Below are positions 1-64,000 of a stretch of DNA of 64,000 nt, piece by piece. Below the pieces are notes generated by a model. The model did no database searches. It saw nothing but the letters and a program-made list of their open reading frames with translations, and was not told where the DNA came from. The translations under genes were made by a program, and so were the position numbers. Where the stretch lies: sequence record DRR723986_2433. One strand, 5' to 3'. The stretch's first letter is position 1; the number at the start of each line of letters is the position of its first letter.

Positions 1-1
1 C

Positions 2-145
2 AAGTTCGTACCCATCATCATGCTGACCACTGAAACCGACGACACGCTGAAAGCACAAGGGCAGGCTGCAGGTTTGAAAGCGTGGATGGTGAAACCGTTC
101 AAGCCCGAGCAAATGCTGGCCGCAGTCAACAAGCTGGTGGCGTAA
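2..145 (+). CDS. cheY: CheY-like response regulator, C-terminal fragment (truncated by window start)
   Basis: Frame 2 reads KFVPIIMLTTETDDTLKAQGQAAGLKAWMVKPFKPEQMLAAVNKLVA*; receiver-domain IMLT and KPF motifs; upstream of STAS/cheA. Confidence 0.85.
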   Translation, partial: KFVPIIMLTTETDDTLKAQGQAAGLKAWMVKPFKPEQMLAAVNKLVA

Positions 146-170
146 CCGCCTCGCCACAGGAGGGCGAAAC

Positions 171-479
171 ATGGAACAAACTATCACCGGGCAAGCACAG
201 GTGTTGCATGTCAACACTTTGACGATTGCACAGGCCAGCAACAACCTGAATCAAATTTCTGTTGCACTGGAAGTGACCGACACAGTATTGCTGGATCTTT
301 CTGCCTGCGAAGACGTGGACACAGCGGGTCTTCAACTGCTTGCAGCAATTCGACTCGATCCGATGTTTCAAAACAGGGTGAACTGGACAGGCTGTACGGC
401 TGAGTTTTTGGCCAAGGCCGAGCGTCTCGGTTTGAGTGATTTGTTGGCACCTGGCAAGCGAGGTTCTGATGAGTACTGA
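171..479 (+). CDS. STAS-domain protein of chemotaxis cluster
   Basis: 102 aa; LDLSACEDVDTAGLQLL STAS motif; GGAGGG RBS; between cheY and cheA. Confidence 0.8.
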   Translation: MEQTITGQAQVLHVNTLTIAQASNNLNQISVALEVTDTVLLDLSACEDVDTAGLQLLAAIRLDPMFQNRVNWTGCTAEFLAKAERLGLSDLLAPGKRGSDEY

Positions 480-2466
480 GATTGATCTGGATTCCATCAA
501 GAGTGTGTTTTTCACAGAGGCTTACCAGTTGTTGGCCGATGTTGAAAACCTGATTCTTCAGTTGGAAAAAAGCCCTGAAGACCTGGAGTTGCTCAATGCT
601 GCATTTCGTGCAATACACACCATAAAAGGCAGTGCAGGTGTGTTCGGTTTCGCAAACATCACTCACTTTGTTCACGACCTTGAAACCGTGCTGGATCGCG
701 TGCGCAATCAGGAGCTTCAATTTAATTCCGCCATGGGTAATTTGGTGCTGGCCTGTTGTGATCAGGTTCATACCTTGGTTGAAAGTTTGGAAAGTGGCGT
801 GAATGCAATGGATCTGGATGAGGTCAGTGTGGCTGAGCAAACAAGGCTGACCGCGCAATTGAAGGCATATTTGTTGCCTGAGCAGGAAGGCCTGGAGCCA
901 GAAAGTTCAGGCGAGTGGCTAATTCAGGTTGAGCTTGGCCTGGATACCTTCCGCGACGGTTTTGATCCGTATTCGATTTTCAGCTACCTTGCAAAATCAG
1001 GGCAGTTCAAGTCGATGGAACCTCAGTTTCAACGCATTCCCAAACTCGGTGAGTTTGATCCCGAATCATGTTTTCTGGGCTTTAAAGCACACTATGAAAC
1101 TGATCAAACGCAAGCCGACATTCTCGATGCGTTTGAGTTCTTGCCCGATGAATGCAAGGTATCGGTTTCGCCGGTTCAGGCCCTCGCTACATCGACTAAC
1201 GCCACGGTTGTAAACACCCCGGGCAGAGTTATTGCAGAACCAGCGCACGACATAAAAACTGCGACGAAGAAAGCGCCAGTGAAAGCAGCAACATCGACCA
1301 TTCGGGTGCAGTCAGACAAACTGGATGCACTCATTAACTTGGTGGGCGAGTTGGTGATCGCCAACGCAGGAACAGTTGAGCAAGCCAGAAGATCACAAAA
1401 CTTTGCCTTGCTGGAAGCCACTTGCGCTGTTGGCGCCCTGATCGAAGAAATTCGCGATGGTGCCTTGGGTTTGCGCATGGTTGAAATTGGCGAGTGTTTT
1501 CAACGATTCCAGCGTGTGGTGCGTGATACTGCGCAAGCCTTGGGTAAAGAGGTCGACCTGATTATTCAGGGTGAGGAAACTGAGCTGGATAAATCAGTGG
1601 TAGAGAAGATCAGTGATCCATTGATGCACTTGGTTCGAAACGCCATGGACCATGGGCTTGAAACACCCGATGAACGTCTGAAAGCAGGCAAAAAAGACAA
1701 AGCCAGGCTGACTCTGAATGCCTATCATGATGGCGGTCATATCGTGATTGAAGTCACTGACAATGGGCGAGGTTTGGTGCATGAAAAAATTCGCGCCAAG
1801 GCAATCGAGAAGGGCATTGTGTCCCCCACACAGGCGCTGAGTGAATCGGACATCAATATGTTGATTTTCGCTCCGGGTTTTTCAACTGCCGCAGCGGTCA
1901 CTGATATTTCTGGCCGTGGTGTTGGCATGGATGTGGTCAAGCGGAATATTGAAGCGTTGCGCGGCACGGTGAATGTACGCTCCAAGGAGGGGATAGGTAC
2001 TACTTTTGAAATTCGTCTTCCGTTGACGCTCGCCATTATTGATGGTTTTCAGATCGCGGTTGGCCATAGTGTCTATGTTATTCCTTTGGCCTATGTGCGC
2101 GAATGCGTGGAGCTGACTGGCCAAGGCAGCAATAGCGATGCCTTGGATTTGAGTTACGACCTTCGTGGGGAATACTTGCCCTGCATTCGCCTGCGAAAGG
2201 TATTTGGTGAAACAAGCGACAAACCCAAGCGCGAGAACATCATTGTGGTAAGTCATGGCGGCATGAAAGTGGGCATTGTGGCTGACCGTTTGTTGGGTGA
2301 ATCACAAACTGTAATCAAGCCTTTGGGTGGTTTGTTCGAAGGCAACCCCGCTGTGAGCGGCGGCACGATCATGGGCAACGGTGAAGTGGCGCTGATCGTG
2401 GACATTCCAAAACTGGTGGGTGAGGTGGGGCAATCCATCACGCGAAGCTTTATGGCCAAACACTGA
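469..2466 (+). CDS. cheA: Chemotaxis histidine kinase CheA
   Basis: HPt AFRAIHTIKGSAG, dimerisation LINLVGELVI, HATPase HLVRNAMDHG / DNGRG / GFST / GRGVGMDVV, C-terminal CheW domain; start placed at ATG 469 (MSTEIDLD). Confidence 0.95.
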   Translation: MSTEIDLDSIKSVFFTEAYQLLADVENLILQLEKSPEDLELLNAAFRAIHTIKGSAGVFGFANITHFVHDLETVLDRVRNQELQFNSAMGNLVLACCDQVHTLVESLESGVNAMDLDEVSVAEQTRLTAQLKAYLLPEQEGLEPESSGEWLIQVELGLDTFRDGFDPYSIFSYLAKSGQFKSMEPQFQRIPKLGEFDPESCFLGFKAHYETDQTQADILDAFEFLPDECKVSVSPVQALATSTNATVVNTPGRVIAEPAHDIKTATKKAPVKAATSTIRVQSDKLDALINLVGELVIANAGTVEQARRSQNFALLEATCAVGALIEEIRDGALGLRMVEIGECFQRFQRVVRDTAQALGKEVDLIIQGEETELDKSVVEKISDPLMHLVRNAMDHGLETPDERLKAGKKDKARLTLNAYHDGGHIVIEVTDNGRGLVHEKIRAKAIEKGIVSPTQALSESDINMLIFAPGFSTAAAVTDISGRGVGMDVVKRNIEALRGTVNVRSKEGIGTTFEIRLPLTLAIIDGFQIAVGHSVYVIPLAYVRECVELTGQGSNSDALDLSYDLRGEYLPCIRLRKVFGETSDKPKRENIIVVSHGGMKVGIVADRLLGESQTVIKPLGGLFEGNPAVSGGTIMGNGEVALIVDIPKLVGEVGQSITRSFMAKH

Positions 2467-2482
2467 ATTTAAAGGACAAGCG

Positions 2483-2989
2483 ATGAACGCAGAAATCAAG
2501 CAGTACCTGACTTTTCAGGTGAACCAACAGAAACTGGGCGTGGAAATTTTGCGCGTCAAGGAAATTATTGAACACGGCAATATTACCTTGGTGCCCATGA
2601 TGCAGGCCTGCATCAGCGGCGTGATTAATTTGCGCGGTGCCGTGGTTCCAGTAATCGATTTGTCATCGCGATTTGGGCAAGGCAAAACCTCGGTGAATCG
2701 CCGCACCTGTATTGTGATTCTCGAATCGAGCGTACAGGACGAATCACAAGTGATTGGTTTCATGGTAGATGCAGTCAACGCCGTAGTTGATGTGTCTAGC
2801 GACTCTGTGAATCCTCCGCCGCAGTTTGGTGCGGGCGTAAATACTGACTTTTTGAAAGGTGTTGGACGAGTGGGTGAGGAGTTTGTGCTACTTTTGAACG
2901 TGGAGCGCTTGATGGACTTTAATATTGATCAGGACGCGTTAACGCAGGCATCTGCCGGCATCGACGAAGATGTGACTGCCAGTGTCTAA
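2483..2989 (+). CDS. cheW: Chemotaxis coupling protein CheW
   Basis: QYLTF...VKEII...GVINLRGAVVPVIDL; AAGGA RBS before ATG 2483. Confidence 0.93.
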   Translation: MNAEIKQYLTFQVNQQKLGVEILRVKEIIEHGNITLVPMMQACISGVINLRGAVVPVIDLSSRFGQGKTSVNRRTCIVILESSVQDESQVIGFMVDAVNAVVDVSSDSVNPPPQFGAGVNTDFLKGVGRVGEEFVLLLNVERLMDFNIDQDALTQASAGIDEDVTASV

Positions 2990-3009
2990 CCTATTTCGGA
3001 AGTCTGTGC

Positions 3010-3702
3010 ATGAAACGAGTTGCAACATGTGCCTTGTTGATGTTTGCCACTATGCAATTGGCGCAAGCCGGTCGCCCCATTGAAACTGACGACGCGTCGG
3101 TGACTGCCCATCGAACCTGCCAGCTTGATTTTTGGACAGAAACATCGTTGGAGGTTCGACAGGACAATTTCAATGGGGGCTGTAATTTTTTGGGCAATGG
3201 TGAGTTTAGCCTCGGGCTTGGTGCCGTACATGGCAATCAGGAAGATCAAACTCTGAGTTCCCTCGGTTACAAGCACATTTTCAAACACTTCACTGACAGC
3301 ACTGCGGGGTATGGTCTGGCGGCCAGCAGAGAGTGGGGGCGCCTGAAGTCTACCGATGAGTCTTCACAAGAAACACTGTTGACCACGATTGCGTCTGTGC
3401 CTTTGAGGGGCGAGGATTTACTGCTTCACCTGAATCTTGGCTATTTGCAATACAGAGATCAAATTCAAAGCGACAACAGTGTTTTCAAGGCAGCGGCGCT
3501 GGATTACTCATTCAATGAGCGTATCGGGTTTTCTGTCGAAACATTCTCAGGTGTTGAGGACAGTTTGAGTTGGCGAGTCGGCGCCCGGTACACCCTGATC
3601 CCTGATTTTTTGCAAATCGACGCAAGTTATGGCAGTGATTACGGCACTTTCCAGGGTGCAAGGGCATTTACCGTGGGTTTTGGGATCACCCCAGGTTTCT
3701 GA
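3010..3702 (+). CDS. Putative outer-membrane beta-barrel protein of unknown function
   Basis: Signal peptide ending AQA, amphipathic beta-strand pattern, C-terminal Phe (FTVGFGITPGF). Confidence 0.55.
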   Translation: MKRVATCALLMFATMQLAQAGRPIETDDASVTAHRTCQLDFWTETSLEVRQDNFNGGCNFLGNGEFSLGLGAVHGNQEDQTLSSLGYKHIFKHFTDSTAGYGLAASREWGRLKSTDESSQETLLTTIASVPLRGEDLLLHLNLGYLQYRDQIQSDNSVFKAAALDYSFNERIGFSVETFSGVEDSLSWRVGARYTLIPDFLQIDASYGSDYGTFQGARAFTVGFGITPGF

Positions 3703-3707
3703 CACTT

Positions 3708-4517
3708 TCAGGTATTCTTGATCACCATCAAAATTGCAACCACAACACACATCGCACCAAATGCCTTTTTTAACTGGGCACTTGGCATTTTGTTTGAAAT
3801 CAACCGGCCACCCAACATGCCACTCAGCGCGGCAGCAGCAAAAGTAATACCCACTTCATAATTGAATGCACCGGCGTTTGCGCTGTTCAGCACTCCGAAT
3901 GTCGACACAATTGCGATCACTGCCAAGGAGGTCACGGTGACTGACTGCACGCTTAAGTTGGTAAAACGCTGCAGGGCAGGTACCAACACAAAACCTCCGC
4001 CCACGCCCAGTAAACCGGACAGAAAACCTGCCACTGCACCTGAGAAAACAAGGGCTCGAGCGCATGGCCAGGTCCAGATAAACCGCCCGGTCTCGGGGCT
4101 GCGGATACAGGGACATTTGCTTTTTTCAGAATCAGGCGGTGCGTCAATTACATTCATTTCAGAATTGGCTGCACCCCGAAACGCATTGAATGCAACCCAC
4201 AGCAGCACTACCGCGAAGGCCAGCCCCAATGCCTGTGTGTCGACTTGTTGGGCCACCCAAAAACCTACAGGCGAGAGGAGCAAGCCCACAAAACCCATCA
4301 GGGCCGCTGCTTTGTAGCGAACCTCACCCGCACGTAAACCCAGCACTGCACCTAGCGTGGCGGCAAGGCCCACGGCCAGCAGGCCAATTGGTGATACTTC
4401 TTGCACAGGCAGGCCCGTGGTAAAAACCAGCAAAGGCACAGCCAGCACACCACCGCCTGCGCCAGTCAGTGCCATGACCAAACCTACTAAAAGCCCCAAA
4501 GCCAAGGTACCAATCAT
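3708..4517 (-). CDS. TauE/SafE (TSUP) family sulfur-compound exporter
   Basis: Two repeats GLVMALTGAGGGVLAVP and GFLSGLLGVGGGFVLVP, about 8 TM segments; start taken at MIGTLALG. Confidence 0.88.
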   Translation of the reverse strand: MIGTLALGLLVGLVMALTGAGGGVLAVPLLVFTTGLPVQEVSPIGLLAVGLAATLGAVLGLRAGEVRYKAAALMGFVGLLLSPVGFWVAQQVDTQALGLAFAVVLLWVAFNAFRGAANSEMNVIDAPPDSEKSKCPCIRSPETGRFIWTWPCARALVFSGAVAGFLSGLLGVGGGFVLVPALQRFTNLSVQSVTVTSLAVIAIVSTFGVLNSANAGAFNYEVGITFAAAALSGMLGGRLISNKMPSAQLKKAFGAMCVVVAILMVIKNT

Positions 4518-4626
4518 GCAATTGCCTGTTTTAAAAATGTTCTCGGAATGCGTTGAATGTTGAACATATTGCCAGTGTGTCCCTGAGTATCGTGCGGCAG
4601 GCGACAAGAACAAGAGAAGGGTCTAT

Positions 4627-4648
4627 TATATGCGTGTTTGCGCATATA
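4627..4648. promoter_or_regulatory. Perfect 8-6-8 inverted repeat TATATGCG-N6-CGCATATA, candidate repressor operator
   Basis: Seen directly; overlaps a TATTAT -10-like hexamer and ends 20 bp before the dioxygenase start, in the divergent tauE/pdo spacer. Confidence 0.55.
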
Positions 4649-4668
4649 TAAGGTATTGAGGTTAGAGA

Positions 4669-5418
4669 ATGATTTTCAAGCAGCTTTTTGAGCCTGTCTC
4701 CAGCACATACACCTACCTCGTGGGTTGCGAGCAAACAGGTCAGGCCATTTTGATTGATCCTGTTGTCTCGGTGATGGACCGCGACCTCGCCATATTGAAT
4801 GAGCTCGGTTTAAAACTGGCCTACACCCTGGACACACACATTCATGCAGATCACATTACCGCTGCGCTTGAATTGAAACGAAAGGTAGGTAGCAAAATCG
4901 CAGCGCCTGCCTTTGACCGCCTGCCATGCACTGACCATGCGATAGAGGAGGGGAAACCATTTGTTGTGGGCACTGTGCGAATTGATCCCCTGCACACACC
5001 TGGTCATACGGATGGTCACTTTTCTTATCACCTTGGAGAGCGGGTATTTACTGGCGATGCTTTGCTGATTGATGGTTGTGGCAGAACTGATTTTCAGAAC
5101 GGGGATGCCCCCACATTGTATAAAAGTGTCAAAGAGAAACTTTTCCGCCTGCCAGAAGATACTTTGGTGTATCCCGGACACGATTATCAAAATCGACGTG
5201 TTTCTTCGATAGGGCAAGAGAAAAACCGAAACCCTCGCCTGGGTGAGCAAAAAACTCTTCAGGAGTTTATCGAGATCATGCGTAATCTGAATTTGCCTTA
5301 TCCCAAATTTATTGATTATGCGGTGCCAGGCAATCGTCTGTGTGGGGTTTGTCCCAGCCATTTGCCTGAAGAGCTTGAAATCTATTGTCAACAGATTACA
5401 GAAAGTAAACAGGGGTGA
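4669..5418 (+). CDS. ETHE1-type persulfide dioxygenase (MBL fold)
   Basis: THIHADH, TPGHT, TGDALLIDGCGRTDF, YPGHDY and C-terminal VPGNRLCG; divergent from a TauE exporter. Confidence 0.85.
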   Translation: MIFKQLFEPVSSTYTYLVGCEQTGQAILIDPVVSVMDRDLAILNELGLKLAYTLDTHIHADHITAALELKRKVGSKIAAPAFDRLPCTDHAIEEGKPFVVGTVRIDPLHTPGHTDGHFSYHLGERVFTGDALLIDGCGRTDFQNGDAPTLYKSVKEKLFRLPEDTLVYPGHDYQNRRVSSIGQEKNRNPRLGEQKTLQEFIEIMRNLNLPYPKFIDYAVPGNRLCGVCPSHLPEELEIYCQQITESKQG

Positions 5419-5505
5419 TTCAATGATTGACTTGTTCGTTGGTGGGTGTATTTGATATGAATTACCTTGTATGCTCTCGTTTTGCACTCTGATTTTTCAC
5501 ATCGA

Positions 5506-6099
5506 ATGTTATTGAATCACGAATCCAGTCAACTTGTTCTAATCGATTATCAAGAAAAACTGATGCCGGCCATTCACCAGGCCGATGATGTTTATAAAAA
5601 TGCCCTGATATTGGCCACCTTGGCCAAAAAGCTGCGTGTACCAGTTTTTGGTACCGAGCATATGCCCGACAAAATTGGTCCTTTTGTACCCGCTCTGGGT
5701 GCCCTGTGCAAAGCCACCATGCGCAAAACACACTTCAGCGCTTGCCCGGAAGGTTTGCTTGATTTGTTAACCAGCAAGGCGCCCGCAGGCAATGCGCGCA
5801 GTTTACCGAAGCATTTGCAAAAGAATAATCAGGAATCGGAGAGATCCAGTATTGTCATTGCAGGTGTTGAGGCCCATGTTTGTTTACTCCAAACCGCGCT
5901 CGATTTATTGAATGAAGAAATGGAAGTCTGGGTGGTTACCGATGCTTGCGGCTCTAGAACCGAAAGAAATCGGGATGCAGCTTTTGATCGCTTGGCAGGT
6001 AATGGCGCCGAATTGGTAACTACTGAAATGGTGGTTTTTGAGTGGTTGGAAAGTGCAGAAAATGAGCATTTCAAATTTGCACTTGACCTCATTAAGTAA
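5506..6099 (+). CDS. Isochorismatase-family cysteine hydrolase
   Basis: LVLIDYQEKL, KTHFSAC, GVEAHVCLLQT, VVTDACGSR, TTEMVVFEWL. Confidence 0.88.
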   Translation: MLLNHESSQLVLIDYQEKLMPAIHQADDVYKNALILATLAKKLRVPVFGTEHMPDKIGPFVPALGALCKATMRKTHFSACPEGLLDLLTSKAPAGNARSLPKHLQKNNQESERSSIVIAGVEAHVCLLQTALDLLNEEMEVWVVTDACGSRTERNRDAAFDRLAGNGAELVTTEMVVFEWLESAENEHFKFALDLIK

Positions 6100-6186
6100 T
6101 CAATTTAATTTCACGTTTGTGATTAATAATAAATTTAATTACAATCGGGCTTGTTAATGAATTTTTTGAAAAAGTAAAAAGTAAAA

Positions 6187-6516
6187 ATGAAAAAACTAAA
6201 CTTATCTGCTTTAAGTGCTTCTGAGCTTCAGCAATTGAAGTCAGACATTGAAAAAGAATTGAATGACCGCAGTTCCAAATTACAAGCCATTGAAGAAGTC
6301 AAGAAGCTAGCTGCTTCAAAAGGTTTGAAGCTCGAAGAGTTGTTTGCTGAACTGGGTGGATCCAAACCCAAAGGCAAACGTGAATTGGGCCCAGCGCCGG
6401 TGCGTTTCCGTCACCCACAAGATTCTTCACTCACTTGGTCCGGACGTGGCAAGCGCCCGAACTGGATGAAAGAAGCCATGGCCAAAGGCATGACGGAAGA
6501 CCAAATGCGTGTCTGA
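6187..6516 (+). CDS. hns: H-NS family nucleoid-associated protein
   Basis: Coiled-coil N-terminus and TWSGRGKRPNW DNA-binding motif; very AT-rich upstream region. Confidence 0.88.
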   Translation: MKKLNLSALSASELQQLKSDIEKELNDRSSKLQAIEEVKKLAASKGLKLEELFAELGGSKPKGKRELGPAPVRFRHPQDSSLTWSGRGKRPNWMKEAMAKGMTEDQMRV

Positions 6517-6530
6517 TGTTGTTGAGAACA

Positions 6531-6566
6531 TAAAAAAGCCGCTGGCACTCACCAGCGGCTTTTTTA
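6531..6566. terminator. Bidirectional rho-independent terminator
   Basis: TAAAAAAGCCGCTGG-CACTCA-CCAGCGGCTTTTTTA between convergent hns and metZ. Confidence 0.9.
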
Positions 6567-6587
6567 TTGGGCACTTGGCTCGATTAG

Positions 6588-7802
6588 TTACTCGCCCAAG
6601 CCGCGAGCCAAATCTTTCTTCAAGTCAGCCACATCTTCCAGGCCAATCGCCAAACGAATAAGGCCTTGCTTGATGCCCGCTGCTTCGCGCGCTTCAGCAC
6701 TGAGGCGCCCATGGGTTGTTGTGCCAGGGTGGGTAATGGTGGTTCGGGTGTCGCCCAGGTTGGCCGTAATCGACATCAGTTGACTGTTGTCGATCACATG
6801 CCAGGCCTTGGTGCGTGCGTCGTCCTCGTTGGCGGCTTTTACTTCAAACGACACAATTGCCCCCCCGGTTTTTTGTTGCCTCATGGCCAGTTCATGCTGC
6901 GGGTGGCTCTTCAGCCCCGGGTAGTATACTTTGCTCACGGCAGGGTGTGCTTCCAGCCAGGTGGCAATGTCGAGAGCCGCCGCCGACTGCGCCAGCATGC
7001 GAATATTCAGCGTTTCAAGGCCTTTGAGCAACACCCAGGCGTTGAAAGCAGACAACGTAGGACCCGCCGTGCGCAGCACGGGCAGAATCTTGTCTTTCAG
7101 CAAGTCCTTGGGACCGCAAATCGCACCCCCCAATACTCGGCCCTGACCATCGAGATATTTGGTCGCGGAGTGAATGATGATTTCAGTACCGAAATCGACC
7201 GGCTTTTGTAAAGCGGGTGTACAAAAGCAATTGTCCACGACGTTGTAAATGCCGTGTTTTTTTGCCAGATCGCTTAACCCCCTCATGTCAAGAATTTCGG
7301 TGAGCGGGTTCGACGGTGTTTCGCTGTAAAACAGTTTCGTGTTGGGTTTGATCGCCTTTTCCCAAGCTTCAATACTCGTACCGTCCACGAAGGTGGTTTC
7401 AATTCCAAAGCGGGCGAGAATATTCACGAACAGCTGCACAGTGGCGCCAAACAAAGCTTTTGAAGCAATGATATGGTCGCCGGCATTCAGCAAGCCCATA
7501 CAAGCCGTGGTGATGGCCGCCATGCCGCTGGACGTGGCCAGGCAGTATTCCGTGTCTTCAAGCACAGCCAAGCGCTGTTCAAACATTTGCACGCTGGGGT
7601 TGGTAAAGCGCGCGTACACATTGCCTTCCTCGGTGCCCGCAAAGCGGGCAGCGGCTTGGGCCGCACTGTCAAACACGAAGCTTGATGTTAAAAACATCGC
7701 CTCCGAATGTTCGCCAAATTCAGTGCGGTGGCTGCCTGCCCGAATTGCTTTGGTAGCGGTGGCCCAGTCGGCCGGGTTTGCCTTGGGTTTGTTGTTGCTC
7801 AT
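6588..7802 (-). CDS. metZ: O-succinylhomoserine sulfhydrylase
   Basis: [24 protein letters not shown]-lysine motif [17 protein letters not shown]. Confidence 0.92.
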
Positions 7803-9220
7803 GATTGCAGTCCTTGCGCAATTCGAGTTTGTACAGTGTGTTTGCCCAATAAACTCATGACCTTGTCAATTGAAGGCGTTTGCGTAATGCCGGTCAACAT
7901 CAAGCGCAGCGGCATTGCAAGCTTCGGCATTTTCAGGCCATGGTTTTTAATCGTGGTTTTCACCAAACCATTCAGTGCTTCCACGTTCCATTCCACGCCG
8001 TTCAGGCCCTCATTGAAATCGACCAGTGCCGCGCGTACACCTGCTTCGTTCAGCATGGGTGCCAGTTCGTCCGCGTTCACCTGTGGCACTTTGTAAAACA
8101 GCGCTGCCTCATCGCGCAATTGCACCAAGGTGGAAGCGCGCTCCAGCACCACATCCAGCACATCAGCCAATTTGGGACCCTCATCTGTACTCACACCATC
8201 CTTTTCAAGGCGGGTTTGCAAATCCGACAGCAGCAGTTCTTTCGGGGCCTGTTTCATGTAGTGGGCATTCACCCACTTCAGCTTTTCCGGGTCAAATTGG
8301 GCGGCCGATTTCGACAGATTGGTCGAATCAAACCACTCGACCAATTGCTCACGGCTGAACAGTTCGTCGTCACCATGGCTCCAACCCAAACGGGCCAGAT
8401 AATTGATCATGGCATCCGGCAAAAATCCTTCCTCGTGATATTGCACCACACTCACCGCACCGTGCCGCTTGGACAGCTTTTCGCCATCCGGCCCCAGAAT
8501 CATGGGGATATGGCCATAAATGGGTTGCTCGCCGCCCAGTGCCTTCAAAATATTGATTTGGCGCGGGGTGTTGTTGATGTGGTCATCGCCGCGAATCACA
8601 TGAGTAATTTTCATTTCCCAATCATCGACCACCACACAAAAGTTGTACGTGGGCGTGCCATCCTGACGGGCGATAATCAGGTCGTCCATTTCCTCGTTGT
8701 TGATTGAAATGGGGCCTTTCACCAGGTCGTCCCAGCTCACTGCGCCGCTCAACGGGTTCTTGAAACGCACCACCGGCTTGACCCCCGCCGGTGGAGTGGG
8801 CAGCACTTTGCCTGCCTCGGGGCGCCAGGTGCCGTCATAACGAATACGTTGCCCATTTTCCCGTTGCTTTTCACGCATTTGATTCAATTCTTCTTGCGTA
8901 CAGTAGCAAAGGTAGGCGTCGCCTTTTTCAAGCAGTTTGTCGATCATGGCCTGGTAGCGGTCCATGCGCTGCATTTGGAAAAACGGACCTTCATCATAAT
9001 CCAGGTTCAACCAGGCCATGCCATCCATGATGGCCTGCACAGCCTCTGGTGTGGATCGTTCAACATCGGTGTCTTCCACACGAAGAATGAATTGCCCCTT
9101 GTGATGGCGGGCAAAAGCCCAGCTGTACAAGGCGGTTCTGGCACCACCCAAATGCAAATAGCCGGTTGGGCTAGGGGCAAAGCGGGTGCGGACTGTTTGA
9201 TTTTGGCGATCTGTTGACAT
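7799..9220 (-). CDS. gltX: Glutamate--tRNA ligase
   Basis: [14 protein letters not shown] (HIGH), KLSKR (KMSKS), IRGDDH. Confidence 0.96.
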
Positions 9221-9291
9221 GGATTAGTGACTTTTTTTCAAAGAACTCATATTATAAGTTCAAGTAAATTCTTAGGTTGCGGCAATCAGTT

Positions 9292-9933
9292 ATGGCAATA
9301 CACAATTTCGACCGACGTTCATTCATCAAAGCAGTAAGCACTTTGGCTGTCATTGGCTCGGTAGAACCCTTTTTGAACCGGGGTGTATTCGCCGCGGGTT
9401 CCGATCTCGTCCCACCCCCTGATCTTTTCGATCCGGGCCTGGTTGACCTTACCTTTTGGCTGCAACCGCGCACACTTGAAATGGTACGCCCACAATCGGG
9501 CGAGCGCTTGAACATTACCTACTGGAAAGACGGACATCTTAACCCAATCGCCTATGAGCAGATTTGTGGTTTGCTTCGAGATGTGCAAGCAAATCAGGTT
9601 TTCCGCATGGACACCCAAATAATTGACACCCTCTGGGCTGCACAGGCTTTTGTGCGCCGTTACGGTTTTGTGGCTCCGGTTGAAATCACCTCTGGTTATC
9701 GCAGCCCGAAAACCAATGCGCGTCTCATTGAACAAGGTTTGCCAGCCGCCCGCAATTCCCTGCACTTGAAAGGTCAGGCCGTGGATTTTCGACTGCCAGG
9801 TCTTCATCCCAAAGTGCTGGGTGAACTGGTGGAGGGTTTCCGCGCAGGTGGTGTGGGCTTCTATTTCCGCGTGGGTTCAAAAGGTGGCTGGATTCACGCT
9901 GACACTGGTCCGGAGCGTGTCTGGCGTGGTTAA
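9292..9933 (+). CDS. YcbK/DUF882 (MepK-like) M15 peptidoglycan peptidase, Tat-exported
   Basis: Twin-arginine DRRSFIK, SGYRS, SLHLKGQAVD, WIHAD Zn ligands. Confidence 0.85.
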   Translation: MAIHNFDRRSFIKAVSTLAVIGSVEPFLNRGVFAAGSDLVPPPDLFDPGLVDLTFWLQPRTLEMVRPQSGERLNITYWKDGHLNPIAYEQICGLLRDVQANQVFRMDTQIIDTLWAAQAFVRRYGFVAPVEITSGYRSPKTNARLIEQGLPAARNSLHLKGQAVDFRLPGLHPKVLGELVEGFRAGGVGFYFRVGSKGGWIHADTGPERVWRG

Positions 9934-9973
9934 ATAAGGCCATCTAAAAAAACAACAGTGCGAGGGTGGTTTT

Positions 9974-12256
9974 TTGGCAGTTTTCGGTCGCATTACAGGC
10001 AGTTTTGTAGCGGGCTTGGCTTTGTGCCTGTCGCTGGTTGCATGTGGCAAAGCGCCCAACAATCCTTATGTCGAAACTGCGGAAGACAAAAAGCAGAGCA
10101 CCCTTTACACCGCCTTCACGGCGCGCCCCAAGCATCTTGACCCAGCCCAGTCCTATACCTCCGACGAAGCGGAATTCACCTACCAAATTTATGAGCCGCT
10201 GTTTCAATACCATTATTTGAAGCGTCCTTATCAACTCGAACCCCTGGCTGCGGCGGCCATGCCTGTACCTGTTTATCTGGATGAAGCAGGCAATGTGTTG
10301 CCCGACGATGCGCCCTTGGATGCCGTGAAAACCAGTGTTTACACGATCGAGCTAAAACGCGGCATTCAATATCAGCCGCACCCAGCATTCGCCAAGGATG
10401 CCCAAGGCAATTTCCTGTATCACCAGTTGGGCGACGATGCCCGCAAGTACAGCAGCCCTTTGCAGTTTGAGCAGCAGGGCACACGCGAGTTAACCGCACA
10501 CGACTATGTGTATGAAATCAAGCGGCTTGCCAGCTCGCGGATCGTGTCCCCAATTCTTGGGCACATGGGCGACTACGTGCAAGGTTTGGGTGAGTTGTCA
10601 AAAACCCTGCAAGAACACGACAAAGCGCTGAAAGAGAAAATTCAGAAAGAAACTGGTAGCGCTTTTCCGCCCGCCACGGCTGATTTGCCCTGGCTTGATT
10701 TGCGCCAATTCGATTTGCCCGGTGCCAAGGCGCTGGATGACCACACGCTCGAAATTCGCGTAAACGGCAAGTACCCCCAGTTTATTTACTGGTTGGCGAT
10801 GCCGTTTTTTGCGCCCATCCCTTGGGAGGCTGATGCGTTTTACAGCCAAAAAGGTTTTGTAGAAAACAACCTGGTGCTGGATTGGTGGCCCGTGGGCACT
10901 GGCGCGTACATGCTGACCGAAAACGACCCGAATTCCCGAATGGTGTTGTCGCGTAACCCGAACCATCGCGGTGAGCCGTATCCTTCAGAAGGTGAGCCTG
11001 GCGACGAGGCCAAAGGCTTGTTGGCCGATGCCGGCAAAACAATGCCCTTCATTGATCGTGTGGTGTTCACCCGCGAGAAGGAGGGCATACCTTATTGGAA
11101 CAAGTTTTTGCAGGGGTATTACGATACTTCCGGTGTCAGTGCGGACACGTTTGATCAGGCAATTCGTGCCAGTGCCGACGGGGATGCAGCCTTGACGCCA
11201 GAAATGGCTGAGAAAGGTATTCGACTGGAAACTTCATTGTCCACCAGCATGTTTTACCTGGGCTTTAATTGGCTAGACCCGGTGGTCGGACCAGGAAAGT
11301 CAGTCGAAGAGGCGCGTCGCGCCAGGTTGCTGCGCCAAGCCATTGCAATTGCGATGGACTGGGAGGAATTTTCGCAAATTTTCACCAATGGTCGAGCGGT
11401 GCCTGCCCACGGCCCAATACCGCCTGGCCTGTTTGGTTACGAGGAAGGTGAAGCAGGTTACAACAGGCAGGTGTACAACATTGTTGACGGCGCGCCGGTA
11501 CGCAAGCCGGTTGAAGACGCCTTGGCCTTGCTGAAACAGGCTGGTTACGACAACGGAATCGATCCGAAAACCGGACAACCTTTGACCTTGGCGCTCGATA
11601 CGACGGGTGGTGGTCCGGGTGACAAAGCGCGCTTTGACTGGTATCGCAAACAGTTCGCAAAGCTGAATATTCAATTGGATATTCGTGCCACCGACTGGAA
11701 CCGTTTTCAGGAAAAAATCCGAAAGGGAAATGCACAAATTTTCTTCCTGGGCTGGAACGCCGATTACCCCGATCCGGAAAACTTTTTGTTTTTGCTTTAT
11801 GGCCCAAACAGCCGTGCAAAAACTGCAGGTGAAAATGCCTCGAACTATTCCAACGCACAGTATGACGCCATGTTTGAGCGCATGAAAACCATGCCCAACA
11901 ATGAGGAGCGTGCTGCGATTATTTCGCAGATGACCGATCTGGTACAAGACGACGTGCCTTGGTTGTTCGCATTCGTACCGCAACAGTTTGGATTGATTCA
12001 CGAATGGTACGGCAACGTGAAACCCAATGATCTGGCTCGCAACAGCATCAAATACAAAACGATCGACAGCGCCAAACGTGACCAGGCCCGAAAAGAATGG
12101 AATCAGCCCGAGTGGTGGCCAATTCCAGTGTTGATGATCGCACTGGCCTTGTTCATTTGGCCCGCTTGGGCCGCCTGGAAGCGCCGTGAGCGGGCCATGG
12201 GTATTCGTGAAGATTTGGCAGTGACTGTGGCAAACCGCACAGGGGGCAAGCGCTGA
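9974..12256 (+). CDS. Peptide/nickel-family ABC transporter substrate-binding protein
   Basis: Lipobox LVAC, HLDPAQSY, PVGTGAY, GWNADYPDPENF; extra C-terminal TM helix; start codon uncertain. Confidence 0.85.
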   Translation: MAVFGRITGSFVAGLALCLSLVACGKAPNNPYVETAEDKKQSTLYTAFTARPKHLDPAQSYTSDEAEFTYQIYEPLFQYHYLKRPYQLEPLAAAAMPVPVYLDEAGNVLPDDAPLDAVKTSVYTIELKRGIQYQPHPAFAKDAQGNFLYHQLGDDARKYSSPLQFEQQGTRELTAHDYVYEIKRLASSRIVSPILGHMGDYVQGLGELSKTLQEHDKALKEKIQKETGSAFPPATADLPWLDLRQFDLPGAKALDDHTLEIRVNGKYPQFIYWLAMPFFAPIPWEADAFYSQKGFVENNLVLDWWPVGTGAYMLTENDPNSRMVLSRNPNHRGEPYPSEGEPGDEAKGLLADAGKTMPFIDRVVFTREKEGIPYWNKFLQGYYDTSGVSADTFDQAIRASADGDAALTPEMAEKGIRLETSLSTSMFYLGFNWLDPVVGPGKSVEEARRARLLRQAIAIAMDWEEFSQIFTNGRAVPAHGPIPPGLFGYEEGEAGYNRQVYNIVDGAPVRKPVEDALALLKQAGYDNGIDPKTGQPLTLALDTTGGGPGDKARFDWYRKQFAKLNIQLDIRATDWNRFQEKIRKGNAQIFFLGWNADYPDPENFLFLLYGPNSRAKTAGENASNYSNAQYDAMFERMKTMPNNEERAAIISQMTDLVQDDVPWLFAFVPQQFGLIHEWYGNVKPNDLARNSIKYKTIDSAKRDQARKEWNQPEWWPIPVLMIALALFIWPAWAAWKRRERAMGIREDLAVTVANRTGGKR

Positions 12257-13233
12257 TGGGTAACTATTTGCTGCGCCGTGTGCTGTATGGCCTGTTGGTG
12301 TTGTTGGGGGTGAACCTGATCACCTTTGTGCTGTTTTTTCAAGTGAACAGCCCCGATGATATGGCCCGTTTGGCATTGGGTGGCAAGCGGGTTGCGCAAG
12401 AATCGATTGAGCAATGGAAGCGTGAGAAAGGGTACGACTTGCCCTTGCTGATCAACAGCGAAGCGCAAGGCACAGGCACACTCACCGAGACCATTTTCTT
12501 TCAGAAGTCGGTGCCCATGTTTGTAGGCGAGTTTGGCAGCTCTGACGATGGTCGAAACATCGCCAATGAAATTGTGAAGCGTGCAGGGCCCAGCCTGGCT
12601 TTGGCAGTTCCAGTGTTTGTACTGGGTTTGTTCCTGAATATTGTGCTGTCCCTGCTGCTGACCTTTTTCCGGGGCACTTATCTGGATTTGACCGGTGTGG
12701 TGCTGTGCGTCCTGGCCATGTCCATTTCCGGTTTGTTTTACATCATTGGCGGGCAGTACCTGTTCTCTAAAACATTGGCACTGGTTCCAATCTCGGGCTA
12801 TGACTCGGGCGTGGATGCGTGGCGCTTTTTGATATTGCCGGTCATCATCGGCGTGGTCAGTGGTTTGGGTGGCGGTACGCGCTGGTACCGCACCATTTTC
12901 CTCGAGGAGATCAATAAAGACTATGTCCGCACCGCACGCGCCAAGGGATTGTCTGAAGTTCAGGTGCTTGGGCGCCATGTGTTGCGCAATGGTCTCATTC
13001 CGATTTTGACTGGTTCGGTCACGGTCATTCCTCTGCTGTTTATGGGTTCGCTGATTTCTGAATCTTTCTTCGGCATCCCGGGCTTGGGCAGCTACACCAT
13101 CGAAGCCATTCAGTCCCAGGATTTTGCAATAGTGCGGGCCATGGTGTTCATTGGTTCGGTGCTTTATTTGGTGGGTTTGATTTTGACTGACATTGCTTAC
13201 ACCATCGCGGACCCTCGGGTTCGCCTGGCTTAA
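12256..13233 (+). CDS. ABC transporter permease (OppB/DppB-like)
   Basis: EAA loop DYVRTARAKGLSE, ends DPRVRL. Confidence 0.9.
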   Translation: MGNYLLRRVLYGLLVLLGVNLITFVLFFQVNSPDDMARLALGGKRVAQESIEQWKREKGYDLPLLINSEAQGTGTLTETIFFQKSVPMFVGEFGSSDDGRNIANEIVKRAGPSLALAVPVFVLGLFLNIVLSLLLTFFRGTYLDLTGVVLCVLAMSISGLFYIIGGQYLFSKTLALVPISGYDSGVDAWRFLILPVIIGVVSGLGGGTRWYRTIFLEEINKDYVRTARAKGLSEVQVLGRHVLRNGLIPILTGSVTVIPLLFMGSLISESFFGIPGLGSYTIEAIQSQDFAIVRAMVFIGSVLYLVGLILTDIAYTIADPRVRLA

Positions 13234-13245
13234 GGAGAGCGGTCG

Positions 13246-14643
13246 ATGATGCCCACTCTTCTGCTAACGGATGTACTGATCTGGCTGCTGGTTTTTGGCG
13301 TGTTGGCGTATGTCCGCAGTGTGCTGAAAAACCCGCTTTCCCGCGCTTCCTGGGGCTTGGTGTTTCAGTCGAAAATTGCCAGCGCCAGTTTGGTGGTGCT
13401 GTTGTTGGCGGTGGTCATCACTCTGTTGGACAGTGTGCACCTGCGCCTGAATTCTGAACAGCAAAGCCGATACGCCAGCCCGATTATTTCCGTGCTTGAT
13501 TTGGCTTTGGGGCCCTTGGCCTATCAGCGCGAGAAATCGTACTCAGCACCTCTGGCCACTCGCGCCCTGAGCAAGGAAAGCATGGAGGTAAATGGCAAGC
13601 CTGTTCGTGATTATGCGCGTTTGCAGTTTGGTGGCGCACATTTGAGCGATGAAAGCATGAAAGGGCAAGATTTGCTCAAGCGAGCTTATCAGGGTGCCTT
13701 GGGTGGTGCAGTGCTGTGGGCATTTTTCCTGGCAGCCTTGTGGATCATTCGCAGGGCCATTGCACAGGCGGATCATCAAAACAGCATTACCGTGTTCACG
13801 GGCAGTGGTGCCTACCAGGCAGTGGTGTGGACTCTGTTCGTGCTCTGTATTGTGGGTGGCGTGGTATGGAAGTGGGCTGAAGCCTACCACGTGCTGGGTA
13901 CCGACAAAGTGGGAGTGGATGTATTTTACATTGCGCTGAAAGGCTTGCGCACTGCCATGCTGATTGGTTTGCTGACCACCTTGCTGACTCTGCCTGTGGG
14001 CATTGCCATGGGCTTGGCCGCAGGTTACTTCCGTGGTTGGGTCGATGATGTCATTCAATACATCTATACCACGTTGAATTCGATTCCATCCGTGTTGCTG
14101 ATTGCTGCCACGGTGCTGATGCTGCAAGTGGCGCTTGACGCCAATCCAGATGCTTTTGCCTCGTCGGTTGAGAAGGCCGACCTTCGTCTGTTTTTCCTGT
14201 GTGCCATCTTGGGTTTGACCAGCTGGACCGGCCTTGCCAGATTGATTCGTGGTGAAGTGTTGAAAATGCGTGAGCAGGACTACATTCTGGCCGCCCGAGC
14301 CAGTGGCGTGTCCAGCGCAAAAATTCTGTTCTCGCATTTGTTGCCCAATCTGATGCACCTGATCTTGATTGCCATGGTGATGGACTTTTCAGGACTGGTG
14401 TTGGCCGAGGCGGTGCTTAGTTATGTCGGCGTGGGTGTGGACCCGAGTACATTCAGTTATGGCACCATGATTAATGCAGCGCGGCTTGAGCTAAGCCGTG
14501 AGCCTATTGTGTGGTGGAGCCTTGTGGCTGCATTCGTATTCATGTTGTTGTTGGTGCTTTCAGCCAACCTGTTTGCCGATGCCGTGCGCGATGCATTTGA
14601 TCCGCGTGCGCGCCAGTTGAAACAATCTTTGGTAAGGGTGTAA
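13246..14643 (+). CDS. ABC transporter permease (OppC/DppC-like)
   Basis: HVLGTDKVGVD, DYILAARASG, DAFDPR. Confidence 0.9.
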   Translation: MMPTLLLTDVLIWLLVFGVLAYVRSVLKNPLSRASWGLVFQSKIASASLVVLLLAVVITLLDSVHLRLNSEQQSRYASPIISVLDLALGPLAYQREKSYSAPLATRALSKESMEVNGKPVRDYARLQFGGAHLSDESMKGQDLLKRAYQGALGGAVLWAFFLAALWIIRRAIAQADHQNSITVFTGSGAYQAVVWTLFVLCIVGGVVWKWAEAYHVLGTDKVGVDVFYIALKGLRTAMLIGLLTTLLTLPVGIAMGLAAGYFRGWVDDVIQYIYTTLNSIPSVLLIAATVLMLQVALDANPDAFASSVEKADLRLFFLCAILGLTSWTGLARLIRGEVLKMREQDYILAARASGVSSAKILFSHLLPNLMHLILIAMVMDFSGLVLAEAVLSYVGVGVDPSTFSYGTMINAARLELSREPIVWWSLVAAFVFMLLLVLSANLFADAVRDAFDPRARQLKQSLVRV

Positions 14644-14647
14644 GCGT

Positions 14648-16486
14648 ATGAGTTTGCTCGACATCCATGGACTAACGACTCGCTTGGCCAGTGAGGCGGG
14701 TTGGGTGCACGCGCTCGACGATATTTCTCTGGCCATTGAAAAGGGACAAACCTTCGCCTTGGTGGGTGAATCAGGTTGCGGCAAGTCAATGACAGCGCTC
14801 AGTATTGCCCGCTTGCTGCCAGACAGTGGAGCAATTGTTGCCGGGCAGGTGAAGTTGAACGACAGGGGCGCCGGTGCTGACAGCACCGATGTGCTAAGGA
14901 TCAGCGAAACCGCGATGCGCACCCTGCGCGGAAAGCGCATCGCCATGATTTTTCAGGAGCCCGGTACAAGCCTGAACCCGGTGATGACTGTGGGCGATCA
15001 GCTCTGCGAGATCATCTGTTTGCACACGGGTGCCAGCAGGTCTCAGGCCTTGAATGAAGCTGAAGAGTGGCTGGGCAGGGTGGGTATTCCAGAGCCCAAA
15101 AAGCGCTTGCAGCAGTACCCCTTCGAAATGTCGGGTGGGCAAAAACAGCGAGTCATGATTGCCATGGCCCTGAGTGTCAAGCCTGACTTGCTGATTGCGG
15201 ACGAACCCACCACCGCACTGGATGTGTCCATTCAGGCGCAAGTACTGGATTTGTTGAAAACTCTGCAGCGAGAGCAGGGCATGGCCATGTTGCTGATTAC
15301 GCACGACTTGGCGATTGTTAAACAAATGGCGGACACGGTGGGGCTGATGTACGCTGGCCAACTCGTTGAGAAAGCAAGCACTGCTGAATTTTTTGCGGCT
15401 CCACGCCATCCTTACGCACATGCACTGGTGAAGTCTTTGCCCAGTCAGGCCCAGCGTGGGCAAGCTTTGTACGCGCTGGAAGGACGTGTACCATCTTTGG
15501 TGAATCCCAAACCAGGTTGCCGGTTTGCTGCCCGTTGTATACATGCGCAGGACACATGCAGCCAAGGCACGCCGCAATTGCTTCAAGCCACCGAGACGCA
15601 TTCAGTTCGATGTTTCTACCATGCTGATTTGTCATTCTCCAAGCCGGATTCAGGCGACCTGGACAAAGCCATCGGTGTTTCTGGAGGCGCTGCCCCACGT
15701 GTCGTATTAAAAACCGTGTCCTTGTCGGTGGCTTATCCTGAGAAGGGTGGTTTTCTGCGGAAGCGCTTCAAACCTGTTTTGAACAAACTCGACATCACCT
15801 TGCTACAGGGTCGTACCGTGGCCTTGGTGGGAGAGTCGGGGTCGGGTAAAACCACGGCAGCCCGCGCCTTGCTCGGATTGTTGGGCAGCAATGCGAAAGT
15901 GGACGGCGATGTGCTGATGGACAGCAGACCGCTTCGCCAGTGGGCAGAGCGTGGACCGAACGGCTGGCGTTCTAAAATTCAGTTTGTATTCCAGGATCCC
16001 TTCGCTTCGCTGAATCCACGCCATCGCATTGCTGAAATCCTGGAGGAGCCTTTGCTGAGTTTGCGCCCTGAGATGGACTCCGTAGCTCGCAAGGCCCGAG
16101 TATTGAAAGTGATTGACCAAGTCAGCATGCCAGAGGAGGCCCTGGCCCGTTTTCCGCATGAATTCTCGGGAGGTCAACGCCAGAGAATTGCGATTGCCCG
16201 TGCTCTGGTTTCAGAGCCCAAGATATTGATTTGTGATGAACCCACTTCTGCGCTGGATGTGTCGGTCCAGGCTCAAATCTTGAATTTGCTGAAACGCTTG
16301 CAGACAGAAACGGGTGTGGCCATGTTGTTCATTACTCATAACCTGGCAGTGGTTCAGTATCTGGCAGATGAAGTGGTCGTATTAAGGCATGGGGATGTGG
16401 TCGAGCGTGGTTCTGCCGAGCAGTTGTTCGCCAACCCTCAACATGCATATACCCGTCAATTGATTGATGCAGCCCCGGTATTGTGA
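14648..16486 (+). CDS. Dual-domain ABC ATPase (OppD/F fusion)
   Basis: Two Walker A (GESGCGKS, GESGSGKT), two signatures (MSGGQ, FSGGQ), two DEPT. Confidence 0.92.
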   Translation: MSLLDIHGLTTRLASEAGWVHALDDISLAIEKGQTFALVGESGCGKSMTALSIARLLPDSGAIVAGQVKLNDRGAGADSTDVLRISETAMRTLRGKRIAMIFQEPGTSLNPVMTVGDQLCEIICLHTGASRSQALNEAEEWLGRVGIPEPKKRLQQYPFEMSGGQKQRVMIAMALSVKPDLLIADEPTTALDVSIQAQVLDLLKTLQREQGMAMLLITHDLAIVKQMADTVGLMYAGQLVEKASTAEFFAAPRHPYAHALVKSLPSQAQRGQALYALEGRVPSLVNPKPGCRFAARCIHAQDTCSQGTPQLLQATETHSVRCFYHADLSFSKPDSGDLDKAIGVSGGAAPRVVLKTVSLSVAYPEKGGFLRKRFKPVLNKLDITLLQGRTVALVGESGSGKTTAARALLGLLGSNAKVDGDVLMDSRPLRQWAERGPNGWRSKIQFVFQDPFASLNPRHRIAEILEEPLLSLRPEMDSVARKARVLKVIDQVSMPEEALARFPHEFSGGQRQRIAIARALVSEPKILICDEPTSALDVSVQAQILNLLKRLQTETGVAMLFITHNLAVVQYLADEVVVLRHGDVVERGSAEQLFANPQHAYTRQLIDAAPVL

Positions 16487-16490
16487 CTCG

Positions 16491-17783
16491 TCAGGATTCC
16501 CAATTGCCCGGCTTTGGGGCGTGTGGAATGTTCAACTTCATACCAGGTTTGATAAGTTTTTTCTTGCTCAGGCCGTTGAGTCTTTGTAAAGATTTCACAC
16601 TCACATCAAAGCGTTGGGCAATTTCTCCCAAGGTATCCCCTTTTTGTACCGTGTAACTGCGTTGGGTTTTTGGGGGCTTGTACTGTTTCAGGCTGGCCTG
16701 GATTTTTGCGCTGTATTCAACTGGCACCAGCAAGGTATTGCTGTGAGCGGCGTACAAAACCGGTTGATTCAAACCTGGATTCAGTTTGCGAATCAGTTCC
16801 AGTTCGACGCCTGCCAAACGAGCAATTTCGCGAAGATCGACATCCGAGTTACGTTTGATTTCAGCAAAGTAAGGCTTGTTTGGAAACTTGGGTAAATCCA
16901 GGCCAAAGCGTTCGGGGCTTTGAATCAGGTTTTTAAGCGCTTGAAGTTTGGGAATGTAGTGCCGTGTTTCAAGGGGTAATTCAAGGTTGTCCAAAGTGGG
17001 TTCCAGACCGGCTTCCTGCGCTTTTTTGACGGCACGAAGCACCGAACCCTCGCCCCAGTTATAAGAAAGCAAAGCCAGGTGCCAGTCGCCATGCATGTCA
17101 TAAAGATAGGTAAGGTAGTCCAGTGCAGCGCGGGTAGAGGCCAATAAATCCCGTCTTTCATCAACCCACTTGTTTTGTTTCAAGTCAAACTGACGTCCCG
17201 TACTGGGAATAAACTGCCACAACCCTTCTGCAGCGGAAGGAGAGCGAGCGTGGGGATTGAACTGGCTTTCAATGAAAGGCAAGATCGCCAACTCGGAGGG
17301 CATGCCGCGTTTGGCACATTCTTGGGCAATGAAATAAATATAGGGCTCAGACCGCTGCAACATGCTCTTTACCATGCGCTTGTTTTTCAGCAAGGCGCGT
17401 TCTCGCACTTTGACTGCCTGAGTTTCCAGATCGGGTATTGAAAATCCTTTTCGAATGTCAGCCCACACATCGCCGGGCTCTTCTGAAAAGTCCAAGGTTA
17501 CTAGGTCATGGGGCCCGGACATTTTCAATTCAAGCCCCGGGTTTGGCGCTACCAGGCCGAACAGCTGTACCTCCTCGTTGCCGGCATTCAGTGCTAATTC
17601 TGACTGCTGCGCATTGCCCCATGCCTGATTGGGCGTCGCCACAATCCACGCCAAAATCGCAAATATTGCCCGATAACGGCCAATACTGGCCACCGTGGCA
17701 AGTTGCTTGATTCCATTTTTGAATGAGTCAGGCTGCAAAGGATTGGGTTGCCGGGCAGGGCAAAGAGCAAAATGAAAGTGCAT
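16491..17783 (-). CDS. mltD: Lytic murein transglycosylase D-like protein with LysM
   Basis: IESQF catalytic Glu, GLWQFIP, SYNWG, C-terminal LysM YTVQKGDTLGEIA; conserved mltD-gloB synteny; start uncertain. Confidence 0.85.
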   Translation of the reverse strand: MHFHFALCPARQPNPLQPDSFKNGIKQLATVASIGRYRAIFAILAWIVATPNQAWGNAQQSELALNAGNEEVQLFGLVAPNPGLELKMSGPHDLVTLDFSEEPGDVWADIRKGFSIPDLETQAVKVRERALLKNKRMVKSMLQRSEPYIYFIAQECAKRGMPSELAILPFIESQFNPHARSPSAAEGLWQFIPSTGRQFDLKQNKWVDERRDLLASTRAALDYLTYLYDMHGDWHLALLSYNWGEGSVLRAVKKAQEAGLEPTLDNLELPLETRHYIPKLQALKNLIQSPERFGLDLPKFPNKPYFAEIKRNSDVDLREIARLAGVELELIRKLNPGLNQPVLYAAHSNTLLVPVEYSAKIQASLKQYKPPKTQRSYTVQKGDTLGEIAQRFDVSVKSLQRLNGLSKKKLIKPGMKLNIPHAPKPGNWES

Positions 17784-17902
17784 CCTATGTTGAACTTATG
17801 TGTAGGTCAATCGAGAGTTGACCCATGCCCCAGCCCGAGTGATACCCCTTGAATTATTTCAAATCAGTATTTTTGTAAAAAAATGTTAACTGATGATTGC
17901 GA

Positions 17903-18676
17903 TTAGAAGTGGTCTTTTGCTTCACGTATTTGTTTGAATTCAATGGGATTTTCAGCATTGATAAACAAATTGCTGAGCCGCTCAACACCCAGTGTTGTCG
18001 GAATAGTGCTTAAGCCTTGCTCCCGAATTCTTCGGACTTCAATTTCTCGTGCTTCAATATTTTTGGAGTCGGGTGAATAGGCCCTGGCGAATCTTATGTT
18101 CGATTCAGTGTATTCATGTGCACAGAACACACGGGTATTGGCCGGGAATTGATTGAGTTTTTGAAGGGATTCAAACATTTGTTGGGCACTGCCTTCAAAC
18201 AGCCGTCCGCAACCTCCAGAGAACAGGGTGTCGCCCGGAAACATCCAGACTTCGTCACTCTTCATGGTGTCTTTCAACTCAATCACGTAGGCCAGGTGGT
18301 CCACCGTGTGGCCGGGTACTTCAAATACCCGAGCGATCAGGCAATGCACATCCACCGTGTCACCTTCGCGTACGGGGCGGTTGACCTGTGCAACCCGTCC
18401 ACTCGCCGGGCCATACACAGGAAGGTCTTTACCAGCTTTGCTCAACAGTGCGTCGATTCCACCCACGTGGTCCATGTGATGATGGGTGACCAAAATACCG
18501 CTAAGATGGAAGCCATGTGAATCCAGAAAATCTTGAACTGACTTGCTGCAACCCGGGTCTACCACCATGCAGGCCCTGCTGGGTTCATGAACAATCGCCC
18601 ACAGGTAGTTGTCCTGAAAGGCCGGGATACCGTAGACCGACCAATTCGAAACTTGAGAAGACTTGAATGATTCCAT
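17903..18676 (-). CDS. gloB: Hydroxyacylglutathione hydrolase (glyoxalase II)
   Basis: PAFQDNY, THHHMDH, PGHT, GDTLFSGGCGRLFEG, CAHEYT. Confidence 0.93.
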   Translation of the reverse strand: MESFKSSQVSNWSVYGIPAFQDNYLWAIVHEPSRACMVVDPGCSKSVQDFLDSHGFHLSGILVTHHHMDHVGGIDALLSKAGKDLPVYGPASGRVAQVNRPVREGDTVDVHCLIARVFEVPGHTVDHLAYVIELKDTMKSDEVWMFPGDTLFSGGCGRLFEGSAQQMFESLQKLNQFPANTRVFCAHEYTESNIRFARAYSPDSKNIEAREIEVRRIREQGLSTIPTTLGVERLSNLFINAENPIEFKQIREAKDHF

Positions 18677-18714
18677 CTGAACCCCTGAACGACTTGAGTA
18701 CGCAACAAGCCCAA

Positions 18715-19485
18715 ATGTTAGCACTCGATGCCTGGTTGAATACGCCAGCGGGCCGGTACTTTACAAGCCGCGAGCAGGCCTGGATTGATTCAGTGGTTCC
18801 TGATCTGTTCGGTTTCCGGGCTGTGCAATTGGGCACTCGGCTCGTGGATGGTTTGAAAGAAAGCCGGATACCCCACAAGGCCTATGTGCAGCAGGGCTTG
18901 GTGGCCAGTAAACCCGATGGTGTGGAAGTGGTCACGCCCGATTGTTTTGCCGAGTTTGAAGAATTGCCTTTCGAGAGCCAGTCGCTGGACATGATTGTGC
19001 TGCCCCATGTGCTTGAATTCTCTGAGGATCCGCACCAGCTGTTGCGGGAGGTTGAGCGCGTGTTGATGCCTGAGGGAAGGGTAGTAATCACCGGTTTCAA
19101 TCCAATGTCGCTGTGGGGCCTGCGCCATGCAGCGCTAAAACGTTGGGCACCTGTGTGGCCAGAAGGTTGTGAGCCTATCCATTTAAGCCGTTTGAAAGAC
19201 TGGTTGAAACTGTTGTCCTGCGAACCTGAGTTTGGTCGGTTTGGTTGTTACCGTTTCCCGGCATTCACCGAAAGGGGTTTAAGTCGAATGGGCTTCATGG
19301 AGCATGCGGGTGATCGCTGGTGGCCTGTATGTGGCGCTGTCTATTTTGTTTGTGCAGTCAAAAGAGTGCGCGGCATGCGCTTGATTGGCCCGGCATTCAA
19401 AGACAAAAAGGTATCTGCACGCCAACTAAAACCCGTGGCCAATAAGGCGCTGAATAAAACACCTACAATAGGCGACCGTGGATAA
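18715..19485 (+). CDS. YafS-like class I SAM-dependent methyltransferase
   Basis: LPFESQSLDMIVLPHVLEF, PHQLLREVERVL; conserved position between gloB and rnhA; alternative start 18667. Confidence 0.85.
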   Translation: MLALDAWLNTPAGRYFTSREQAWIDSVVPDLFGFRAVQLGTRLVDGLKESRIPHKAYVQQGLVASKPDGVEVVTPDCFAEFEELPFESQSLDMIVLPHVLEFSEDPHQLLREVERVLMPEGRVVITGFNPMSLWGLRHAALKRWAPVWPEGCEPIHLSRLKDWLKLLSCEPEFGRFGCYRFPAFTERGLSRMGFMEHAGDRWWPVCGAVYFVCAVKRVRGMRLIGPAFKDKKVSARQLKPVANKALNKTPTIGDRG

Positions 19486-19503
19486 GGCCAACAGGATCGA
19501 ATT

Positions 19504-19959
19504 GTGACTGAACAAAGAATTGCCAACGTCGTGATGTATGCCGACGGGGCTTGCAAGGGTAACCCGGGGCCTGGCGGCTGGGGGGTGTTCCTGCAATCGG
19601 GTGATCATGCCAAAGAATTGTGTGGTGGTGAATTGAACACCACCAACAACCGCATGGAATTGACTGCTGTCATCGAAGGGTTGAATGCTTTAAAAAAGCG
19701 TTGCAGTATCGACGTGTACACCGACTCGCAGTACGTGCGTAAAGGTGTACTGGAGTGGATGCCAAAGTGGAAGATGAACGGCTGGAAAACATCGGACAAG
19801 AAACCGGTGAAGAATGCCGATTTGTGGCAAATACTTGATGAAGCCAGCGTACGGCACTTGGTGCGATGGCATTGGGTGAAGGGCCATTCTGGCAACCCTG
19901 GCAACGAAAAGGCGGATGCCCTTGCAAACCTGGGCGTAGAAAAGGCGATGAAACAATGA
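19504..19959 (+). CDS. rnhA: Ribonuclease HI
   Basis: [42 protein letters not shown]. Confidence 0.96.
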
Positions 19960-20678
19960 GATATGTAGTACTGGATACAGAAACAACCGGCCTTGAAGTC
20001 AGGCAGGGCCACCGCATCATCGAAATTGGTTGCATTGAGGTCAATGGTCGGCAGGTGACCGACCATCATTTTCACCAGTACATCAATCCGGAGCGCGAGG
20101 TTGATGAGGGTGCATTCCAGGTGCACGGAATTTCCGATGAAATGTTGGCAGACAAGCCGAAATTCAAGCAAATTGCCAAAGACTTTCTTGATTTTGTGCA
20201 GGGCAGTACCCTGATCATTCACAACGCATCATTTGATATTGGCTTTCTGGATGGTGAACTTGAACGCTTGGGCTTGGGCAAGATGGCCGACTATGTCGAA
20301 GGCGTGATTGATTCACTGGGCATGGCGCGTGAAATGTTTCCGGGCAAACGCAACAACCTGGATGCTTTGTGCGACCGGCTGGGTGTCAACAATGCTCACC
20401 GCCAGTTGCACGGGGCGCTGCTGGACTCGCAAATTCTGGCGGAAGTCTATTTGGCGATGACCCGCGGGCAGGATAGCCTGGTGATCGATCTGAATGCGCA
20501 TCACGACGACGATGGTGTAGAACGAATCAAACTGGGTGCTTTGAATCTGCCAGAGCCTGAACCCAGCGAAGAGGAGCTGGCCTTGCATGTGGCTTACCTT
20601 GCAGACATCGAGAAAGCGGCGAAAGCCCCTAGCGTATGGAGCAAAATCAGCCAGCCAGCTGACGAACAAGCGGTTTAA
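19956..20678 (+). CDS. dnaQ: DNA polymerase III epsilon subunit
   Basis: LDTETTG, HNASFD, HGALLDS; ATGA overlap with rnhA stop. Confidence 0.95.
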
Positions 20679-20689
20679 GGAGGTTTGCC

Positions 20690-22987
20690 ATGAAAAAGGC
20701 AATTGCATGGGGTTTGGGTATTGTGGTGGGCGTGCCAGTGGTATTGGCGGCTACCGCAGCAATCTTGGTGAATACCATTGACCAGCAGGCCTTGCTGAAC
20801 AAAGCCAGTGCGGTTGTCAAAGAAAAGCAGCAACGTGACTTGGCCTTCACCGGCCCTGTTCAGCTCAAGTGGTTCCCGTCAATTGGTGCCGATTTGACGG
20901 GTGTCACCCTTTCTGAATTCCAAAGTACCGATCAATTTTTGAAGGCTGACAAAGTCAGTATTTCACTGGCCTTGTTGCCGCTGCTAAGTTCAGAGGTGGT
21001 GGTTGACGCGGTACAAGCCAGTGGTGTCACCGTGAATGTGGTGAAAAATGCCGATGGCAAGTTCAACTTCGATGATTTGAGCAATCCTGAGAATAAAGAT
21101 GTATCCCAAGCTGAGCCTGAGCCAAATCCACAAGCCGATCAGCAGGCACTGAATTTTTCAGTGGATTCGGTTGCGCTTGAAAACCTGAATGTGACTTACG
21201 TCGACAAGCAGACGGGCCTGGAGGCCTCACTGAACAACTTCGCCATGCAAAGTGGTCGTATAGAGCCAGGTGTACCTACTGAGATTGAGTTGAACGGCAA
21301 TGTGAAGGCCAACAAGCCGCAAGCCGATTTGAACATCAACTTGAATACCCGCCTTGAGTTTGGATTGGGTGAAAATCTGTATGCGAACTTTGAGAACCTG
21401 AAGTTTGCCGTGTTGGGGCAACTGGATCAGCAACAGGCCGATGTGAATGTGCAGGCCAGTACCCTGAATGTGAACCCGAATACCTTGGAGTTGAAAGCAC
21501 AGTCGCTGGATGCCAAAGCCAAAGGCCAACTTCCGAACGTAGGTGCATTCGACGTCAGCCTGAGCTCGCCTTCTCTCGAACTCAGCGACACTGTGGCGCG
21601 TGGTGAGGCATTTAACTTCAAGGCTGACTTGAAGCAGCCCACGCGCAGTATCAATGCCACACTCGATTTAACCGGTTTGCAGGGCAACTTGAAGCAGGCG
21701 GTGTCTGCTGCCTTGACCACCACCCTGAACATGGTGGAAGGCGAGCGCACCGTGAATTTGCAGCTGGCCAGCCCCATGAGCTTGAACATGAAAAGCCAAT
21801 TGATTGAGTTGGCAGCTTTGACAGGTCAACTGGATGTGAAAGACCCGGCATTACCAAAAAAACAGGCCAGCATGCCTTTGGCAGGGCGCTTGGCGGTGAA
21901 CAACACGGAAAAAACTGCAGAGCTTGATTTGAACTCGAAATTTGAGGCCACCAGTTTTGATTTGAAAGCGGCCGTGAAGAATTTTGCCAAACCGGCGATC
22001 ACCGCTGTATTGAATGCCGACAAGCTGGACATTGATGCCTTGCTGCCACCCAAGAAAAACACAGGCACCGAGACCACGGCAAGTTCGGGTGAGCAAGCCA
22101 AAGACACGCCTGTTGACCTGAGCCCGTTGCGTCACTTGAATCTGGATGTGACCGCCAACATTGGCGAACTGAAAGTGTCGAATATTCAAGCCCAGCAATT
22201 GAAAACAAAGGCAGTGGCGCGAGGTGGCAAGCTGACGATCTCGCCGCTGGATGCAAAACTGTACGGAGGTTCGACCACAGGTGTAATCACAGCGGATGCG
22301 AATACTCAAACCGTGACCGTGAACCAGAACATGACCAGCGTACAAATTCAACCAGTGATCAAGGCGCTGCTGGACAAAGACATGTTGGAAGGCAAAGGCA
22401 ATGTGGGTATCAATATTCGAACCACAGGCAATACGGTGAATCAGATGAAAGCCGCGCTGGATGGCAAGGTTTCAGTCAGTCTTCAAGATGGTGCCATCAA
22501 AGGGATCAACCTGGCCGAGAGGTTCAGAAATGCAAAGTCGCTGTTAAGCAGTGGCAGTAACTCCACTCAAAAAACCGACACCACCCAGAAAACCGATTTC
22601 AGCTCAATGGCAGTCAGTTTTGACATTGCCAATGGCGTGGCCACTTCGAATGATTTGAATGTGATGGCTCCGCTGTTTCGAATTGGAGGTGCTGGGCAGG
22701 TGAATCTGGTCAAGAACAGCCTGGATTATCTGGCGCGAGCCTCAATCGTAGCCACCAGCACAGGGCAGGGCGGTAAAACGCTGGATTCTGGCTTGAATGG
22801 GGTCACCGTACCCGTTCGTTTGTACGGTCCGTTCACCGGGGTGCAATGGGAATTGCAGTTCAAGGATTTGGCCAAAGAAGCGGCCAAAGCCAAATTGCAG
22901 CCCAAAATTGATGAGAAAAAAGAAGAGTTGAAGGGCAAGGCTGAGGAAAAGGTAAAAGATGCATTGAAAGGTTTCCTCAATCGCTGA
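20690..22987 (+). CDS. asmA: AsmA family protein
   Basis: N-terminal TM anchor, beta-taco-like repeats, C-terminal TDFSSM...NDL...VPVRLYGP. Confidence 0.8.
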   Translation: MKKAIAWGLGIVVGVPVVLAATAAILVNTIDQQALLNKASAVVKEKQQRDLAFTGPVQLKWFPSIGADLTGVTLSEFQSTDQFLKADKVSISLALLPLLSSEVVVDAVQASGVTVNVVKNADGKFNFDDLSNPENKDVSQAEPEPNPQADQQALNFSVDSVALENLNVTYVDKQTGLEASLNNFAMQSGRIEPGVPTEIELNGNVKANKPQADLNINLNTRLEFGLGENLYANFENLKFAVLGQLDQQQADVNVQASTLNVNPNTLELKAQSLDAKAKGQLPNVGAFDVSLSSPSLELSDTVARGEAFNFKADLKQPTRSINATLDLTGLQGNLKQAVSAALTTTLNMVEGERTVNLQLASPMSLNMKSQLIELAALTGQLDVKDPALPKKQASMPLAGRLAVNNTEKTAELDLNSKFEATSFDLKAAVKNFAKPAITAVLNADKLDIDALLPPKKNTGTETTASSGEQAKDTPVDLSPLRHLNLDVTANIGELKVSNIQAQQLKTKAVARGGKLTISPLDAKLYGGSTTGVITADANTQTVTVNQNMTSVQIQPVIKALLDKDMLEGKGNVGINIRTTGNTVNQMKAALDGKVSVSLQDGAIKGINLAERFRNAKSLLSSGSNSTQKTDTTQKTDFSSMAVSFDIANGVATSNDLNVMAPLFRIGGAGQVNLVKNSLDYLARASIVATSTGQGGKTLDSGLNGVTVPVRLYGPFTGVQWELQFKDLAKEAAKAKLQPKIDEKKEELKGKAEEKVKDALKGFLNR

Positions 22988-23092
22988 GTTGCGCCGACAA
23001 ACCAACAAATAAAGGGGGGGCATGGGGCTAAGTGCTTTGTGAGCCAATAGTTTGCTAACATCAAGGCAAATTATTTCTACAACGGTGCCCCT

Positions 23093-24832
23093 GTGTCTGA
23101 ACCCGCTGACTTGCCAGTCATTGAGCTAAGTTACGCCATTGAGCTTTTGTCCAAAAAGCTCGAAATTCAGTCCGCCGAAGCTGAACAGTTAATTCGACTG
23201 GCAAAGCTGGTGCGCTTGCCTCGCGGCCAAACTTTGTTTGAACAAGGTCAGCCCAGCCATCATTTTTATCTCCTGTTGCAAGGTCAGTTAAAAGGGCAGC
23301 GTTTTCGCCCTGATGGTTTTCAAGACTTGACCCTTTCTTTTTTCCCGGGAGAAATGATCGGCGAGCTTGGTTTTTTTGATCAAGCCCCACGCACACTTTC
23401 AATCTCTGCTCGCAGAGACAGCGTATTACTTGAAATCGACCAAACTGCGCTCGAGAAGTTTGGTGAGTTCAGTCGCTCGGTTTATCACCACCTGATCCGA
23501 ATGCTGGTATCCCGTTTCAAGCGTGAACTTGGCTACAGTGGCCCCTTGAAGCAACACCAGTTCATTTTGTTTCAATCGTTTGTTCGCCCCGAGGGTTTGG
23601 GCACCCAGGCGGTTGAAGGCTTTCAGTCCGCCATGGCCCGGCATTGTGAGTTGCGACGCTGGAAACAGCTTGGTGAAGTAACCCCGCCGAGTTCTGTCAG
23701 TGCCAAAGACTGGGTGGTTGAAATGATTGAGACAGAACCTCTGGAAGCATTGGACGATCGTCTGATTGAAGAACTTGATTGCATGGTGGTCATGCTTTGC
23801 GCAAGCACCTTGAACGATTCGCGCAGTTGCGAGTTGCTGAAAGCGCAGTTGAAAAGCGCCGACGACGATTTGCCGGTTTGGTTTGTACTGGTGCATGAAG
23901 CGGCTTGGGTTGAGCAATCGGTGGTGGAGAGAATACGAAGTACTTTTGGCGGCGGTTTCAAGCTGTTGCATGTACGGCGTGGTCACCACTCTGACAACGC
24001 GCGCGTGGCACGGCATGTTTTGGGCCTCACCCTGGGCTTGGTACTGGGTGGTGGCGGTGCCCGTGGATTTGCACATGCCGGCTTTTTTCAGGCCCTCGAA
24101 GAGGCAGGTGTTGTAGTCGACTCAGTCGGCGGCACCTCCATGGGGGCTTTGGTGGGCGCACTCATTTCCTCCGGGCGCTCAGCGGCAGAGGTTAGCAAGG
24201 CGCTCGCCATCAGTTTCAAGAAAGGTTTGCCATTCAAACTGACAGACTACTGGATACCCAAACATGGCTTTGTGAAAAGCAAGGCTGTCGACGAGGTGTA
24301 TCAAAAAGCATTTGGTGATTCGTTAATTGAGGACCAGCCGATTCCGTTTTTCGCCATCAGTTGCAATTTGACGACGGGTAACCAGTTCCTGTTTGAACAA
24401 GGCCCGTTGTGGAAGGCTGTGCGCGCCAGTACTTCCATCCCGGTATTTTTTGAGCCATTCATGGCGGGCAGGCAGGTCATGGTGGATGGCGCCTTGGTGA
24501 ACAACGTACCGGTCGATTGCATGCGTGCCCGTGGTGCACGAAAAATTCTGACTGTCGATGTGGGTCTTGAAGAAGACATCACCGCGCACATGGTCAATGA
24601 CAGCAGTGTACAAATGCCCACCATGATGAAATCGCTCATGCGCGTCATAGAACTGGGTGGTATTGAGAAGTCACGGCAGGCCAAAGTGATCAGTGACCTG
24701 TATGTTCAACCCTCCATTGAAAAAATCGGATTGATGGAGTTTGAGCGAAGAGAAGAGATCGTTGCCTTGGGTTACGAGGCAGGGCGTCAGGCAATTCCGG
24801 ATATACTGGGCTTGCTTCACAAAACTACATAA
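23093..24832 (+). CDS. cNMP-binding domain + patatin-like phospholipase (NTE-like architecture)
   Basis: cNMP cassette IGELGFFDQAPRT; patatin GGGGARG, GTSMG, DGA motifs. Confidence 0.88.
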   Translation: MSEPADLPVIELSYAIELLSKKLEIQSAEAEQLIRLAKLVRLPRGQTLFEQGQPSHHFYLLLQGQLKGQRFRPDGFQDLTLSFFPGEMIGELGFFDQAPRTLSISARRDSVLLEIDQTALEKFGEFSRSVYHHLIRMLVSRFKRELGYSGPLKQHQFILFQSFVRPEGLGTQAVEGFQSAMARHCELRRWKQLGEVTPPSSVSAKDWVVEMIETEPLEALDDRLIEELDCMVVMLCASTLNDSRSCELLKAQLKSADDDLPVWFVLVHEAAWVEQSVVERIRSTFGGGFKLLHVRRGHHSDNARVARHVLGLTLGLVLGGGGARGFAHAGFFQALEEAGVVVDSVGGTSMGALVGALISSGRSAAEVSKALAISFKKGLPFKLTDYWIPKHGFVKSKAVDEVYQKAFGDSLIEDQPIPFFAISCNLTTGNQFLFEQGPLWKAVRASTSIPVFFEPFMAGRQVMVDGALVNNVPVDCMRARGARKILTVDVGLEEDITAHMVNDSSVQMPTMMKSLMRVIELGGIEKSRQAKVISDLYVQPSIEKIGLMEFERREEIVALGYEAGRQAIPDILGLLHKTT

Positions 24833-24862
24833 CAACGCAGTCGTCATTCTTACGAGGCTTTG

Positions 24863-25642
24863 ATGCAAAAACACTCTACGGTAGAGGTGTTGGGTTGCAG
24901 CGGCAGTATCGGTATTCCCGGACAAGGAACAACTAGCTTTCTGATCGACAGCGATATTTTGATCGATGCGGGCACAGGCCTGTGCGAACTTGATTTCGCC
25001 CGTCTCGAGCAAATTGAGCATGTATTGATTACCCATTCCCACCTGGACCACATTTGCGGTCTGCCCTTTTTGATCGACACGGTGGGTGTGGGGCGCAAAC
25101 GCCCACTGCGTGTTTACGCCACCCTCCCCACAATCAGGGCCTTGCAGCAACATATTTTCAATGAGGAAATATGGCCTGATTTCTCGAAAATTCCTACGGC
25201 AGAGAACCCGGTTCTGGAATATGTAGAGATACAACCGGAACAGGAACTGCTGTTCGGAGAACGCCGAATTACCACAGTGGAGGTGGATCACACCGTTCCA
25301 GCCGTGGGTGTTTTTTTGATTACACCCACCGGGGGTTGGTGCTTCTCCGGAGATACGCACCAAACAGACCGGTTATTCACTCTTATCAACCAGGCAAAAA
25401 AGGTAGATTATTTCTTTATCGAGGCTGCTTTTCCTGACAAAGAAAAATGGCTTGCAGATTTGGCCAAGCATTTGTGTCCAAGTTTGTTGTTTGGTGAGCT
25501 TCAAAAATTAAACGCAGCATGTGAAATCTGGATTAGTCACCTAAAACCCAGAGAGCACGACCAGATTCAAAAAGAGTTACAGCAGTATCCGGGAAGCCAG
25601 CCGCTGCGCATTCTATCGGCCGGAATGATTTTTAACATTTAA
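24863..25642 (+). CDS. Class II 3',5'-cyclic nucleotide phosphodiesterase (MBL fold)
   Basis: VLGCSG, IDAGTG, THSHLDH, FNEEIWPDF, HTVP, SGDT, SHLKP; no signal peptide, so cytoplasmic. Confidence 0.82.
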   Translation: MQKHSTVEVLGCSGSIGIPGQGTTSFLIDSDILIDAGTGLCELDFARLEQIEHVLITHSHLDHICGLPFLIDTVGVGRKRPLRVYATLPTIRALQQHIFNEEIWPDFSKIPTAENPVLEYVEIQPEQELLFGERRITTVEVDHTVPAVGVFLITPTGGWCFSGDTHQTDRLFTLINQAKKVDYFFIEAAFPDKEKWLADLAKHLCPSLLFGELQKLNAACEIWISHLKPREHDQIQKELQQYPGSQPLRILSAGMIFNI

Positions 25643-25660
25643 CGGTTACACCACATTTCT

Positions 25661-27304
25661 ATGAAATTCAAACTTTCCGCAGTCGCCTGCGCAGTGGTGC
25701 TGTTGGTCAATTCGCATTTGCAGTTCGCACATGCGCAGACCCCGGCTGAAAGCACGTCAAGTTCCATGTCCAGTGGCGACGAATATCAGGAACCCAGTTT
25801 TACAGTATCTGGTTTTGAAGTGGTGGGCCCCGAACTGGTGCCTCGTGCGCAGGTGATGTCTGTACTGGGCGGCTTTTCAGGCCGGGAAATTACTTTTTCC
25901 GATTTGCGAACTGCCACATCCGCTGTTGAGCAATTGCACGCCGAGGCGGGTTATGAAGTGGTTCGCGTACTGATTCCTGAACAGGAAATCAAGCCTGGCG
26001 AACGGCTTAAACTGCAAATTGTTGACGCGCGGCTGGATGTGATCACCGTGGCTGGTAATGACTATTTCACCGCGGAGTCGATTCAGGAAAGCCTGGTGGT
26101 GCTGAAACCGGGTGCCTTGATCAACACCGTGGACATGGATAAAAACCTGCGTTTGATCAATGACAACCCGGCGAAAATTGTGCGGGTACGCCTGGAGCCG
26201 AGTGACAAACCGGGCCTGGTGGATGCCAAAGTGCAGGTGTCGGATCAAAACCCTCTGGCAGCGTACCTGACACTGGACAATTCGGGTACCAATGCCACGG
26301 GTGATTTTCGGATGGGTTTGGCCCTGCAACACAACAATGCGTTCAACAGGGGGCACATGGCCTCGTTTCAATACGTGACTTCGCCTGGACGGTGGTCAGA
26401 TGTTGAAGTGTTCGGCCTGAATTACAAGGTGCCTTTTTATGGCCTGGACTCCATGCTGGAAATGGCTTACAGCGATTCCAACGTGGATGCGGGAAACATC
26501 GGTCTACCGGGAGGGGCCGCATTGTCTGTGGTTGGTGCCGGTACTTCGGCTGCAATTCGTTGGGTGAATTTGCTAGACCGTTTGGCCGGGTTTGATGCTC
26601 GTTTAACTTTCTCTCATGAAATTAAACAGTTTGTTAGTGATGTGAGAATTGTTGGTGGGGCGAAAGTTCCGATTCCTAATCTCGAAAGCAGACCCGTTGG
26701 CGTGTCGTATTCACTCTCCGAGGCATTTGATTCGCGGCAACGTGCTTTTCAGATTGGATATTTCAAAAATTACGTCACGGGTGGCAACAATTCGACCGCC
26801 CAGTACCAAATGACCAACCCGGCTGCTGAAGCCAATTTCGACGTGATTCGAGCCAATGCGAGTTGGTCAGAGCAGGTCATGCCCGGCTGGCGCCTGACTG
26901 CGCAGCTGGATGCGCAACACACCGATTACTCACTGATTCCCGGTGAACAATTTGGTGCGGGGGGAGTGTATTCAGTGCGCGGTTTCGAGGAACGGGTGAT
27001 TTCCGCAGACCGGGGAACCCGACAGTCACTTGAATTGATGGGGCCGAACGTCAGCAAAAGTTTCGGCAACTTGTTTGAACGTTTGCAGTTTGTCGGTTTT
27101 GTTGATGCGGCGCAGTTGAAATTCAACAACCCTGTGTTTGGCTCTCCAGTTGAGCCGCACCTCATGTCTTATGGTGTGGGTGCCCGTTTTGCCTTCTCGC
27201 CCAAGCATCAATTCCGAGTTGACCTGGCCAAGGTTGTGTCAGGTGTGCCTATTCAACCGCATGGTGACGTCATGTTGCACGTCACATTTGCCACTTCTCT
27301 GTAA
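25661..27304 (+). CDS. TpsB (ShlB/FhaC/HecB) two-partner secretion transporter
   Basis: Signal peptide, two POTRA-like segments, LDNSG, loop-6 motif SVRGF, SYGVGARF. Confidence 0.9.
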   Translation: MKFKLSAVACAVVLLVNSHLQFAHAQTPAESTSSSMSSGDEYQEPSFTVSGFEVVGPELVPRAQVMSVLGGFSGREITFSDLRTATSAVEQLHAEAGYEVVRVLIPEQEIKPGERLKLQIVDARLDVITVAGNDYFTAESIQESLVVLKPGALINTVDMDKNLRLINDNPAKIVRVRLEPSDKPGLVDAKVQVSDQNPLAAYLTLDNSGTNATGDFRMGLALQHNNAFNRGHMASFQYVTSPGRWSDVEVFGLNYKVPFYGLDSMLEMAYSDSNVDAGNIGLPGGAALSVVGAGTSAAIRWVNLLDRLAGFDARLTFSHEIKQFVSDVRIVGGAKVPIPNLESRPVGVSYSLSEAFDSRQRAFQIGYFKNYVTGGNNSTAQYQMTNPAAEANFDVIRANASWSEQVMPGWRLTAQLDAQHTDYSLIPGEQFGAGGVYSVRGFEERVISADRGTRQSLELMGPNVSKSFGNLFERLQFVGFVDAAQLKFNNPVFGSPVEPHLMSYGVGARFAFSPKHQFRVDLAKVVSGVPIQPHGDVMLHVTFATSL

Positions 27305-27315
27305 GGAAAGACACC

Positions 27316-30300
27316 ATGAAATCCAATCGTCTTTCGAGCCTTGGTGCAAATACACAGTTTCGGCGTAAAGCGGTGGCCTTGGGTGTTGCCATGGCCATAG
27401 CCAGTTCGGCTTATGCCAATCCCACTGGAATGTCGGTGGTTGCAGGGCAGGCCACCGCGCAAACCATGGGTAATCTGATGCAAATTACCAATACGCCAGG
27501 TGCCATTTTGAATTGGCAACAGTTCAATATTGATGTTGGGCAAACCACTCAGTTTATTCAACAGAATGCGGCCAGCCAGGTTTTTAACCGCGTTACCGGT
27601 GGTGATGTGTCCCAAATTCTTGGCACGTTGCAAAGCAACGGGCAAGTATTTTTGATCAACCCGGCGGGCGTGTTTTTTGGTCAGGGCGCTGTGGTGGATA
27701 CCGCAGGCTTTTTGGCCAGTACACTCGCAGCGTCTGACACCGATTTGTTGAACGGACATTTGCGTTTCAACGATTCCACGGGAACAGCGGGCAACATCGT
27801 CAACCAGGGCTCATTGACCACGCATTCGGGTGGCTCCATTGTTCTATTGGCCCCCAGTATTGAAAACAGCGGCATTATTCATGCAGACGGAGAGGTGCTT
27901 TTGGCTGCTGGTCATAGTGTGACCATTGTGGACATGAAGCATCCCACCATTGGTTTGACCGTTGCTTCCAAGAGCGGCGACAAAGCTGTGAACCTGGGTC
28001 AAATCATCAGTAAAAATGCCTCCCTGTTTTCGCATTTGGTGAAAAACAGTGGCGTGGTTGAAGCCACGAGTGCACAGGTGGGCGAGGGCGGTGTTGTTCG
28101 GTTCATCGCCCAAGGCGATGCATTGGTGGGTGGGCAGGTTCTTGCCGAAAGTACCCAGGGCCAAGGTGGTGAAATTGACATCACCGGCCAACGCGTGGCG
28201 GTGCTGAGCGGTGCCCGCATTTCTGCGGATGGCGCCACAGGCGGCGGCACAGTGCATGTGGGCGGTGGCTGGAAAGGGCAAGATGACAGCTTGGCGAATT
28301 CGCAGCAAACGGTGGTGCAGGCCAATACGCATATTTCTGCGAATGCCACAGTCAACGGCAACGGTGGTGAGGTGGTGGTGTGGGCCGACGGGCACACGGC
28401 CGTTGATTCTGAAGTGCAAGCCAAGGGTGGCGCACTGGGGGGAAATGGTGGTCGGGTAGAAACCTCGGGCAAGCAAAGCCTGGCAGTGAATGTGGCTGCG
28501 AACACCTCGGCAGCCAAGGGTGAGGCAGGGCAGTGGTTGATTGATCCCGCCAATTTGACGATTGTGGATCAAATTCCTCAAGGTGGTTTTAATCTGGAGA
28601 ACAGCTCTCAAAGCCCGTTTTTTTCTACTGACGATATCTCGTCAACCTTCTCGCCGACTGAGTCATTTCTCTTGAACAGTACCGTAGTGGATGGTTTGGA
28701 AAACAACGGTTTTGTACAAATTTATACCACTGGTACGCAACCAGGCGACGGTAATTTGACCATTGCGGCTCCTGTCCTGATTGACCAGAACAACTCTCAA
28801 TCGACCGGTATCAATCCAGAACTATTTCTGGAAGCGAAAGGCGAAATCAACATTGACGCCGCTGTGGGCTTGATGCCCGGGCAGCAAGTGTTTGATGGGT
28901 TCGATTTGTTCCTGAGTTATGACATTGCCAAACCGGTGTATGTCGATGCTCCGCTGTACCTGGGCAACAGCGGCAATTTGATTTTGTCGCCATACGATAC
29001 TGGTACGGCTTTGCCCACCAACACAATGGGCCAGTTGCCACTCGACGGCGTGAATTTGCTGTCGGGAATGAATACTGGCTCAAGTGGCCCGTTGGCACTT
29101 AATCGAATCACTGTAACCAGCGCAGTGGCCACGGATCCGATGACCCAGCAAAGTTATATTGTCAGTCCGGAGAAAACAGTAAAACTCAATGTACTGGGTG
29201 CAAACCTTCAGGTGAATCAATTAAGCCTGTTTGGAAGTGAGGTAACCCCTGCCACTGACATTCGCGTTGGCGTAGACAATTTTGAGTTACCAACACCCAT
29301 TCAAGGGAATTTGCAGTACAACTCTCTGGACGCGAATAGCTTGACCGTAGAGGCAGGCAGTACTGTGTCAACTTTCACGCTATTTGATCCGGAATTGTCA
29401 TTTGATTTGAATCCAAATACCAGTTTGAATCGCCTGATCTCCAGTGGTACGGTCAATTTCAACGGTGGCTTCAACGACATTGTCGAGATTGACACCAATG
29501 CAGGTACTTTGAATTTTTCAAACAGCGCCGGCAGCAGCAGTTCTCCTTTTGGCTTCTACCAAATTGGCGATATTGATGCAGGTACCGGTAGCACCATTAA
29601 TCTGGTGGGCTCCAGTTTGTACTATCAGAAAGCAATCCTCAACGGCACATTCAACATGATGTCCAACGAGTTTGGCTCATCCTCTTTCCTGAGTGCGATT
29701 GATACTGATTTAAACGGAAGTTTCAACTTTGGCCCGGGTTTCAACAACGCCAGTTTCCAGGCGTTGGGCATGGGCGCCAATTCCCGAATTAACCTGGCAG
29801 CAGGTTCTTTTCTTGAATTAGGGCGTGCTTTCAATTCTTCATCTTCAGGACCAAGTGTTACTCCCATGGTTCCGGAAAAGCAGCCTGGTGCCTATATTTC
29901 CAGTACCCAAGGACAGTTTGTGGCCCAACAGGGTGCGCGTATTGTCATGAACGGCGCCGCCACGGATGACTTTATTCACTCCATGCCGCCGCTGCAAACC
30001 AGCGAGTCTTCAAGCTTTTCCTCTGGAGGGGCAGTAGTTGACATCACCGGCCTGGATGGGCGTCTGGAGGCACCGGTGACCATTGAAGTCAATGGTTTCT
30101 TGAATTCCATCCAAACCAGCACCGAGAACTTCGACCTCAACTCAGAGGTCAGCATGTCAACTCCCATCAACACCATGGTGATTCAGTCTGCAAACATTCA
30201 AGTCAACGCCGGAGGCGACGGACGCTCTCTCAGAATCGGCGAGGTACAGTTCTCGCAGCCGCTGAATACCGATTTTCAACCTGTTGTTGATCTGGATTTC

Positions 30301-32694
30301 AACGGCTCGCTTACCGTAAACAGTGGCCGCGTGCGCCTGGAGGGCAAGAACCTGTCCACCGTAGACGGTACCCTGAATGTGAACGGTGCAAATTCCACCT
30401 TGGCCTTGTCCGGCAATTTCACTTCTGCAGATTTGTACGATGTAAACCGCAGCAATGGCGGTCGCCTTGCAGCCGAGGGCGTTTGGGACAACAGTCTGGT
30501 TAACGCCGGCAACGCTGCAACTTCAGCGCCGCTGAGCAAAGGGAATATTTTGGTTGGCGATGATTTGGTGGTCACCGGTGGTTTACTGACCAGTGCTGGC
30601 ACCAGCAATTCAATCAATATTGCGCCGGACAGTTTTCTGGAGTTGCGTAACACCGAGGTAAGCACAACCATCAATGTATCGCCAACCGGCGTGGTCTTGT
30701 TGGCCACCCAAGATGGAAATGGCGCACCAGTCACGCCCGCTGTATTGAGTGGAGCCACGATCAATATGGGCGGCGATGCATTCCTGATTGTGGAAACAGA
30801 TGCTCAGGGTGTGGCCAATTTGAATGGCACCGCAACCATCAGTTCAGGTGCACAAGGTAACTTGATTATTGCGGGCCGACGAGCGTATGACCCAATGGCC
30901 ACGGATTCGATTCCAGATTCAATGACCCTGAATGTTGGCAGCGGTATTCGTTTGAATGTCACGGGCAATGCCGCCAGTTTGCCCCCGGCTTTGCAGCTGT
31001 TTTATGGTGCGTCGACGCCGCCAGCGCGCCCTGTGTTCCTGGTAGGCCAACTGACACCCGAAGCCGTTGCTTTGGCAGAGTATGAGGATTTTGACGGTTT
31101 CTCCACGCCCGTCACCACTGTGTTGAGCGGATTTGCCAATCCGTCTTTTGTGATTGATGGCAACCCCGACCCTTTGTCCGATGGCTTGAGCTGTTCAGTG
31201 TCTGATTTCTGTGTGAAATTCGATGTGGCACAAAACGTCAATTATGCTGGGATGGTCATGACTTCATTGGGTGCTCCCACACCCACATTGACCAACAGCG
31301 GCGTGGCATTTGCGCCTGGGGCGAATTTGACTGGCCTGCAGTATGCCTTTCAAAGTATTGATGAAATTCAATTCATGATGGGTTTGAATATCTTGACTGC
31401 TGCAGATATTCAAAGTGGCAGACGAATTGTCAATGGTGCTTCTTCCACGGTTCGTTTGGGTGCAAACCAATCCAATGAAACCATCAGCAACAACATTGAG
31501 AACAACGGTTTGCTTGAGCTTCAGGGGAATTACACATTCAGTGGATTGCTTTCTGGCACAGGCACTTTGAACAACAGTGGTGTTCTGGCCTTGAACAACA
31601 ACACGGGTAGTGTGATTCAAAACAACATCATCAACAGCGGCACCATTAATAATTCCGGCACCTACACACTGGCCAGTGTTGTGTCCGGTACGGGTTTGTT
31701 CAACAACACCGGCGCACTGAATATAACCGGGTCGGGCCTGTTTGGTAACAGCATTGTCAATGGTGGATCATCAGGTGTACTCGCATTTTCCGGTGGACCC
31801 ACTCAGGACATCTATTTTGGTGGTAATTTCCAGAACAGCTCGTCAGTCCTGTTCGATGGGGCTTTGTACACTTTTGATACAGGTTACAGTCAATCCGCAG
31901 GCAATCTCACTGTCCAGCCAGGCACTCAATTGGTGGGTAATATCAACATCAATGGTGGTGCCCTGCGTGGATTTGCAAATATCACGGGTAATTTGAATGC
32001 ACAGGGTGGTCGAATTGTGCCGGGCGCATCTCCCGGCTTGATGACCGTGAGTGGTGACTTGAACCTGGATGCGAACAGCATTGTCGACATTGAGATTGCA
32101 AGTAATGGAGGCGTGCAGGGTACCGATTTTGACTGCATCATTGTGCAAGGCAATGCCAACCTGGCGGGTCAATTGAATTTGATTGATATTTCAGGTGGTA
32201 CGCTGGTTGCAGGCAGTCAATACGCTTTCCTGGAGGCCAATACCATCAATGGAACGTTTGGCGGTATTGCCAGCTCTCCTGCGAGTTCAGCATACACATT
32301 CTCTTCACCAGTGATTGCGAACACCACGAATGGTCAGCAGTTGCCCATTCAGCAAATGAGTACTTCAACAGTGGCTGTAAGTTCACCGCCACCTGTCACA
32401 CCTCAGCCTACATCGCCCACAAGTCCAACCTCGTTGACACAGAGCACGGGTACGAATAGCACTGCGGTAGGTCAAAACCTCAATCAGGCATTTACACCCA
32501 CGTCGACCTCATCGACATCAACAACTTCGTCCGGCACCAGTGGCACGCAAAGTACCTCCACGCAGCAAGAGGAGCAAGCTGTCGAGGTGGCGAATCAAAA
32601 TACTGCCGGTACCACAATCTCTCAGCAGTCCAATGACATTGAGTTGAAGACCACACAAAGTGATCCTCAGCGGGCATCGGCGGTGTGCAAATGA
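27316..32694 (+). CDS. TpsA filamentous-haemagglutinin-family exoprotein (1792 aa)
   Basis: Signal peptide ending AYA, TPS domain (NWQQFNI, SNGQVFLINPAG), GGRVETSG/WLIDP, Asn/Gly beta-helix, S/T/P-rich tail ending AVCK. Confidence 0.9.
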   Translation: MKSNRLSSLGANTQFRRKAVALGVAMAIASSAYANPTGMSVVAGQATAQTMGNLMQITNTPGAILNWQQFNIDVGQTTQFIQQNAASQVFNRVTGGDVSQILGTLQSNGQVFLINPAGVFFGQGAVVDTAGFLASTLAASDTDLLNGHLRFNDSTGTAGNIVNQGSLTTHSGGSIVLLAPSIENSGIIHADGEVLLAAGHSVTIVDMKHPTIGLTVASKSGDKAVNLGQIISKNASLFSHLVKNSGVVEATSAQVGEGGVVRFIAQGDALVGGQVLAESTQGQGGEIDITGQRVAVLSGARISADGATGGGTVHVGGGWKGQDDSLANSQQTVVQANTHISANATVNGNGGEVVVWADGHTAVDSEVQAKGGALGGNGGRVETSGKQSLAVNVAANTSAAKGEAGQWLIDPANLTIVDQIPQGGFNLENSSQSPFFSTDDISSTFSPTESFLLNSTVVDGLENNGFVQIYTTGTQPGDGNLTIAAPVLIDQNNSQSTGINPELFLEAKGEINIDAAVGLMPGQQVFDGFDLFLSYDIAKPVYVDAPLYLGNSGNLILSPYDTGTALPTNTMGQLPLDGVNLLSGMNTGSSGPLALNRITVTSAVATDPMTQQSYIVSPEKTVKLNVLGANLQVNQLSLFGSEVTPATDIRVGVDNFELPTPIQGNLQYNSLDANSLTVEAGSTVSTFTLFDPELSFDLNPNTSLNRLISSGTVNFNGGFNDIVEIDTNAGTLNFSNSAGSSSSPFGFYQIGDIDAGTGSTINLVGSSLYYQKAILNGTFNMMSNEFGSSSFLSAIDTDLNGSFNFGPGFNNASFQALGMGANSRINLAAGSFLELGRAFNSSSSGPSVTPMVPEKQPGAYISSTQGQFVAQQGARIVMNGAATDDFIHSMPPLQTSESSSFSSGGAVVDITGLDGRLEAPVTIEVNGFLNSIQTSTENFDLNSEVSMSTPINTMVIQSANIQVNAGGDGRSLRIGEVQFSQPLNTDFQPVVDLDFNGSLTVNSGRVRLEGKNLSTVDGTLNVNGANSTLALSGNFTSADLYDVNRSNGGRLAAEGVWDNSLVNAGNAATSAPLSKGNILVGDDLVVTGGLLTSAGTSNSINIAPDSFLELRNTEVSTTINVSPTGVVLLATQDGNGAPVTPAVLSGATINMGGDAFLIVETDAQGVANLNGTATISSGAQGNLIIAGRRAYDPMATDSIPDSMTLNVGSGIRLNVTGNAASLPPALQLFYGASTPPARPVFLVGQLTPEAVALAEYEDFDGFSTPVTTVLSGFANPSFVIDGNPDPLSDGLSCSVSDFCVKFDVAQNVNYAGMVMTSLGAPTPTLTNSGVAFAPGANLTGLQYAFQSIDEIQFMMGLNILTAADIQSGRRIVNGASSTVRLGANQSNETISNNIENNGLLELQGNYTFSGLLSGTGTLNNSGVLALNNNTGSVIQNNIINSGTINNSGTYTLASVVSGTGLFNNTGALNITGSGLFGNSIVNGGSSGVLAFSGGPTQDIYFGGNFQNSSSVLFDGALYTFDTGYSQSAGNLTVQPGTQLVGNININGGALRGFANITGNLNAQGGRIVPGASPGLMTVSGDLNLDANSIVDIEIASNGGVQGTDFDCIIVQGNANLAGQLNLIDISGGTLVAGSQYAFLEANTINGTFGGIASSPASSAYTFSSPVIANTTNGQQLPIQQMSTSTVAVSSPPPVTPQPTSPTSPTSLTQSTGTNSTAVGQNLNQAFTPTSTSSTSTTSSGTSGTQSTSTQQEEQAVEVANQNTAGTTISQQSNDIELKTTQSDPQRASAVCK
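31489..31765 (+). repeat. Degenerate ~42-44 aa beta-helical repeats inside TpsA
   Basis: NNIENNG...SGTGTLNNSG / NNIINSG...SGTGLFNNTG / NSIVNGG at about 130 bp spacing. Confidence 0.55.
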
Positions 32695-32705
32695 GGACCA
32701 ACAAC

Positions 32706-34163
32706 ATGCAGAAACTATTGGCCTTGGGATTTCTCGCTTTGAGCTTTGTTGGCTCCAATGCGGCGTTGGCTCAAAACATTCAACCGAAAGACCTTGCTGC
32801 CCCTGCTGGGGCTCAATCGGCCAGTCAGCCCGCCAAACAGGTGGTGGGTACTATCAAAGTAGTGACTGGCTTGGTCAATCTGCAAACTGCGGAAGGCAAG
32901 AACAAATTCGCCAGTGCGGGTACCAAGTTGAATGTGGGCGATGTCATCAACACCCAGGCAAAAAGCACTACGGTGCTGGAGTTTGTGGACACCACGCAGG
33001 TGGCGTTGCGGCCAAACACGCGCTTTGTGGTTGAAAACTATGAATATCAACCCGAGCAACCCATAGCCGACAAAGCCGAATTCAAACTGGTCAAAGGGGG
33101 GTTACGTACGTTGACAGGGTTGATTGGCAAACGTGGTAGTGCAGACGCTTTTTCAATGAAAAGCGAAACAGCCACCATTGGTATTCGGGGAACTGACTTC
33201 ACAGCCCGAATTTGCAAAGGCAATGAATGTACCCGCCTGGCCAAGGGCGAGTCTGACAAAGCCACAGCTACAAATACCTCCACTGCCGATGTGGCGGGGC
33301 GTATTTCCCAACTGACTGGCGAATTATTTGCTGTGTCGGTCGAGGGCAAGCGACGCGCTTTGCAAAAAGGTTCCGCGGTATTCGCTGGCGAAACGATCGA
33401 TGTGTCGGAGGGTGGGTTCGCTGTGCTCAGCATGGCCGACTCCACACGCCTCACTCTGCCAGGTGGCAGTTCCATGCAAGTGGCCGCCTATCGATACGCG
33501 CCAGCTTCACCACAAACCTCAGTGGCATCATTCAAGTTGTTGAAGGGCGCTGTACGTGCGGTAACCGGTGCCATCGCCAAAGCCGAACCCAACAACGTGA
33601 AGTTTTTTACTGAAACTGCGACGGTGGGTATTCGAGGCACAGCGATTGATATTTCGTGTACATCAGTGTCGGGTAGTTTGGTGGTGTGTTCGGGTGGAGC
33701 CAACCTGACGGTTGAACTGCGCAACGGGCAGATTATCGTCACATCAGGCAGTTTGAATTCAGTGATCAATGCAGGGCAATCGGCAGTGATTCCAGCGGGC
33801 AATTCGAACATTCAGGTCATCAACTCCCTGGCCAATGTGTTGGGTAATGTACCCAATGCCGGCCCACTGCCTGAGACAACACCTGCAAACTTTGAAACCC
33901 TGTCGTCTACGCCGGTTCAGTCATTGACGCAGGGCAGTGGTTCTTCAGAAGAGGGTTCGCAATTGTTTGTTGCTGTGAACGACGGCACCATCGTCATTAC
34001 CAACTCCAATCAGGCGCCGCTTGAGGTGAACCGAGGTGAGGGTGCTTTTGTGCAAACCCTGACTAATCTGCCTCCTCAATTGCTGACTGCGCCGCCCGAT
34101 GTCATTGTTCAAGACGTAACACTGTCCGCTCCACCGTTTTCGGCACCCCAATGTGCGCCCTGA
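32706..34163 (+). CDS. Secreted protein with two tandem FecR domains
   Basis: GAGGA RBS before ATG 32706; cleavable signal peptide (ALA); two copies of L-GD/E..D-T...LxKGxxRxxTGxIxK...TATIGIRGT. Confidence 0.85.
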   Translation: MQKLLALGFLALSFVGSNAALAQNIQPKDLAAPAGAQSASQPAKQVVGTIKVVTGLVNLQTAEGKNKFASAGTKLNVGDVINTQAKSTTVLEFVDTTQVALRPNTRFVVENYEYQPEQPIADKAEFKLVKGGLRTLTGLIGKRGSADAFSMKSETATIGIRGTDFTARICKGNECTRLAKGESDKATATNTSTADVAGRISQLTGELFAVSVEGKRRALQKGSAVFAGETIDVSEGGFAVLSMADSTRLTLPGGSSMQVAAYRYAPASPQTSVASFKLLKGAVRAVTGAIAKAEPNNVKFFTETATVGIRGTAIDISCTSVSGSLVVCSGGANLTVELRNGQIIVTSGSLNSVINAGQSAVIPAGNSNIQVINSLANVLGNVPNAGPLPETTPANFETLSSTPVQSLTQGSGSSEEGSQLFVAVNDGTIVITNSNQAPLEVNRGEGAFVQTLTNLPPQLLTAPPDVIVQDVTLSAPPFSAPQCAP

Positions 34164-34176
34164 TGGTGGTTGAGGC

Positions 34177-36441
34177 ATGAGCAAATTGATCAAGTCCTGG
34201 CGAAAAATTGCAGGCAAGGCGTTTCGCATCGGTGTGGGTTTTTCGTTCACGGCAGTCGCTTTGCTGCATGTGTTGGGCTTCGCACCCAGCGAAGTGGTGA
34301 AGCGTCTGGACTACTTGGTTTATGACGTGCGGCTGCGGGCCGAGGCACAATTGCCTGAGCTTGATCCTCGCATTGTGATTGTCGATATTGATGAACAAAG
34401 CCTGAGCGAGGTGGGGCGTTGGCCATGGTCTAGAGATGTAGTGGCCAAGCTGGTTGTGGAGCTAACCGATCGGCTAGGCGCCGCCGCGGTTGGTTTTGAC
34501 ATTGTGTTTGCCGAGCCTCAGCAAAGTGATGCGCTTTTGGCCCTGGATACCATTATTGAAAACAAGCCTGCTCTGGGTAGCCAGATTCGGGATTTGCGAA
34601 CCGGAATTCAAGCGCAGTTCGATCGAGACGCGCAGTTGGCCGAGGTTCTGGCTGACCGGCCTGTCGTGTTGGGGTACTACCTGAATCAGGATCCAACAGC
34701 GCTGTCTGGCGCCCTTCCGTCAGCATTGTTCAAGAGAAGCCAGTTGGGTGAGTTGACCCTCGACAGTACAAGCTGGCAGGGCTATGGCGGCAACATCCCT
34801 GTGCTGCAGAAAAATGCAGAGGGTGGCTATTTCAATCCGATTGTGGATGAGGACGGCACCGTTCGCTCCATTCCGCTGCTTGCTCAATTCAATGATGCTT
34901 ATTACCAAAGTTTTGCATTGGGCACACTGCGGCGGGCCTTGGGTAACCCACAGGTGATACCTGTGTTTCCAGAAGGCGTTCCCGATGATTATGGTGCGGT
35001 GGAGCTGATTGCACTGAGATCTCCGGAAGTTGAGTTGGACATTCCAGTTGAACGTGGCTTGTTAACCCGTGTTCATTTCCGGGCCAAGGGTGGTCCGAAT
35101 GCTGGCGGCTATCGCTATGTGTCTGCTGCCGATGTACTTGCCGGTACATTGAAGCCCGAGGACATTGAAGGTCGAATTGTATTGATCGGCACTACAGCGC
35201 CAGGCCTGCTTGATTTGCGAAGTACACCCGTGAACCCGGCCTACCCGGGGGTAGAAGTGCACGCCAATGTGATCAGTGGCATGCTCGACAGCATTTATAA
35301 ACTTCGGCCCGAGTATTCGCAGGGTTTGTTGTTCATTACCGTGCTTGCCGTGGGTTTCGTGTTGAGTGTGATGATGCCGATTCTGAGCGCCACCTGGTCG
35401 CTGTTGGTTGCACTGGCGGTGTTGGTGGCCAGCGTGGCAGTCAATTCCTTGCTGTATTTTCAGGCAGGCCTGGTATTGCCGGTGGCGGTGGTGTTGTTGC
35501 TGGTGCTTGCCATATTCATGTTCGATGTGGCTTATGGATATTTGGCGGAATCGCGCAGCAAGCGGCAAATGGTGGATTTGTTCGGGGAGTATGTAGCGCC
35601 AGAATTGGTCTCTGAAATGGCAGCTGACCCCAAGCGCTATTCCATGGAAGGTGAAAGCCGCGAACTCACAGTGTTGTTTTCGGATGTCCGTGGTTTCACC
35701 ACGATTTCAGAGTCACTCAAACCCAATGAACTGCGCGAGTACATCAATGAATATCTCACGGTGATGTCCGAGATTATTCGCTCCCACCGTGGCACGCTGG
35801 ACAAATACATTGGTGATGCCATCATGGCCTTTTGGGGGGCACCCATTGCCGATGCTGAACATGCTGAATTGGCCACCAAAGCGGCCATTGCCATGCAGGA
35901 AGAAGCTGTACGTTTGAATGAGCGGTTGTTGGCACGCAATTGGCCCACGCTGGCCATTGGTGTGGGTGTGAACACCGGGCAAATGCGCGTGGGCGACATG
36001 GGCTCAAAAATTCGACGTGCCTACACCGTGATGGGCGATGCGGTGAACCTCGGTTCTCGACTGGAAGGCATTACCAAAACTTATGGCGTGGGCGTAATTG
36101 TTGGACCACAAACCAAAGCGGCTGTGCCCGGCATGGTGTTTCAAGAGCTGGATGCGGTGAAGGTGAAGGGCAAGAACGAGCCTGTTTCAATTTATGCACC
36201 TTTGGGCGAGCACGCCACTTTGCCCGAAGCAAGCTTGAGCCAGTTGGAAAAATGGGATAAGTTTTTGGCTGCGTTTCGTGCCCAGAAATGGCAGTTGGCG
36301 CGTGAACTACTGGCTGGATTGCAGGGCAGTGTGGTGACGAATCCTGTTTTGCATACCCTGTACGAAAACCGTATCGCGTACTTTGAACTGAATCCCCCAC
36401 CTGAAAACTGGGATGGTGTCACCCAATTTGACACGAAGTAA
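34177..36441 (+). CDS. CHASE2-domain class III adenylate cyclase
   Basis: CHASE2 (IVDIDEQSL, GRWPWSR, FDIVFAEP, PGVEVHAN), three TM helices, cyclase LFSDVRGFT, DKYIGDAIMAFWG, YTVMGDAVNLGSRLEG. Confidence 0.92.
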   Translation: MSKLIKSWRKIAGKAFRIGVGFSFTAVALLHVLGFAPSEVVKRLDYLVYDVRLRAEAQLPELDPRIVIVDIDEQSLSEVGRWPWSRDVVAKLVVELTDRLGAAAVGFDIVFAEPQQSDALLALDTIIENKPALGSQIRDLRTGIQAQFDRDAQLAEVLADRPVVLGYYLNQDPTALSGALPSALFKRSQLGELTLDSTSWQGYGGNIPVLQKNAEGGYFNPIVDEDGTVRSIPLLAQFNDAYYQSFALGTLRRALGNPQVIPVFPEGVPDDYGAVELIALRSPEVELDIPVERGLLTRVHFRAKGGPNAGGYRYVSAADVLAGTLKPEDIEGRIVLIGTTAPGLLDLRSTPVNPAYPGVEVHANVISGMLDSIYKLRPEYSQGLLFITVLAVGFVLSVMMPILSATWSLLVALAVLVASVAVNSLLYFQAGLVLPVAVVLLLVLAIFMFDVAYGYLAESRSKRQMVDLFGEYVAPELVSEMAADPKRYSMEGESRELTVLFSDVRGFTTISESLKPNELREYINEYLTVMSEIIRSHRGTLDKYIGDAIMAFWGAPIADAEHAELATKAAIAMQEEAVRLNERLLARNWPTLAIGVGVNTGQMRVGDMGSKIRRAYTVMGDAVNLGSRLEGITKTYGVGVIVGPQTKAAVPGMVFQELDAVKVKGKNEPVSIYAPLGEHATLPEASLSQLEKWDKFLAAFRAQKWQLARELLAGLQGSVVTNPVLHTLYENRIAYFELNPPPENWDGVTQFDTK

Positions 36442-36471
36442 AACGAAGTGATTCAACCCAACTTAGTCGGA

Positions 36472-38934
36472 TTAGATCAGTTCGTTTTGCTGGTTCAAAT
36501 ACACCTCGGGTGAAATTCGGAATGCCGCGCCAGTAGGGCAGGCACGAACGCAAGCCGGGCCGCCATCTTTGCCGTGGCACAAGTCACACTTGTATGCCTT
36601 CTTGACGGAATTGGCGTCGTACTTTACCGGGCGTTCTCCCAGAGGGCCACCCGCGCCGAACAGCAGCCAAGACAGCAAACCGGTTTTTCTGGGAGGTGGT
36701 TTCACCCTCAATTCAATCGCATTGTAAGGGCAGTTTTTGGCACAGTTACCGCAACCAATGCAGGTGTCTGCAATCATGACTTCACCTTTTTCATTGCGGC
36801 GAATGGCATCCGGTGGGCAGTCTTTCATGCAGTGTGGCTGTTCACAGTGTCGACAGGAATGCGCCAGATGAATATTCTGAAAGGTGGGTCCAGCATCGCG
36901 ATCCAGGCGAGGTATTCCATCGTGAGTTTCTGCGCAGGCACGTTCACAATTGTCACAGTGCACGCACAGGTTTTCATCAATGACCAGGGCGTTGGTGGCA
37001 TCGCCCAAACCTTGTTTCATCAAAAAGTGAATTAAATCGCTTTCGCGTTTCGCAGTACTTTCCCGAAAAATGGCGTCGTGAACGCGTTTGCCAATTTTGG
37101 CCTGAAGAGCCTTTTTCCAATTGCTGTTTTTGCTCAACACATCGATGACCGCATCGGCTTGAATCAATAACACCTCGGTCAATACCGTGGCTGTGCATGT
37201 GGTCTGTCGATCTGTTCCATCCACGAGGTCTATTTCCCCGACATAGCTGCCTGCAGACACATAGGAAAGCACCGAGTCTTGGTCGTCAATCAACTTGGAC
37301 ACTGCAACGGATCCGCGCCGAATCAAATGCAAGCCGTCGGTTTTATCGCCTTCACTGAACAGTTTTTCACCTCGCACATAGCGGGTCACACTGATGCCTG
37401 ACGCAATCAGTTGTTCAATTTCATGCGCTTCAAGTTGCGGCGCAAGGTGTGTAGACAGAGCTCGACGTACGAACGTTTCATCAAGGGTTCGGCGCACCGC
37501 GTCTACTGAGGCGATCAGCTTCAGCATGGCCTTGCGGGGCGTTTCGATCAATACGCAGTTTTCACCTGCGTACACTGTCGCCGTGCGGCGTCGCCCGGAG
37601 ATCAGGCCCATCTCGCCAAAATAATTGCCTTTGTCGAGATTGAGAATGAAAGGTTTGCCGTCTTTGTTCACCAATTCAATGCCAACACCACCCTGCACGA
37701 TGGCAAAGAAAGTGCTGGTGTAGTCACCTTTGTGGAAAATGACTGAACCTTTCTTGGGTTGGTGAAGCGTTGATTCCAGCATGAATTCGCGCAGCTGAAG
37801 TCGGGTCATCTGGTTGAACAGTGGAACATTCTCCAGAATCATGTCCAGCACGGCCGAGACGGAAATATTTCCCAGGGGTTTGAACTTCTCAGCCAACAGT
37901 GGCTCGTCAGCGGGTACTACCGGCAAGCCCATGATGGAATCCACCACCTCATGGCCTTGGTTCATTGCTTGTTTGATCAAAGGATATCCGCCCAGCGCAC
38001 CGACGATGAACAGGCCGGGCACGTTGGATTCATAAGTTTCGCTAAGCGCAGGCACTGCGTTGGGATCGCTGTTGGGGAATGTCACCCCGAAGCTTTCAAC
38101 CAGGCCACGAGGCGGAGTCGCGCCCAAACGGGCAATAATTCGGTGCACAGGCATGGCCTGCTCACCTTCGGGGCCTTTGTAGCGGTAGTTGAGTGTGGGT
38201 TCTCCCTCCTTGGCCCCGGGTATCTCCTCGACTGCACTAGTGCTGGTGTTGTAGAAGATACGCAAATCTTCATTCCTGTCTGCTGCAAGAATCTGGTTCA
38301 GGTTGCCTTCTTTACAGCGGGCAAATTCATCTTTGCGGTTGATCAGCACCACCTTGTTGTTCTTCATCAAGGCCAGGGCGTTTTCAATGGCGGCATCACC
38401 CGCACCAATCACAATGATGATCTCATTGTTGAACTCATCGGGGTCAGCCAGGGTGTATTGAACATTGGGAAGGTCGTCACCAGCAGTTCCAATTTTTCGG
38501 ATATTGCCCTGTAAACCAATACCCAAAATCACCGTACGGGCGGTGGTTGTGGTTCCATCCTCGCAGGTCAGCTCGAACGGTCCGGCACCATTATTGAGTT
38601 TGCTGATCTTGCTGACTGTTTTCTTGTATTGAATATTGATTTTTTGATTAAGCAGCTGCGAATCCCAGGTGCCAAGAATACTTTCCCGCTTTCCAGCCTC
38701 AAATGACATGCCACTGCGAAGGGGCAGAAAGCTGGGCTCAGCCATCACATGCTTGCCTTTTTGGTACTTGTAAATTGTGTCCGATGCATGGCTTTCTGAT
38801 TCGAACAGCACGTACTTGCAACCCAGTTGCTGCGCGCGCGCCGCCGCAGACAAACCTGCCGGACCCGAGCCTACGATGGCGATATCCAGTTCAGCGGGCA
38901 CATCGGCAAACATGGGTTTGAGATTGTCTTGCAT
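36472..38934 (-). CDS. Fusion: TrxB/YpdA-like FAD/NAD(P)H oxidoreductase + two cNMP-binding domains + four-cluster [4Fe-4S] (DmsB/NrfC-like) domain
   Basis: GSGPAG and GAGDAA Rossmann motifs; FGEMGLISGRRRTATV and VGEIDLVDGTDRQTT; 16 Cys in CVHCDNCERAC, CRHCEQPHCMKDCP, CIGCGNCAKNCP, CDLC..CVRACP. Confidence 0.85.
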   Translation of the reverse strand: MQDNLKPMFADVPAELDIAIVGSGPAGLSAAARAQQLGCKYVLFESESHASDTIYKYQKGKHVMAEPSFLPLRSGMSFEAGKRESILGTWDSQLLNQKINIQYKKTVSKISKLNNGAGPFELTCEDGTTTTARTVILGIGLQGNIRKIGTAGDDLPNVQYTLADPDEFNNEIIIVIGAGDAAIENALALMKNNKVVLINRKDEFARCKEGNLNQILAADRNEDLRIFYNTSTSAVEEIPGAKEGEPTLNYRYKGPEGEQAMPVHRIIARLGATPPRGLVESFGVTFPNSDPNAVPALSETYESNVPGLFIVGALGGYPLIKQAMNQGHEVVDSIMGLPVVPADEPLLAEKFKPLGNISVSAVLDMILENVPLFNQMTRLQLREFMLESTLHQPKKGSVIFHKGDYTSTFFAIVQGGVGIELVNKDGKPFILNLDKGNYFGEMGLISGRRRTATVYAGENCVLIETPRKAMLKLIASVDAVRRTLDETFVRRALSTHLAPQLEAHEIEQLIASGISVTRYVRGEKLFSEGDKTDGLHLIRRGSVAVSKLIDDQDSVLSYVSAGSYVGEIDLVDGTDRQTTCTATVLTEVLLIQADAVIDVLSKNSNWKKALQAKIGKRVHDAIFRESTAKRESDLIHFLMKQGLGDATNALVIDENLCVHCDNCERACAETHDGIPRLDRDAGPTFQNIHLAHSCRHCEQPHCMKDCPPDAIRRNEKGEVMIADTCIGCGNCAKNCPYNAIELRVKPPPRKTGLLSWLLFGAGGPLGERPVKYDANSVKKAYKCDLCHGKDGGPACVRACPTGAAFRISPEVYLNQQNELI

Positions 38935-38937
38935 GGT

Positions 38938-40287
38938 TTACGCTCCCACTGCGGCTTTCAGGGCCAGCAGTTCGGATTGAAATGCTTCGCGGTCGTAGGC
39001 CTCATCGTTGCTGAGTAATTTCAGCAAACGGTCCATTTTTGAGTTCACGGTTTGTGCAATGCGCGAATTGCCCTTTCGGGCAAGGCCATTGGCCACGCTG
39101 CTAATCGACATGTAGGCCTGTTCCGCACCCGCGAAATCGGCGTATTGGTTATTGGCTGCCATATTCACCAGGTCTTTCAGGATTTTCTCCAACACTTGCT
39201 CATTGAATGGAACCGTGGCCACTACTTTTCGCACAGTGTTCAGTTGCGCATGAAGTACGTTTGCGGCGCGTTCAACTTCAGTGAAGTTGGCGGCCGGTGA
39301 GGTGCTTGCAATGTGCAACTGGTTCACCAGTTTGGCAATGTCGCTGCTGTGCTGCGGTGCGGCTGCGCGAACAATGGCCTGAACCATGATGAGGCTGGAG
39401 TTGTTGATGCGTGCTTGCCCTGGGCTGCGCGCCAGGTCTTTGGACCAGTCTTTCTTGCTCATGGGTGAGTGGCAGGCGTGGCAGTCGAACATCATGAGTT
39501 CGGGCATGATGCCTTGGCGATTCCTCTTGGTGTCTGCGATCAATTCCAGCAAATTGGCGCTGCTTGCGAATTGCCCCATCGCCCAAATTTTACCGGCATC
39601 GTAAGCGCCTTTGCGCTTGACCCAATCCTCATCAATTCTGTAATGCGGTGGCTCCAGGGCCATGAAAGTTTCCACTTCAATCGAAATGCGCGGATGCCCC
39701 GCACCCATGATTTGATGGGTAATCGGGCGGCTTGAATCGCCCACATGGCAACTGGTGCACAGTTTGGCGGCAGCGTAGGGGTCGCTGGTGGGGTATAGGC
39801 CATTTTCAATATTCTTTGTATGGCTTGCCTTGGGTTCTACGTGGGTTTTAATCCATTTCTCCGCCGGACCGTGGCAAGCTTCGCAGTTCACGCCATCGCT
39901 TTTGTCAAAGCGCGGCCCCTGTTTACTGGCCGGCACATTGTGGCTGTGGCAATCCAGGCAAACTTTGGCTTCATGCGCAGGTTGGGCAAGCCCCAGGTTT
40001 TTGGCGATGCGTTGCGATTGTGCATTCTTTAACACGGCATACGCCTGGGTGTGTGGGTCTTCGCGCAGCCAGGTGGTGTATTCATTTTGCAAAACAGGTG
40101 TTGCTGTGCGTTCAGCAATGCTGCCATGGCAGGTGCTGCTGGCACAGTTCACTGTGCCAACCGATTGATGGGGTGATTGGTGCGGCATGGTTTGGGCCAT
40201 GCCGGCTGTGTGCGCAGCCAGCAACAAGCTTGTGCCTAGCGCAAGCAACAGGCGATTGAAGCATCGGTTCAAGGCATTTGCTTTCAT
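38938..40287 (-). CDS. Periplasmic multiheme c-type cytochrome (c554-like; 4 CxxCH + 1 CX4CH)
   Basis: Signal peptide; CASSTCH, CLDCH, CEACH, CTSCH, CHACH; helical C-terminal domain. Confidence 0.85.
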   Translation of the reverse strand: MKANALNRCFNRLLLALGTSLLLAAHTAGMAQTMPHQSPHQSVGTVNCASSTCHGSIAERTATPVLQNEYTTWLREDPHTQAYAVLKNAQSQRIAKNLGLAQPAHEAKVCLDCHSHNVPASKQGPRFDKSDGVNCEACHGPAEKWIKTHVEPKASHTKNIENGLYPTSDPYAAAKLCTSCHVGDSSRPITHQIMGAGHPRISIEVETFMALEPPHYRIDEDWVKRKGAYDAGKIWAMGQFASSANLLELIADTKRNRQGIMPELMMFDCHACHSPMSKKDWSKDLARSPGQARINNSSLIMVQAIVRAAAPQHSSDIAKLVNQLHIASTSPAANFTEVERAANVLHAQLNTVRKVVATVPFNEQVLEKILKDLVNMAANNQYADFAGAEQAYMSISSVANGLARKGNSRIAQTVNSKMDRLLKLLSNDEAYDREAFQSELLALKAAVGA

Positions 40288-40290
40288 GGC

Positions 40291-43200
40291 TTAATCCTTT
40301 CTGAAAGCCACTGAATTGACTTTGGGCTTGGGCAGGTAGTTTTCTTTTTCAACCTTGTCGGTCACGGTCCACAGGCGGCCATCGGGGCGAAGGTAAAACG
40401 CCTCCATTTCCTTGCGGGTGAAGGGGCGTGAACCAATGCGACCAAACACGGCAATTTGCCCGCCTGTCTCATCCACGGCGCGATCCCGGTCCAAACCTTT
40501 GGATACCGACAAAGCCGGACTGGGTGTTTTTCGCCATGCAATCAGTTCAGGCATGGGCGCAGGCGAGAATCCATAGAATCTCGGCTGCGTGTCAGGCGAG
40601 GTCAGTTGCAAAACCTTCAAACCATTGACACCGTCCGCCACATAGGCAAACAGGGAGGCATTGGTGGAGCCCACCACCACATCATGTGCGTCATTCAGTT
40701 GCCCGTCTGCAGTAAATTGTTGGTACACCACGGGCTTGCGCGGGCGTTCAATGTCGACAATCACCAAGCCCTGTTTTTTAGCCGCCACATAGGCGTAGGT
40801 GCGTGCCAAATAAACCCGTTGTGCATCTGCCATGGGTACCACGGCACCGGTGTGTTCGGGCTTCTCAGGGTGGGTAATGTCGATCACTTCCAGCCCTTTG
40901 GCTGTGGTGGCAAACAGGTAGCGGAATTGCACCGCTGTGGCACGAGCATCCTGCAAGGGCAGGGTGGTAATGTGGCGCGGCTTCAGCGGGTTGTTGATGT
41001 CAACAAACACCAGCCCCTTCGGCGTGGTGATGTAAGCGTAGTGCCCGCCCAAGGTAATGTGGCTTGCACCGTTCAACACCCCGTTTTCGTTCCAGGTTAC
41101 CGCGCGCTCGAAAAAGTTGTTGCGAGGCTCGCCGTCTGCCAGCGTGTTCACATTCACTGCAATCAGGCCTTCTTGGCTGTCGGTGATAAAGGCGTAGTTG
41201 TAGATGGGGTGGAAGGGCTGTTCCATATTGGTAACGCGCATCAGGTCGCCCTGGTTTTTCTCGGGGTTGATGGGCTGGTTGGTGGGTAGGGCCATGCAAG
41301 TCGCATTTTTGGAAGCCACATGGGTGTCGTGGCCAAGTGGGCTGAACGGTGCGGTGATCACGCGTTGCCCATAGCCTTTGTTGGCCACACTGGCTGCGTC
41401 ATAAGCGCGGAAACCGCCTTTGCCCTCTGCCACAAACACATATTCTCCGCGCAGCTGAATGCAACTGGCCACGCCTTTGGTGGTGTGGTCCATCAGCGCG
41501 GGCACCACGGTATCAGCCAGTTCTCGATTGCGATTCAAGTGGTTTTGATAATAGTCAGGGTAAGCGTACTTGTGCAGATAGCTGCCCAGCACGGCCTGCG
41601 GTTCGTCCCATTCGGTTACGGTAACCGCTGCAATGTGCTCTGTGCCGCCCAGCCATGCATTGAACCCGATGAAGTTCACAAAGTTTGTGCCTTGTAACAA
41701 CAGCTGCGCCATGATGGCGTTGTTGTCATCCTCGCGTGACAGATGGCAATCGCTACAGGTTTTTGTTTCTTCCTTGCGCTCGGTGTGTGGGTAGTGCGGT
41801 GCAAAGGCTTGCGATGAAAAACCGCTTGCAGCAATGGGTGGCTGTTGAATGTAAATGCGCTCCCGGTTCGCATTCATCGATGAAAGAATCAAGGCCGAAC
41901 TTGAACGAATTGGCGCAATGCGGTTGCCTTTCACCGGGCCATGCACGCCCAGCTGGAACATGTCGTCGCGCGCCACTTGTGGGTTGTAGGTGGCGTAGTT
42001 TCGGGTTTCTCCACCCTCATAATGCAGGCGCTCGGTTTTCCAGTTGGCTTGAATGGGCAGGTGGCAACCTGCACAGCTGGTGGTCCAGCTCAGGTGGCAG
42101 GTAAAGCAGGTCATCTTGTCGTTGTCGTGCGCCAGCTCTTTTACGCCTGGTCCCCATTTCCCGTCTTGGCCTTCTGCACCAGCACCCATCAGTTTGGCGC
42201 GTGCAGCTTTGGCGTTGTACTCAGGGTGTGCCGGGTTCATATTGTCTTTGACCAGGCTCATTTCCCATTCTTTGTTGGGGTCGAGTGCGGCGCGCTGGTA
42301 CAGTTTGCCATCTCGCCATTCGAAGCGTTTTCGGCCGTCCTGGGTTCGCAATTGGGTCAGATCAGTCCCGCCGGGTGGCGCAGCAGGCCCGCTGGTGCGC
42401 AAAGTGGGGTATTTGGTGGCGGTGCCATGACAATCGGCACAATCCACTTCAACTGCAGCAGCCACTTCGCCATAAATGTGACCATTGCCGTGCATGTCTT
42501 GCGCAAAGTGACAATCAACGCAGTGCATGCCCACGTCGAGGTGAATTGAACTCAGGTGAACGGCTTTGTCGAATTTTTTGGGGTCGTCGTCGGCAACCAC
42601 ATTGCCCTGCGCATCCAGCAAAGCACCTTTGCGGTTGCGCTTGAAAACTGCACGGAAGTTCCAGCCGTGCCCGTGGTAATCGGCAAATTGCGTGTCTTTC
42701 AGTTTGCTGTTGAGCGTTGAAACGTTTTTGAGGAATTCGGGGTCGCTCCACTTGCCACGCACCGCGGCTTCTTCGGGGTTGCGATCCAGAATTTCACGCA
42801 TTTCTGAATCGGTGGGGTAACGTTGCTTTTCCGGCCACATGTGCGGTGCATCGCTTTCGTAGTCCCACATGATGTAGCCGTAATAGCTGTTCACAAACAC
42901 GTTGGGCTGGTGCATGTGGCACACCATGCACTGCGAGCTTGGAATGGCGCGTGTGAATTCATGCTTCACCGGGTGACCACTTTCGTTTTTTGCAATGGTC
43001 GGGTCAATGGTTTGCGTGGTGCCATCATGACCCAACTTGGCGTAGGGCCCTGCATGCTTTGGGTCACGGTCGTTGGTGTAAATGGTGTGGCAGCCCGTAC
43101 AACCCGATGAACGGTAGTCACCGGGTTGCTCATTGGTGCCCAGGAACCAAAGATGCGGATCGTTCAAACGGGTCTTGGTCACGTTGATCAAGGGCACGGC

Positions 43201-44190
43201 AATACGCTGGCCGGTGCCAGGGCCCCGGTTGGATTGCTTGATGTCGGGTCGCCCCGGTTCGTCCAGTCGCTGAATTTGGCCCAAGACGTTGGGTAAACCC
43301 ACTTCAGGAAATATGCTGTTGATCACTTTGCCGCCACGTTCGAACACGCGGAATATATCGCCAGGGGGCGTGGTTTCCCAAGCGGGCAAGGGCGCCAGTT
43401 CATTCAGAATACCCTTGTGAACAAACAGCTCGTTGTTGGCCTCCACCGGGTTTTTCAGCAAACCGGGTTTTCCGTCTTGCGTGTAGGCCTCGCCCAGAAT
43501 GTAGCGTTTGTAAGGCAAAATTCCATTGTTGTACGAGGCTCCACCCCACAACATGGCCGATGTACTCATCAAGCTGCGCTCTTGGGCCTGAATGATCGGC
43601 AAGTGGCATGCACCGCAGGCTTCGCGTGCCACTCGCAAGTCACCGGGGTTGACGAAGCGGATGTAGGCAGGGTGTTCCTTGTTCAGCTTGGCGTACGAAC
43701 GCCTTGGGTTGGCCGACGAAGGGTAGTTCCAGAACTTTTCGTTTCGAGGCGCAATGTGGGCTTTGTCCAGTGCGGCTCTATATTCAGGAGCAAAGCCCTT
43801 TTCTCGCGCTGCGCGGGTGTGGTCATAGGCCAGCGTGCCTTGCTTTTGCTCTTTGCCATCCCATTTCACGGTGGCGTCACCACCATGGCAATCGGTGCAA
43901 CCCAACACCACACCGGGGTTGGCGTGCATGGTGTGTTCATCTGTCTGTGTGTGGCAGCTCATGCAGCCTTCGGTTTTAGCAAAGGCCTCCTGTGCAGTTT
44001 GCCGTTCAGGTGCATGGGGTGCCATGGTGTAGCTTTTTTCAGGCAACTTTTCACTGGCTGCATGGGCTACATCGTTGATAAGTAATGTGCAAACAGTCGC
44101 CACCGCGAAACCCAAGCCAAGCAGCCAGCCCTGCCAGCGATCGTTGCTGGCGGGCTTTGTGGGAGGAGCAATGGCGTTATTCAAATTCAT
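40291..44190 (-). CDS. Large exported decaheme cytochrome c with C-terminal LVIVD-repeat beta-propeller
   Basis: Signal peptide ending AHA; 10 CxxCH (CMSCH, CTDCH, CGACH, CTGCH, CMVCH, CVDCH, CADCH, CFTCH, CAGCH, CSDCH); repeats GLVFVDINNP, GLEVIDITHP, GLVIVDIERP. Confidence 0.88.
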   Translation of the reverse strand: MNLNNAIAPPTKPASNDRWQGWLLGLGFAVATVCTLLINDVAHAASEKLPEKSYTMAPHAPERQTAQEAFAKTEGCMSCHTQTDEHTMHANPGVVLGCTDCHGGDATVKWDGKEQKQGTLAYDHTRAAREKGFAPEYRAALDKAHIAPRNEKFWNYPSSANPRRSYAKLNKEHPAYIRFVNPGDLRVAREACGACHLPIIQAQERSLMSTSAMLWGGASYNNGILPYKRYILGEAYTQDGKPGLLKNPVEANNELFVHKGILNELAPLPAWETTPPGDIFRVFERGGKVINSIFPEVGLPNVLGQIQRLDEPGRPDIKQSNRGPGTGQRIAVPLINVTKTRLNDPHLWFLGTNEQPGDYRSSGCTGCHTIYTNDRDPKHAGPYAKLGHDGTTQTIDPTIAKNESGHPVKHEFTRAIPSSQCMVCHMHQPNVFVNSYYGYIMWDYESDAPHMWPEKQRYPTDSEMREILDRNPEEAAVRGKWSDPEFLKNVSTLNSKLKDTQFADYHGHGWNFRAVFKRNRKGALLDAQGNVVADDDPKKFDKAVHLSSIHLDVGMHCVDCHFAQDMHGNGHIYGEVAAAVEVDCADCHGTATKYPTLRTSGPAAPPGGTDLTQLRTQDGRKRFEWRDGKLYQRAALDPNKEWEMSLVKDNMNPAHPEYNAKAARAKLMGAGAEGQDGKWGPGVKELAHDNDKMTCFTCHLSWTTSCAGCHLPIQANWKTERLHYEGGETRNYATYNPQVARDDMFQLGVHGPVKGNRIAPIRSSSALILSSMNANRERIYIQQPPIAASGFSSQAFAPHYPHTERKEETKTCSDCHLSREDDNNAIMAQLLLQGTNFVNFIGFNAWLGGTEHIAAVTVTEWDEPQAVLGSYLHKYAYPDYYQNHLNRNRELADTVVPALMDHTTKGVASCIQLRGEYVFVAEGKGGFRAYDAASVANKGYGQRVITAPFSPLGHDTHVASKNATCMALPTNQPINPEKNQGDLMRVTNMEQPFHPIYNYAFITDSQEGLIAVNVNTLADGEPRNNFFERAVTWNENGVLNGASHITLGGHYAYITTPKGLVFVDINNPLKPRHITTLPLQDARATAVQFRYLFATTAKGLEVIDITHPEKPEHTGAVVPMADAQRVYLARTYAYVAAKKQGLVIVDIERPRKPVVYQQFTADGQLNDAHDVVVGSTNASLFAYVADGVNGLKVLQLTSPDTQPRFYGFSPAPMPELIAWRKTPSPALSVSKGLDRDRAVDETGGQIAVFGRIGSRPFTRKEMEAFYLRPDGRLWTVTDKVEKENYLPKPKVNSVAFRKD

Positions 44191-44206
44191 CAACAAACAA
44201 CCTGCC

Positions 44207-46456
44207 TTAAAAACTCAAAATCACGTTGAACAAAAACGAGTAAGGGTCTTTGTCTTCCGGGAACAATTCTTTGTAGCCCTTGCCCGGTAAAAGTTTGGCA
44301 AACGACCCGTTCACCACAATGTTTTGCGAGAAGAAGGGGCGGTACTGAAAACCCACCGACGCATCAATACCCAAATCCGTGGATGGTGGGCGTTGCTGGC
44401 GCAAGGTGCCCAGCACATTGGTGTTGTCGAATTCAAGCTTGTTGACGTTGGCCACCAAACGAAGCTCGGGCAATACATCAATATCGGCACCAATACCCAG
44501 CAGCAACAGGCCTGGGTTGATGAAATTCGATTGCCCCTGTTCTTTACTTGAACGCAGGGAAGGCAACACACCGTTTCGGCCTGACAAAGCTACACCACCA
44601 CCGCCAATCAAAGGAATATTCTGACGGATGAAAAAGCTGGTGTCGGCACCTGCAAACTGGGGGTTCTCGAATATGGCATCGAAGCCCTCGGCTTTTCCAT
44701 CAAAAGGATCTTCGTCGCCCGACGCATACAGGAAGCTGCCACGCAAACGGAACCAGTCAAAGTCGCGCGACAATTCTGTGGCGTGAAAGAATGCATCAAT
44801 GTCTTGCTCGCGCTGGGCAAGCGGGTGCCTGTCTGTTTTACCCGTGGCGTAGTAGGTTGACGTGGTAATGTTCATGCGGCCGTAGTGGCCATCACCGCTG
44901 AACCCAAAATAGTCCACATGGTAGCCAAACGGCTTTTGATCGCCCAGCGAGGAGGGCCGAGCGAGAAATCCGTTCGCGTCAAAGTAACGTTCACCGTCTT
45001 CATCGTTGCGGTTGTGGATGTAAGAAACCTGACTGGTGAAACCCAAAAACGGAAAGTCTTGCCGGTACAGGTTGGCCACGAAAAAATCATCGTCACGCAG
45101 GTCTTGCCGAATATCATTCAGACCACTGTTGGTGTCTTTTTCAACCCGCTTGAAATAGCCGATGTTGTATTGGTAAATGTTGTTGTTGCGGTTGCCGAAC
45201 AGGCGAATGCCCATGGGCAGGTCTTGGAACAGAAAGCCCCGGAAGTCGCTGATGAATGGCTGAATACCTACACGCAAGCTGTCGAAATCGTAGCGATCTG
45301 ACACGTTGCGAAGGTGCACGTCGACAAATGCTTCCTGAATACCCACAAACCCTTCACGGCGAACATCGCCGGAAGAAGAGGCAATTTTCAGCAAGCGGTC
45401 TTCATTGACGCGCACATCGGTGTAGTTGAACACCGGTGTTAAACGGAACTCATAGTCGGGTGGTTTGAAAGTAGTGTTGCCTTTGGTCAACGACAAACTC
45501 ACGATCAAGTTGTGGGCAAAAATCGATTGCTCACCATCACCGAAAATATTGGCCTGCCCACCAGTGGTGGATGTGGCTGGCGGTACAGGCACCGGAAAGT
45601 TGCGTTGCTCGTACAGCGTGTCGGCAATAATACCCAAGTTAAAAAACCAGTCGGGGCCCAGTGTGTTTTGCAACACCGGCAGGTCGCCCTTGATCACGTT
45701 TTGGTTGTAGGGGTCGAACAGCGGAAACTTGAAACCCAGCGACTGCATGATGCGCCAGCGATCAGGCACTGCCACTGTTTCGCGTGGCAGGTTGGGCAAA
45801 GGTGGGGGCACCTGGCTCGGGTCGATCACGGGTATGGCAATGTCACGCGGCACAATGGGTGTGTCGCGGCCAGGAATGGCGCGCTGTACCTGCGGTGTTT
45901 GTGGAATTGTGTTGGGGACTATGCCCGGTGTGGCAGTGCTTGAAGGGCGTATGCCAGTGCCTGCTTTGTCTTGCAGCACATCGGCTGAAAATGCACGGGG
46001 CGCAAATACGCCGAGCGATTGTTCACCGTACTGGCCGGTGCCTTGTTGCACCCAGCCGTCGGTGCTGCCCAGGAAGCCACCCAAGAGGCTGTCTTGAATA
46101 CGAACTCGATACCAGCCGTCTTTCTCTTCATAGGCATCGACCAACTGACCTTTGAAAAACTCGCCAATCGCGCGAGACTCCTTGTTGGGTTTTGTGTACA
46201 CCACGCTTCGGTTGTCAAACACTTGCAGCAACACCAGCGGGCGTTCGGCGTTTTCAAGTTCCGCAACTTCCGGAATGCCAGCCACTTTCCGGGTAACTTT
46301 CTCAACGGTTTCTGTCACCTGGGCAACAAGGTTGGGCTTTGTTTCGCTGCGAATATCCGCCCGAATTTGTGCAATTGCGGGCACGGGCAGCAAGCCAGCC
46401 AAAATCAGCCCAATGGCCAGTGGTTTCAAACGCATGATGTTGTTGTTTTTCTTCAT
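44207..46456 (-). CDS. Outer-membrane beta-barrel with N-terminal SH3b-like domain
   Basis: Signal peptide; SH3-like VYTKPNKESRAIGEF...DGWYRV...DGWV; Pro-rich linker; aromatic beta-strands; C-terminal beta-signal FLFNVILSF; ATGA overlap with upstream gene. Confidence 0.72.
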   Translation of the reverse strand: MKKNNNIMRLKPLAIGLILAGLLPVPAIAQIRADIRSETKPNLVAQVTETVEKVTRKVAGIPEVAELENAERPLVLLQVFDNRSVVYTKPNKESRAIGEFFKGQLVDAYEEKDGWYRVRIQDSLLGGFLGSTDGWVQQGTGQYGEQSLGVFAPRAFSADVLQDKAGTGIRPSSTATPGIVPNTIPQTPQVQRAIPGRDTPIVPRDIAIPVIDPSQVPPPLPNLPRETVAVPDRWRIMQSLGFKFPLFDPYNQNVIKGDLPVLQNTLGPDWFFNLGIIADTLYEQRNFPVPVPPATSTTGGQANIFGDGEQSIFAHNLIVSLSLTKGNTTFKPPDYEFRLTPVFNYTDVRVNEDRLLKIASSSGDVRREGFVGIQEAFVDVHLRNVSDRYDFDSLRVGIQPFISDFRGFLFQDLPMGIRLFGNRNNNIYQYNIGYFKRVEKDTNSGLNDIRQDLRDDDFFVANLYRQDFPFLGFTSQVSYIHNRNDEDGERYFDANGFLARPSSLGDQKPFGYHVDYFGFSGDGHYGRMNITTSTYYATGKTDRHPLAQREQDIDAFFHATELSRDFDWFRLRGSFLYASGDEDPFDGKAEGFDAIFENPQFAGADTSFFIRQNIPLIGGGGVALSGRNGVLPSLRSSKEQGQSNFINPGLLLLGIGADIDVLPELRLVANVNKLEFDNTNVLGTLRQQRPPSTDLGIDASVGFQYRPFFSQNIVVNGSFAKLLPGKGYKELFPEDKDPYSFLFNVILSF

Positions 46457-48462
46457 GGTGCTGGGCATACGTTTTGTTCACTGCTGTTGTTGAACGGAGT
46501 TTGCGGACACTGCACATACTTCAAAAACTCGCCTGAATTGGATAATTCATTGGCAGTCAGCAAGGTGGAGGGGAATGGGCGCATGGTGCTACCTACTGCT
46601 GCAGCTCCGTTGATTACACCCAGGTAGCCAATCATGTCGTCCTGGTCCACGCCGTCACCGGACACACCAATTGCACCTACCAATGTGTCGCCTTTATAAA
46701 TCGGGAAACCTCCCGGGAAAATCTGCATACCATTGGCGAAGCGGCTTTGTCGGCCTGCGGGAATATTCACGTCGTCAACACAGGTGAGTGCGGCTGGGGG
46801 TGAGAACTGATTTGCTGCGCGCGTGGTCGCTGTCAGCGTACCCAATACCTTGTTGGTCACAATGTTCAATTGAAAGCCAACGTTGAAAGGGCTCCATTGA
46901 GAGATTGGTGATGAAAGTGGGCCTGTTGGCGTACCCACCTCGCCGTCTGGAAAGTAGGGGCGGTGCACGTTGCCGATTGCGCGCGCTGAAAATGCCTTGC
47001 TGCCATTCAGGGAACTGGCCTGCCCGGTAAAAAACGTGTCCATGGCAATTGCGAAAGACGCGTGTGGTCCGTCGGTGTTGGATGGGGGTGGGGCAGAATC
47101 AATCGATTTAAAATCGCTCAACGCTTCTGACGAGCTGAATGCTAGCGCCGAGCGCGCTTTTTGTACCGATACATCAGTACCAAATATCGGTGCGTCTGAC
47201 GAGCGAACCAAGCCTAGAATATCTCCGTCAAGATCAACCACAGACACCGTGACTTCCGCTGGAGAACCCAAAGGATTTCTGATTTGCGCACGAGCGCGGT
47301 TCGCAATCTTCATACCCTCGACCAGAATATTCTGCACCTCGGCTTGCGTCAGGTTCGCTCCGGCAGTCGGCGGAAAGCGCACCGAGGTGTTGTCAGCGGG
47401 GTTGGTAATCAGGGTAAATGTGTTCAGGCCATTGAAAGCTGGGGCGGTGGTTGCTACGTAACCGGATTGACTGGTCCCGTAAGAGGTGCCCGCGATTACA
47501 TCCGCAACTTCTTTGTAGCCGGTAACCGCTACAAAATTTCCATTCCCAGCCAGCGCCGCGGCGCCAGCCATTGCGGGTGTGGTGTTGGAAAACTGAAAGG
47601 TTTGACCGTTTGCAGTAATACGATTTGCGCGAATTTGAGCGGGCGCACGGAAAGCCTCAGGCAGTGCGGCAAATGCGATCTCTTCTTCAAGGTCTACTTC
47701 ATTGGTGAGGATGTCACGGTCCAGCCCGTAAACGCCTTGGGTACCCGCATCGGTGGATGCAATCACGCCGATACCACCGATCACCCGACCTTCCTGATAG
47801 ATCGGAAAGCCACCAGGATCTGCTGACAATCCCAATGGTGATCGTTTTGGGCCGATGGTCGCATTTTGTGAAAGCCACACATTCAGATCAGAGCAGGGAA
47901 GTTGGCTAAACTGCACACCATACAGTGGGCCGCTGGGCTGGCCTGTTTCCCCGGGTTGGAAAAATTCCTGAACAATTTGGCTGGCTGTGCGGGTGCTGAA
48001 TGCGTTCCCGGTTGAAGACAAATAAGCTCCGGTAATTGCTTTGGCAATGGCCGCCAATTCACTGGGTACAGGTGTGAATCCGTCAAGGCCTCTGCCATTG
48101 GCACCACTCAGTCCGCTTGTGATCACTACAGATGGACTGGAGTTGGTCATGCGATAAACAGCCAACACATTGCCCACACGGTCGGTGATTGCGATGGTTG
48201 ATTGCACACCTCTGGAAATGGACGCTTGTACCGCGCGGGCCACAATGTCGTTGACCTCCGGGATGGAGAGACTTTGCGTGCCCAAAGGCTCAACATTGAA
48301 ATTGGGTTCAGACGAGCTTCCACCGCCACCCCCGCCACCGCAAGATACCAAGATAAATGGTGTTGCAAGGCAAACTGCCACTCCCATGGCAATCCGTTTT
48401 AATTGTGCTACCGAGCCTTTTACGGCGTATGTGCCGGTTGCTGCATCTGTGCGTTTTCGCAT
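46453..48462 (-). CDS. Lipoprotein with two GlcG/HbpS (DUF336) heme-binding domains
   Basis: Lipobox LVSC followed by poly-Gly; two copies of IAIT/VSVV-D..G...KA...GGFPIY..G..IGV. Confidence 0.8.
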   Translation of the reverse strand: MRKRTDAATGTYAVKGSVAQLKRIAMGVAVCLATPFILVSCGGGGGGGSSSEPNFNVEPLGTQSLSIPEVNDIVARAVQASISRGVQSTIAITDRVGNVLAVYRMTNSSPSVVITSGLSGANGRGLDGFTPVPSELAAIAKAITGAYLSSTGNAFSTRTASQIVQEFFQPGETGQPSGPLYGVQFSQLPCSDLNVWLSQNATIGPKRSPLGLSADPGGFPIYQEGRVIGGIGVIASTDAGTQGVYGLDRDILTNEVDLEEEIAFAALPEAFRAPAQIRANRITANGQTFQFSNTTPAMAGAAALAGNGNFVAVTGYKEVADVIAGTSYGTSQSGYVATTAPAFNGLNTFTLITNPADNTSVRFPPTAGANLTQAEVQNILVEGMKIANRARAQIRNPLGSPAEVTVSVVDLDGDILGLVRSSDAPIFGTDVSVQKARSALAFSSSEALSDFKSIDSAPPPSNTDGPHASFAIAMDTFFTGQASSLNGSKAFSARAIGNVHRPYFPDGEVGTPTGPLSSPISQWSPFNVGFQLNIVTNKVLGTLTATTRAANQFSPPAALTCVDDVNIPAGRQSRFANGMQIFPGGFPIYKGDTLVGAIGVSGDGVDQDDMIGYLGVINGAAAVGSTMRPFPSTLLTANELSNSGEFLKYVQCPQTPFNNSSEQNVCPAP

Positions 48463-48495
48463 CGACTTCTAACTCGCTCATCTTTGTTTTTCAAT

Positions 48496-48517
48496 GGACT
48501 TGCTTGCCTGCAAGTCC
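48496..48517. other. 8-bp intergenic hairpin GGACTTGC-N6-GCAAGTCC without U-tract
   Basis: Seen directly in the only large gap (103 bp) of the cytochrome operon; possible mRNA stability/processing element or operator. Confidence 0.35.
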
Positions 48518-48565
48518 CCAGTTCACTGCTGGTCTGTCTACTCAAGTTACTGCGTCGAATGGCGA

Positions 48566-50032
48566 TTACTTCGCTGCCACTTCTTTGTTGTGTATATGGT
48601 ATTCGTGGCATACGCCACAGTTGGACTGAACTTTGTTTAACACGGGTTTGCTGCCTGCATGGCAAGTTTGGCATCCCTCAATGGTGGGCATCAGCACATC
48701 GCTGGCTTCCTCTGATTTGCTTGCTTTGTGACAACTTTCACAACTTTCAAATTCGTGTGCTTTGTGATCAAACTTGGCCATGGGCATCCAAGGATGGGCA
48801 GGATTGATCTCGGCAATCTTGTACTGCGGCATTCTGGATCCGGAAGTCTTGGTGTTACCCAAGCCATCCACCGCCTTTACTTCGTGGCACACAGAGCAGG
48901 CCGTATTTTCAAACAGCTCCACTGTTGCAAATGCTGCTTGTGCACGGGGGTTTCCGCTCAAGTTTCGCAAGTTGGAGCGATTCGGGTCTTTTTCACCGGG
49001 GCGCGCGCGCAACACCGCACGCTGTGCATTCACTTTGTTGCGTTCTTCGGGGTGCAAAGCCAAATAACTATAGAACTCTTCAACCGTGCTGAGCACTGCA
49101 TCAACAGGGCCGTGGGGCACTTGCCGATCGGGCAGGGCTGGCTCAAAACTCAGCTTGTGGCACTCCTGGCAGTGGCTTTCCATGTTGAGTGTTTTAAACC
49201 CGGTTGCGGTATCTGCTGGCTCGTGGCAGTTGGCACATTCCATCACCACTTTCTTGCTTGGGCTGTCAATACCCTTTGGGTCTAGGTGAACATCGTGCGG
49301 AAACTTCAGGTTCGTTTTTTCAACAATCGGTGTGTTGGCCGCCATGCGGATACGACGCAAATCACTGGGTTCAGGGCCTGTGGCCACAGTAATCCGAAAT
49401 GCTGGGTGTTTGTCGCCGGCGAAGTCGCTGGCAGCAAGAGTTTCAGTTTTTGGTGCCACAGTTTTAATGTCGGTGTGGCAAGCTGCACAGTCGGCACCTA
49501 CAAAATGTTTGTTCTGTTCTGCGAGGCTTTCGCGTCCTTTGTGATCGCGGTGACAGCTTGCGCAACGGCCTTCTTCGAATGACGTGTCGGGCAGTGTTTG
49601 CTCGGTTACATGTAAGCCCATATTGCCGTGGCATACCAGGCAGCTTTCATCTTTGACACGCGAGAAGTTGCCGGCGTGGCAAGCCTGGCAATCGGCCTCC
49701 AGGTTCGAGTGGACGGAAGCCAGCGGACCAGGGTTCCAGATGGAATCCAAGGCCAGTGCCGTGGTACTGCGTGTGTTTGAAACCTGTGTGCTTTGAACAC
49801 TGGGATGCGCGTTAACAGGCAGTTTTTCAGCAGACACTACCTGTGGTTTTACGTTTGAACCGGCGGGCTCAAGGCCAAACAGCCCAGGTGCCTGAATCGC
49901 CACCAGGGGTAAAATAAAAAATGCGAAAAGAATCGGTACAAAAAGCAACCAGGAAAGTGGGCGTTTCAGCCCCAGGGGCTTTTGCAAGGCCTGTTGCTCA
50001 CGTTGAAGCGGGCTTTTTTCTTGTTCGGCCAT
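48566..50032 (-). CDS. Membrane-anchored decaheme cytochrome c (c3-like)
   Basis: N-terminal TM (WLLFVPILFAFFILPLV); 10 CxxCH (CQACH, CLVCH, CASCH, CAACH, CANCH, CQECH, CSVCH, CESCH, CQTCH, CGVCH); distal-His patterns FPHDVH, FDHKAH. Confidence 0.9.
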   Translation of the reverse strand: MAEQEKSPLQREQQALQKPLGLKRPLSWLLFVPILFAFFILPLVAIQAPGLFGLEPAGSNVKPQVVSAEKLPVNAHPSVQSTQVSNTRSTTALALDSIWNPGPLASVHSNLEADCQACHAGNFSRVKDESCLVCHGNMGLHVTEQTLPDTSFEEGRCASCHRDHKGRESLAEQNKHFVGADCAACHTDIKTVAPKTETLAASDFAGDKHPAFRITVATGPEPSDLRRIRMAANTPIVEKTNLKFPHDVHLDPKGIDSPSKKVVMECANCHEPADTATGFKTLNMESHCQECHKLSFEPALPDRQVPHGPVDAVLSTVEEFYSYLALHPEERNKVNAQRAVLRARPGEKDPNRSNLRNLSGNPRAQAAFATVELFENTACSVCHEVKAVDGLGNTKTSGSRMPQYKIAEINPAHPWMPMAKFDHKAHEFESCESCHKASKSEEASDVLMPTIEGCQTCHAGSKPVLNKVQSNCGVCHEYHIHNKEVAAK

Positions 50033-50038
50033 GTTCGC

Positions 50039-50854
50039 TTACCAGTAAATAAAAACAGACAACACATGCGCAATCAACGCAGCCAGCAAACCAAACGACA
50101 AAGGCACATGGATGGATAGCCACAGCTCAAGCCAATATCGCAAGTGGTAATAACGGCGCAGTTGTCTCAATGCGCGCAGTCGCTGCACCTGGTTTCTGTA
50201 TAAGTCAGAGAGACTGTCAACCCGTGTCATTTCCTGTTGCAGGTCATTCACGGCTTTCTCGGTGGCGCAGTCTTTCACTACGCCTTTGCGCTGACTGCTG
50301 CGATCCGGGTAGATGCTTTGCTTGTGAGAAGCGGCAATGATTCGTCCCACCAGGTCACCGGAATTCTTGATTTGTTTTTGAGCTTCGCGGTCCAAGGCCT
50401 GAATCTGTTCCACAATTTGCTCGGGACTTTGCCGATTCAGTACGTTTGACATTTCTGCGGGATACCGCAAGTAAAAACTGAGGCCCCAAACGCCTGTGCC
50501 AATGGTCGCCATCGTCAACACATAGGCCAATGAATGCACGTTCCAGCCAATCTGAAAACCTGTGTGCAATGTGGCAACCACCGACAATGCCAAGCCCAGA
50601 TAAATATGCGCCGACACCCAGCCACGCAGGTTGCCTGTCTCATTGGCATACTGGCGTTTGCGTACACCAAACCACATGAGCCAAAGAATGAGTAGGGCAC
50701 CTATGGTGCCAAGGGTATAGCCCAACCAGGTTCCGCCATTGGCATTGATTCTGGGTTGGTCAAAAAGGTAGGCAAACGACGAAACGAGCGTTAGCAGCAA
50801 GGCCCATTTCAGGAAAACAAATCGTTTGTAGTTGAACAGGTTGTCCTGAATCAT
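50039..50854 (-). CDS. Integral membrane protein with four TM histidines (putative di-heme b, ferric-reductase-like)
   Basis: About 5 TM helices; His pairs SAHIYLG...TLHTG and SIHVPLS...IAHV. Confidence 0.65.
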   Translation of the reverse strand: MIQDNLFNYKRFVFLKWALLLTLVSSFAYLFDQPRINANGGTWLGYTLGTIGALLILWLMWFGVRKRQYANETGNLRGWVSAHIYLGLALSVVATLHTGFQIGWNVHSLAYVLTMATIGTGVWGLSFYLRYPAEMSNVLNRQSPEQIVEQIQALDREAQKQIKNSGDLVGRIIAASHKQSIYPDRSSQRKGVVKDCATEKAVNDLQQEMTRVDSLSDLYRNQVQRLRALRQLRRYYHLRYWLELWLSIHVPLSFGLLAALIAHVLSVFIYW

Positions 50855-50983
50855 GTGTTCAGCGCCTAGGCAAATAGTCAGAGGTAATGCTGCTCAGGGT
50901 TTACGCTTATTTCTGTATAGCCATTAATGTTACGTGATCATGGGTGATGTTAGTATCCCTACTTCATGTCTGGGGGTTAACAA

Positions 50984-52228
50984 TTGAGTCTTGGTGCGGC
51001 CTTTGTGGGTTTTATCTTCCTGTTTTTCCTAGTATTTTGCCTATATTTTGCGTGGAACGGATTTTTTTTATCCAATGATCAAAAAACCACGAATGAGGCT
51101 GACTCTCTGGAAGATAGCCCAGAATGGCGAGCGTTTTTAAACCGACGCCAGGAAATTGAAACGGACCCAACACTCGACGCTGCGAGCAAACAGGTTTTAA
51201 TCGACAATTGGCAAACCATGGCCAGTGAGAGCAAGCCCCACATGGCCACCGCTGCCGTGTCCCCAATGCGTCTGATATGGGCCCGGCCCGCGGCCATGCC
51301 TTGGCTGATTGCAGGCAGCCTGGGATTCGCGGTGCTGTTCACCTATTTGATTGGTGCAATGCACCCCGGTGCATTGAAGTGGCCTGAATCGAATGTTGTA
51401 GATGCGCTTGCACCAAGTGTTGATCAAGCAGTTGCCGCTTCAGCCGGGCATCCCGGAGACGGCGTCAATTTGCAGGACAGGCTGGCGGGCTTGCAGGCAA
51501 GGCTTGCTGCGCAGCCAGACGATTTGCGCGGTTGGGTGCTGCTGGCGCGCACTCACGCCTCCATGTCCAATTACCTTGAAAGTGCCAATGCCTTGAAAAA
51601 AGCGCTGGAACTCACGCCAGGGCATCCAGATATTCTCGCAGATTTGGCCGACATGACCGCCATGGCACAGGGCCGCCAACTGGCTGGTGAACCGGAAACT
51701 TACATCGCAGCTGCACTACAAAGTGATCCTCGCCATGAAAAGGCCCTTGCACTGGCAGCCAGTGCTGCCGAGCAGGCAGGTGATCAAGACAAAGCGCAGG
51801 TGTACTGGCAACTGCTTAGCCAGGTTCAGCAAGCGAGCTTGAAACAATCGAATCCGGCACCCGAGGACATTCTCACCACAGTTAACGTAACTGTTCCTGA
51901 AGCAGCATTAAAAAGCCTGAAGGAATCATCGGCACTGTTTGTATTCTTAAAGGCGCAGCCCGGCCCCGGCATGCCACTGGCCGTGGTTCGCGTGCCTGCC
52001 TCGCAGTTAAGCGCAAGTAAGCTCGCGGTGCGCATCGGCCCGGGCGACTTTATTCAGGAAGGTGGTGTTGGGATTTTGCCTGATACCGTGCACATTCAAG
52101 CGCGCTTGTCGATTCAAGGTATGGCCCAAACAGGTGCTGGTGATATCGAGTCAAGCTGGCAAACGCTTCCTCGCAATCAACTTGCTTCGGGTGTGGATTT
52201 AAGTTTGCCGCAGGCCCCGGCGAATTGA
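50984..52228 (+). CDS. ccmI: CcmI/CycH-type TPR cytochrome c biogenesis factor
   Basis: Two N-terminal TMs, TPR (QPDDLRGWVLLART), C-terminal LFVFLKA..GMPLAV..ARLS..GD domain; first gene of the ccm operon; TTG start uncertain. Confidence 0.8.
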   Translation: MSLGAAFVGFIFLFFLVFCLYFAWNGFFLSNDQKTTNEADSLEDSPEWRAFLNRRQEIETDPTLDAASKQVLIDNWQTMASESKPHMATAAVSPMRLIWARPAAMPWLIAGSLGFAVLFTYLIGAMHPGALKWPESNVVDALAPSVDQAVAASAGHPGDGVNLQDRLAGLQARLAAQPDDLRGWVLLARTHASMSNYLESANALKKALELTPGHPDILADLADMTAMAQGRQLAGEPETYIAAALQSDPRHEKALALAASAAEQAGDQDKAQVYWQLLSQVQQASLKQSNPAPEDILTTVNVTVPEAALKSLKESSALFVFLKAQPGPGMPLAVVRVPASQLSASKLAVRIGPGDFIQEGGVGILPDTVHIQARLSIQGMAQTGAGDIESSWQTLPRNQLASGVDLSLPQAPAN

Positions 52229-53565
52229 TGATGCGTATTTCACTCTCGGCCGCTTGCCTGCAAGTTAAAACGCCGTCTCTGGAAGCGGCGGGTGTGGTGT
52301 TGTCAGGCCCAATCGGGTTTGAATTAAAACCGGGCGAAATCAATGTCATTCGGGGTGGAAATGGTGTTGGAAAATCAACCCTGTTGAGATTGATGAGCAA
52401 TTCATTGCCGGGCCAGTGTGTTTTATTCAAACCTGAGTTTGGCCTGCGTGATGAATTGTTGGTCCACACACACCTGCAAATTGTATTGAGTCATCTTCGT
52501 ACCAATGCCCATAGCGTTGAATCTTTGCTTGAAAGGGTAGGGCTTGCGAACTGGCAATACGAGCGAATCGGCACTCTTTCATCCGGGCAGCGTGCACGTC
52601 TGGGTTTGTGCAGCTTGTTGGCGGGGCAATTCAAAGTGTGGTTGCTCGATGAGCCCTTGAATGCGCTGGATCACGAGGGTATTGCAACCTTGGCCGGGGC
52701 AATGGCCACGCATTTTGATCAGGGTGGCATTGTGTTCATGGCCACCCACGTGGACGCGTTGGTATTAACGCAGCACCTGGCTGGTGCACCCGTAAAAGAG
52801 GGCAGGCTGGAACAGGGCAAGTTGCTTGGCGGTTTTGTAGCAGATGCCCACCTGGATGATTCCCGCGTAGATGATTCCCCTGCACGGGAGGCTGGGCATG
52901 CTGCAAAAGTGAATTTTCCCGCCTTGCTTCAACGCGACTGGGCGGTGACTTTGGGCAATCCACAAGCACTGCTGTGGGGTGCTTTGTTTCACTGGATGGT
53001 GCTGAGTTTTTTCGGAATAGGACTGGGAAAGCCAAGTGCCGAATTCGCTCAAGTGGCCGTGTGGGTCAGTTTGTTACTCGCTTTGATGCTGGGGGCCAAA
53101 GACTGGTTTGCGGAAGATCACCGCACTGGGTGGCTTGGCTTTGTGGCGGGCCTTAATCCTGACAACATTGCTTTGTATTGGTTGGTCAGGGTTATATTTT
53201 TGGTGCTATGCCAAGTGGTGGTACTGGTACCTGTCACAGGTTTGGTGGCGTTACAACTGGGGCTTCACGCCACACAAACCATCGACCTGGCTTTCGCCTT
53301 GAGCGTGGGTATTTGGGCCGTGGCGCCTCTGTTGGGCTTGATCGCGCTGTTGGTGATGCTGACTCGGGGTGGTGCAGTACTGGTCTATTTGTTGGCTTTG
53401 CCACTGTTGGTCCCCGTTCTGATTTTCGGGCTTGAGGCCAGTCAGGCCAATGGCTTCGGTCGCAGTGCAATTGCGCCGCTTGCTGTGCTTGCGAGTTTGG
53501 GAATGTTGGGTTGTTTGCTGGGGCCATTCGTGGCCAAGCGCCTTGTTGGTTTAATACAGGAATGA
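52225..53565 (+). CDS. ccmAB: Fused CcmA (ABC ATPase)-CcmB (permease)
   Basis: GGNGVGKST, LSSGQ, WLLDEP, ATH, then 6-TM CcmB with FAEDHRTG and LALPLLVPVLIFG in one frame. Confidence 0.82.
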   Translation: MMMRISLSAACLQVKTPSLEAAGVVLSGPIGFELKPGEINVIRGGNGVGKSTLLRLMSNSLPGQCVLFKPEFGLRDELLVHTHLQIVLSHLRTNAHSVESLLERVGLANWQYERIGTLSSGQRARLGLCSLLAGQFKVWLLDEPLNALDHEGIATLAGAMATHFDQGGIVFMATHVDALVLTQHLAGAPVKEGRLEQGKLLGGFVADAHLDDSRVDDSPAREAGHAAKVNFPALLQRDWAVTLGNPQALLWGALFHWMVLSFFGIGLGKPSAEFAQVAVWVSLLLALMLGAKDWFAEDHRTGWLGFVAGLNPDNIALYWLVRVIFLVLCQVVVLVPVTGLVALQLGLHATQTIDLAFALSVGIWAVAPLLGLIALLVMLTRGGAVLVYLLALPLLVPVLIFGLEASQANGFGRSAIAPLAVLASLGMLGCLLGPFVAKRLVGLIQE

Positions 53566-54260
53566 CGATGTTTGCACAGTTGGCTTCACCCCCCAAGTTC
53601 CATGCCCTGGCCAGTTGGCTGTGGGTGTGGCTACTCGCAGCGGGTATTCTTCTGCTGGGGTTTGGTTTGTACACGGGTTTGTTTCTGGCACCTGTTGATG
53701 TTCAGCAAGGCGAAGTGTATCGGGCTATTTATGTGCATGTGCCCGCCGCCTGGATGTCGATGTTCCTGTACTTGGTGGCCTGTGGCTACGCGGGTTTGAA
53801 TTGGGTCTATCGCAGCGATGTATCGGCAGTCATGATGCGTGCGCTGCTGCCCACCGGTGCATGGATGACTGTGTTGGCCCTGGTCACCGGTGCGCTGTGG
53901 GGCAAGCCCACTTGGGGCACCTACTGGGTGTGGGATGCAAGAATGACCTCGGAGCTTTTGCTGTTGTTTATCTATTTGGGCTTGATTGCCTTGGGTCAAC
54001 TGACTACCAACCCGGCCAAGGCCGATCGTGTATTGGCAGTTGGACTGTTGATTGGTGCTGTGAACATTCCCTTGATTTACCTCTCGGTGGTTTTCTGGAA
54101 TACGCTTCATCAGGGTTACAGCGTGTCGATGAGTGGCAGCCGGATTCACCCTGACATTGCCATGGGCATGTGGCTCAGCGTGTTGGGGTTCTGGTTGATT
54201 TGTGCCAGCACGGTGTTGAACCGTGCGCGGCGTTTGTTGGTACAAAGGCGTTGGTTGTAA
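53562..54260 (+). CDS. ccmC: Heme exporter CcmC
   Basis: YVHVP, WWD motif WGKPTWGTYWVWDARMT, WNTLHQ; ATGA overlap. Confidence 0.93.
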   Translation: MTMFAQLASPPKFHALASWLWVWLLAAGILLLGFGLYTGLFLAPVDVQQGEVYRAIYVHVPAAWMSMFLYLVACGYAGLNWVYRSDVSAVMMRALLPTGAWMTVLALVTGALWGKPTWGTYWVWDARMTSELLLLFIYLGLIALGQLTTNPAKADRVLAVGLLIGAVNIPLIYLSVVFWNTLHQGYSVSMSGSRIHPDIAMGMWLSVLGFWLICASTVLNRARRLLVQRRWL

Positions 54261-54278
54261 AGGGCAAAAGGCAAAACA

Positions 54279-54452
54279 ATGATTCTTGATGCATGGCAAA
54301 CAATTTGGGCTTGCGTGGGTTTAAGCCTCTTGATTCTGTTTGTGGATGGTGTGCTGGCCGGTCGAGCGGGCCCCAGCAAAACCGATCTGGTTCGTCAAAA
54401 AAAGAGAGATGACCGAATGGTTGGGCTCAGTAAAGGGGTAGGTAATGAGTAA
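54279..54452 (+). CDS. ccmD: Probable CcmD (57 aa, absent from ORF track)
   Basis: [57 protein letters not shown]: single TM + basic tail, between ccmC and ccmE. Confidence 0.7.
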
Positions 54453-54852
54453 TGCACGCGCGCATCGCGCGGCCTGGCTAGCGGCCATTGTTGTGGTGGC
54501 TTTGGGTTTTGGTATTGCCCTGGTCAAAGTGTTCAACGAAAACCTTGTTTTCTTCTACACCCCTACACAAATATTGGGTGGTGAAGTGCCCAAGGGTGAA
54601 AAAACCTATCGCCTGGGTGGCATGGTTGAAGTGGGTAGCGTTCAACGCGAGGCCGACTCATTGAAAGTTCGGTTTGTGGTCAGCGACATGAATAACAAAG
54701 TGCCGGTGGAGTTCACGGGCATCGTGCCAGATTTGTTCAAAGAGGGCACCGGGGTTGTGGCAGATGGCCAATGGGACGGCACCACCTTCAAAGCCTCTGA
54801 GGTGTTGGCCAAACACGATGAAGACTACATGCCGCCCGGAGTTGAGCAGTGA
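54445..54852 (+). CDS. ccmE: Heme chaperone CcmE
   Basis: [30 protein letters not shown] (HxxxY). Confidence 0.94.
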
Positions 54853-56840
54853 TCGCATTGATATCCCAGTTCAGTTTGGCACTGGCCACCGTGTTGGCCT
54901 TGTTTGGCGCAGTCGCTGGTTTTGCCGCAGTGCGCGGGGTATATAGCCATGCGCCAGCAGTCCCTTTGTTGAACTCGATTCAACGCAATGTGCTGCTGGT
55001 CTCTGGGCTCGTCGGTATTGCCTTTGTTGGTTTGGTCTATTCCTTTGTGATCAGCGATTTTTCAGTTCGCAACGTGGCTGAAAATTCCAACCTGGCTCTG
55101 CCCGTTTTTTACAAAGTGGCCGCAAGTTGGGGTTCTCATGAAGGCTCCTTTTTGCTTTGGGTGCTTATGTTTGCAGGCTGGACCCAAGCTGTGGCCTGGG
55201 CCAAATTCGAGGTGTCGGCTTGTTTCAAAGTGCGCGTACTGGCCACCTTGCAATTGGTGCTGGTGGGTTTTCTGCTTTATTTGTTAATTGCCAGCAATCC
55301 CTTTGAATACCTGTACCCCACACCCGTCGACGGGCGAGACCTGAACCCGCTGCTGCAAGACATCGGCATGATCATTCATCCGCCCCTGTTGTACATGGGT
55401 TATGTGGGCTTCGCAGTGACCTTTGCCTTCGCAGTGGCTGGTTTGCTGGAGGGCCGGTTCGACATGACCTGGGCGCGCTGGAGTCGCCCCTGGACCAATG
55501 TGGCGTGGGCGTTTCTAACCATGGGCATTGCTTTGGGAAGCTGGTGGGCTTACCGGGAACTGGGTTGGGGCGGTTGGTGGTTTTGGGACCCGGTCGAAAA
55601 TGCATCTCTAATGCCCTGGTTGGCAGGTACAGCGCTCATTCATTCACTGGCCGTGTCTGAAAAAAGGGGGGCCCTGCGCAGTTGGACCTTGTTGCTGGCA
55701 CTCACTACCTTTGCCCTGTCCCTGTTGGGTACATTCCTGGTTCGCTCGGGTGTGCTTACCTCGGTGCATGCTTTCGCAACAGACCCTGAACGTGGCGTTT
55801 TCATTCTCGCCTTGTTGTTTATTGTGGTGGGCGCTTCCTACATTCTGTATGCGCTTAAAACAGGTGAAGTGGGGCAGGGTGGCAATTTCAAGGTCACTGG
55901 TCGTGAGTCGCTGTTGCTGTCCAACAATGTGCTCATGAGCGCTGCCTTGGTGGCCGTGATGTTGGGTACGCTTTACCCCTTGGTGGTCGAGGTGATCGGC
56001 GGGCGGAAAATGTCAGTGGGGCAGCCTTATTTTGAAGCCATGTTTGCACCCATTCTATTGCCCGCGGTGTTGCTCATGGCCTTGGGCCCCGATTCACGCT
56101 GGCGCGAAACCTCGTTGGCGCAATACATCAAGCCCGGGGTAGTGGCGCTTGCTGTTGCCGCGCTGGTGTTGTTGGGAGCAGCCTTGTTCAATGGTTATTT
56201 CAGCTTGTTGTGGGCCGTGGGTGTGGTGTGTGCGGTGTTCATGGCGGTGGCCACGCTGGCCCATGCTGCGGTGGCCACGCGCAAAGCAGGGGCCAGTATT
56301 CCTGAAAGTGGTTTGCTGTATCGCATTCGCCGTTTGTCCCTTTCTTATTGGGGCATGGTGCTTGCGCATTTGGGAGTGGCCGTGTTTGTGGTGGGCGTCA
56401 GTTGGGTAAAGACCTTCGAGACTGAAACCGATGCCGTGCTCAAGCCAGGAGAAACTTCTGAGATTGGCCCATGGCGGGTTACGTTCATTGGTGTTGATTC
56501 CGTGCAACGACAAAACCATGTGGCTGCTCTGGGCGTGTTCGAATTAACGCGTGGCGACGGCACGGTGATCCACTTGCTGGAACCCGAGAAGCGCCGCTAT
56601 CAAAGTTCCGAACAAATCATGACCGAGGCTGCCATTCACAGCGACTGGTTTTCAGATGTGTACATCGGCCTTGGCGATGCAGTTCAAAGCAGTGCAAACT
56701 CCGGGGCGTGGGGCGTGCGGCTGTATTACAAGCCATTGATCAACCTGATTTGGTGGGGTTGTGCCTTGATGGCACTGGGTGGTTTGCTTACCGTGTTTGA
56801 TCGCCGTTACCGGCCCAGAAAGAATGCGGTGGCCTCATGA
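54849..56840 (+). CDS. ccmF: Cytochrome c heme lyase CcmF
   Basis: [32 protein letters not shown]. Confidence 0.95.
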
Positions 56841-57406
56841 TCAAGAAACGCTTGCGCCTGTATTTGCCAATTTTGGTCTTGTTGTTTTTGGGTGTGTTTT
56901 TGCTCCGTGGTTTGTGGCTTGATCCGAAAAAATTACCCTCCGCATTGATTGGCAAGGAAGCCCCTGCAGTCGTGTTGCCCGTACTCAGCTTTAACGGGCC
57001 AGAGGCGGATGCTGTGCAACTTGTAAACATTCAAACCCTTCAAAACATCGATGAATTGAAAGGCCAGCCTTGGGTACTGAATGTGTTTGCGTCGTGGTGC
57101 CAGGCTTGCTTGGTGGAGCACCCGCATTTCATAGCTTTGGCGAAACAGAAAAAAATCAAGCTGGTGGGTTTGGCTTACAAAGACGACCTGGCCAATACCC
57201 GCCGTTGGCTGGCGCAATATGGCAATCCTTATGATTTGATCCTGATTGACCAGCAAGGGCAGTACGGAATTGAGTTGGGTGTGTATGGCGTGCCCGAAAC
57301 TTTTTTAATGAGCGCCAACAACACCATTATTCACAAGCAGGTAGGGCCAATACCTGCCGACTATTTCGACAGCATGGCACTGCCCGCAATAGAGGCGTCC
57401 CGATGA
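56837..57406 (+). CDS. ccmG: Thiol:disulfide oxidoreductase CcmG/DsbE
   Basis: ASWCQACLVEHP, GVYGVPETF. Confidence 0.92.
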   Translation: MIKKRLRLYLPILVLLFLGVFLLRGLWLDPKKLPSALIGKEAPAVVLPVLSFNGPEADAVQLVNIQTLQNIDELKGQPWVLNVFASWCQACLVEHPHFIALAKQKKIKLVGLAYKDDLANTRRWLAQYGNPYDLILIDQQGQYGIELGVYGVPETFLMSANNTIIHKQVGPIPADYFDSMALPAIEASR

Positions 57407-57819
57407 ATGTGAATGATCTGAATGCAGCAGAGAAAGAACAGTACAAGGAAGTGGCCAGCGAGCTTCGTTGCCTGGTGTGCCAGAACCAGTCGCTGGCTGA
57501 TTCACATGCTTCCTTGGCGGTCGATTTAAAAGAGAAAATCGCCGAGCAAATTCGCGCTGGTAAAACCAACGAAGAAATTAAAAGCTACATGCAAGATCGC
57601 TATGGCGAGTTTGTGATCTACAAGCCCGCTTACAGCATGGAAAATGCGGTGTTGTGGTTGGGGCCATTTGTGGTGTTGCTGATTGCCGTGGTGCTGGCGC
57701 GCAAGGTGGGGAAAGGCTACAAAATACCCAAAGATGAAATGCCCCCTACCATGGCTGGCGACAGTGACTGGGCCGAAAAACTGTACGACGACGCAAGAAA
57801 ACGCGAAGCCAAGAAATAA
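57403..57819 (+). CDS. ccmH: Cytochrome c biogenesis protein CcmH (CcmL)
   Basis: LRCLVCQNQSLADS, RYGEFV, C-terminal TM. Confidence 0.92.
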   Translation: MNVNDLNAAEKEQYKEVASELRCLVCQNQSLADSHASLAVDLKEKIAEQIRAGKTNEEIKSYMQDRYGEFVIYKPAYSMENAVLWLGPFVVLLIAVVLARKVGKGYKIPKDEMPPTMAGDSDWAEKLYDDARKREAKK

Positions 57820-57855
57820 AAAAACCGAACCGTGATTGCTCAGGGTTCGATTTTT
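57818..57855. terminator. Imperfect terminator-like hairpin between convergent ccmH and ettA
   Basis: A-tract-CCGAACCGTGA-TTGC-TCAGGGTTCGA-TTTTT with two mismatches. Confidence 0.45.
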
Positions 57856-57875
57856 CTACATCAACCCCAAAATTC

Positions 57876-59537
57876 TTACTTCAAAGGCTTGTAACGCACT
57901 CGCTTCGGCCGTGCGCCTTCTTCACCCAGTCGCTTTACCTTGTCAGCTTCGTATTCCTGGAAGTTGCCGTCAAAGAACACCCATTGCGAATCGCCTTCAC
58001 AGGAAAGAATGTGGGTGGCAATACGGTCCAGGAACCAGCGGTCGTGCGAGGTCACCAGCACAGTGCCCGCAAATTCCAGCAGCGCATCTTCCAGCGAGCG
58101 CAGTGTTTCCACGTCCAGGTCGTTTGATGGTTCGTCCAGCAGCAACACGTTACCGCCGGAAATCAGGGTTTTGGCCAAATGCAAGCGACCACGCTCACCA
58201 CCGGACAAATTGCCAATCAGTTTTTGCTGGTCGCCACCCTTGAAGTTGAAACGCCCCAGATAAGCCCTTGATGGCATTTCAAACTTGCCCACGGTCAGAA
58301 TGTCGGCACCATCGGCCACGCCATCGAACACTGTTTTGTCGTTGGGCAGTGAATCGCGGGCCTGGTCAACCACTGCCATGCGCACAGTTGAACCAATCTT
58401 GATCGTGCCACTCGTGGGTTGCTCTTTACCTGCAATCATCTTGAACAGGGTTGATTTACCGGCACCGTTAGGGCCGATTACACCCACAATCGCACCGGGT
58501 GGAATCTTGAAGCTGAGGTTGTCAATCAGCAAGCGGTCACCAAAGGCTTTGCTCACATTTTCAAACTCGATCACTTCATTGCCCAAGCGCTCGGCCACCG
58601 GAATAAAAATTTCCTGTGTCTCGTTGCGCTTCTGGTATTCGTGGCTAGACAATTCTTCAAAGCGTGCAATACGCGCCTTGGATTTGGCTTGGCGTCCTTT
58701 GGGGTTTTGGCGAACCCATTCCAGTTCTTTTTTCAAGGCTTTCTGGCGTGCGCTTTCGCTGCTTTCTTCTTGCTTTAAGCGATCCTGTTTCTGGTCCAGC
58801 CAGGAACTGTAGTTGCCTTTCCATGGAATGCCAGATCCGCGGTCCAGTTCAAGAATCCACTCGGCGGCATTGTCCAAAAAGTAGCGGTCGTGGGTAACAG
58901 CCACCACAGTACCTGGGAACTTGTGCAGGAACTGCTCAAGCCAGTGCACCGATTCAGCATCCAGGTGGTTGGTGGGTTCGTCCAGCAGCAACATGTCGGG
59001 CTTGCTCATCAACAGGCGGCACAAGGCCACACGGCGCTTTTCACCGCCGGAAAGCGTGCCAACTATGGCTTCCCAGGGGGGCAGGCGTAACGAATCAGCA
59101 GCAATTTCCATCAGGTGCTCTGCATCGTTACCAGCCGCTGCAATCACTGCTTCCCACTTGGCTTGTTCTTCAGCCAGTTTGTCAAAGTCCGCTTCTGGGT
59201 CGGCGTAGGCGGCGTAAATTTCCTCCAGCTTTTGCTGGGCCATGCCCAGTTCGCCCAAACCTTCTTCAACGGCTTGGCGCACGGTGTGCTCGGGGTTCAG
59301 TTCGGGTTCCTGGCTTAGGTACCCAATGTTCAAATTGGGCATGGGCACGGCTTCGCCTTCAATGTCTTTGTCGACACCCGCCATAATTTTCAGCAGTGTG
59401 GATTTGCCAGAGCCGTTCAAGCCCAGCACACCAATTTTCGCGCCGGGGAAAAAGCTCAGCGAAATATTCTTCAAAATCTGGCGCTTGGGGGGAACAATTT
59501 TCCCCACGCGGTTCATGCTGTAGACGTACTGGGCCAT
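57876..59537 (-). CDS. ettA: Energy-dependent translational throttle protein EttA (ABC-F)
   Basis: ILKNISLSFFPGAKIGVLGLNGSGKST, two LSGGE, WVRQNPKGRQAKSKAR. Confidence 0.95.
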   Translation of the reverse strand: MAQYVYSMNRVGKIVPPKRQILKNISLSFFPGAKIGVLGLNGSGKSTLLKIMAGVDKDIEGEAVPMPNLNIGYLSQEPELNPEHTVRQAVEEGLGELGMAQQKLEEIYAAYADPEADFDKLAEEQAKWEAVIAAAGNDAEHLMEIAADSLRLPPWEAIVGTLSGGEKRRVALCRLLMSKPDMLLLDEPTNHLDAESVHWLEQFLHKFPGTVVAVTHDRYFLDNAAEWILELDRGSGIPWKGNYSSWLDQKQDRLKQEESSESARQKALKKELEWVRQNPKGRQAKSKARIARFEELSSHEYQKRNETQEIFIPVAERLGNEVIEFENVSKAFGDRLLIDNLSFKIPPGAIVGVIGPNGAGKSTLFKMIAGKEQPTSGTIKIGSTVRMAVVDQARDSLPNDKTVFDGVADGADILTVGKFEMPSRAYLGRFNFKGGDQQKLIGNLSGGERGRLHLAKTLISGGNVLLLDEPSNDLDVETLRSLEDALLEFAGTVLVTSHDRWFLDRIATHILSCEGDSQWVFFDGNFQEYEADKVKRLGEEGARPKRVRYKPLK

Positions 59538-59575
59538 TCGGTTTCCAATTCAATAGGTTTAACGTTGCCGCAATT

Positions 59576-60718
59576 TTAAATCATCGCAGGCAGTTGGGGG
59601 GTTAAAGCTTGGCGTTCTTTGCTGGCCTCACCCAGCAATGCCATGCCCAGCAGCGCGCCATCTGCGCCTTTAAACAAGGCCTTGACGCCATTCTCGTCGG
59701 CTGTAATTTCCCACTCGCCTTCATGCTCGGGCAGGGGTGGGTTAACCACCGCAGGGCAATCGGGCGTTTTAATACTCACCGGCATTGCAGGGAATTTGAT
59801 TTCAGTGGGCTTGCCAGCCAGTGTTTGTGCCATGGCGCGCGCAGCTTGCATCACGGGCATAATGTATGGCAATACGAACTTGCCCAGGTATTCTGCACAA
59901 TCACCCAAGGCATAAATGTTGTTGTTGCTGGTTTGGCCAAGGCTGTTTACCACGATGCCGCGCGCCACGGTAATGCCAGCATTTTTAGCCAGTTCAGTGC
60001 GTGGCTTTAAACCAACCGCGGACAACACCAAATCTGCTTGGGTTGTTTCGCCATTGGAATCCGTCAGTGTGTAGCCAGCCCCGTTCTTCGCTATGCTGTT
60101 TACGGTACGCCCCAGTTTCCAGCTCACGCCTTTTTCGGCCAGTTTGTTTTGCATGAAGGTGCTGGCTTGTTTGGGCAGCAGGCGGGCCAGAGGACGGTCA
60201 GCCAAGTCAAACACAGTGGTGTGAATGTCAGCCTTCAGCAAATCGTTGGCAAATTCGCAACCGATCAGGCCTGCACCCAACACGGCCACTTCTTTCTTGC
60301 CTTCCAGCAGTTTTCGAAATTCTGCATAATCATTCAAGTCATTCACGCTAATCACGTCGCCTGCGCCATCGCCTTCAATCGGCAGTTTGATGGTGTCGGC
60401 ACCCAGAGCCAATACCAAGTTGTCGTAGCTGAACTCGCCTGCGCTGCTTGTCAGTCTGCGCGATTCAGAATCCACCGCGCTCACTGTGGCGTTGGGCACC
60501 AGTTCAACTTTCTGTTGTTCGGCAAATTTTGCAGCAGGCGTCATCACCAGGCTCTCGGCTGTTTTGCCACTGGCCAATGCATTGCTGAGCATGGGCTTGG
60601 AGTAGAAGTCACCGCTGTCAGCAGTAATCAAGCGAATTTGAGCCTCGGGATCTGCTTTGCGAAGTTCCCGAACCAATGTCCATGCGGCCACGCCGCTGCC
60701 AATGATGGTGGTGTTCAT
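59576..60718 (-). CDS. Rubredoxin-NAD(+) reductase-like FAD oxidoreductase
   Basis: IIGSG, YSKPMLS, GAGLIGCEFANDL, ALGDCAE, MPVSIKTP. Confidence 0.82.
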   Translation of the reverse strand: MNTTIIGSGVAAWTLVRELRKADPEAQIRLITADSGDFYSKPMLSNALASGKTAESLVMTPAAKFAEQQKVELVPNATVSAVDSESRRLTSSAGEFSYDNLVLALGADTIKLPIEGDGAGDVISVNDLNDYAEFRKLLEGKKEVAVLGAGLIGCEFANDLLKADIHTTVFDLADRPLARLLPKQASTFMQNKLAEKGVSWKLGRTVNSIAKNGAGYTLTDSNGETTQADLVLSAVGLKPRTELAKNAGITVARGIVVNSLGQTSNNNIYALGDCAEYLGKFVLPYIMPVMQAARAMAQTLAGKPTEIKFPAMPVSIKTPDCPAVVNPPLPEHEGEWEITADENGVKALFKGADGALLGMALLGEASKERQALTPQLPAMI

Positions 60719-60751
60719 AGTGTTAATCCTGTGTGTTGCACGTGAAGCTTA

Positions 60752-60785
60752 ATAGTCAATTACTATAGACTTTGATTTTTAATCA
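60752..60785. promoter_or_regulatory. Candidate LysR/OxyR-type operator
   Basis: ATAG-N7-CTAT (60752-60766) followed by TGATT-N3-AATCA (60773-60785): two T-N11-A boxes upstream of the reductase. Confidence 0.4.
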
Positions 60786-60979
60786 CGCATTGCTATCGTA
60801 AACGTTGAGTACTGGCATTGTAAGCGCAATCCAAATGTATACGGGTGTTTACCAAATAGAGTGGCATTGGTTAAGATGCGCGTAGACATTCGGTTTTCGA
60901 GCCCCTTTCTCAGTTAGGCTTGCTACATTCCATTATTATCAGACGACTTCTACACAATACACATCAAAGGGAGACAACT

Positions 60980-61819
60980 TTGAGTACATTTGATCGCATC
61001 GGCACTTCTCGTATTATCAAAACTGCGGCCTTGGCTTTGTCAGTGACTGTTTTGGCCGCTTGCGGATCAATTACAGGTATCAAAGATATTCCCGAGTACC
61101 TCGACTCTGATTTTGAGCATGTGGGTCCGCGTGATTTCATCACCAATATCGATCTGGCCCGCATCAAGCTGGGCATGTCGCCGCTTCAGGTTCAAAACCG
61201 ATTGGGCATGCCCATGCTGAGCGCGAAAGACCAAGACGATCGCTGGGACTATGTGCTGAAAAAAGGTCAGGGCGCCAGCGAAGAGTTTGTGCCCTATGCT
61301 GTTTACTTCAAAGATCAAAAAGTGGTGCGTTTGGCGCCATTGACTCCACCGCCTGCACCCGTGGCTGATGCACCTGTCGAGGCACCTGCGGTGGATGCCT
61401 CTGCGGTTGTTGCACCAGAAGCCAGCGCTGGCGAGGTGATGGCCCCCGAGCCCAGTTTGGCTGTGGGTGCTGATGTGGGTGACGCTGCTGCGATTAACGA
61501 CATGTTGAGCAACTGGGCTGCCGCCTGGTCGTCTAAAGATGCGAATGGATATCTCGGTTTTTATGCAGATACCTTTGAGCATGGAAAGAAATCCCGCGCT
61601 GCTTGGGAAAGCCAGCGTCGTGCGCGTTTGTCCGACAAGGAAACCATCTCGGTTAGCGTGTCCGATGTTCAAATTGATGTTCAGTCCGAGGCCTTGGCCA
61701 CAGTCAAGTTCAAACAAGACTATTCATCGAACCGCTACAACGACTCCGGCATCAAGGTACTGACCTTGTCCAAGGCCAGCGGTGCCTGGAAAATTCAACG
61801 CGAAGAATTTCAGAAGTAA
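60980..61819 (+). CDS. Lipoprotein: BamE/SmpA-OmlA domain + Pro/Ala linker + NTF2-like (DUF4440/Csd6-C-like) domain
   Basis: GGGAG RBS + TTG; lipobox LAAC; IKLGMSPLQVQNRLGMP...RWDY; WAAAWSSKD..YLGFY..FKQDYSS..K.L...WKI.RE. Confidence 0.72.
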   Translation: MSTFDRIGTSRIIKTAALALSVTVLAACGSITGIKDIPEYLDSDFEHVGPRDFITNIDLARIKLGMSPLQVQNRLGMPMLSAKDQDDRWDYVLKKGQGASEEFVPYAVYFKDQKVVRLAPLTPPPAPVADAPVEAPAVDASAVVAPEASAGEVMAPEPSLAVGADVGDAAAINDMLSNWAAAWSSKDANGYLGFYADTFEHGKKSRAAWESQRRARLSDKETISVSVSDVQIDVQSEALATVKFKQDYSSNRYNDSGIKVLTLSKASGAWKIQREEFQK

Positions 61820-61839
61820 TTCTTTCTGACCGCGAAAGC

Positions 61840-61881
61840 ACAAAACCCCTTGTGGCTCTAAGCTGCAAGGGGTTTTGTTTT
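61840..61881. terminator. Rho-independent terminator (bidirectional)
   Basis: ACAAAACCCCTTGTGGCT-CTA-AGCTGCAAGGGGTTTTGTTTT between convergent genes. Confidence 0.85.
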
Positions 61882-61899
61882 AATACAGGCTGCTTGGGG

Positions 61900-62955
61900 T
61901 TATTGCTCGAAAATCTGGATCTTTCCGCAACCATCCAAACGTTCTACCAAATCGCTGCCCATCAGTTTTGAAGGTGTGTAGGCGCCACCGGCCACGTTCT
62001 TCTCCATCAAGATGAAGCTGGCCACGGCCAGTGATCCCATGACGGTCAAAGAATATCCATTGGCAGTTTTTACCCGGGCAACCACCTTTTTACCTTCGGC
62101 ATTCGTGGCCTCACCCCACACATACGCAGGCATTTTCGCGCGTTGTTCTTCGTTGGGGCCTTCTACTTTCCCAGCCTGTTTTTTCAGAATTCCCTGAACC
62201 AGAGACATGCCCAGAATAGGGCGGGCCAGGTTTGCAGCACGCATCATCCGCACCGATTTTGGTGACGACGGGATGTACACCTCAATGTTGCGAATGCCGG
62301 TACTGTGAAATGCAGTAGACACATCACCCCACGGAATGGTGACAGCAAACTTGGTGCCGTTGCCAAAATTGATTTCACGAGTGTTGTAGCCCAAACCAAC
62401 GGCCTTGATTTCACCGTCTTCACGAATGCGGCCACCCAGCTTCATGGCCTCGACGGTGGTTTTCGCAGTGCCGGCAGACAAGCCACTGCGGGAATCAAAA
62501 CCAAGCGCCAAGTGTGTGGCATCTGGCAACAACTCGTGCAGGCGGGCAGCAACGCAATCTGTTGGAATCACATCGAAGCCCACACCCGGGCACAGCACAA
62601 TTTTTTGTTTGCGTGCTTTGCCACTCAGTGATTGAGCAAGTTCGAACACCGAAATTTCACCCGTGATGTCAAGGTAGTGTGTTTTGGTTTGCAGACAAGC
62701 CATCATCATCGGCTCGGCTGTCTCCGAAAAGGGACCAGCGCAATGCAAAACCAGGTCAACTTCATTCAACCCTTCAAGCAAGGCGGTCTCGTCATTCAAC
62801 GAAAAAACTCTGCTGGGCAGGCTCAGCTTGTTGGCCAACGCCGTCACTGCGGCCTCGTTGCGGCCAGCCAAAATGGGCCGCATGCCGCGTTTGGCCGCTT
62901 CGCGTGCAATCATTTCACCGGTGTAACCATTGGCACCGTAGATCATCCAGGGCAT
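61900..62955 (-). CDS. Saccharopine dehydrogenase-like NAD(P)-binding oxidoreductase
   Basis: IYGANGYTG, LAGRN, HCAGPF, YLDITGE, GVGFDVIPTD. Confidence 0.85.
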   Translation of the reverse strand: MPWMIYGANGYTGEMIAREAAKRGMRPILAGRNEAAVTALANKLSLPSRVFSLNDETALLEGLNEVDLVLHCAGPFSETAEPMMMACLQTKTHYLDITGEISVFELAQSLSGKARKQKIVLCPGVGFDVIPTDCVAARLHELLPDATHLALGFDSRSGLSAGTAKTTVEAMKLGGRIREDGEIKAVGLGYNTREINFGNGTKFAVTIPWGDVSTAFHSTGIRNIEVYIPSSPKSVRMMRAANLARPILGMSLVQGILKKQAGKVEGPNEEQRAKMPAYVWGEATNAEGKKVVARVKTANGYSLTVMGSLAVASFILMEKNVAGGAYTPSKLMGSDLVERLDGCGKIQIFEQ

Positions 62956-62974
62956 TGCGTCTCCTAAAGCGCTT

Positions 62975-62994
62975 GGAGCCCTCCAAAGGGCTCC
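62975..62994. other. Intergenic hairpin GGAGCCCT-CCAA-AGGGCTCC
   Basis: Perfect 8-bp stem between co-oriented minus-strand genes, just upstream of an RBS; no U-tract on the minus strand. Confidence 0.4.
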
Positions 62995-63007
62995 CTCATT
63001 GTTTTGT

Positions 63008-63472
63008 TCAAGATTCCAGTTTGGCTTTCACGCGATCCAGAAATGTTCCAACCTGTGCATCGAATTCCGACTTCACGATACCTTCGGCAATCCCCTTCAT
63101 TAGACGGGGCACCGGCATTTCGAACTCGCCAGTGGAGCGGAACGAGATTGTACATGCCTTGGGGCCGTCTTCCTTAATGACCCAGCCGCCTGCAACAGTG
63201 GCATTGCCTTCACCTGGAACCGGGTTCCAGTCAATTTTCGATTTTCCATCGTTGGTGTACTTCACCGCATATTTCACTTGGTGTGAAATGCCCGCGGCAC
63301 CAATTTTTGCCATTTCCCAGCGCCACACTGCATCGCCAAGGTCAACAATTTTGTCCAGTTTGGGAAACAAAGCCACGGTGTCGGCGACATCTGCCAATTG
63401 GTCAAACGCTTTTTTGGCACTGCATGCCACTTTGAACGATTTTTCGATTTTTACATTCACGTTAACTGCCAT
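63008..63472 (-). CDS. SRPBCC/CoxG-family lipid-binding protein
   Basis: 154 aa helix-grip pattern (FDQLADV..FP..WRW..GNATVAGGW..C-terminal helix). Confidence 0.7.
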   Translation of the reverse strand: MAVNVNVKIEKSFKVACSAKKAFDQLADVADTVALFPKLDKIVDLGDAVWRWEMAKIGAAGISHQVKYAVKYTNDGKSKIDWNPVPGEGNATVAGGWVIKEDGPKACTISFRSTGEFEMPVPRLMKGIAEGIVKSEFDAQVGTFLDRVKAKLES

Positions 63473-63857
63473 ATGTCCCTCACTTTTTTGTGGATGTTGT
63501 ACTGCATGGGTTGAAGTGTATCGGTTAATTGGTGCGCTTGTTAGCCCGATGAGGCAACTGCGTGGCGCTTGATTGGGGGCTTGTGAAATCTCGTCAAATA
63601 CCTGCTTTGACTGAAATCATCTGTGTTGCGTCGCACTTAATCTGTGATTCTTCCAAATCCTTGCGTGCACTGCTTCTTGGTCGGGTTTCATTGAAATTAT
63701 GTTGCGGTGCAATGTAAATCATTGATTTTTTTCGAATTGAGGCTCTAGAAAAGTCGCTGTTTTTTTGGTGCAATGAGGTTGACAGTTGTTCACTGAAAGC
63801 GCATGTTACGCCTCAGTAACTTTGAAGTAACTTTGATGACATTCAAGGGGTATAAAC

Positions 63858-64000
63858 ATGTCAAATTCACTTTTCGCCGTTTTTTCAGCAGTAGTGCTGA
63901 TCGGCCTTGTCTACAGCGGTGCAAACCTGCTGACCTTCACCGCCGCCATTGGTGCGGCTGCTCTGGGTTTCTATGCCTTGGGTGGTCTCGGTGAGTTGGG
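63858..64000 (+). CDS. N-terminal fragment of a membrane-anchored protein, possibly FadE-type acyl-CoA dehydrogenase (truncated by window end)
   Basis: AAGGGG RBS, MSNSLFAVFSAVVLIGLVYSGANLLTFTAAIGAAALGFYALGG: two hydrophobic helices; identity is a guess. Confidence 0.4.
   Translation, partial: MSNSLFAVFSAVVLIGLVYSGANLLTFTAAIGAAALGFYALGGLGEL

Follow-up and report, generated by a model that had tools for sequence, protein, structure and literature searches.

Three adjacent operons, here termed A, B and C, span positions 23093-57819 of the window (DRR723986_2433, the whole stretch of 64,000 nucleotides analysed, from a Limnobacter genome), and these are adjacent yet separable modules without being one conserved system. 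Operon B is an autonomous seven-gene cassette kept in Beta- and Gammaproteobacteria, operon A is a CHASE2 adenylate-cyclase module of an already known kind, and operon C is the single System I (ccm) operon of the genome, syntenically linked to operon B. For the cassette we propose that electrons are exported from NAD(P)H into the periplasm under cyclic-nucleotide gating, fed in the window species by one sensor cyclase, a proposal that we hold with about even confidence.

The region is flanked by asmA (20690-22987) and ettA (57876-59537). The intergenic gaps are 27, 18, 11, -10 and 13 bp in operon A and 3, 3, 10, -16, 103 and 6 bp in operon B, while A and B converge across 30 bp and B and C diverge from a spacer of 129 bp. 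The genes, gaps and haem counts listed in the earlier note on this DNA were all borne out by Pfam matches and by site counts in the window. The haem sites of operon B amount to 24 CXXCH and one CX4CH, an extra CXXCH in the flavo-Fe-S protein being part of an Fe-S motif and left outside this count.

Gene content and conservation of operon B

All seven genes of operon B lie on the minus strand. The gene at 36472-38934 encodes a flavo-Fe-S protein of 820 aa, in which Pfam detects Pyr_redox, two cNMP_binding domains and 4Fe-4S. The protein, predicted to be cytoplasmic, combines an FAD/NAD(P)H domain of the thioredoxin-reductase-like type with a ferredoxin domain for four clusters (four Cys-cluster motifs), and the two cNMP-binding domains are located between these flavin and Fe-S parts. 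Its relatives in PDB include a thioredoxin-reductase-like ferredoxin-NADP reductase, YpdA and HycB-type ferredoxins, and a redox-active cysteine pair was not detected by inspection of the flavin-domain sequence. More than 5954 relatives were found, and among the orthologs compared the flavoprotein always carries two cNMP-binding domains. In 15 sequences taken from the 120 matches listed, G440, E441, R448-R450, A452 and T453 of the first domain and G566, E567, R576 and A582 of the second are invariant. These residues appear to form the phosphate-binding cassette, the motifs suggesting that cyclic nucleotides are bound.

The gene at 50039-50854 encodes a five-helix inner-membrane protein of 271 aa with two WX3HX13H motifs, located in helices 3 and 5, and both motifs are present in 25/25 orthologs; the histidines H83, H97, H249 and H263 are the same in all of 21 sequences. 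No Pfam family matched this protein, neither FRD (PF01794) nor a quinone-site family, and the fold search gave only generic helical bundles (best Z, 10.3). A motif class of this kind, HX13H, is described in the available text of PMC5566968, and the 271-aa protein is a probable di-haem b protein.

Three genes encode c-type cytochromes. Cyt488 (48566-50032) is a membrane-anchored decahaem cytochrome c (10 CXXCH) with matches to the Cytochrome_C7 and c3 families and, by eye, a single N-terminal hydrophobic helix. Cyt449 (38938-40287) is a periplasmic cytochrome c with four CXXCH and one CX4CH (Pfam and site count); four CXXCH were counted in 19 of the 22 ortholog frames picked, the other three being wrongly picked or fused frames. 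Cyt1301 (40291-44196; 1301 aa) is a decahaem cytochrome (10 CXXCH) with a C-terminal LVIVD beta-propeller (4e-18), for which no PDB relative was found by sequence or by profile. A probable lipoprotein (46453-48462) contains three HbpS-like (GlcG/DUF336) stretches (Pfam HbpS-like, 6.1e-25), and inspection by eye shows LVSC and then a run of glycines close to the N-terminus.

The remaining gene (44207-46468) encodes a predicted outer-membrane beta-barrel of 753 aa with an N-terminal SH3-like domain. Its AlphaFold2 model has about 18 strands at middling confidence (pLDDT 61.9), with AlgE as the top Foldseek match (E 3.5e-16) and OprD/Occ channels next, and the C-terminal residue is aromatic in 23/23 orthologs listed. 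The MtrB barrel, for comparison, has 26 strands. A wide sheath of the MtrCAB type around a decahaem was rejected, with moderate strength, on the strand number and the AlgE match. The earlier note had named the system trans-envelope, a term that the model does not support, its barrel looking like the 18-stranded AlgE/OprD channels and not like MtrB. In that version operon B would be a true porin-cytochrome conduit to the cell surface, used for extracellular reduction or a NOX-like burst, which we regard as quite unlikely. It would agree with the position of the barrel gene next to the large decahaem gene, with the naming of LVIVD repeats as cell-surface-associated (bioRxiv 10.1101/2022.05.06.490989, available text) and with the way in which related clusters are read in the available parts of PMC5566968, PMC13264449 and bioRxiv 10.1101/2023.11.21.568154. 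The narrow barrel model, however, speaks against such a conduit, as does cyt1301, in which no lipobox was seen by eye, and which at 130 residues per haem and 64-75% identity across classes (non-Limnobacter loci) would be enzyme-like rather than wire-like.

The cassette was followed through 66 non-Limnobacter loci. Among those evaluable, synteny with the flavoprotein gene was kept by cyt449 in 56/59, cyt1301 in 47/50, the barrel in 42/45, the HbpS-like gene in 41/44 and cyt488 in 40/44; the membrane protein was found in 49/50 genomes. The flavoprotein gene immediately precedes the membrane-protein gene in five cases (L076, L077, L079, G274 and G289). In the order-wide sample of 301 genomes, cyt1301 was present in 14, all 14 also encoding the flavoprotein, and in five further genomes the flavoprotein was present but no cyt1301 was found at E<=1e-20. 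As judged from record titles, most carriers come from lineages of aerobic heterotrophs, for instance Duganella, Lysobacter and Arenimonas.

Operon C (50984-57819, plus strand) comprises ccmI, ccmA and ccmB fused in one gene, ccmC, a candidate ccmD of 57 aa, ccmE, ccmF, ccmG and ccmH. CcmF is single-copy in the nearest genome (G001), and System II is also encoded in Limnobacter. The ccm genes adjoin operon B in 26/37 evaluable genomes, in support of the earlier view of a ccm machinery belonging to the cassette, but "own" is an overstatement for a single-copy set that is kept where B is mostly lost. The case in point is a Limnobacter congener, which has lost most of B in the middle of the locus and retained ccm, indicating that the system is dispensable.

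The cyclase module and its association with the cassette

The six genes of operon A are aligned on the plus strand. The first (23093-24832) encodes a phospholipase-like reader, a cNMP-patatin (Pfam cNMP_binding 1.4e-17, Patatin 6e-31) with GGGARG, GTSMG and DGA, which we take to be its functional motifs. It is followed by a class II-type cAMP phosphodiesterase of the metallo-beta-lactamase fold (24860-25642; Lactamase_B_2 6.2e-17, PDEase_II 3.4e-14), which scored 53.1 bits for PDEase_II against the Pfam cut-off of 23.7 and carries HSHLDH at residue 59, presumably the HxHLDH signature of class II enzymes. A two-partner secretion set is complete by Pfam, with a TpsB outer-membrane transporter (25661-27304; ShlB 2.4e-22, POTRA_2 1.6e-10) and a TpsA exoprotein of 1792 aa (27316-32694), in which the TPS secretion domain (2.4e-30, residues 34-261) was the only Pfam family matched over the whole length. 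The next product (32685-34163) is a secreted protein with two FecR stretches (Pfam FecR 7.7e-17), a LapA retention-module-like segment (NCBIfam, 3.6e-16) and an N-terminus resembling a signal peptide by eye. The last gene (34177-36441) encodes a CHASE2 class III adenylate cyclase (CHASE2 5.2e-59, Guanylate_cyc 4.8e-20), where sequence inspection detected candidate aspartates, which we assume to bind metal, and the Lys/Thr pair that we take to be catalytic. Cyclase, phosphodiesterase and patatin are apparently all active, judging from these motifs.

In G001 this cyclase is the sole PF00211 match, and profile searches for other cyclases gave zero matches for both PF01295 and PF01928; other Limnobacter species encode a second CHASE2 cyclase. 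The statement of the earlier note that no CRP-type factor is encoded is valid for 23093-57819 by Pfam but not for the whole genome, G001 encoding a 272-aa protein with cNMP_binding and HTH_Crp_2 away from the region. Further cNMP readers are also encoded elsewhere in G001.

The association of A with B was then compared among genomes. A cyclase gene follows the flavoprotein gene in 10/11 Limnobacter-like loci versus 1/50 others (those whose flank beyond the flavoprotein gene extends for 3 kb or more), and a phosphodiesterase gene likewise in 1/50 loci outside the Limnobacter-like group. In Duganella the core of operon A is on a different contig from B. These findings do not support the earlier concept of A, B and C as one recurring system, and for the most part they match the first of the two outcomes that the earlier note had named as refuting it, a lack of association between operon B homologues and CHASE2 cyclase, FecR or Tps genes in other genomes. 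Within 20 kb of the cassette, CHASE2 proteins are encoded in 3/41 non-Limnobacter-like genomes, close to the roughly two expected from copy number and genome size, so that there is no clear CHASE2 enrichment. The cyclase orthogroup itself is common, being present in 145/301 genomes of the order-wide sample (11/14 with the cassette versus 134/287 without).

The survey of gene neighbourhoods that the earlier note had asked for found the association of A with B largely confined to one group. CHASE2 cyclases or cAMP phosphodiesterases do recur beside the cassette or a relative of it, in four arrangements unrelated to one another. In L025, ShlB, a CHASE2 cyclase and CHAT converge on the flavoprotein gene; in L081, a CHASE2 cyclase, FecR and a SlipAM barrel separate ccmAB from ccmI; L061 has a class II phosphodiesterase beside the cassette; and in G274 a ptd-like cluster shares its strand with CHAT and a CHASE2 cyclase. 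In L011 and L061 a homologue of the window phosphodiesterase adjoins the flavo-Fe-S gene.

It might be argued that A and B are neighbours by descent and functionally independent. The cNMP domains of the flavoprotein would then bind another ligand or be purely structural, and cAMP from A would act via the patatin, a SulP-STAS-cNMP transporter and the CRP/FNR-type factor. The restriction of the adjacency to one lineage, the separate location of the A core in Duganella, the other cNMP readers of G001 and the lack of clear CHASE2 enrichment are all in agreement with such independence. We consider it unlikely, given that the phosphate-binding-cassette residues are invariant across families, that G001 has a single cyclase, and that cyclases or phosphodiesterases occur beside cassette relatives in the four unrelated arrangements.

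Proposed electron path and its control

Under the preferred reading of gated export, the flavoprotein would oxidise NAD(P)H in the cytoplasm and dock on the membrane protein, its four Fe-S clusters relaying electrons to the di-haem-b protein and across the inner membrane. The onward path would lead from the anchored decahaem cyt488 through the 4+1-haem cyt449 to the decahaem-propeller cyt1301. The latter may be the terminal enzyme, partnered by the HbpS-like lipoprotein and by the AlgE/OprD-like outer-membrane channel, which would let a small substrate in or out. The two cNMP-binding domains would tune the flux post-translationally, and module A (CHASE2 cyclase, FecR-type periplasmic partner, two-partner-secretion pair, phosphodiesterase and cNMP-patatin) would provide the signal: since the sole cyclase found in the species sits in A, the cNMP domains of B would have to respond to A. 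Operon B would also be the largest client of System I. The electron path of the earlier note is accordingly retained in part, as the genes predict a route from an NAD(P)H-type flavoprotein through a four-His membrane protein to about 25 c-haems, but the crossing of the outer membrane is not supported.

A flow in the reverse direction, in which an external or periplasmic donor, be it Fe(II), Mn(II) or reduced sulfur, would supply electrons to the quinone pool or NAD(P)+, appears very unlikely to us. Electron transfer from c-type haems to NAD(P)+ is thermodynamically steeply uphill, Pfam found no quinone-site family in the membrane protein, and the carriers are mostly of aerobic heterotroph lineages. 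In its favour are the PCC4 model, in which electrons are drawn inward in iron oxidisers (PMC5566968), and the oxidation of thiosulfate by Limnobacter (PMC13264449), both as given in the available text.

A fuller version of gated export, which we put forward only tentatively and think somewhat doubtful, is that cAMP raised by an envelope or contact signal through TpsA/TpsB, FecR and CHASE2 occupies the two cNMP-binding domains of the flavoprotein, thereby opens a quinone-bypassing valve from NAD(P)H to the periplasm, and simultaneously activates the phospholipase. If gating holds true, an electron path of the respiratory type would be controlled by a second messenger acting on the protein, and the same logic, with cyclases encoded elsewhere, would apply to several hundred proteobacterial species with the cassette.

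Comparison with known systems

The earlier note had regarded the system as undescribed. For operon B this cannot be maintained, as PCC4 (He et al. 2017, PMC5566968), the ptdABCDEFG operon (Elbon, Stewart and Glass, bioRxiv 10.1101/2023.11.21.568154) and the group 1 porin-cytochrome clusters, PCC (PMC13264449), had already been noticed. Judged from sequence, operon B is a variant of the ptd/PCC4 cassette. As far as the available text describes them, ptd/PCC4 have a decahaem and a tetrahaem cytochrome and a barrel gene in common with B, together with oxidoreductase domains of the FAD/NAD(P) kind and a cNMP-binding 4Fe-4S part; they also share a five-helix membrane protein that is ferric-reductase-like and has two HX13H motifs. 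The ptd-like cluster of G274 encodes cytochromes of 10, 4 and 5 haems, with identities to the window proteins of 49% for the flavoprotein, 36% for the membrane protein, 29% for cyt488 and 40-44% for cyt449. By the same published descriptions, B differs as follows: the oxidoreductase and cNMP/Fe-S parts are fused in a single 820-aa protein, the pentahaem/beta-sandwich PtdA of ptd is replaced by the 1301-aa LVIVD-propeller decahaem, and a triple HbpS-like lipoprotein is added. In hhalign, cyt1301 and the G274 pentahaem aligned with a probability of 33% over 41 columns, and no similarity could be detected between the window barrel and the 524-aa ORF of G274, the latter only a presumed porin.

By their published description, the group 1 clusters of the Sterkfontein MAGs (PMC13264449) resemble B in a decahaem gene of 4-5 kb beside a porin of about 20 strands. 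In that study a "ferredoxin-NADP reductase" gene is nearby in 7/11 group 1 clusters, and one MAG with a porin-cytochrome cluster is a Limnobacter. The available text of this account is purely descriptive, and cNMP domains, cyclases and ccm linkage are not mentioned in it.

For module A, the known relative is the CyaD1/CyaD2/CyaK-NsrA-Clr cascade of Sinorhizobium meliloti (PMC13001267, PMC5498481), the regulon of which also includes a FecR-domain protein, SMc02177. The window protein is of the CyaD type in that Pfam and motifs show a CHASE2 sensor joined to a class III cyclase that has its catalytic residues. As far as the cascade is described there, the output in S. meliloti is a CRP-type transcription factor and the outer-membrane partner is NsrA, whereas the local readers in the window are enzymes and the partners are TpsB and the 1792-aa TpsA.

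By analogy, the predicted outward transfer from an NAD(P)H flavoprotein to two stacked b-haems held by paired histidines of two helices would resemble NOX/ferric reductases (FRD) and Fre-MsrQ, and the NOX/FRD analogy is likewise drawn in the available text of PMC5566968. Only the histidine spacing agrees, the Pfam FRD match being absent and the fold match generic. Operon B differs further in the Fe-S relay and cNMP-binding domains interposed and in a c-type haem chain as acceptor. With MtrCAB/Pio/Mto, operon B shares decahaem cytochromes encoded beside an outer-membrane barrel gene. Matches to Mtr-type families are weak, local and all below the cut-offs (DmsE family 3e-5 and 5.9e-6, MtrC domain 1.1e-4), and the barrel is AlgE-like with about 18 strands, not 26. 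In contrast to the quinol pool of the Mtr-type systems, the electron source of operon B would be a dedicated NAD(P)H enzyme.

Gene content of the locus and conservation of the cassette

The genes named in the earlier note were all recovered in the Limnobacter window by ORF mapping and by Pfam and NCBIfam scans. Module A (23093-36441, plus strand) encodes a cNMP-patatin, a class II phosphodiesterase, TpsB, TpsA, a FecR protein and a CHASE2 class III cyclase, separated by gaps of 27, 18, 11, -10 and 13 bp. Module B, referred to as the cassette (36472-50854, minus strand), encodes the flavoprotein (820-aa flavo-Fe-S protein with two cNMP-binding domains), cyt449, cyt1301 (with an LVIVD propeller), a barrel, an HbpS-like protein, cyt488 (anchored) and a four-histidine membrane protein (271 aa), with gaps of 3, 3, 10, -16, 103 and 6 bp. 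The haem sites number 4+1 in cyt449 and 10 each in cyt1301 and cyt488. Modules A and B converge with a spacing of 30 bp, in which neither a terminator nor a promoter was found by a simple scan, and module B diverges from the System I ccm operon (module C, 50984-57819, plus strand) across 129 bp. The nearest genome, G001, has 82% of sampled words in common with the window. All 30 bins of the region 31500-51400 were covered by metatranscriptome contigs from four runs of two studies, including a single 25-kb contig in one run that spans operons of both strands; these contigs show the presence of a close relative's DNA or RNA, and no more than presence.

For the conservation survey, a total of 80 loci with 10-kb flanks were fetched using an alignment of 15 flavoprotein relatives, and confirmed relatives of the flavoprotein number at least 575 among 600 pattern matches from contigs sampled at one genome per species. 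The cassette is common among aerobic soil and water bacteria. Among the 66 non-Limnobacter-like loci, each counted as evaluable where its flank reaches the gene in question, synteny with the flavoprotein gene was observed for cyt449 (56/59), cyt1301 (47/50), the barrel (42/45), the HbpS-like protein (41/44) and cyt488 (40/44). The membrane protein is present in 49 of 50 genomes, located just past cyt488. Ten CXXCH motifs were counted in 20 of 22 picked cyt1301 frames and four in 19 of 22 picked cyt449 frames, the remaining frames being wrong or fused picks by the script. One flavoprotein homologue (L046, 53% identical) stands alone, with no other cassette gene in either 10-kb flank, and at two loci (L077 and L079) the gene order is rearranged, beginning with the flavoprotein followed by the membrane protein.

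Within a sample of 301 genomes spread evenly over the window's order, cyt1301 was detected in 14 genomes, belonging to 8 of 144 genera, and was accompanied by the flavoprotein in all 14. The two genes lie on the same contig in 12 of these and on different contigs in G053 and G111. The flavoprotein without cyt1301 was found in 5 further genomes of the sample. The flavoprotein stands first in a G274 cluster that also encodes a WX3HX13H membrane protein together with cytochromes carrying 10, 4 and 5 haems; in G289 it leads a minimal cluster, followed by the membrane protein and a 9-haem cytochrome. From these two clusters without cyt1301, the conserved core is taken to be the flavoprotein, the membrane protein and the anchored decahaem. 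On one contig of G031 (C116), two membrane-protein genes (at 8482 and 42091) and two ccmF genes (at 1699 and 48974) lie in mirror orientation, the result of either a misassembly or an inverted duplication of the cassette together with ccm.

Cytochrome maturation genes beside the cassette

Of the 50 genomes from which the loci come, 49 encode CcmF, and G001 has a single copy. In 26 of the 50, ccmF shares a contig with the membrane-protein gene, at a distance of no more than about 13 kb, and in 11 it is clearly elsewhere or was not found; the other 13 could not be judged, owing to contig ends or to a membrane-protein gene that was not found. Most genomes have ccm diverging from module B, whereas in Duganella the two run in the same direction. 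The System II protein ResB occurs in 16 of the 50 genomes, including all 10 Limnobacter-like genomes and 4 of Duganella, and ccm adjoins module B in 13 of the 14 evaluable ResB genomes. All 14 cassette carriers of the order have CcmF. The cassette thus seems to need System I and to be syntenically tied to it. The proposal that the conduit has its own Ccm machinery holds as regards synteny, which was seen in the 26 genomes, but ownership is too strong a word, since 192 of the 301 sampled genomes encode CcmF (a tally that includes the unpublished genome G074) and the Limnobacter genome G055 keeps ccm though most of module B is gone.

Two further features of the maturation genes were observed. 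In the window, one frame of 446 aa (52225-53565) is a fusion of ccmA (ABC ATPase, residues 30-146) with ccmB (residues 233-437). The Duganella genome G018 carries, besides the ccmF copy next to the cassette, a second CcmF on another contig.

Cyclic-nucleotide genes near the cassette

The cyclase, phosphodiesterase and patatin of module A each carry the expected motifs, which we take to be signatures of active enzymes. Adjacency of modules A and B was scored for loci having at least 3 kb of flank past the flavoprotein gene. Of 11 such Limnobacter-like loci, 10 have a CHASE2 cyclase gene after the flavoprotein gene and the eleventh has the phosphodiesterase gene there; the cyclase is likewise present at L014, a locus with a shorter flank from a Burkholderiaceae MAG (62% identical). 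At the other loci, a cyclase followed in 1 of 50 and a phosphodiesterase in 1 of 50. No conserved gene downstream of the flavoprotein gene was found outside Limnobacter by clustering of the neighbours, the largest cluster comprising 8 loci and matching no Pfam family. CHASE2 genes within 20 kb of the cassette were found in 3 of 41 non-Limnobacter-like genomes, against a rough expectation of about 2. The cyclase orthogroup (match at E<=1e-60 in 145 of 301 genomes) occurs in 11 of 14 genomes with the cassette and 134 of 287 without it, counts uncorrected for kinship, so that co-occurrence at the genome level is weak.

In favour of a functional link, the juxtaposition is met again in several unrelated arrangements. 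At L025, genes for ShlB, a CHASE2 cyclase and a CHAT protein converge on the flavoprotein gene, and at L081 the space between ccmAB and ccmI, adjoining the membrane-protein gene, is occupied by a CHASE2 cyclase (39% identical) together with FecR and a SlipAM barrel. A class II phosphodiesterase is juxtaposed with the cassette at L061, a calcineurin-like phosphoesterase of unassigned specificity stands beside the minimal cluster of G289, and CHAT and CHASE2 cyclase genes are on the same strand as the ptd-like cluster of G274. The G274 cyclase (L118, 12967-15076), downstream of that cluster, is split within the cyclase domain into two frames of 547 and 142 aa, which could reflect a frameshift, a sequencing error or decay. 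CHAT-TPR proteins stand alongside the CHASE2 cyclase in both L025 and L118, two unrelated juxtapositions, which suggests a wider CHAT-CHASE2 signalling unit.

In Duganella, the cyclase ortholog (46-47% identical) has TpsB (33-34%) beside it and is located on a different contig from module B; both of the loci looked at have a phosphodiesterase-like gene, and L085 alone has a FecR protein. The cyclase and phosphodiesterase genes are adjacent in G043. The FecR protein of the window (32685-34163) matches the LapA 'retention module' (NCBIfam NF033682, E 3.6e-16) over residues 205-300, which hints at possible retention in a pore of the outer membrane. The closest studied system to module A is the CHASE2-NsrA-Clr cascade of S. 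meliloti, in which, according to the available text of two reports, CHASE2 cyclases are activated via the outer-membrane barrel NsrA and read by Clr, with a FecR-domain protein as a Clr target (PMC13001267, PMC5498481). In Burkholderia the CHASE2-FecR pairing is described also with histidine kinases (PMC5192318, available text). Module A is concluded to be a new example of a kind already described.

One deletion, beginning at tpsA and ending at the front part of the HbpS-like gene, distinguishes the congener G055 (L121/L122, G055:C18:28000-60000). Lost are the cyclase, the flavoprotein, the barrel and two cytochromes; retained are the patatin, phosphodiesterase, tpsB (in two pieces), cyt488, membrane protein and ccm genes. 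The gene asmA was not found at this locus. The deletion shows that the A-B arrangement is ancestral in the genus and dispensable, and is not independent evidence of coupling. Also in favour of a link between A and B, the nearest genome, G001, encodes a single class III cyclase and none of class I or of the CYTH type, and its cNMP-binding proteins number only five. On contig C49 of G001 (L116, 55-2244) lies an anion transporter of the SulP-STAS type (729 aa) that carries a cNMP-binding domain at its C-terminus, by sequence a further putative reader, of the enzyme or transporter type, of this single cyclase.

Altogether, the earlier observation holds, and its interpretation is partly supported. 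Wiring of A to B is likely in the window's Limnobacter species, but A, B and C are rated as not being one conserved system, the neighbourhood survey having given 10/11 inside the Limnobacter-like group against 1/50 outside. What is new is a recurring but sporadic association of CHASE2 cyclase or phosphodiesterase genes with a cassette whose flavoprotein has cNMP-binding domains. No printed account of this link was found in the article texts searched, including those on CHASE2/FecR/two-partner secretion and on CHASE2/CHAT/adenylate cyclase. Within the same literature, nothing relevant was found on LVIVD with multiheme cytochromes, and no paper on gene clusters of Betaproteobacteria combining cyclic nucleotide-binding proteins and multiheme cytochromes. 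The Limnobacter locus offers a clean test bed, belonging to a cultured genus with one cyclase in the nearest genome, and the writer, the eraser and two enzyme readers placed side by side make the regulation, and thereby the function, testable.

Predicted electron route and comparison with published clusters

The flavin domain of the flavoprotein has both dinucleotide-binding motifs and no cysteine pair, and is followed by four cysteine-cluster motifs. Relatives with a solved structure are thioredoxin-reductase-like ferredoxin-NADP reductases, YpdA and HycB-type ferredoxins. The central part of the protein matches CRP as well as the regulatory subunits of protein kinases A and G, and the phosphate-binding-cassette residues are invariant in both cNMP-binding domains of the 15-sequence alignment. 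No signal peptide is visible by eye, and the protein is therefore placed in the cytoplasm. The architecture looks as though cyclic nucleotides directly switch electron flow. To our knowledge, cyclic-nucleotide control of electron flow has been described only for transcription (cAMP-CRP in Shewanella). Left unregulated, the draining of NAD(P)H would be expensive for the cell, which would give a cNMP switch a rationale.

Electrons would cross the inner membrane via the four-histidine membrane protein, the sole candidate, for which a fold search gave generic helical bundles only (Z <=10.3). Its gene is directly 3' of the flavoprotein gene in five arrangements, and the flavoprotein may dock on it, as proposed from gene order only. 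The barrel model (pLDDT 61.9) has about 18 strands and an SH3-like domain; because its structural matches are AlgE and then OprD/Occ channels, the modelled barrel resembles a channel for solutes and not a sheath around a cytochrome. Cyt1301 contains one haem per 130 residues, and its identity across non-Limnobacter loci is 64-75%, against only 51-58% for the flavoprotein at those loci; spacing and conservation suggest that it may be a terminal enzyme rather than a wire. Against PDB, cyt1301 gave nothing by sequence and nothing useful by profile. On thermodynamic grounds, outward electron flow would be favoured.

Related clusters have been described, here as far as the available text of each source goes. 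PCC4, a cluster predicted by He et al. 2017 (PMC5566968), comprises a porin, three cytochromes (4, 5 and 10 haems) and further redox proteins; a subgroup has an Fe-S gene upstream of the membrane-protein gene. Those authors compared its inner-membrane protein, with five helices and two WX3HX13H motifs, to the ferric-reductase/NOX domain. For a cluster like PCC4, Elbon et al. introduced the name ptdABCDEFG, with PtdE as a cyclic-nucleotide-binding protein with 4Fe-4S clusters, PtdF as ferric-reductase-like and a function termed 'completely unknown' (bioRxiv 10.1101/2023.11.21.568154). In the 'Group 1' porin-cytochrome clusters of a 2026 metagenome study (PMC13264449), which include a Limnobacter MAG, a decahaem gene of 4-5 kb adjoins that of a porin of about 20 strands, with a 'ferredoxin-NADP reductase' gene close by in 7 of 11 clusters. 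Two other candidates were rejected as equivalents of the cassette: the Uet cluster of Tenderiales, of which the LVIVD protein forms a separate non-haem orthogroup, and PCC3, with much larger haem counts. Compared with the ptd-like cluster of G274, the decahaem-propeller cyt1301 shows no detectable similarity to the pentahaem, nor does the barrel to the 524-aa ORF, and the HbpS-like lipoprotein is an extra of the window cassette relative to ptd. In contrast, the head, consisting of flavoprotein, membrane protein, decahaem and tetrahaem, is common to ptd and the window cassette.

Follow-up and report, generated by a model that had tools for sequence, protein, structure and literature searches.

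The stretch of DNA analysed here (the window, 64,000 nucleotides of record DRR723986_2433) encodes on its minus strand, at 36472-38934, a single ORF of 820 aa in which a flavoprotein, two cyclic nucleotide-binding (cNMP) domains and a ferredoxin domain with the motifs for four [4Fe-4S] clusters are fused in this order. An earlier note, made by a model from the sequence, had described this fusion, giving neither its strand nor its operon, and both the ORF translation and the Pfam matches bear it out. The gene is the last of a tightly packed operon of seven, a context that points to the probable role of its product (hereafter the target protein). In the explanation that we prefer, and in which we have moderate confidence, it acts as the cytoplasmic subunit through which electrons enter a multi-haem cytochrome system of seven genes, under the control of a cyclic nucleotide. 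The module with the thioredoxin reductase (TrxR) fold would take hydride from NAD(P)H onto FAD, and electrons would then travel singly along the four clusters to a five-helix inner-membrane protein of putative di-haem type, which would convey them across the membrane to some 24-25 c-type haems in the periplasm and outer membrane. The pair of cNMP domains, placed between the flavin and this wire, would put the flux under the control of a cyclic nucleotide, which in Limnobacter would probably be cAMP produced by an adjacent CHASE2 cyclase that senses the periplasm.

Bacterial electron chains are controlled mainly via gene expression and, to our knowledge, second-messenger gating of this kind has not been described for any of them. 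Sensors for cyclic nucleotides built into a redox enzyme, between flavin and wire, would demonstrate that a second messenger acts on electron flow directly and allosterically. The target protein is also a tractable biochemical entry to the cytochrome system, being soluble and assayable with NAD(P)H in the presence or absence of cAMP, and it could serve as a switchable part in bioelectronic circuits. Our literature search found no experimental work on any member of the family. The fusion is no rarity: relatives of the target protein are encoded in at least 582 species genomes, annotated as "cyclic nucleotide-binding domain-containing protein" and nothing more. In Proteobacteria from soil, fresh water and the sea the family is very common. 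The conservation figures given below were obtained from 80 species loci and from a separate alignment of 76 relatives.

Flavin and iron-sulfur modules of the target protein

The protein has the following layout:

36472..38934, minus strand: whole ORF, flavoprotein-cNMP-cNMP-4x[4Fe-4S], 820 aa, ATG start (Pfam)
37930..38892, minus strand: FAD/NAD(P)H module of TrxR fold, residues ~15-335 (Pfam, alignments, Foldseek)
37444..37821, minus strand: cNMP-binding domain A, residues ~372-497, cassette GEMGLISGRRRTA (Pfam, alignment)
37099..37443, minus strand: cNMP-binding domain B, residues ~498-612, divergent cassette GEIDLVDGTDRQTT (Pfam, alignment)
37015..37125, minus strand: predicted long helix, residues 604-640, continuous from cNMP domain B to the Fe-S domain (AlphaFold2 secondary structure)
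36499..37002, minus strand: four-cluster [4Fe-4S] ferredoxin domain of HydN/HycB type, residues ~645-812 (Pfam, NCBIfam, alignment)
36655..36681, minus strand: GLLSWLLFG (residues 752-760), conserved hydrophobic stretch lying between the third and fourth cluster motifs (alignment, model)

No signal peptide was found in the 820-aa protein, in which a Rossmann motif begins at residue 19. The flavin module was matched by the Pfam models Pyr_redox_3 (residues 20-312, E 1.2e-27) and Pyr_redox_2 (residues 17-327) and has the fold of two dinucleotide-binding domains typical of TrxB, with both Rossmann motifs, GSGPAG (22-27) and GAGDAA (177-182), conserved. The GxGxxG of the module is kept in 79/80 loci, while G177/G179 and R200 are kept in all 80; in the alignment, NRKDEFAR (199-206) lies opposite HRRDEFRA of TrxR. 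The sequence hints at NADPH as the donor. The module had been described as a TrxB fold deprived of its CxxC active site, and the HMMER alignment agrees, with C-A-T-C of the Campylobacter protein 3r9u opposite T-L-A-D-P-D (residues 161-166); the flavodomain is free of CxxC in 75 of the 76 aligned relatives. The structural model gave a TM of 0.86 with TrxR 5mh4 and of 0.83 with YpdA 7a7b (Foldseek TM 0.83-0.86 against 3r9u and 5mh4).

The TrxR-type ferredoxin-NADP+ reductases 3ab1, 2zbw and 3lzw, together with the YpdA/Bdr structure 7a7b, are among the top structural matches to the flavodomain (sequence E 1e-9 to 1e-12). Like them, the target has a two-Rossmann fold from which the CxxC of TrxR is missing, the combination that characterises this type of reductase, but its identity to them is only 18-24% and the cut-offs of the curated families are not reached. 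It also differs from the ferredoxin-NADP+ reductases in that the ferredoxin partner is fused, with the sensor domains in between. In those reductases a C-terminal extension stacks an aromatic residue on the flavin; past residue 335 the target runs into the sensor domains (AlphaFold2 secondary structure). Two narrower assignments were rejected. As a low-Mr thioredoxin reductase (TrxB) the target misses the CxxC and scores 73 bits with TIGR01292 against a cut-off of 343.45, and as a YpdA/Bdr bacillithiol disulfide reductase it scores 95.7 bits with TIGR04018 against 339.9 and has Ala26 opposite the Cys of 7a7b; the Cys of the GGGPCG motif is important in these enzymes.

At the other end of the protein several Fer4 models of Pfam match residues 650-810 (Fer4_11 with 38 bits, cut-off 26.2). 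Four motifs are formed by C657/660/663/667, C694/697/702/706, C725/728/731/735 and C783/786/795/799, and all sixteen Cys are invariant, both in the aligned sequences (76/76) and in the species loci (80/80). The earlier reading as a 16-Cys domain like those of DmsB and NrfC was thus right about the cysteines, but the scores fall nearer to HydN, HycB and the N-terminal part of AegA than to DmsB/NrfC, within the same superfamily. The best sequence matches for residues 650-811 are chains of HycB, HydN and HDCR HycB3-4 (7z0s_B, 7qv7; E 1.7e-15 to 1e-13), which have the same sixteen Cys and four cluster motifs, and the HydN model gave an E of 3.4e-18. From these proteins the target differs in its conserved LSWLLFG stretch, in the fused sensors and flavoprotein, and in a genomic context of cytochromes instead of hydrogenase or formate dehydrogenase. 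Orthology with HydN, DmsB or NrfC was discarded, all NCBIfam equivalog scores being below cut-off (bits/cut-off: HydN 65.8/260, DmsB 52.9/214.1, NrfC 48.1/377.6, AegA 75.6/1003). The hydrophobic insert GLLSWLLFG is indeed located inside the Fe-S domain (residues 752-760), with W756 kept in 80/80 loci, and may have a docking role; the domain as a whole was modelled at low confidence (pLDDT 45-79).

Across the architectures found among relatives, the conserved unit is cNMP-cNMP-FeS, and the N-terminal modules are exchangeable or absent. This core appears with no detectable flavodomain in 23 of the best 150 cluster representatives (some of them fragments), it can carry FHA, ferredoxin or unknown modules at the N terminus, and in one variant (P0313) an extra ferredoxin is inserted between the flavin module and the sensors. 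In several architectures the sensor pair sits between two redox modules. All this bears on the mechanism proposed in the earlier note, by which the sensor pair, on binding cAMP, swings the flavin module round to the first [4Fe-4S] cluster and closes a gap between FAD and FeS that is otherwise open, in a manner comparable to the EF-hands of NOX5. We consider this mechanism unlikely. It would agree with the location of the sensors between flavin and wire, with the modelled helices (344-386, which enter domain A after the flavodomain, and 604-640, which joins domain B to the Fe-S domain) and with the two domain-rotation states in which TrxR-fold enzymes have been solved, both represented among the matches (5mh4 FR, 5mjk FO). 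Against it stand the cores that lack a flavodomain or have another module in its place, the ferredoxin interposed in P0313, and the FAD/NAD(P) protein that is a separate gene in the accessible description of the published ptd cluster (see below). Since the conserved unit is cNMP-cNMP-FeS, the gated step could equally be the coupling of the Fe-S module to the membrane protein, and for the same reason we favour gating of the coupling between the Fe-S module and its partners over a flavin-specific mechanism.

Sensor domains and nearby cyclases

The presence of two cNMP domains between the flavin module and the Fe-S domain, also put forward beforehand, was recovered with the Pfam model cNMP_binding (PF00027), which matches two stretches with 117.3 bits (cut-off 27.5). 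The best PDB matches of the tandem are PKA-R and PKG chains (E 1e-16 to 1e-11), regulatory subunits that have the same kind of pair (CNB-A/CNB-B) with Gly-Glu...Arg cassettes, although their output is a kinase and that of the target a redox module. The first cassette (GEMGLISGRRRTA) is canonical, as had been said, with R-T-A present, and G440, E441 and R450 are each kept in 80/80 loci. In domain B, G566 is kept in 80/80 loci, E567 in 79/80 and R576 in 78/80. To call the second cassette degenerate is correct for this ortholog insofar as it is divergent (GEIDLVDGTDRQTT), reading R-Q-T-T instead of the usual R-x-A-T, with Thr578 for Ala, and having about five cassette residues that are not those of the family consensus, but Gly, Glu and Arg are retained. 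The term fits the subclade and not the family, in which position 578 is Ala in 67 of the 80 loci, Thr in 8, Ser in 3 and Glu in 2. The Ala of R-x-A is replaced in domain A in 22/80 loci and in domain B in 13/80 (target gene included), so that the ligand or the strength of binding may differ among them.

Three genes of the window, in addition to the target, are related to cyclic nucleotides:

34177..36441, plus strand: class III nucleotide cyclase with CHASE2 sensor, 754 aa, convergent to the target gene and 30 nt from its stop (Pfam)
24860..25642, plus strand: metallo-beta-lactamase-fold protein like class II cAMP phosphodiesterases
23093..24832, plus strand: cNMP-binding patatin-like phospholipase, another cyclic-nucleotide receiver

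The CHASE2 cyclase is convergent (tail-to-tail) to the target gene in 12 of the 14 closest loci, from Limnobacter, and in none of the 66 others; adjacency is therefore confined to the Limnobacter clade and, being restricted to one genus, may be inherited synteny. One further locus (L073) has a weak cyclase match ~9.5 kb upstream. The nearest complete genome (G001) contains the CHASE2 cyclase as its sole PF00211 match and gave no match to class I or CYTH cyclases. A scan of the 30-nt convergent junction found neither terminator nor promoter, and the literature searched on CHASE2, FecR and two-partner secretion held nothing relevant. Class III cyclases were found in all 50 carrier genomes tested, with 1-27 cyclase matches each, versus 4 of 14 control genomes; cyclases being common in carriers, finding them there tests the link only weakly.

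The action of a cyclic nucleotide on the electron path would fit the conserved binding residues, the position of the sensors, the cyclases of the carrier genomes and the adjacent cyclase of Limnobacter. We put forward more tentatively, as a possibility below even chances, that in Limnobacter the cAMP of the CHASE2 cyclase directly and post-translationally switches on an NAD(P)H-driven export of electrons through the target protein, two membrane haems and ~25 c-type haems. If true, this would be a second-messenger-gated branch of respiration or extracellular electron transfer.

The same residues can be read differently: the sensors might be a scaffold or dimerisation module, or bind some other ligand, and the target might be a constitutive NAD(P)H dehydrogenase of the cytochrome chain. 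Domains of the CRP/FNR fold in other proteins bind haem, 2-oxoglutarate or nothing, and the frequent replacement of the cassette Ala, the off-consensus domain B of this ortholog and the unlinked cyclases outside Limnobacter are in line with such a reading. Yet both cassettes retain their Gly, Glu and Arg in 78-80 of 80 species, which is the signature of a nucleotide binder and difficult to account for in a pure scaffold, and it is with PKA and PKG regulatory domains that the pair matches best. We regard a non-gating role as somewhat less probable even than the swinging of the flavin module.

The multi-haem operon and its membrane protein

Besides the gene of the target protein, the operon comprises six genes:

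38938..40287, minus strand: c554-like cytochrome, 4 CxxCH and 1 Cx4CH, 3 nt upstream of the target (Pfam, motif count)
40291..44196, minus strand: decahaem cytochrome fused to an LVIVD beta-propeller, 1301 aa (Pfam, motif count)
44207..46468, minus strand: signal-peptide protein with SH3-like domain, 753 aa, presumed outer-membrane protein (Pfam)
46453..48462, minus strand: lipoprotein-like protein with three HbpS-like stretches, 669 aa
48566..50032, minus strand: decahaem cytochrome of c7/c3 type with N-terminal hydrophobic segment, 488 aa
50039..50854, minus strand: membrane protein, first gene of the operon, 271 aa (motifs, alignment, model)

Six of the seven genes are separated by 3-10 nt or overlap, and the haem motifs number 10, 10 and 4(+1), i.e. 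about 24-25 c-type haems. The tetrahaem gene lies directly upstream of the target homolog in 67/80 loci. The order is circularly permuted in 10/80, with the homolog followed directly by the membrane-protein gene; it is in Gammaproteobacteria that the order is permuted and the homolog thus comes to precede that gene. The membrane-protein gene heads the operon in 5/5 betaproteobacterial genomes checked. As a general observation, the family travels with large multi-haem cytochromes, the exception being one locus (L028), where a target homolog stands without any operon gene in its flanks. In two studies the RNA libraries gave contigs covering the target gene, which attests its presence but not its transcription, strand or level of expression. 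The junction with the upstream cytochrome gene is bridged by an RNA-library contig in two runs of one study, and a single 25-kb contig of flat depth in one metatranscriptome run looks like carried-over DNA.

The 271-aa membrane protein has five long hydrophobic helices and a helical loop in the model. Its two HX13H pairs (H83/H97 and H249/H263) consist of four His that are invariant in 39 relatives, and W79 and W245 are also invariant, giving (W)X3HX13H motifs. It is presumed to be a di-haem b electron carrier and the partner of the target. No Pfam family, PF01794 (Ferric_reduct) included, matched it at E <= 0.001; among its relatives a few have a precomputed PF01292, and one source gives one of them the name 'Ferric reductase like transmembrane'. 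A fold search of the model against 48,161 chains returned only generic helical-bundle matches (best Z 9.8), and the di-haem CybB 5oc0 scored Z 8.2, less than is meaningful for helical proteins. Two relatives of the target are predicted natural fusions of the cNMP-FeS module with the membrane protein. In P0247 (1110 aa) flavo-cNMP2-FeS is followed by a full-length membrane-protein homolog (32% identity over residues 2-271, E 2e-46), and in P0374 (730 aa) cNMP2-FeS is followed by a domain of the membrane-protein type (hhalign probability 97.8%). P0247 retains the in-frame Met of the membrane protein; a stop codon may have been lost there, or the fusion may stem from a sequencing error or from a run-on of the gene caller.

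Comparable systems and the direction of electron flow

By the published description of their make-up, the operon can be compared with the ptdABCDEFG cluster (bioRxiv 10.1101/2023.11.21.568154) and with PCC4 (PMC5566968), for which the accessible parts of these sources offer predictions only and state the function to be unknown. From the same parts, the ptd cluster (PtdE/PtdC/PtdF) resembles the present one, both operons being predicted, in its set of parts: a cNMP-binding 4Fe-4S protein, a membrane protein that resembles ferric reductases and has two HX13H, a flavoprotein linked to NAD(P), three multi-haem cytochromes and a protein like a porin. The trait of the PCC4/ptd type that we do find here is a cNMP-FeS gene encoded together with a five-helix membrane protein with two (W)X3HX13H motifs. 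The separate FAD/NAD(P) oxidoreductase gene of that type, compared by its authors to flavohaemoproteins, is replaced here by a flavoprotein of TrxR fold fused to cNMP-FeS; the cytochromes have 10, 10 and 4(+1) haems instead of 5, 4 and 10, and the present operon adds the triple HbpS-like lipoprotein and the propeller-fused decahaem cytochrome. The accessible part of He et al. 2017 (PMC5566968) mentions neither LVIVD nor cyclic nucleotide, FAD or cAMP; in the Tenderiales preprint LVIVD is found only on an unrelated surface protein, and the Gallionellaceae pangenome paper and the peat multi-haem preprint hold nothing relevant to this protein or operon.

The comparison with NOX5 drawn in the earlier note proves apt in an additional respect, as the two haem-binding HX13H pairs that are typical of membrane domains in ferric reductases and NOX are also seen in the presumed partner of the target, the 271-aa membrane protein. 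In NOX5 the flux is controlled by an EF-hand domain that senses a second messenger. With NOX and ferric reductases (FRE) the present system would share a path from cytoplasmic NAD(P)H to flavin, to two membrane haems (two HX13H pairs) and to an acceptor on the far side. It differs from them in having its parts on separate polypeptides, with a four-cluster Fe-S wire interposed between flavin and haems, a flavoprotein of TrxR and not of FNR type, and a cNMP pair as sensor instead of the EF-hands of NOX5.

The ferric-reductase/NOX membrane design works outward, and the reduction of NAD(P)+ by cytochrome-level donors would be uphill; in favour of the opposite direction, Limnobacter is a thiosulfate oxidiser. 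That an external donor is oxidised by the periplasmic cytochromes and that the flavoprotein serves to reduce NAD(P)+ or some other substrate in the cytoplasm, an inward flow such as He et al. 2017 (PMC5566968) propose, in its accessible part, for the related PCC4 cluster of iron oxidisers, appears to us the least probable reading and a distinctly improbable one, as the operon encodes no energy-coupling subunit and its membrane protein resembles the ferric-reductase/NOX design.

Domains and motifs of the flavoprotein

The flavoprotein is the product of a single ORF with an ATG start (820 aa, minus strand, 36472-38934). It has no signal peptide and is therefore predicted to be cytoplasmic. Pfam places Pyr_redox_3 at residues 20-312 (E 1.2e-27), Pyr_redox_2 at residues 17-327, cNMP_binding over two stretches (117.3 bits, cut-off 27.5) and a cluster of 4Fe-4S models over residues 650-810. 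These matches bear out the TrxB-fold FAD/NAD(P)H module and the pair of cNMP domains described in the earlier note. The absence of CxxC from the module is also confirmed, as T-L-A-D-P-D lies opposite the C-A-T-C of thioredoxin reductase 3r9u, a solved structure, in the alignment. By alignment, too, Ala26 lies opposite the Cys of the YpdA motif GGGPCG and NRKDEFAR (199-206) opposite HRRDEFRA of TrxR. Because this stretch aligns with HRRxxxR, the NADPH-binding motif of TrxR, and R200 is kept in 80/80 species loci (L001-L080, one locus per species carrying a homolog), the sequence hints at NADPH as the electron donor. No curated NCBIfam model scored at or above its own cut-off: YpdA reached 95.7 bits (cut-off 339.9), TrxR 73 (343), HydN 65.8 (260), DmsB 52.9 (214) and NrfC 48.1 (378). 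The protein belongs to none of these five families.

The 16 cysteines of the Fe-S domain, making up four cluster motifs, are invariant in 76 aligned relatives and in all 80 loci. The number agrees with the DmsB/NrfC-like domain seen at first, with the refinement that the domain scores closer to HydN/HycB than to DmsB/NrfC. The hydrophobic insert GLLSWLLFG, also noticed at first, occupies residues 752-760, with W756 kept in 80/80 loci. Some gammaproteobacterial orthologs (L071, L073, L074, L077) have an insertion of about 25 residues directly after LSWL(M/L)FG, partly His-rich (e.g. HHHHHH).

The best sequence matches of the cNMP pair are the regulatory subunits of PKA and PKG. The residues diagnostic of nucleotide binding, kept in 78-80 of the 80 loci, are thus under strong constraint in both domains.

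Residues of the two cNMP domains in the 80 species loci
Domain A, G440: 80/80
Domain A, E441: 80/80
Domain A, R450: 80/80
Domain A, position 452: Ala 58, Ser 14, Asn 4, Gly 2, Thr 1, Arg 1
Domain B, G566: 80/80
Domain B, E567: 79/80
Domain B, R576: 78/80 (Lys 2)
Domain B, position 578: Ala 67, Thr 8, Ser 3, Glu 2

In domain B the cassette GEIDLV(D/N)GT(D/N)RQTT is common to the window and its five closest loci (L001-L005); the usual GEMAL..PRSAT is found in other Limnobacter (L006-L009, L012). The second cassette, taken as degenerate in the earlier note, is divergent in this ortholog but not in the family, the divergence being confined to a subclade; it is a local variant of domain B. In the AlphaFold2 model (pLDDT 79, pTM 0.66) helices 344-386 connect the flavodomain to domain A, and a 37-residue helix (604-640) connects domain B to the Fe-S domain. 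These helices correspond to the mobile parts of characterised cNMP domains.

Distribution and modular architecture

The protein is a real feature of a widespread, uncharacterised family. A word-indexed search scored 7997 proteins, of which 5954 reached E <= 0.001. The 120 relatives listed (777-843 aa, identity 54-98% over at least 94% of the query) have the same Pfam set and are named, where at all, 'cyclic nucleotide-binding domain-containing protein' or by a COG string. In contigs from one genome per species there were at least 600 matching stretches, at least 582 of which encode a relative; Limnobacter olei and L. alexandrii (98%) were the closest among the matches listed, which assigns the window to a Limnobacter.

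A full-library search with residues 350-820 gave 531 cluster representatives at E <= 1e-30, and the best 150 of them were classified with purpose-built domain profiles. The complete flavo-cNMP-cNMP-FeS architecture, for which the earlier note had suggested a domain-architecture search, was found in 36 of these 150, with an N-terminal extension in another 3. A flavodomain with a single detected sensor occurred in 5, and 23 were cNMP-cNMP-FeS proteins with no detectable flavodomain, these including fragments such as P0248, which begins in the last flavodomain helix. Shorter pieces account for many of the rest. Different modules are also found at the N terminus: FHA before the flavodomain of a flavo-cNMP-FeS protein (P0269, 1134 aa) or before the cNMP-FeS core (P0325, 743 aa), a ferredoxin module instead of the flavodomain (P0341, 601 aa; P0389, 879 aa), and modules without a family match (P0348, P0333). 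In P0313 (917 aa) an additional ferredoxin lies between flavodomain and sensors. According to the available text on the predicted ptd cluster, its FAD/NAD(P) protein is a separate gene (bioRxiv 10.1101/2023.11.21.568154). Because flavodomain-less, alternative-module and separate-gene forms exist, the constant unit of the family is the two sensors followed by the Fe-S wire, and the electron input is exchangeable.

The multi-haem operon and a proposed electron route

Seven genes of the minus strand, that of the flavoprotein last, are separated by gaps of 3-10 nt or overlap, with one exception of 103 nt.

Genes of the operon, in order of reading
50039-50854, minus: 271-aa membrane protein, HX13H at residues 83 and 249
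48566-50032, minus: cytochrome with 10 CxxCH
46453-48462, minus: lipoprotein-like protein with three HbpS-like stretches
44207-46468, minus: 753-aa signal-peptide protein
40291-44196, minus: 10 CxxCH and LVIVD propeller
38938-40287, minus: 4 CxxCH and one Cx4CH
36472-38934, minus: the flavoprotein

The propeller-fused decahaem (40291-44196, minus) has a short match to the Geobacter ExtM cytochrome model, far below threshold (60 bits, cut-off 800). Divergent from the operon head are cytochrome c maturation (Ccm) genes (50984-56840, plus): CycH/CcmH-like, a CcmA-CcmB fusion, CcmC and CcmF. Among the runs listed, 19 from 9 studies contain at least half of the sampled words of the flavoprotein gene, 8 of the 19 being recorded as RNA. 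Contigs of four RNA-library runs from two studies were examined; two runs of one transcriptome study gave contigs of 4.3 and 3.8 kb (35930-40158 and 35864-39593), both running across the boundary to the upstream cytochrome gene and ending in adapter sequence. These contigs, which are strandless and come from libraries that can contain DNA, are consistent with transcription but are no proof of it.

Operon context was followed by tblastn with the proteins of the window. In 67 of the 80 loci the gene immediately preceding the homolog is the tetrahaem gene, and the remaining genes follow further up as far as the flank extends. Ten loci (L066, L071-L077, L079, L080; Lysobacterales, Steroidobacteraceae and similar) have a circularly permuted order: homolog, membrane protein, decahaem, HbpS-like, outer-membrane protein, propeller decahaem. 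Two more (L036, L040) have flanks too short for judgement. Of the 80, only the homolog at L028:10001-12388 (54% identical) has no gene of the operon in its flanks, which extend 10 kb upstream and 7.6 kb downstream. In 5/5 betaproteobacterial genomes examined the membrane-protein gene stands at the operon head, about 1-2 kb past the locus end, and the permutation sets homolog and membrane protein side by side whichever way the operon is written. Two ORF families (about 430-440 aa) recur some 1-5 kb downstream of the homolog in non-Limnobacter betaproteobacterial loci (L023, L024, L030, L034, L039, L042, L047, L050, L062, L063, L078).

Across 39 relatives the membrane protein keeps H83, H97, H249, H263, W79 and W245 without exception. 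It carries the (W)X3HX13H pair described, in the available text, for PCC3/PCC4 inner-membrane proteins and likened there to the haem-b sites of ferric reductase/NOX (He et al., 2017; PMC5566968). Five long hydrophobic helices are seen in its model (pLDDT 80.7), together with a helical loop (132-212), which by the positive-inside rule (invariant R65-K66-R67) would face the cytoplasm. Two of the best 150 representatives have the membrane protein at their C terminus: P0247 (1110 aa) continues from flavo-cNMP2-FeS into a homolog of it (32% identity over residues 2-271, E 2e-46), and P0374 (730 aa) from cNMP2-FeS into a domain of its type (hhalign probability 97.8%). These fusions point to the membrane protein and the Fe-S module operating as a single unit. 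Since P0247 retains the downstream Met in frame, it may reflect a lost stop or a run-on call; a comparable merged annotation is mentioned by He et al. (2017; PMC5566968).

The flavoprotein is most likely the cytoplasmic entry point, under regulation, of a chain carrying electrons outward from NAD(P)H to FAD, four [4Fe-4S] clusters, two membrane haems and the periplasmic multi-haem proteins. As the conserved unit is sensor-sensor-wire, the comparison suggests that the nucleotide would control coupling of the Fe-S module to its partners. Control of flavin docking, as first proposed, is less probable, and so are a sensor pair serving as a non-gating scaffold and an inward flow of electrons. The mechanism of the earlier note is plausible and as yet unproven.

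To judge from the available text of the two papers, the nearest systems in print are the predicted PCC4 (PMC5566968) and ptd (10.1101/2023.11.21.568154) clusters, neither described with the fused flavoprotein. A full-text literature search found cNMP-binding together with multi-haem only in the ptd preprint (the supplementary tables of both papers, outside its scope, may list related clusters) and no paper combining a cyclic nucleotide-binding domain, 4Fe-4S, flavoprotein and electron transfer. In functional terms its closest parallel is a split NOX/ferric reductase to which an iron-sulfur wire has been added and in which a cNMP sensor replaces the EF-hands.

Possible source of the cyclic nucleotide

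A class III cyclase with a CHASE2 sensor is encoded on the opposite strand, ending 30 nt past the flavoprotein stop; further along that strand are genes for a FecR-domain protein, a two-partner-secretion pair, a class II cAMP-phosphodiesterase-like protein and a cNMP-patatin protein. In the nearest complete genome (G001; 100% complete, with 82% of the sampled words of the window) this cyclase is the only PF00211 match, class I and CYTH cyclases have no match, and five reading frames contain cNMP domains, one of these matches being weak. Of the 14 loci with at least 62% identity, 12 (L001-L009, L012-L014) have the convergent cyclase; none of the other 66 has it in the adjacent position. A dedicated pairing of cyclase and receiver is supported within Limnobacter only, where the adjacency could be inherited synteny. 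Since all 50 carrier genomes tested have a class III cyclase (1-27 matches each, vs 4/14 control genomes), an endogenous cyclic nucleotide would always be available to carriers. The kind of system is already known, as a prediction; new here are a cyclase lying tail to tail with the gene, with no second cyclase found in the nearest complete genome, the circularly permuted gene order, and the natural fusions that tie the flavoprotein to its di-haem membrane partner.

The stretch 23093-36441 (plus) forms a cyclic-nucleotide signalling island which encodes, in this order, cNMP-binding patatin-like phospholipase, class II cAMP-phosphodiesterase-like protein, ShlB-type transporter, 1792-aa TPS-domain secreted protein, FecR-domain protein and CHASE2 cyclase. 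The segment between ShlB and the cyclase, both included, is conserved in 10-11 Limnobacter-clade loci. Elsewhere, L073 has a weak cyclase match about 9.5 kb upstream of the homolog, and phosphodiesterase-like matches lie near it in L010, L038 and L058.
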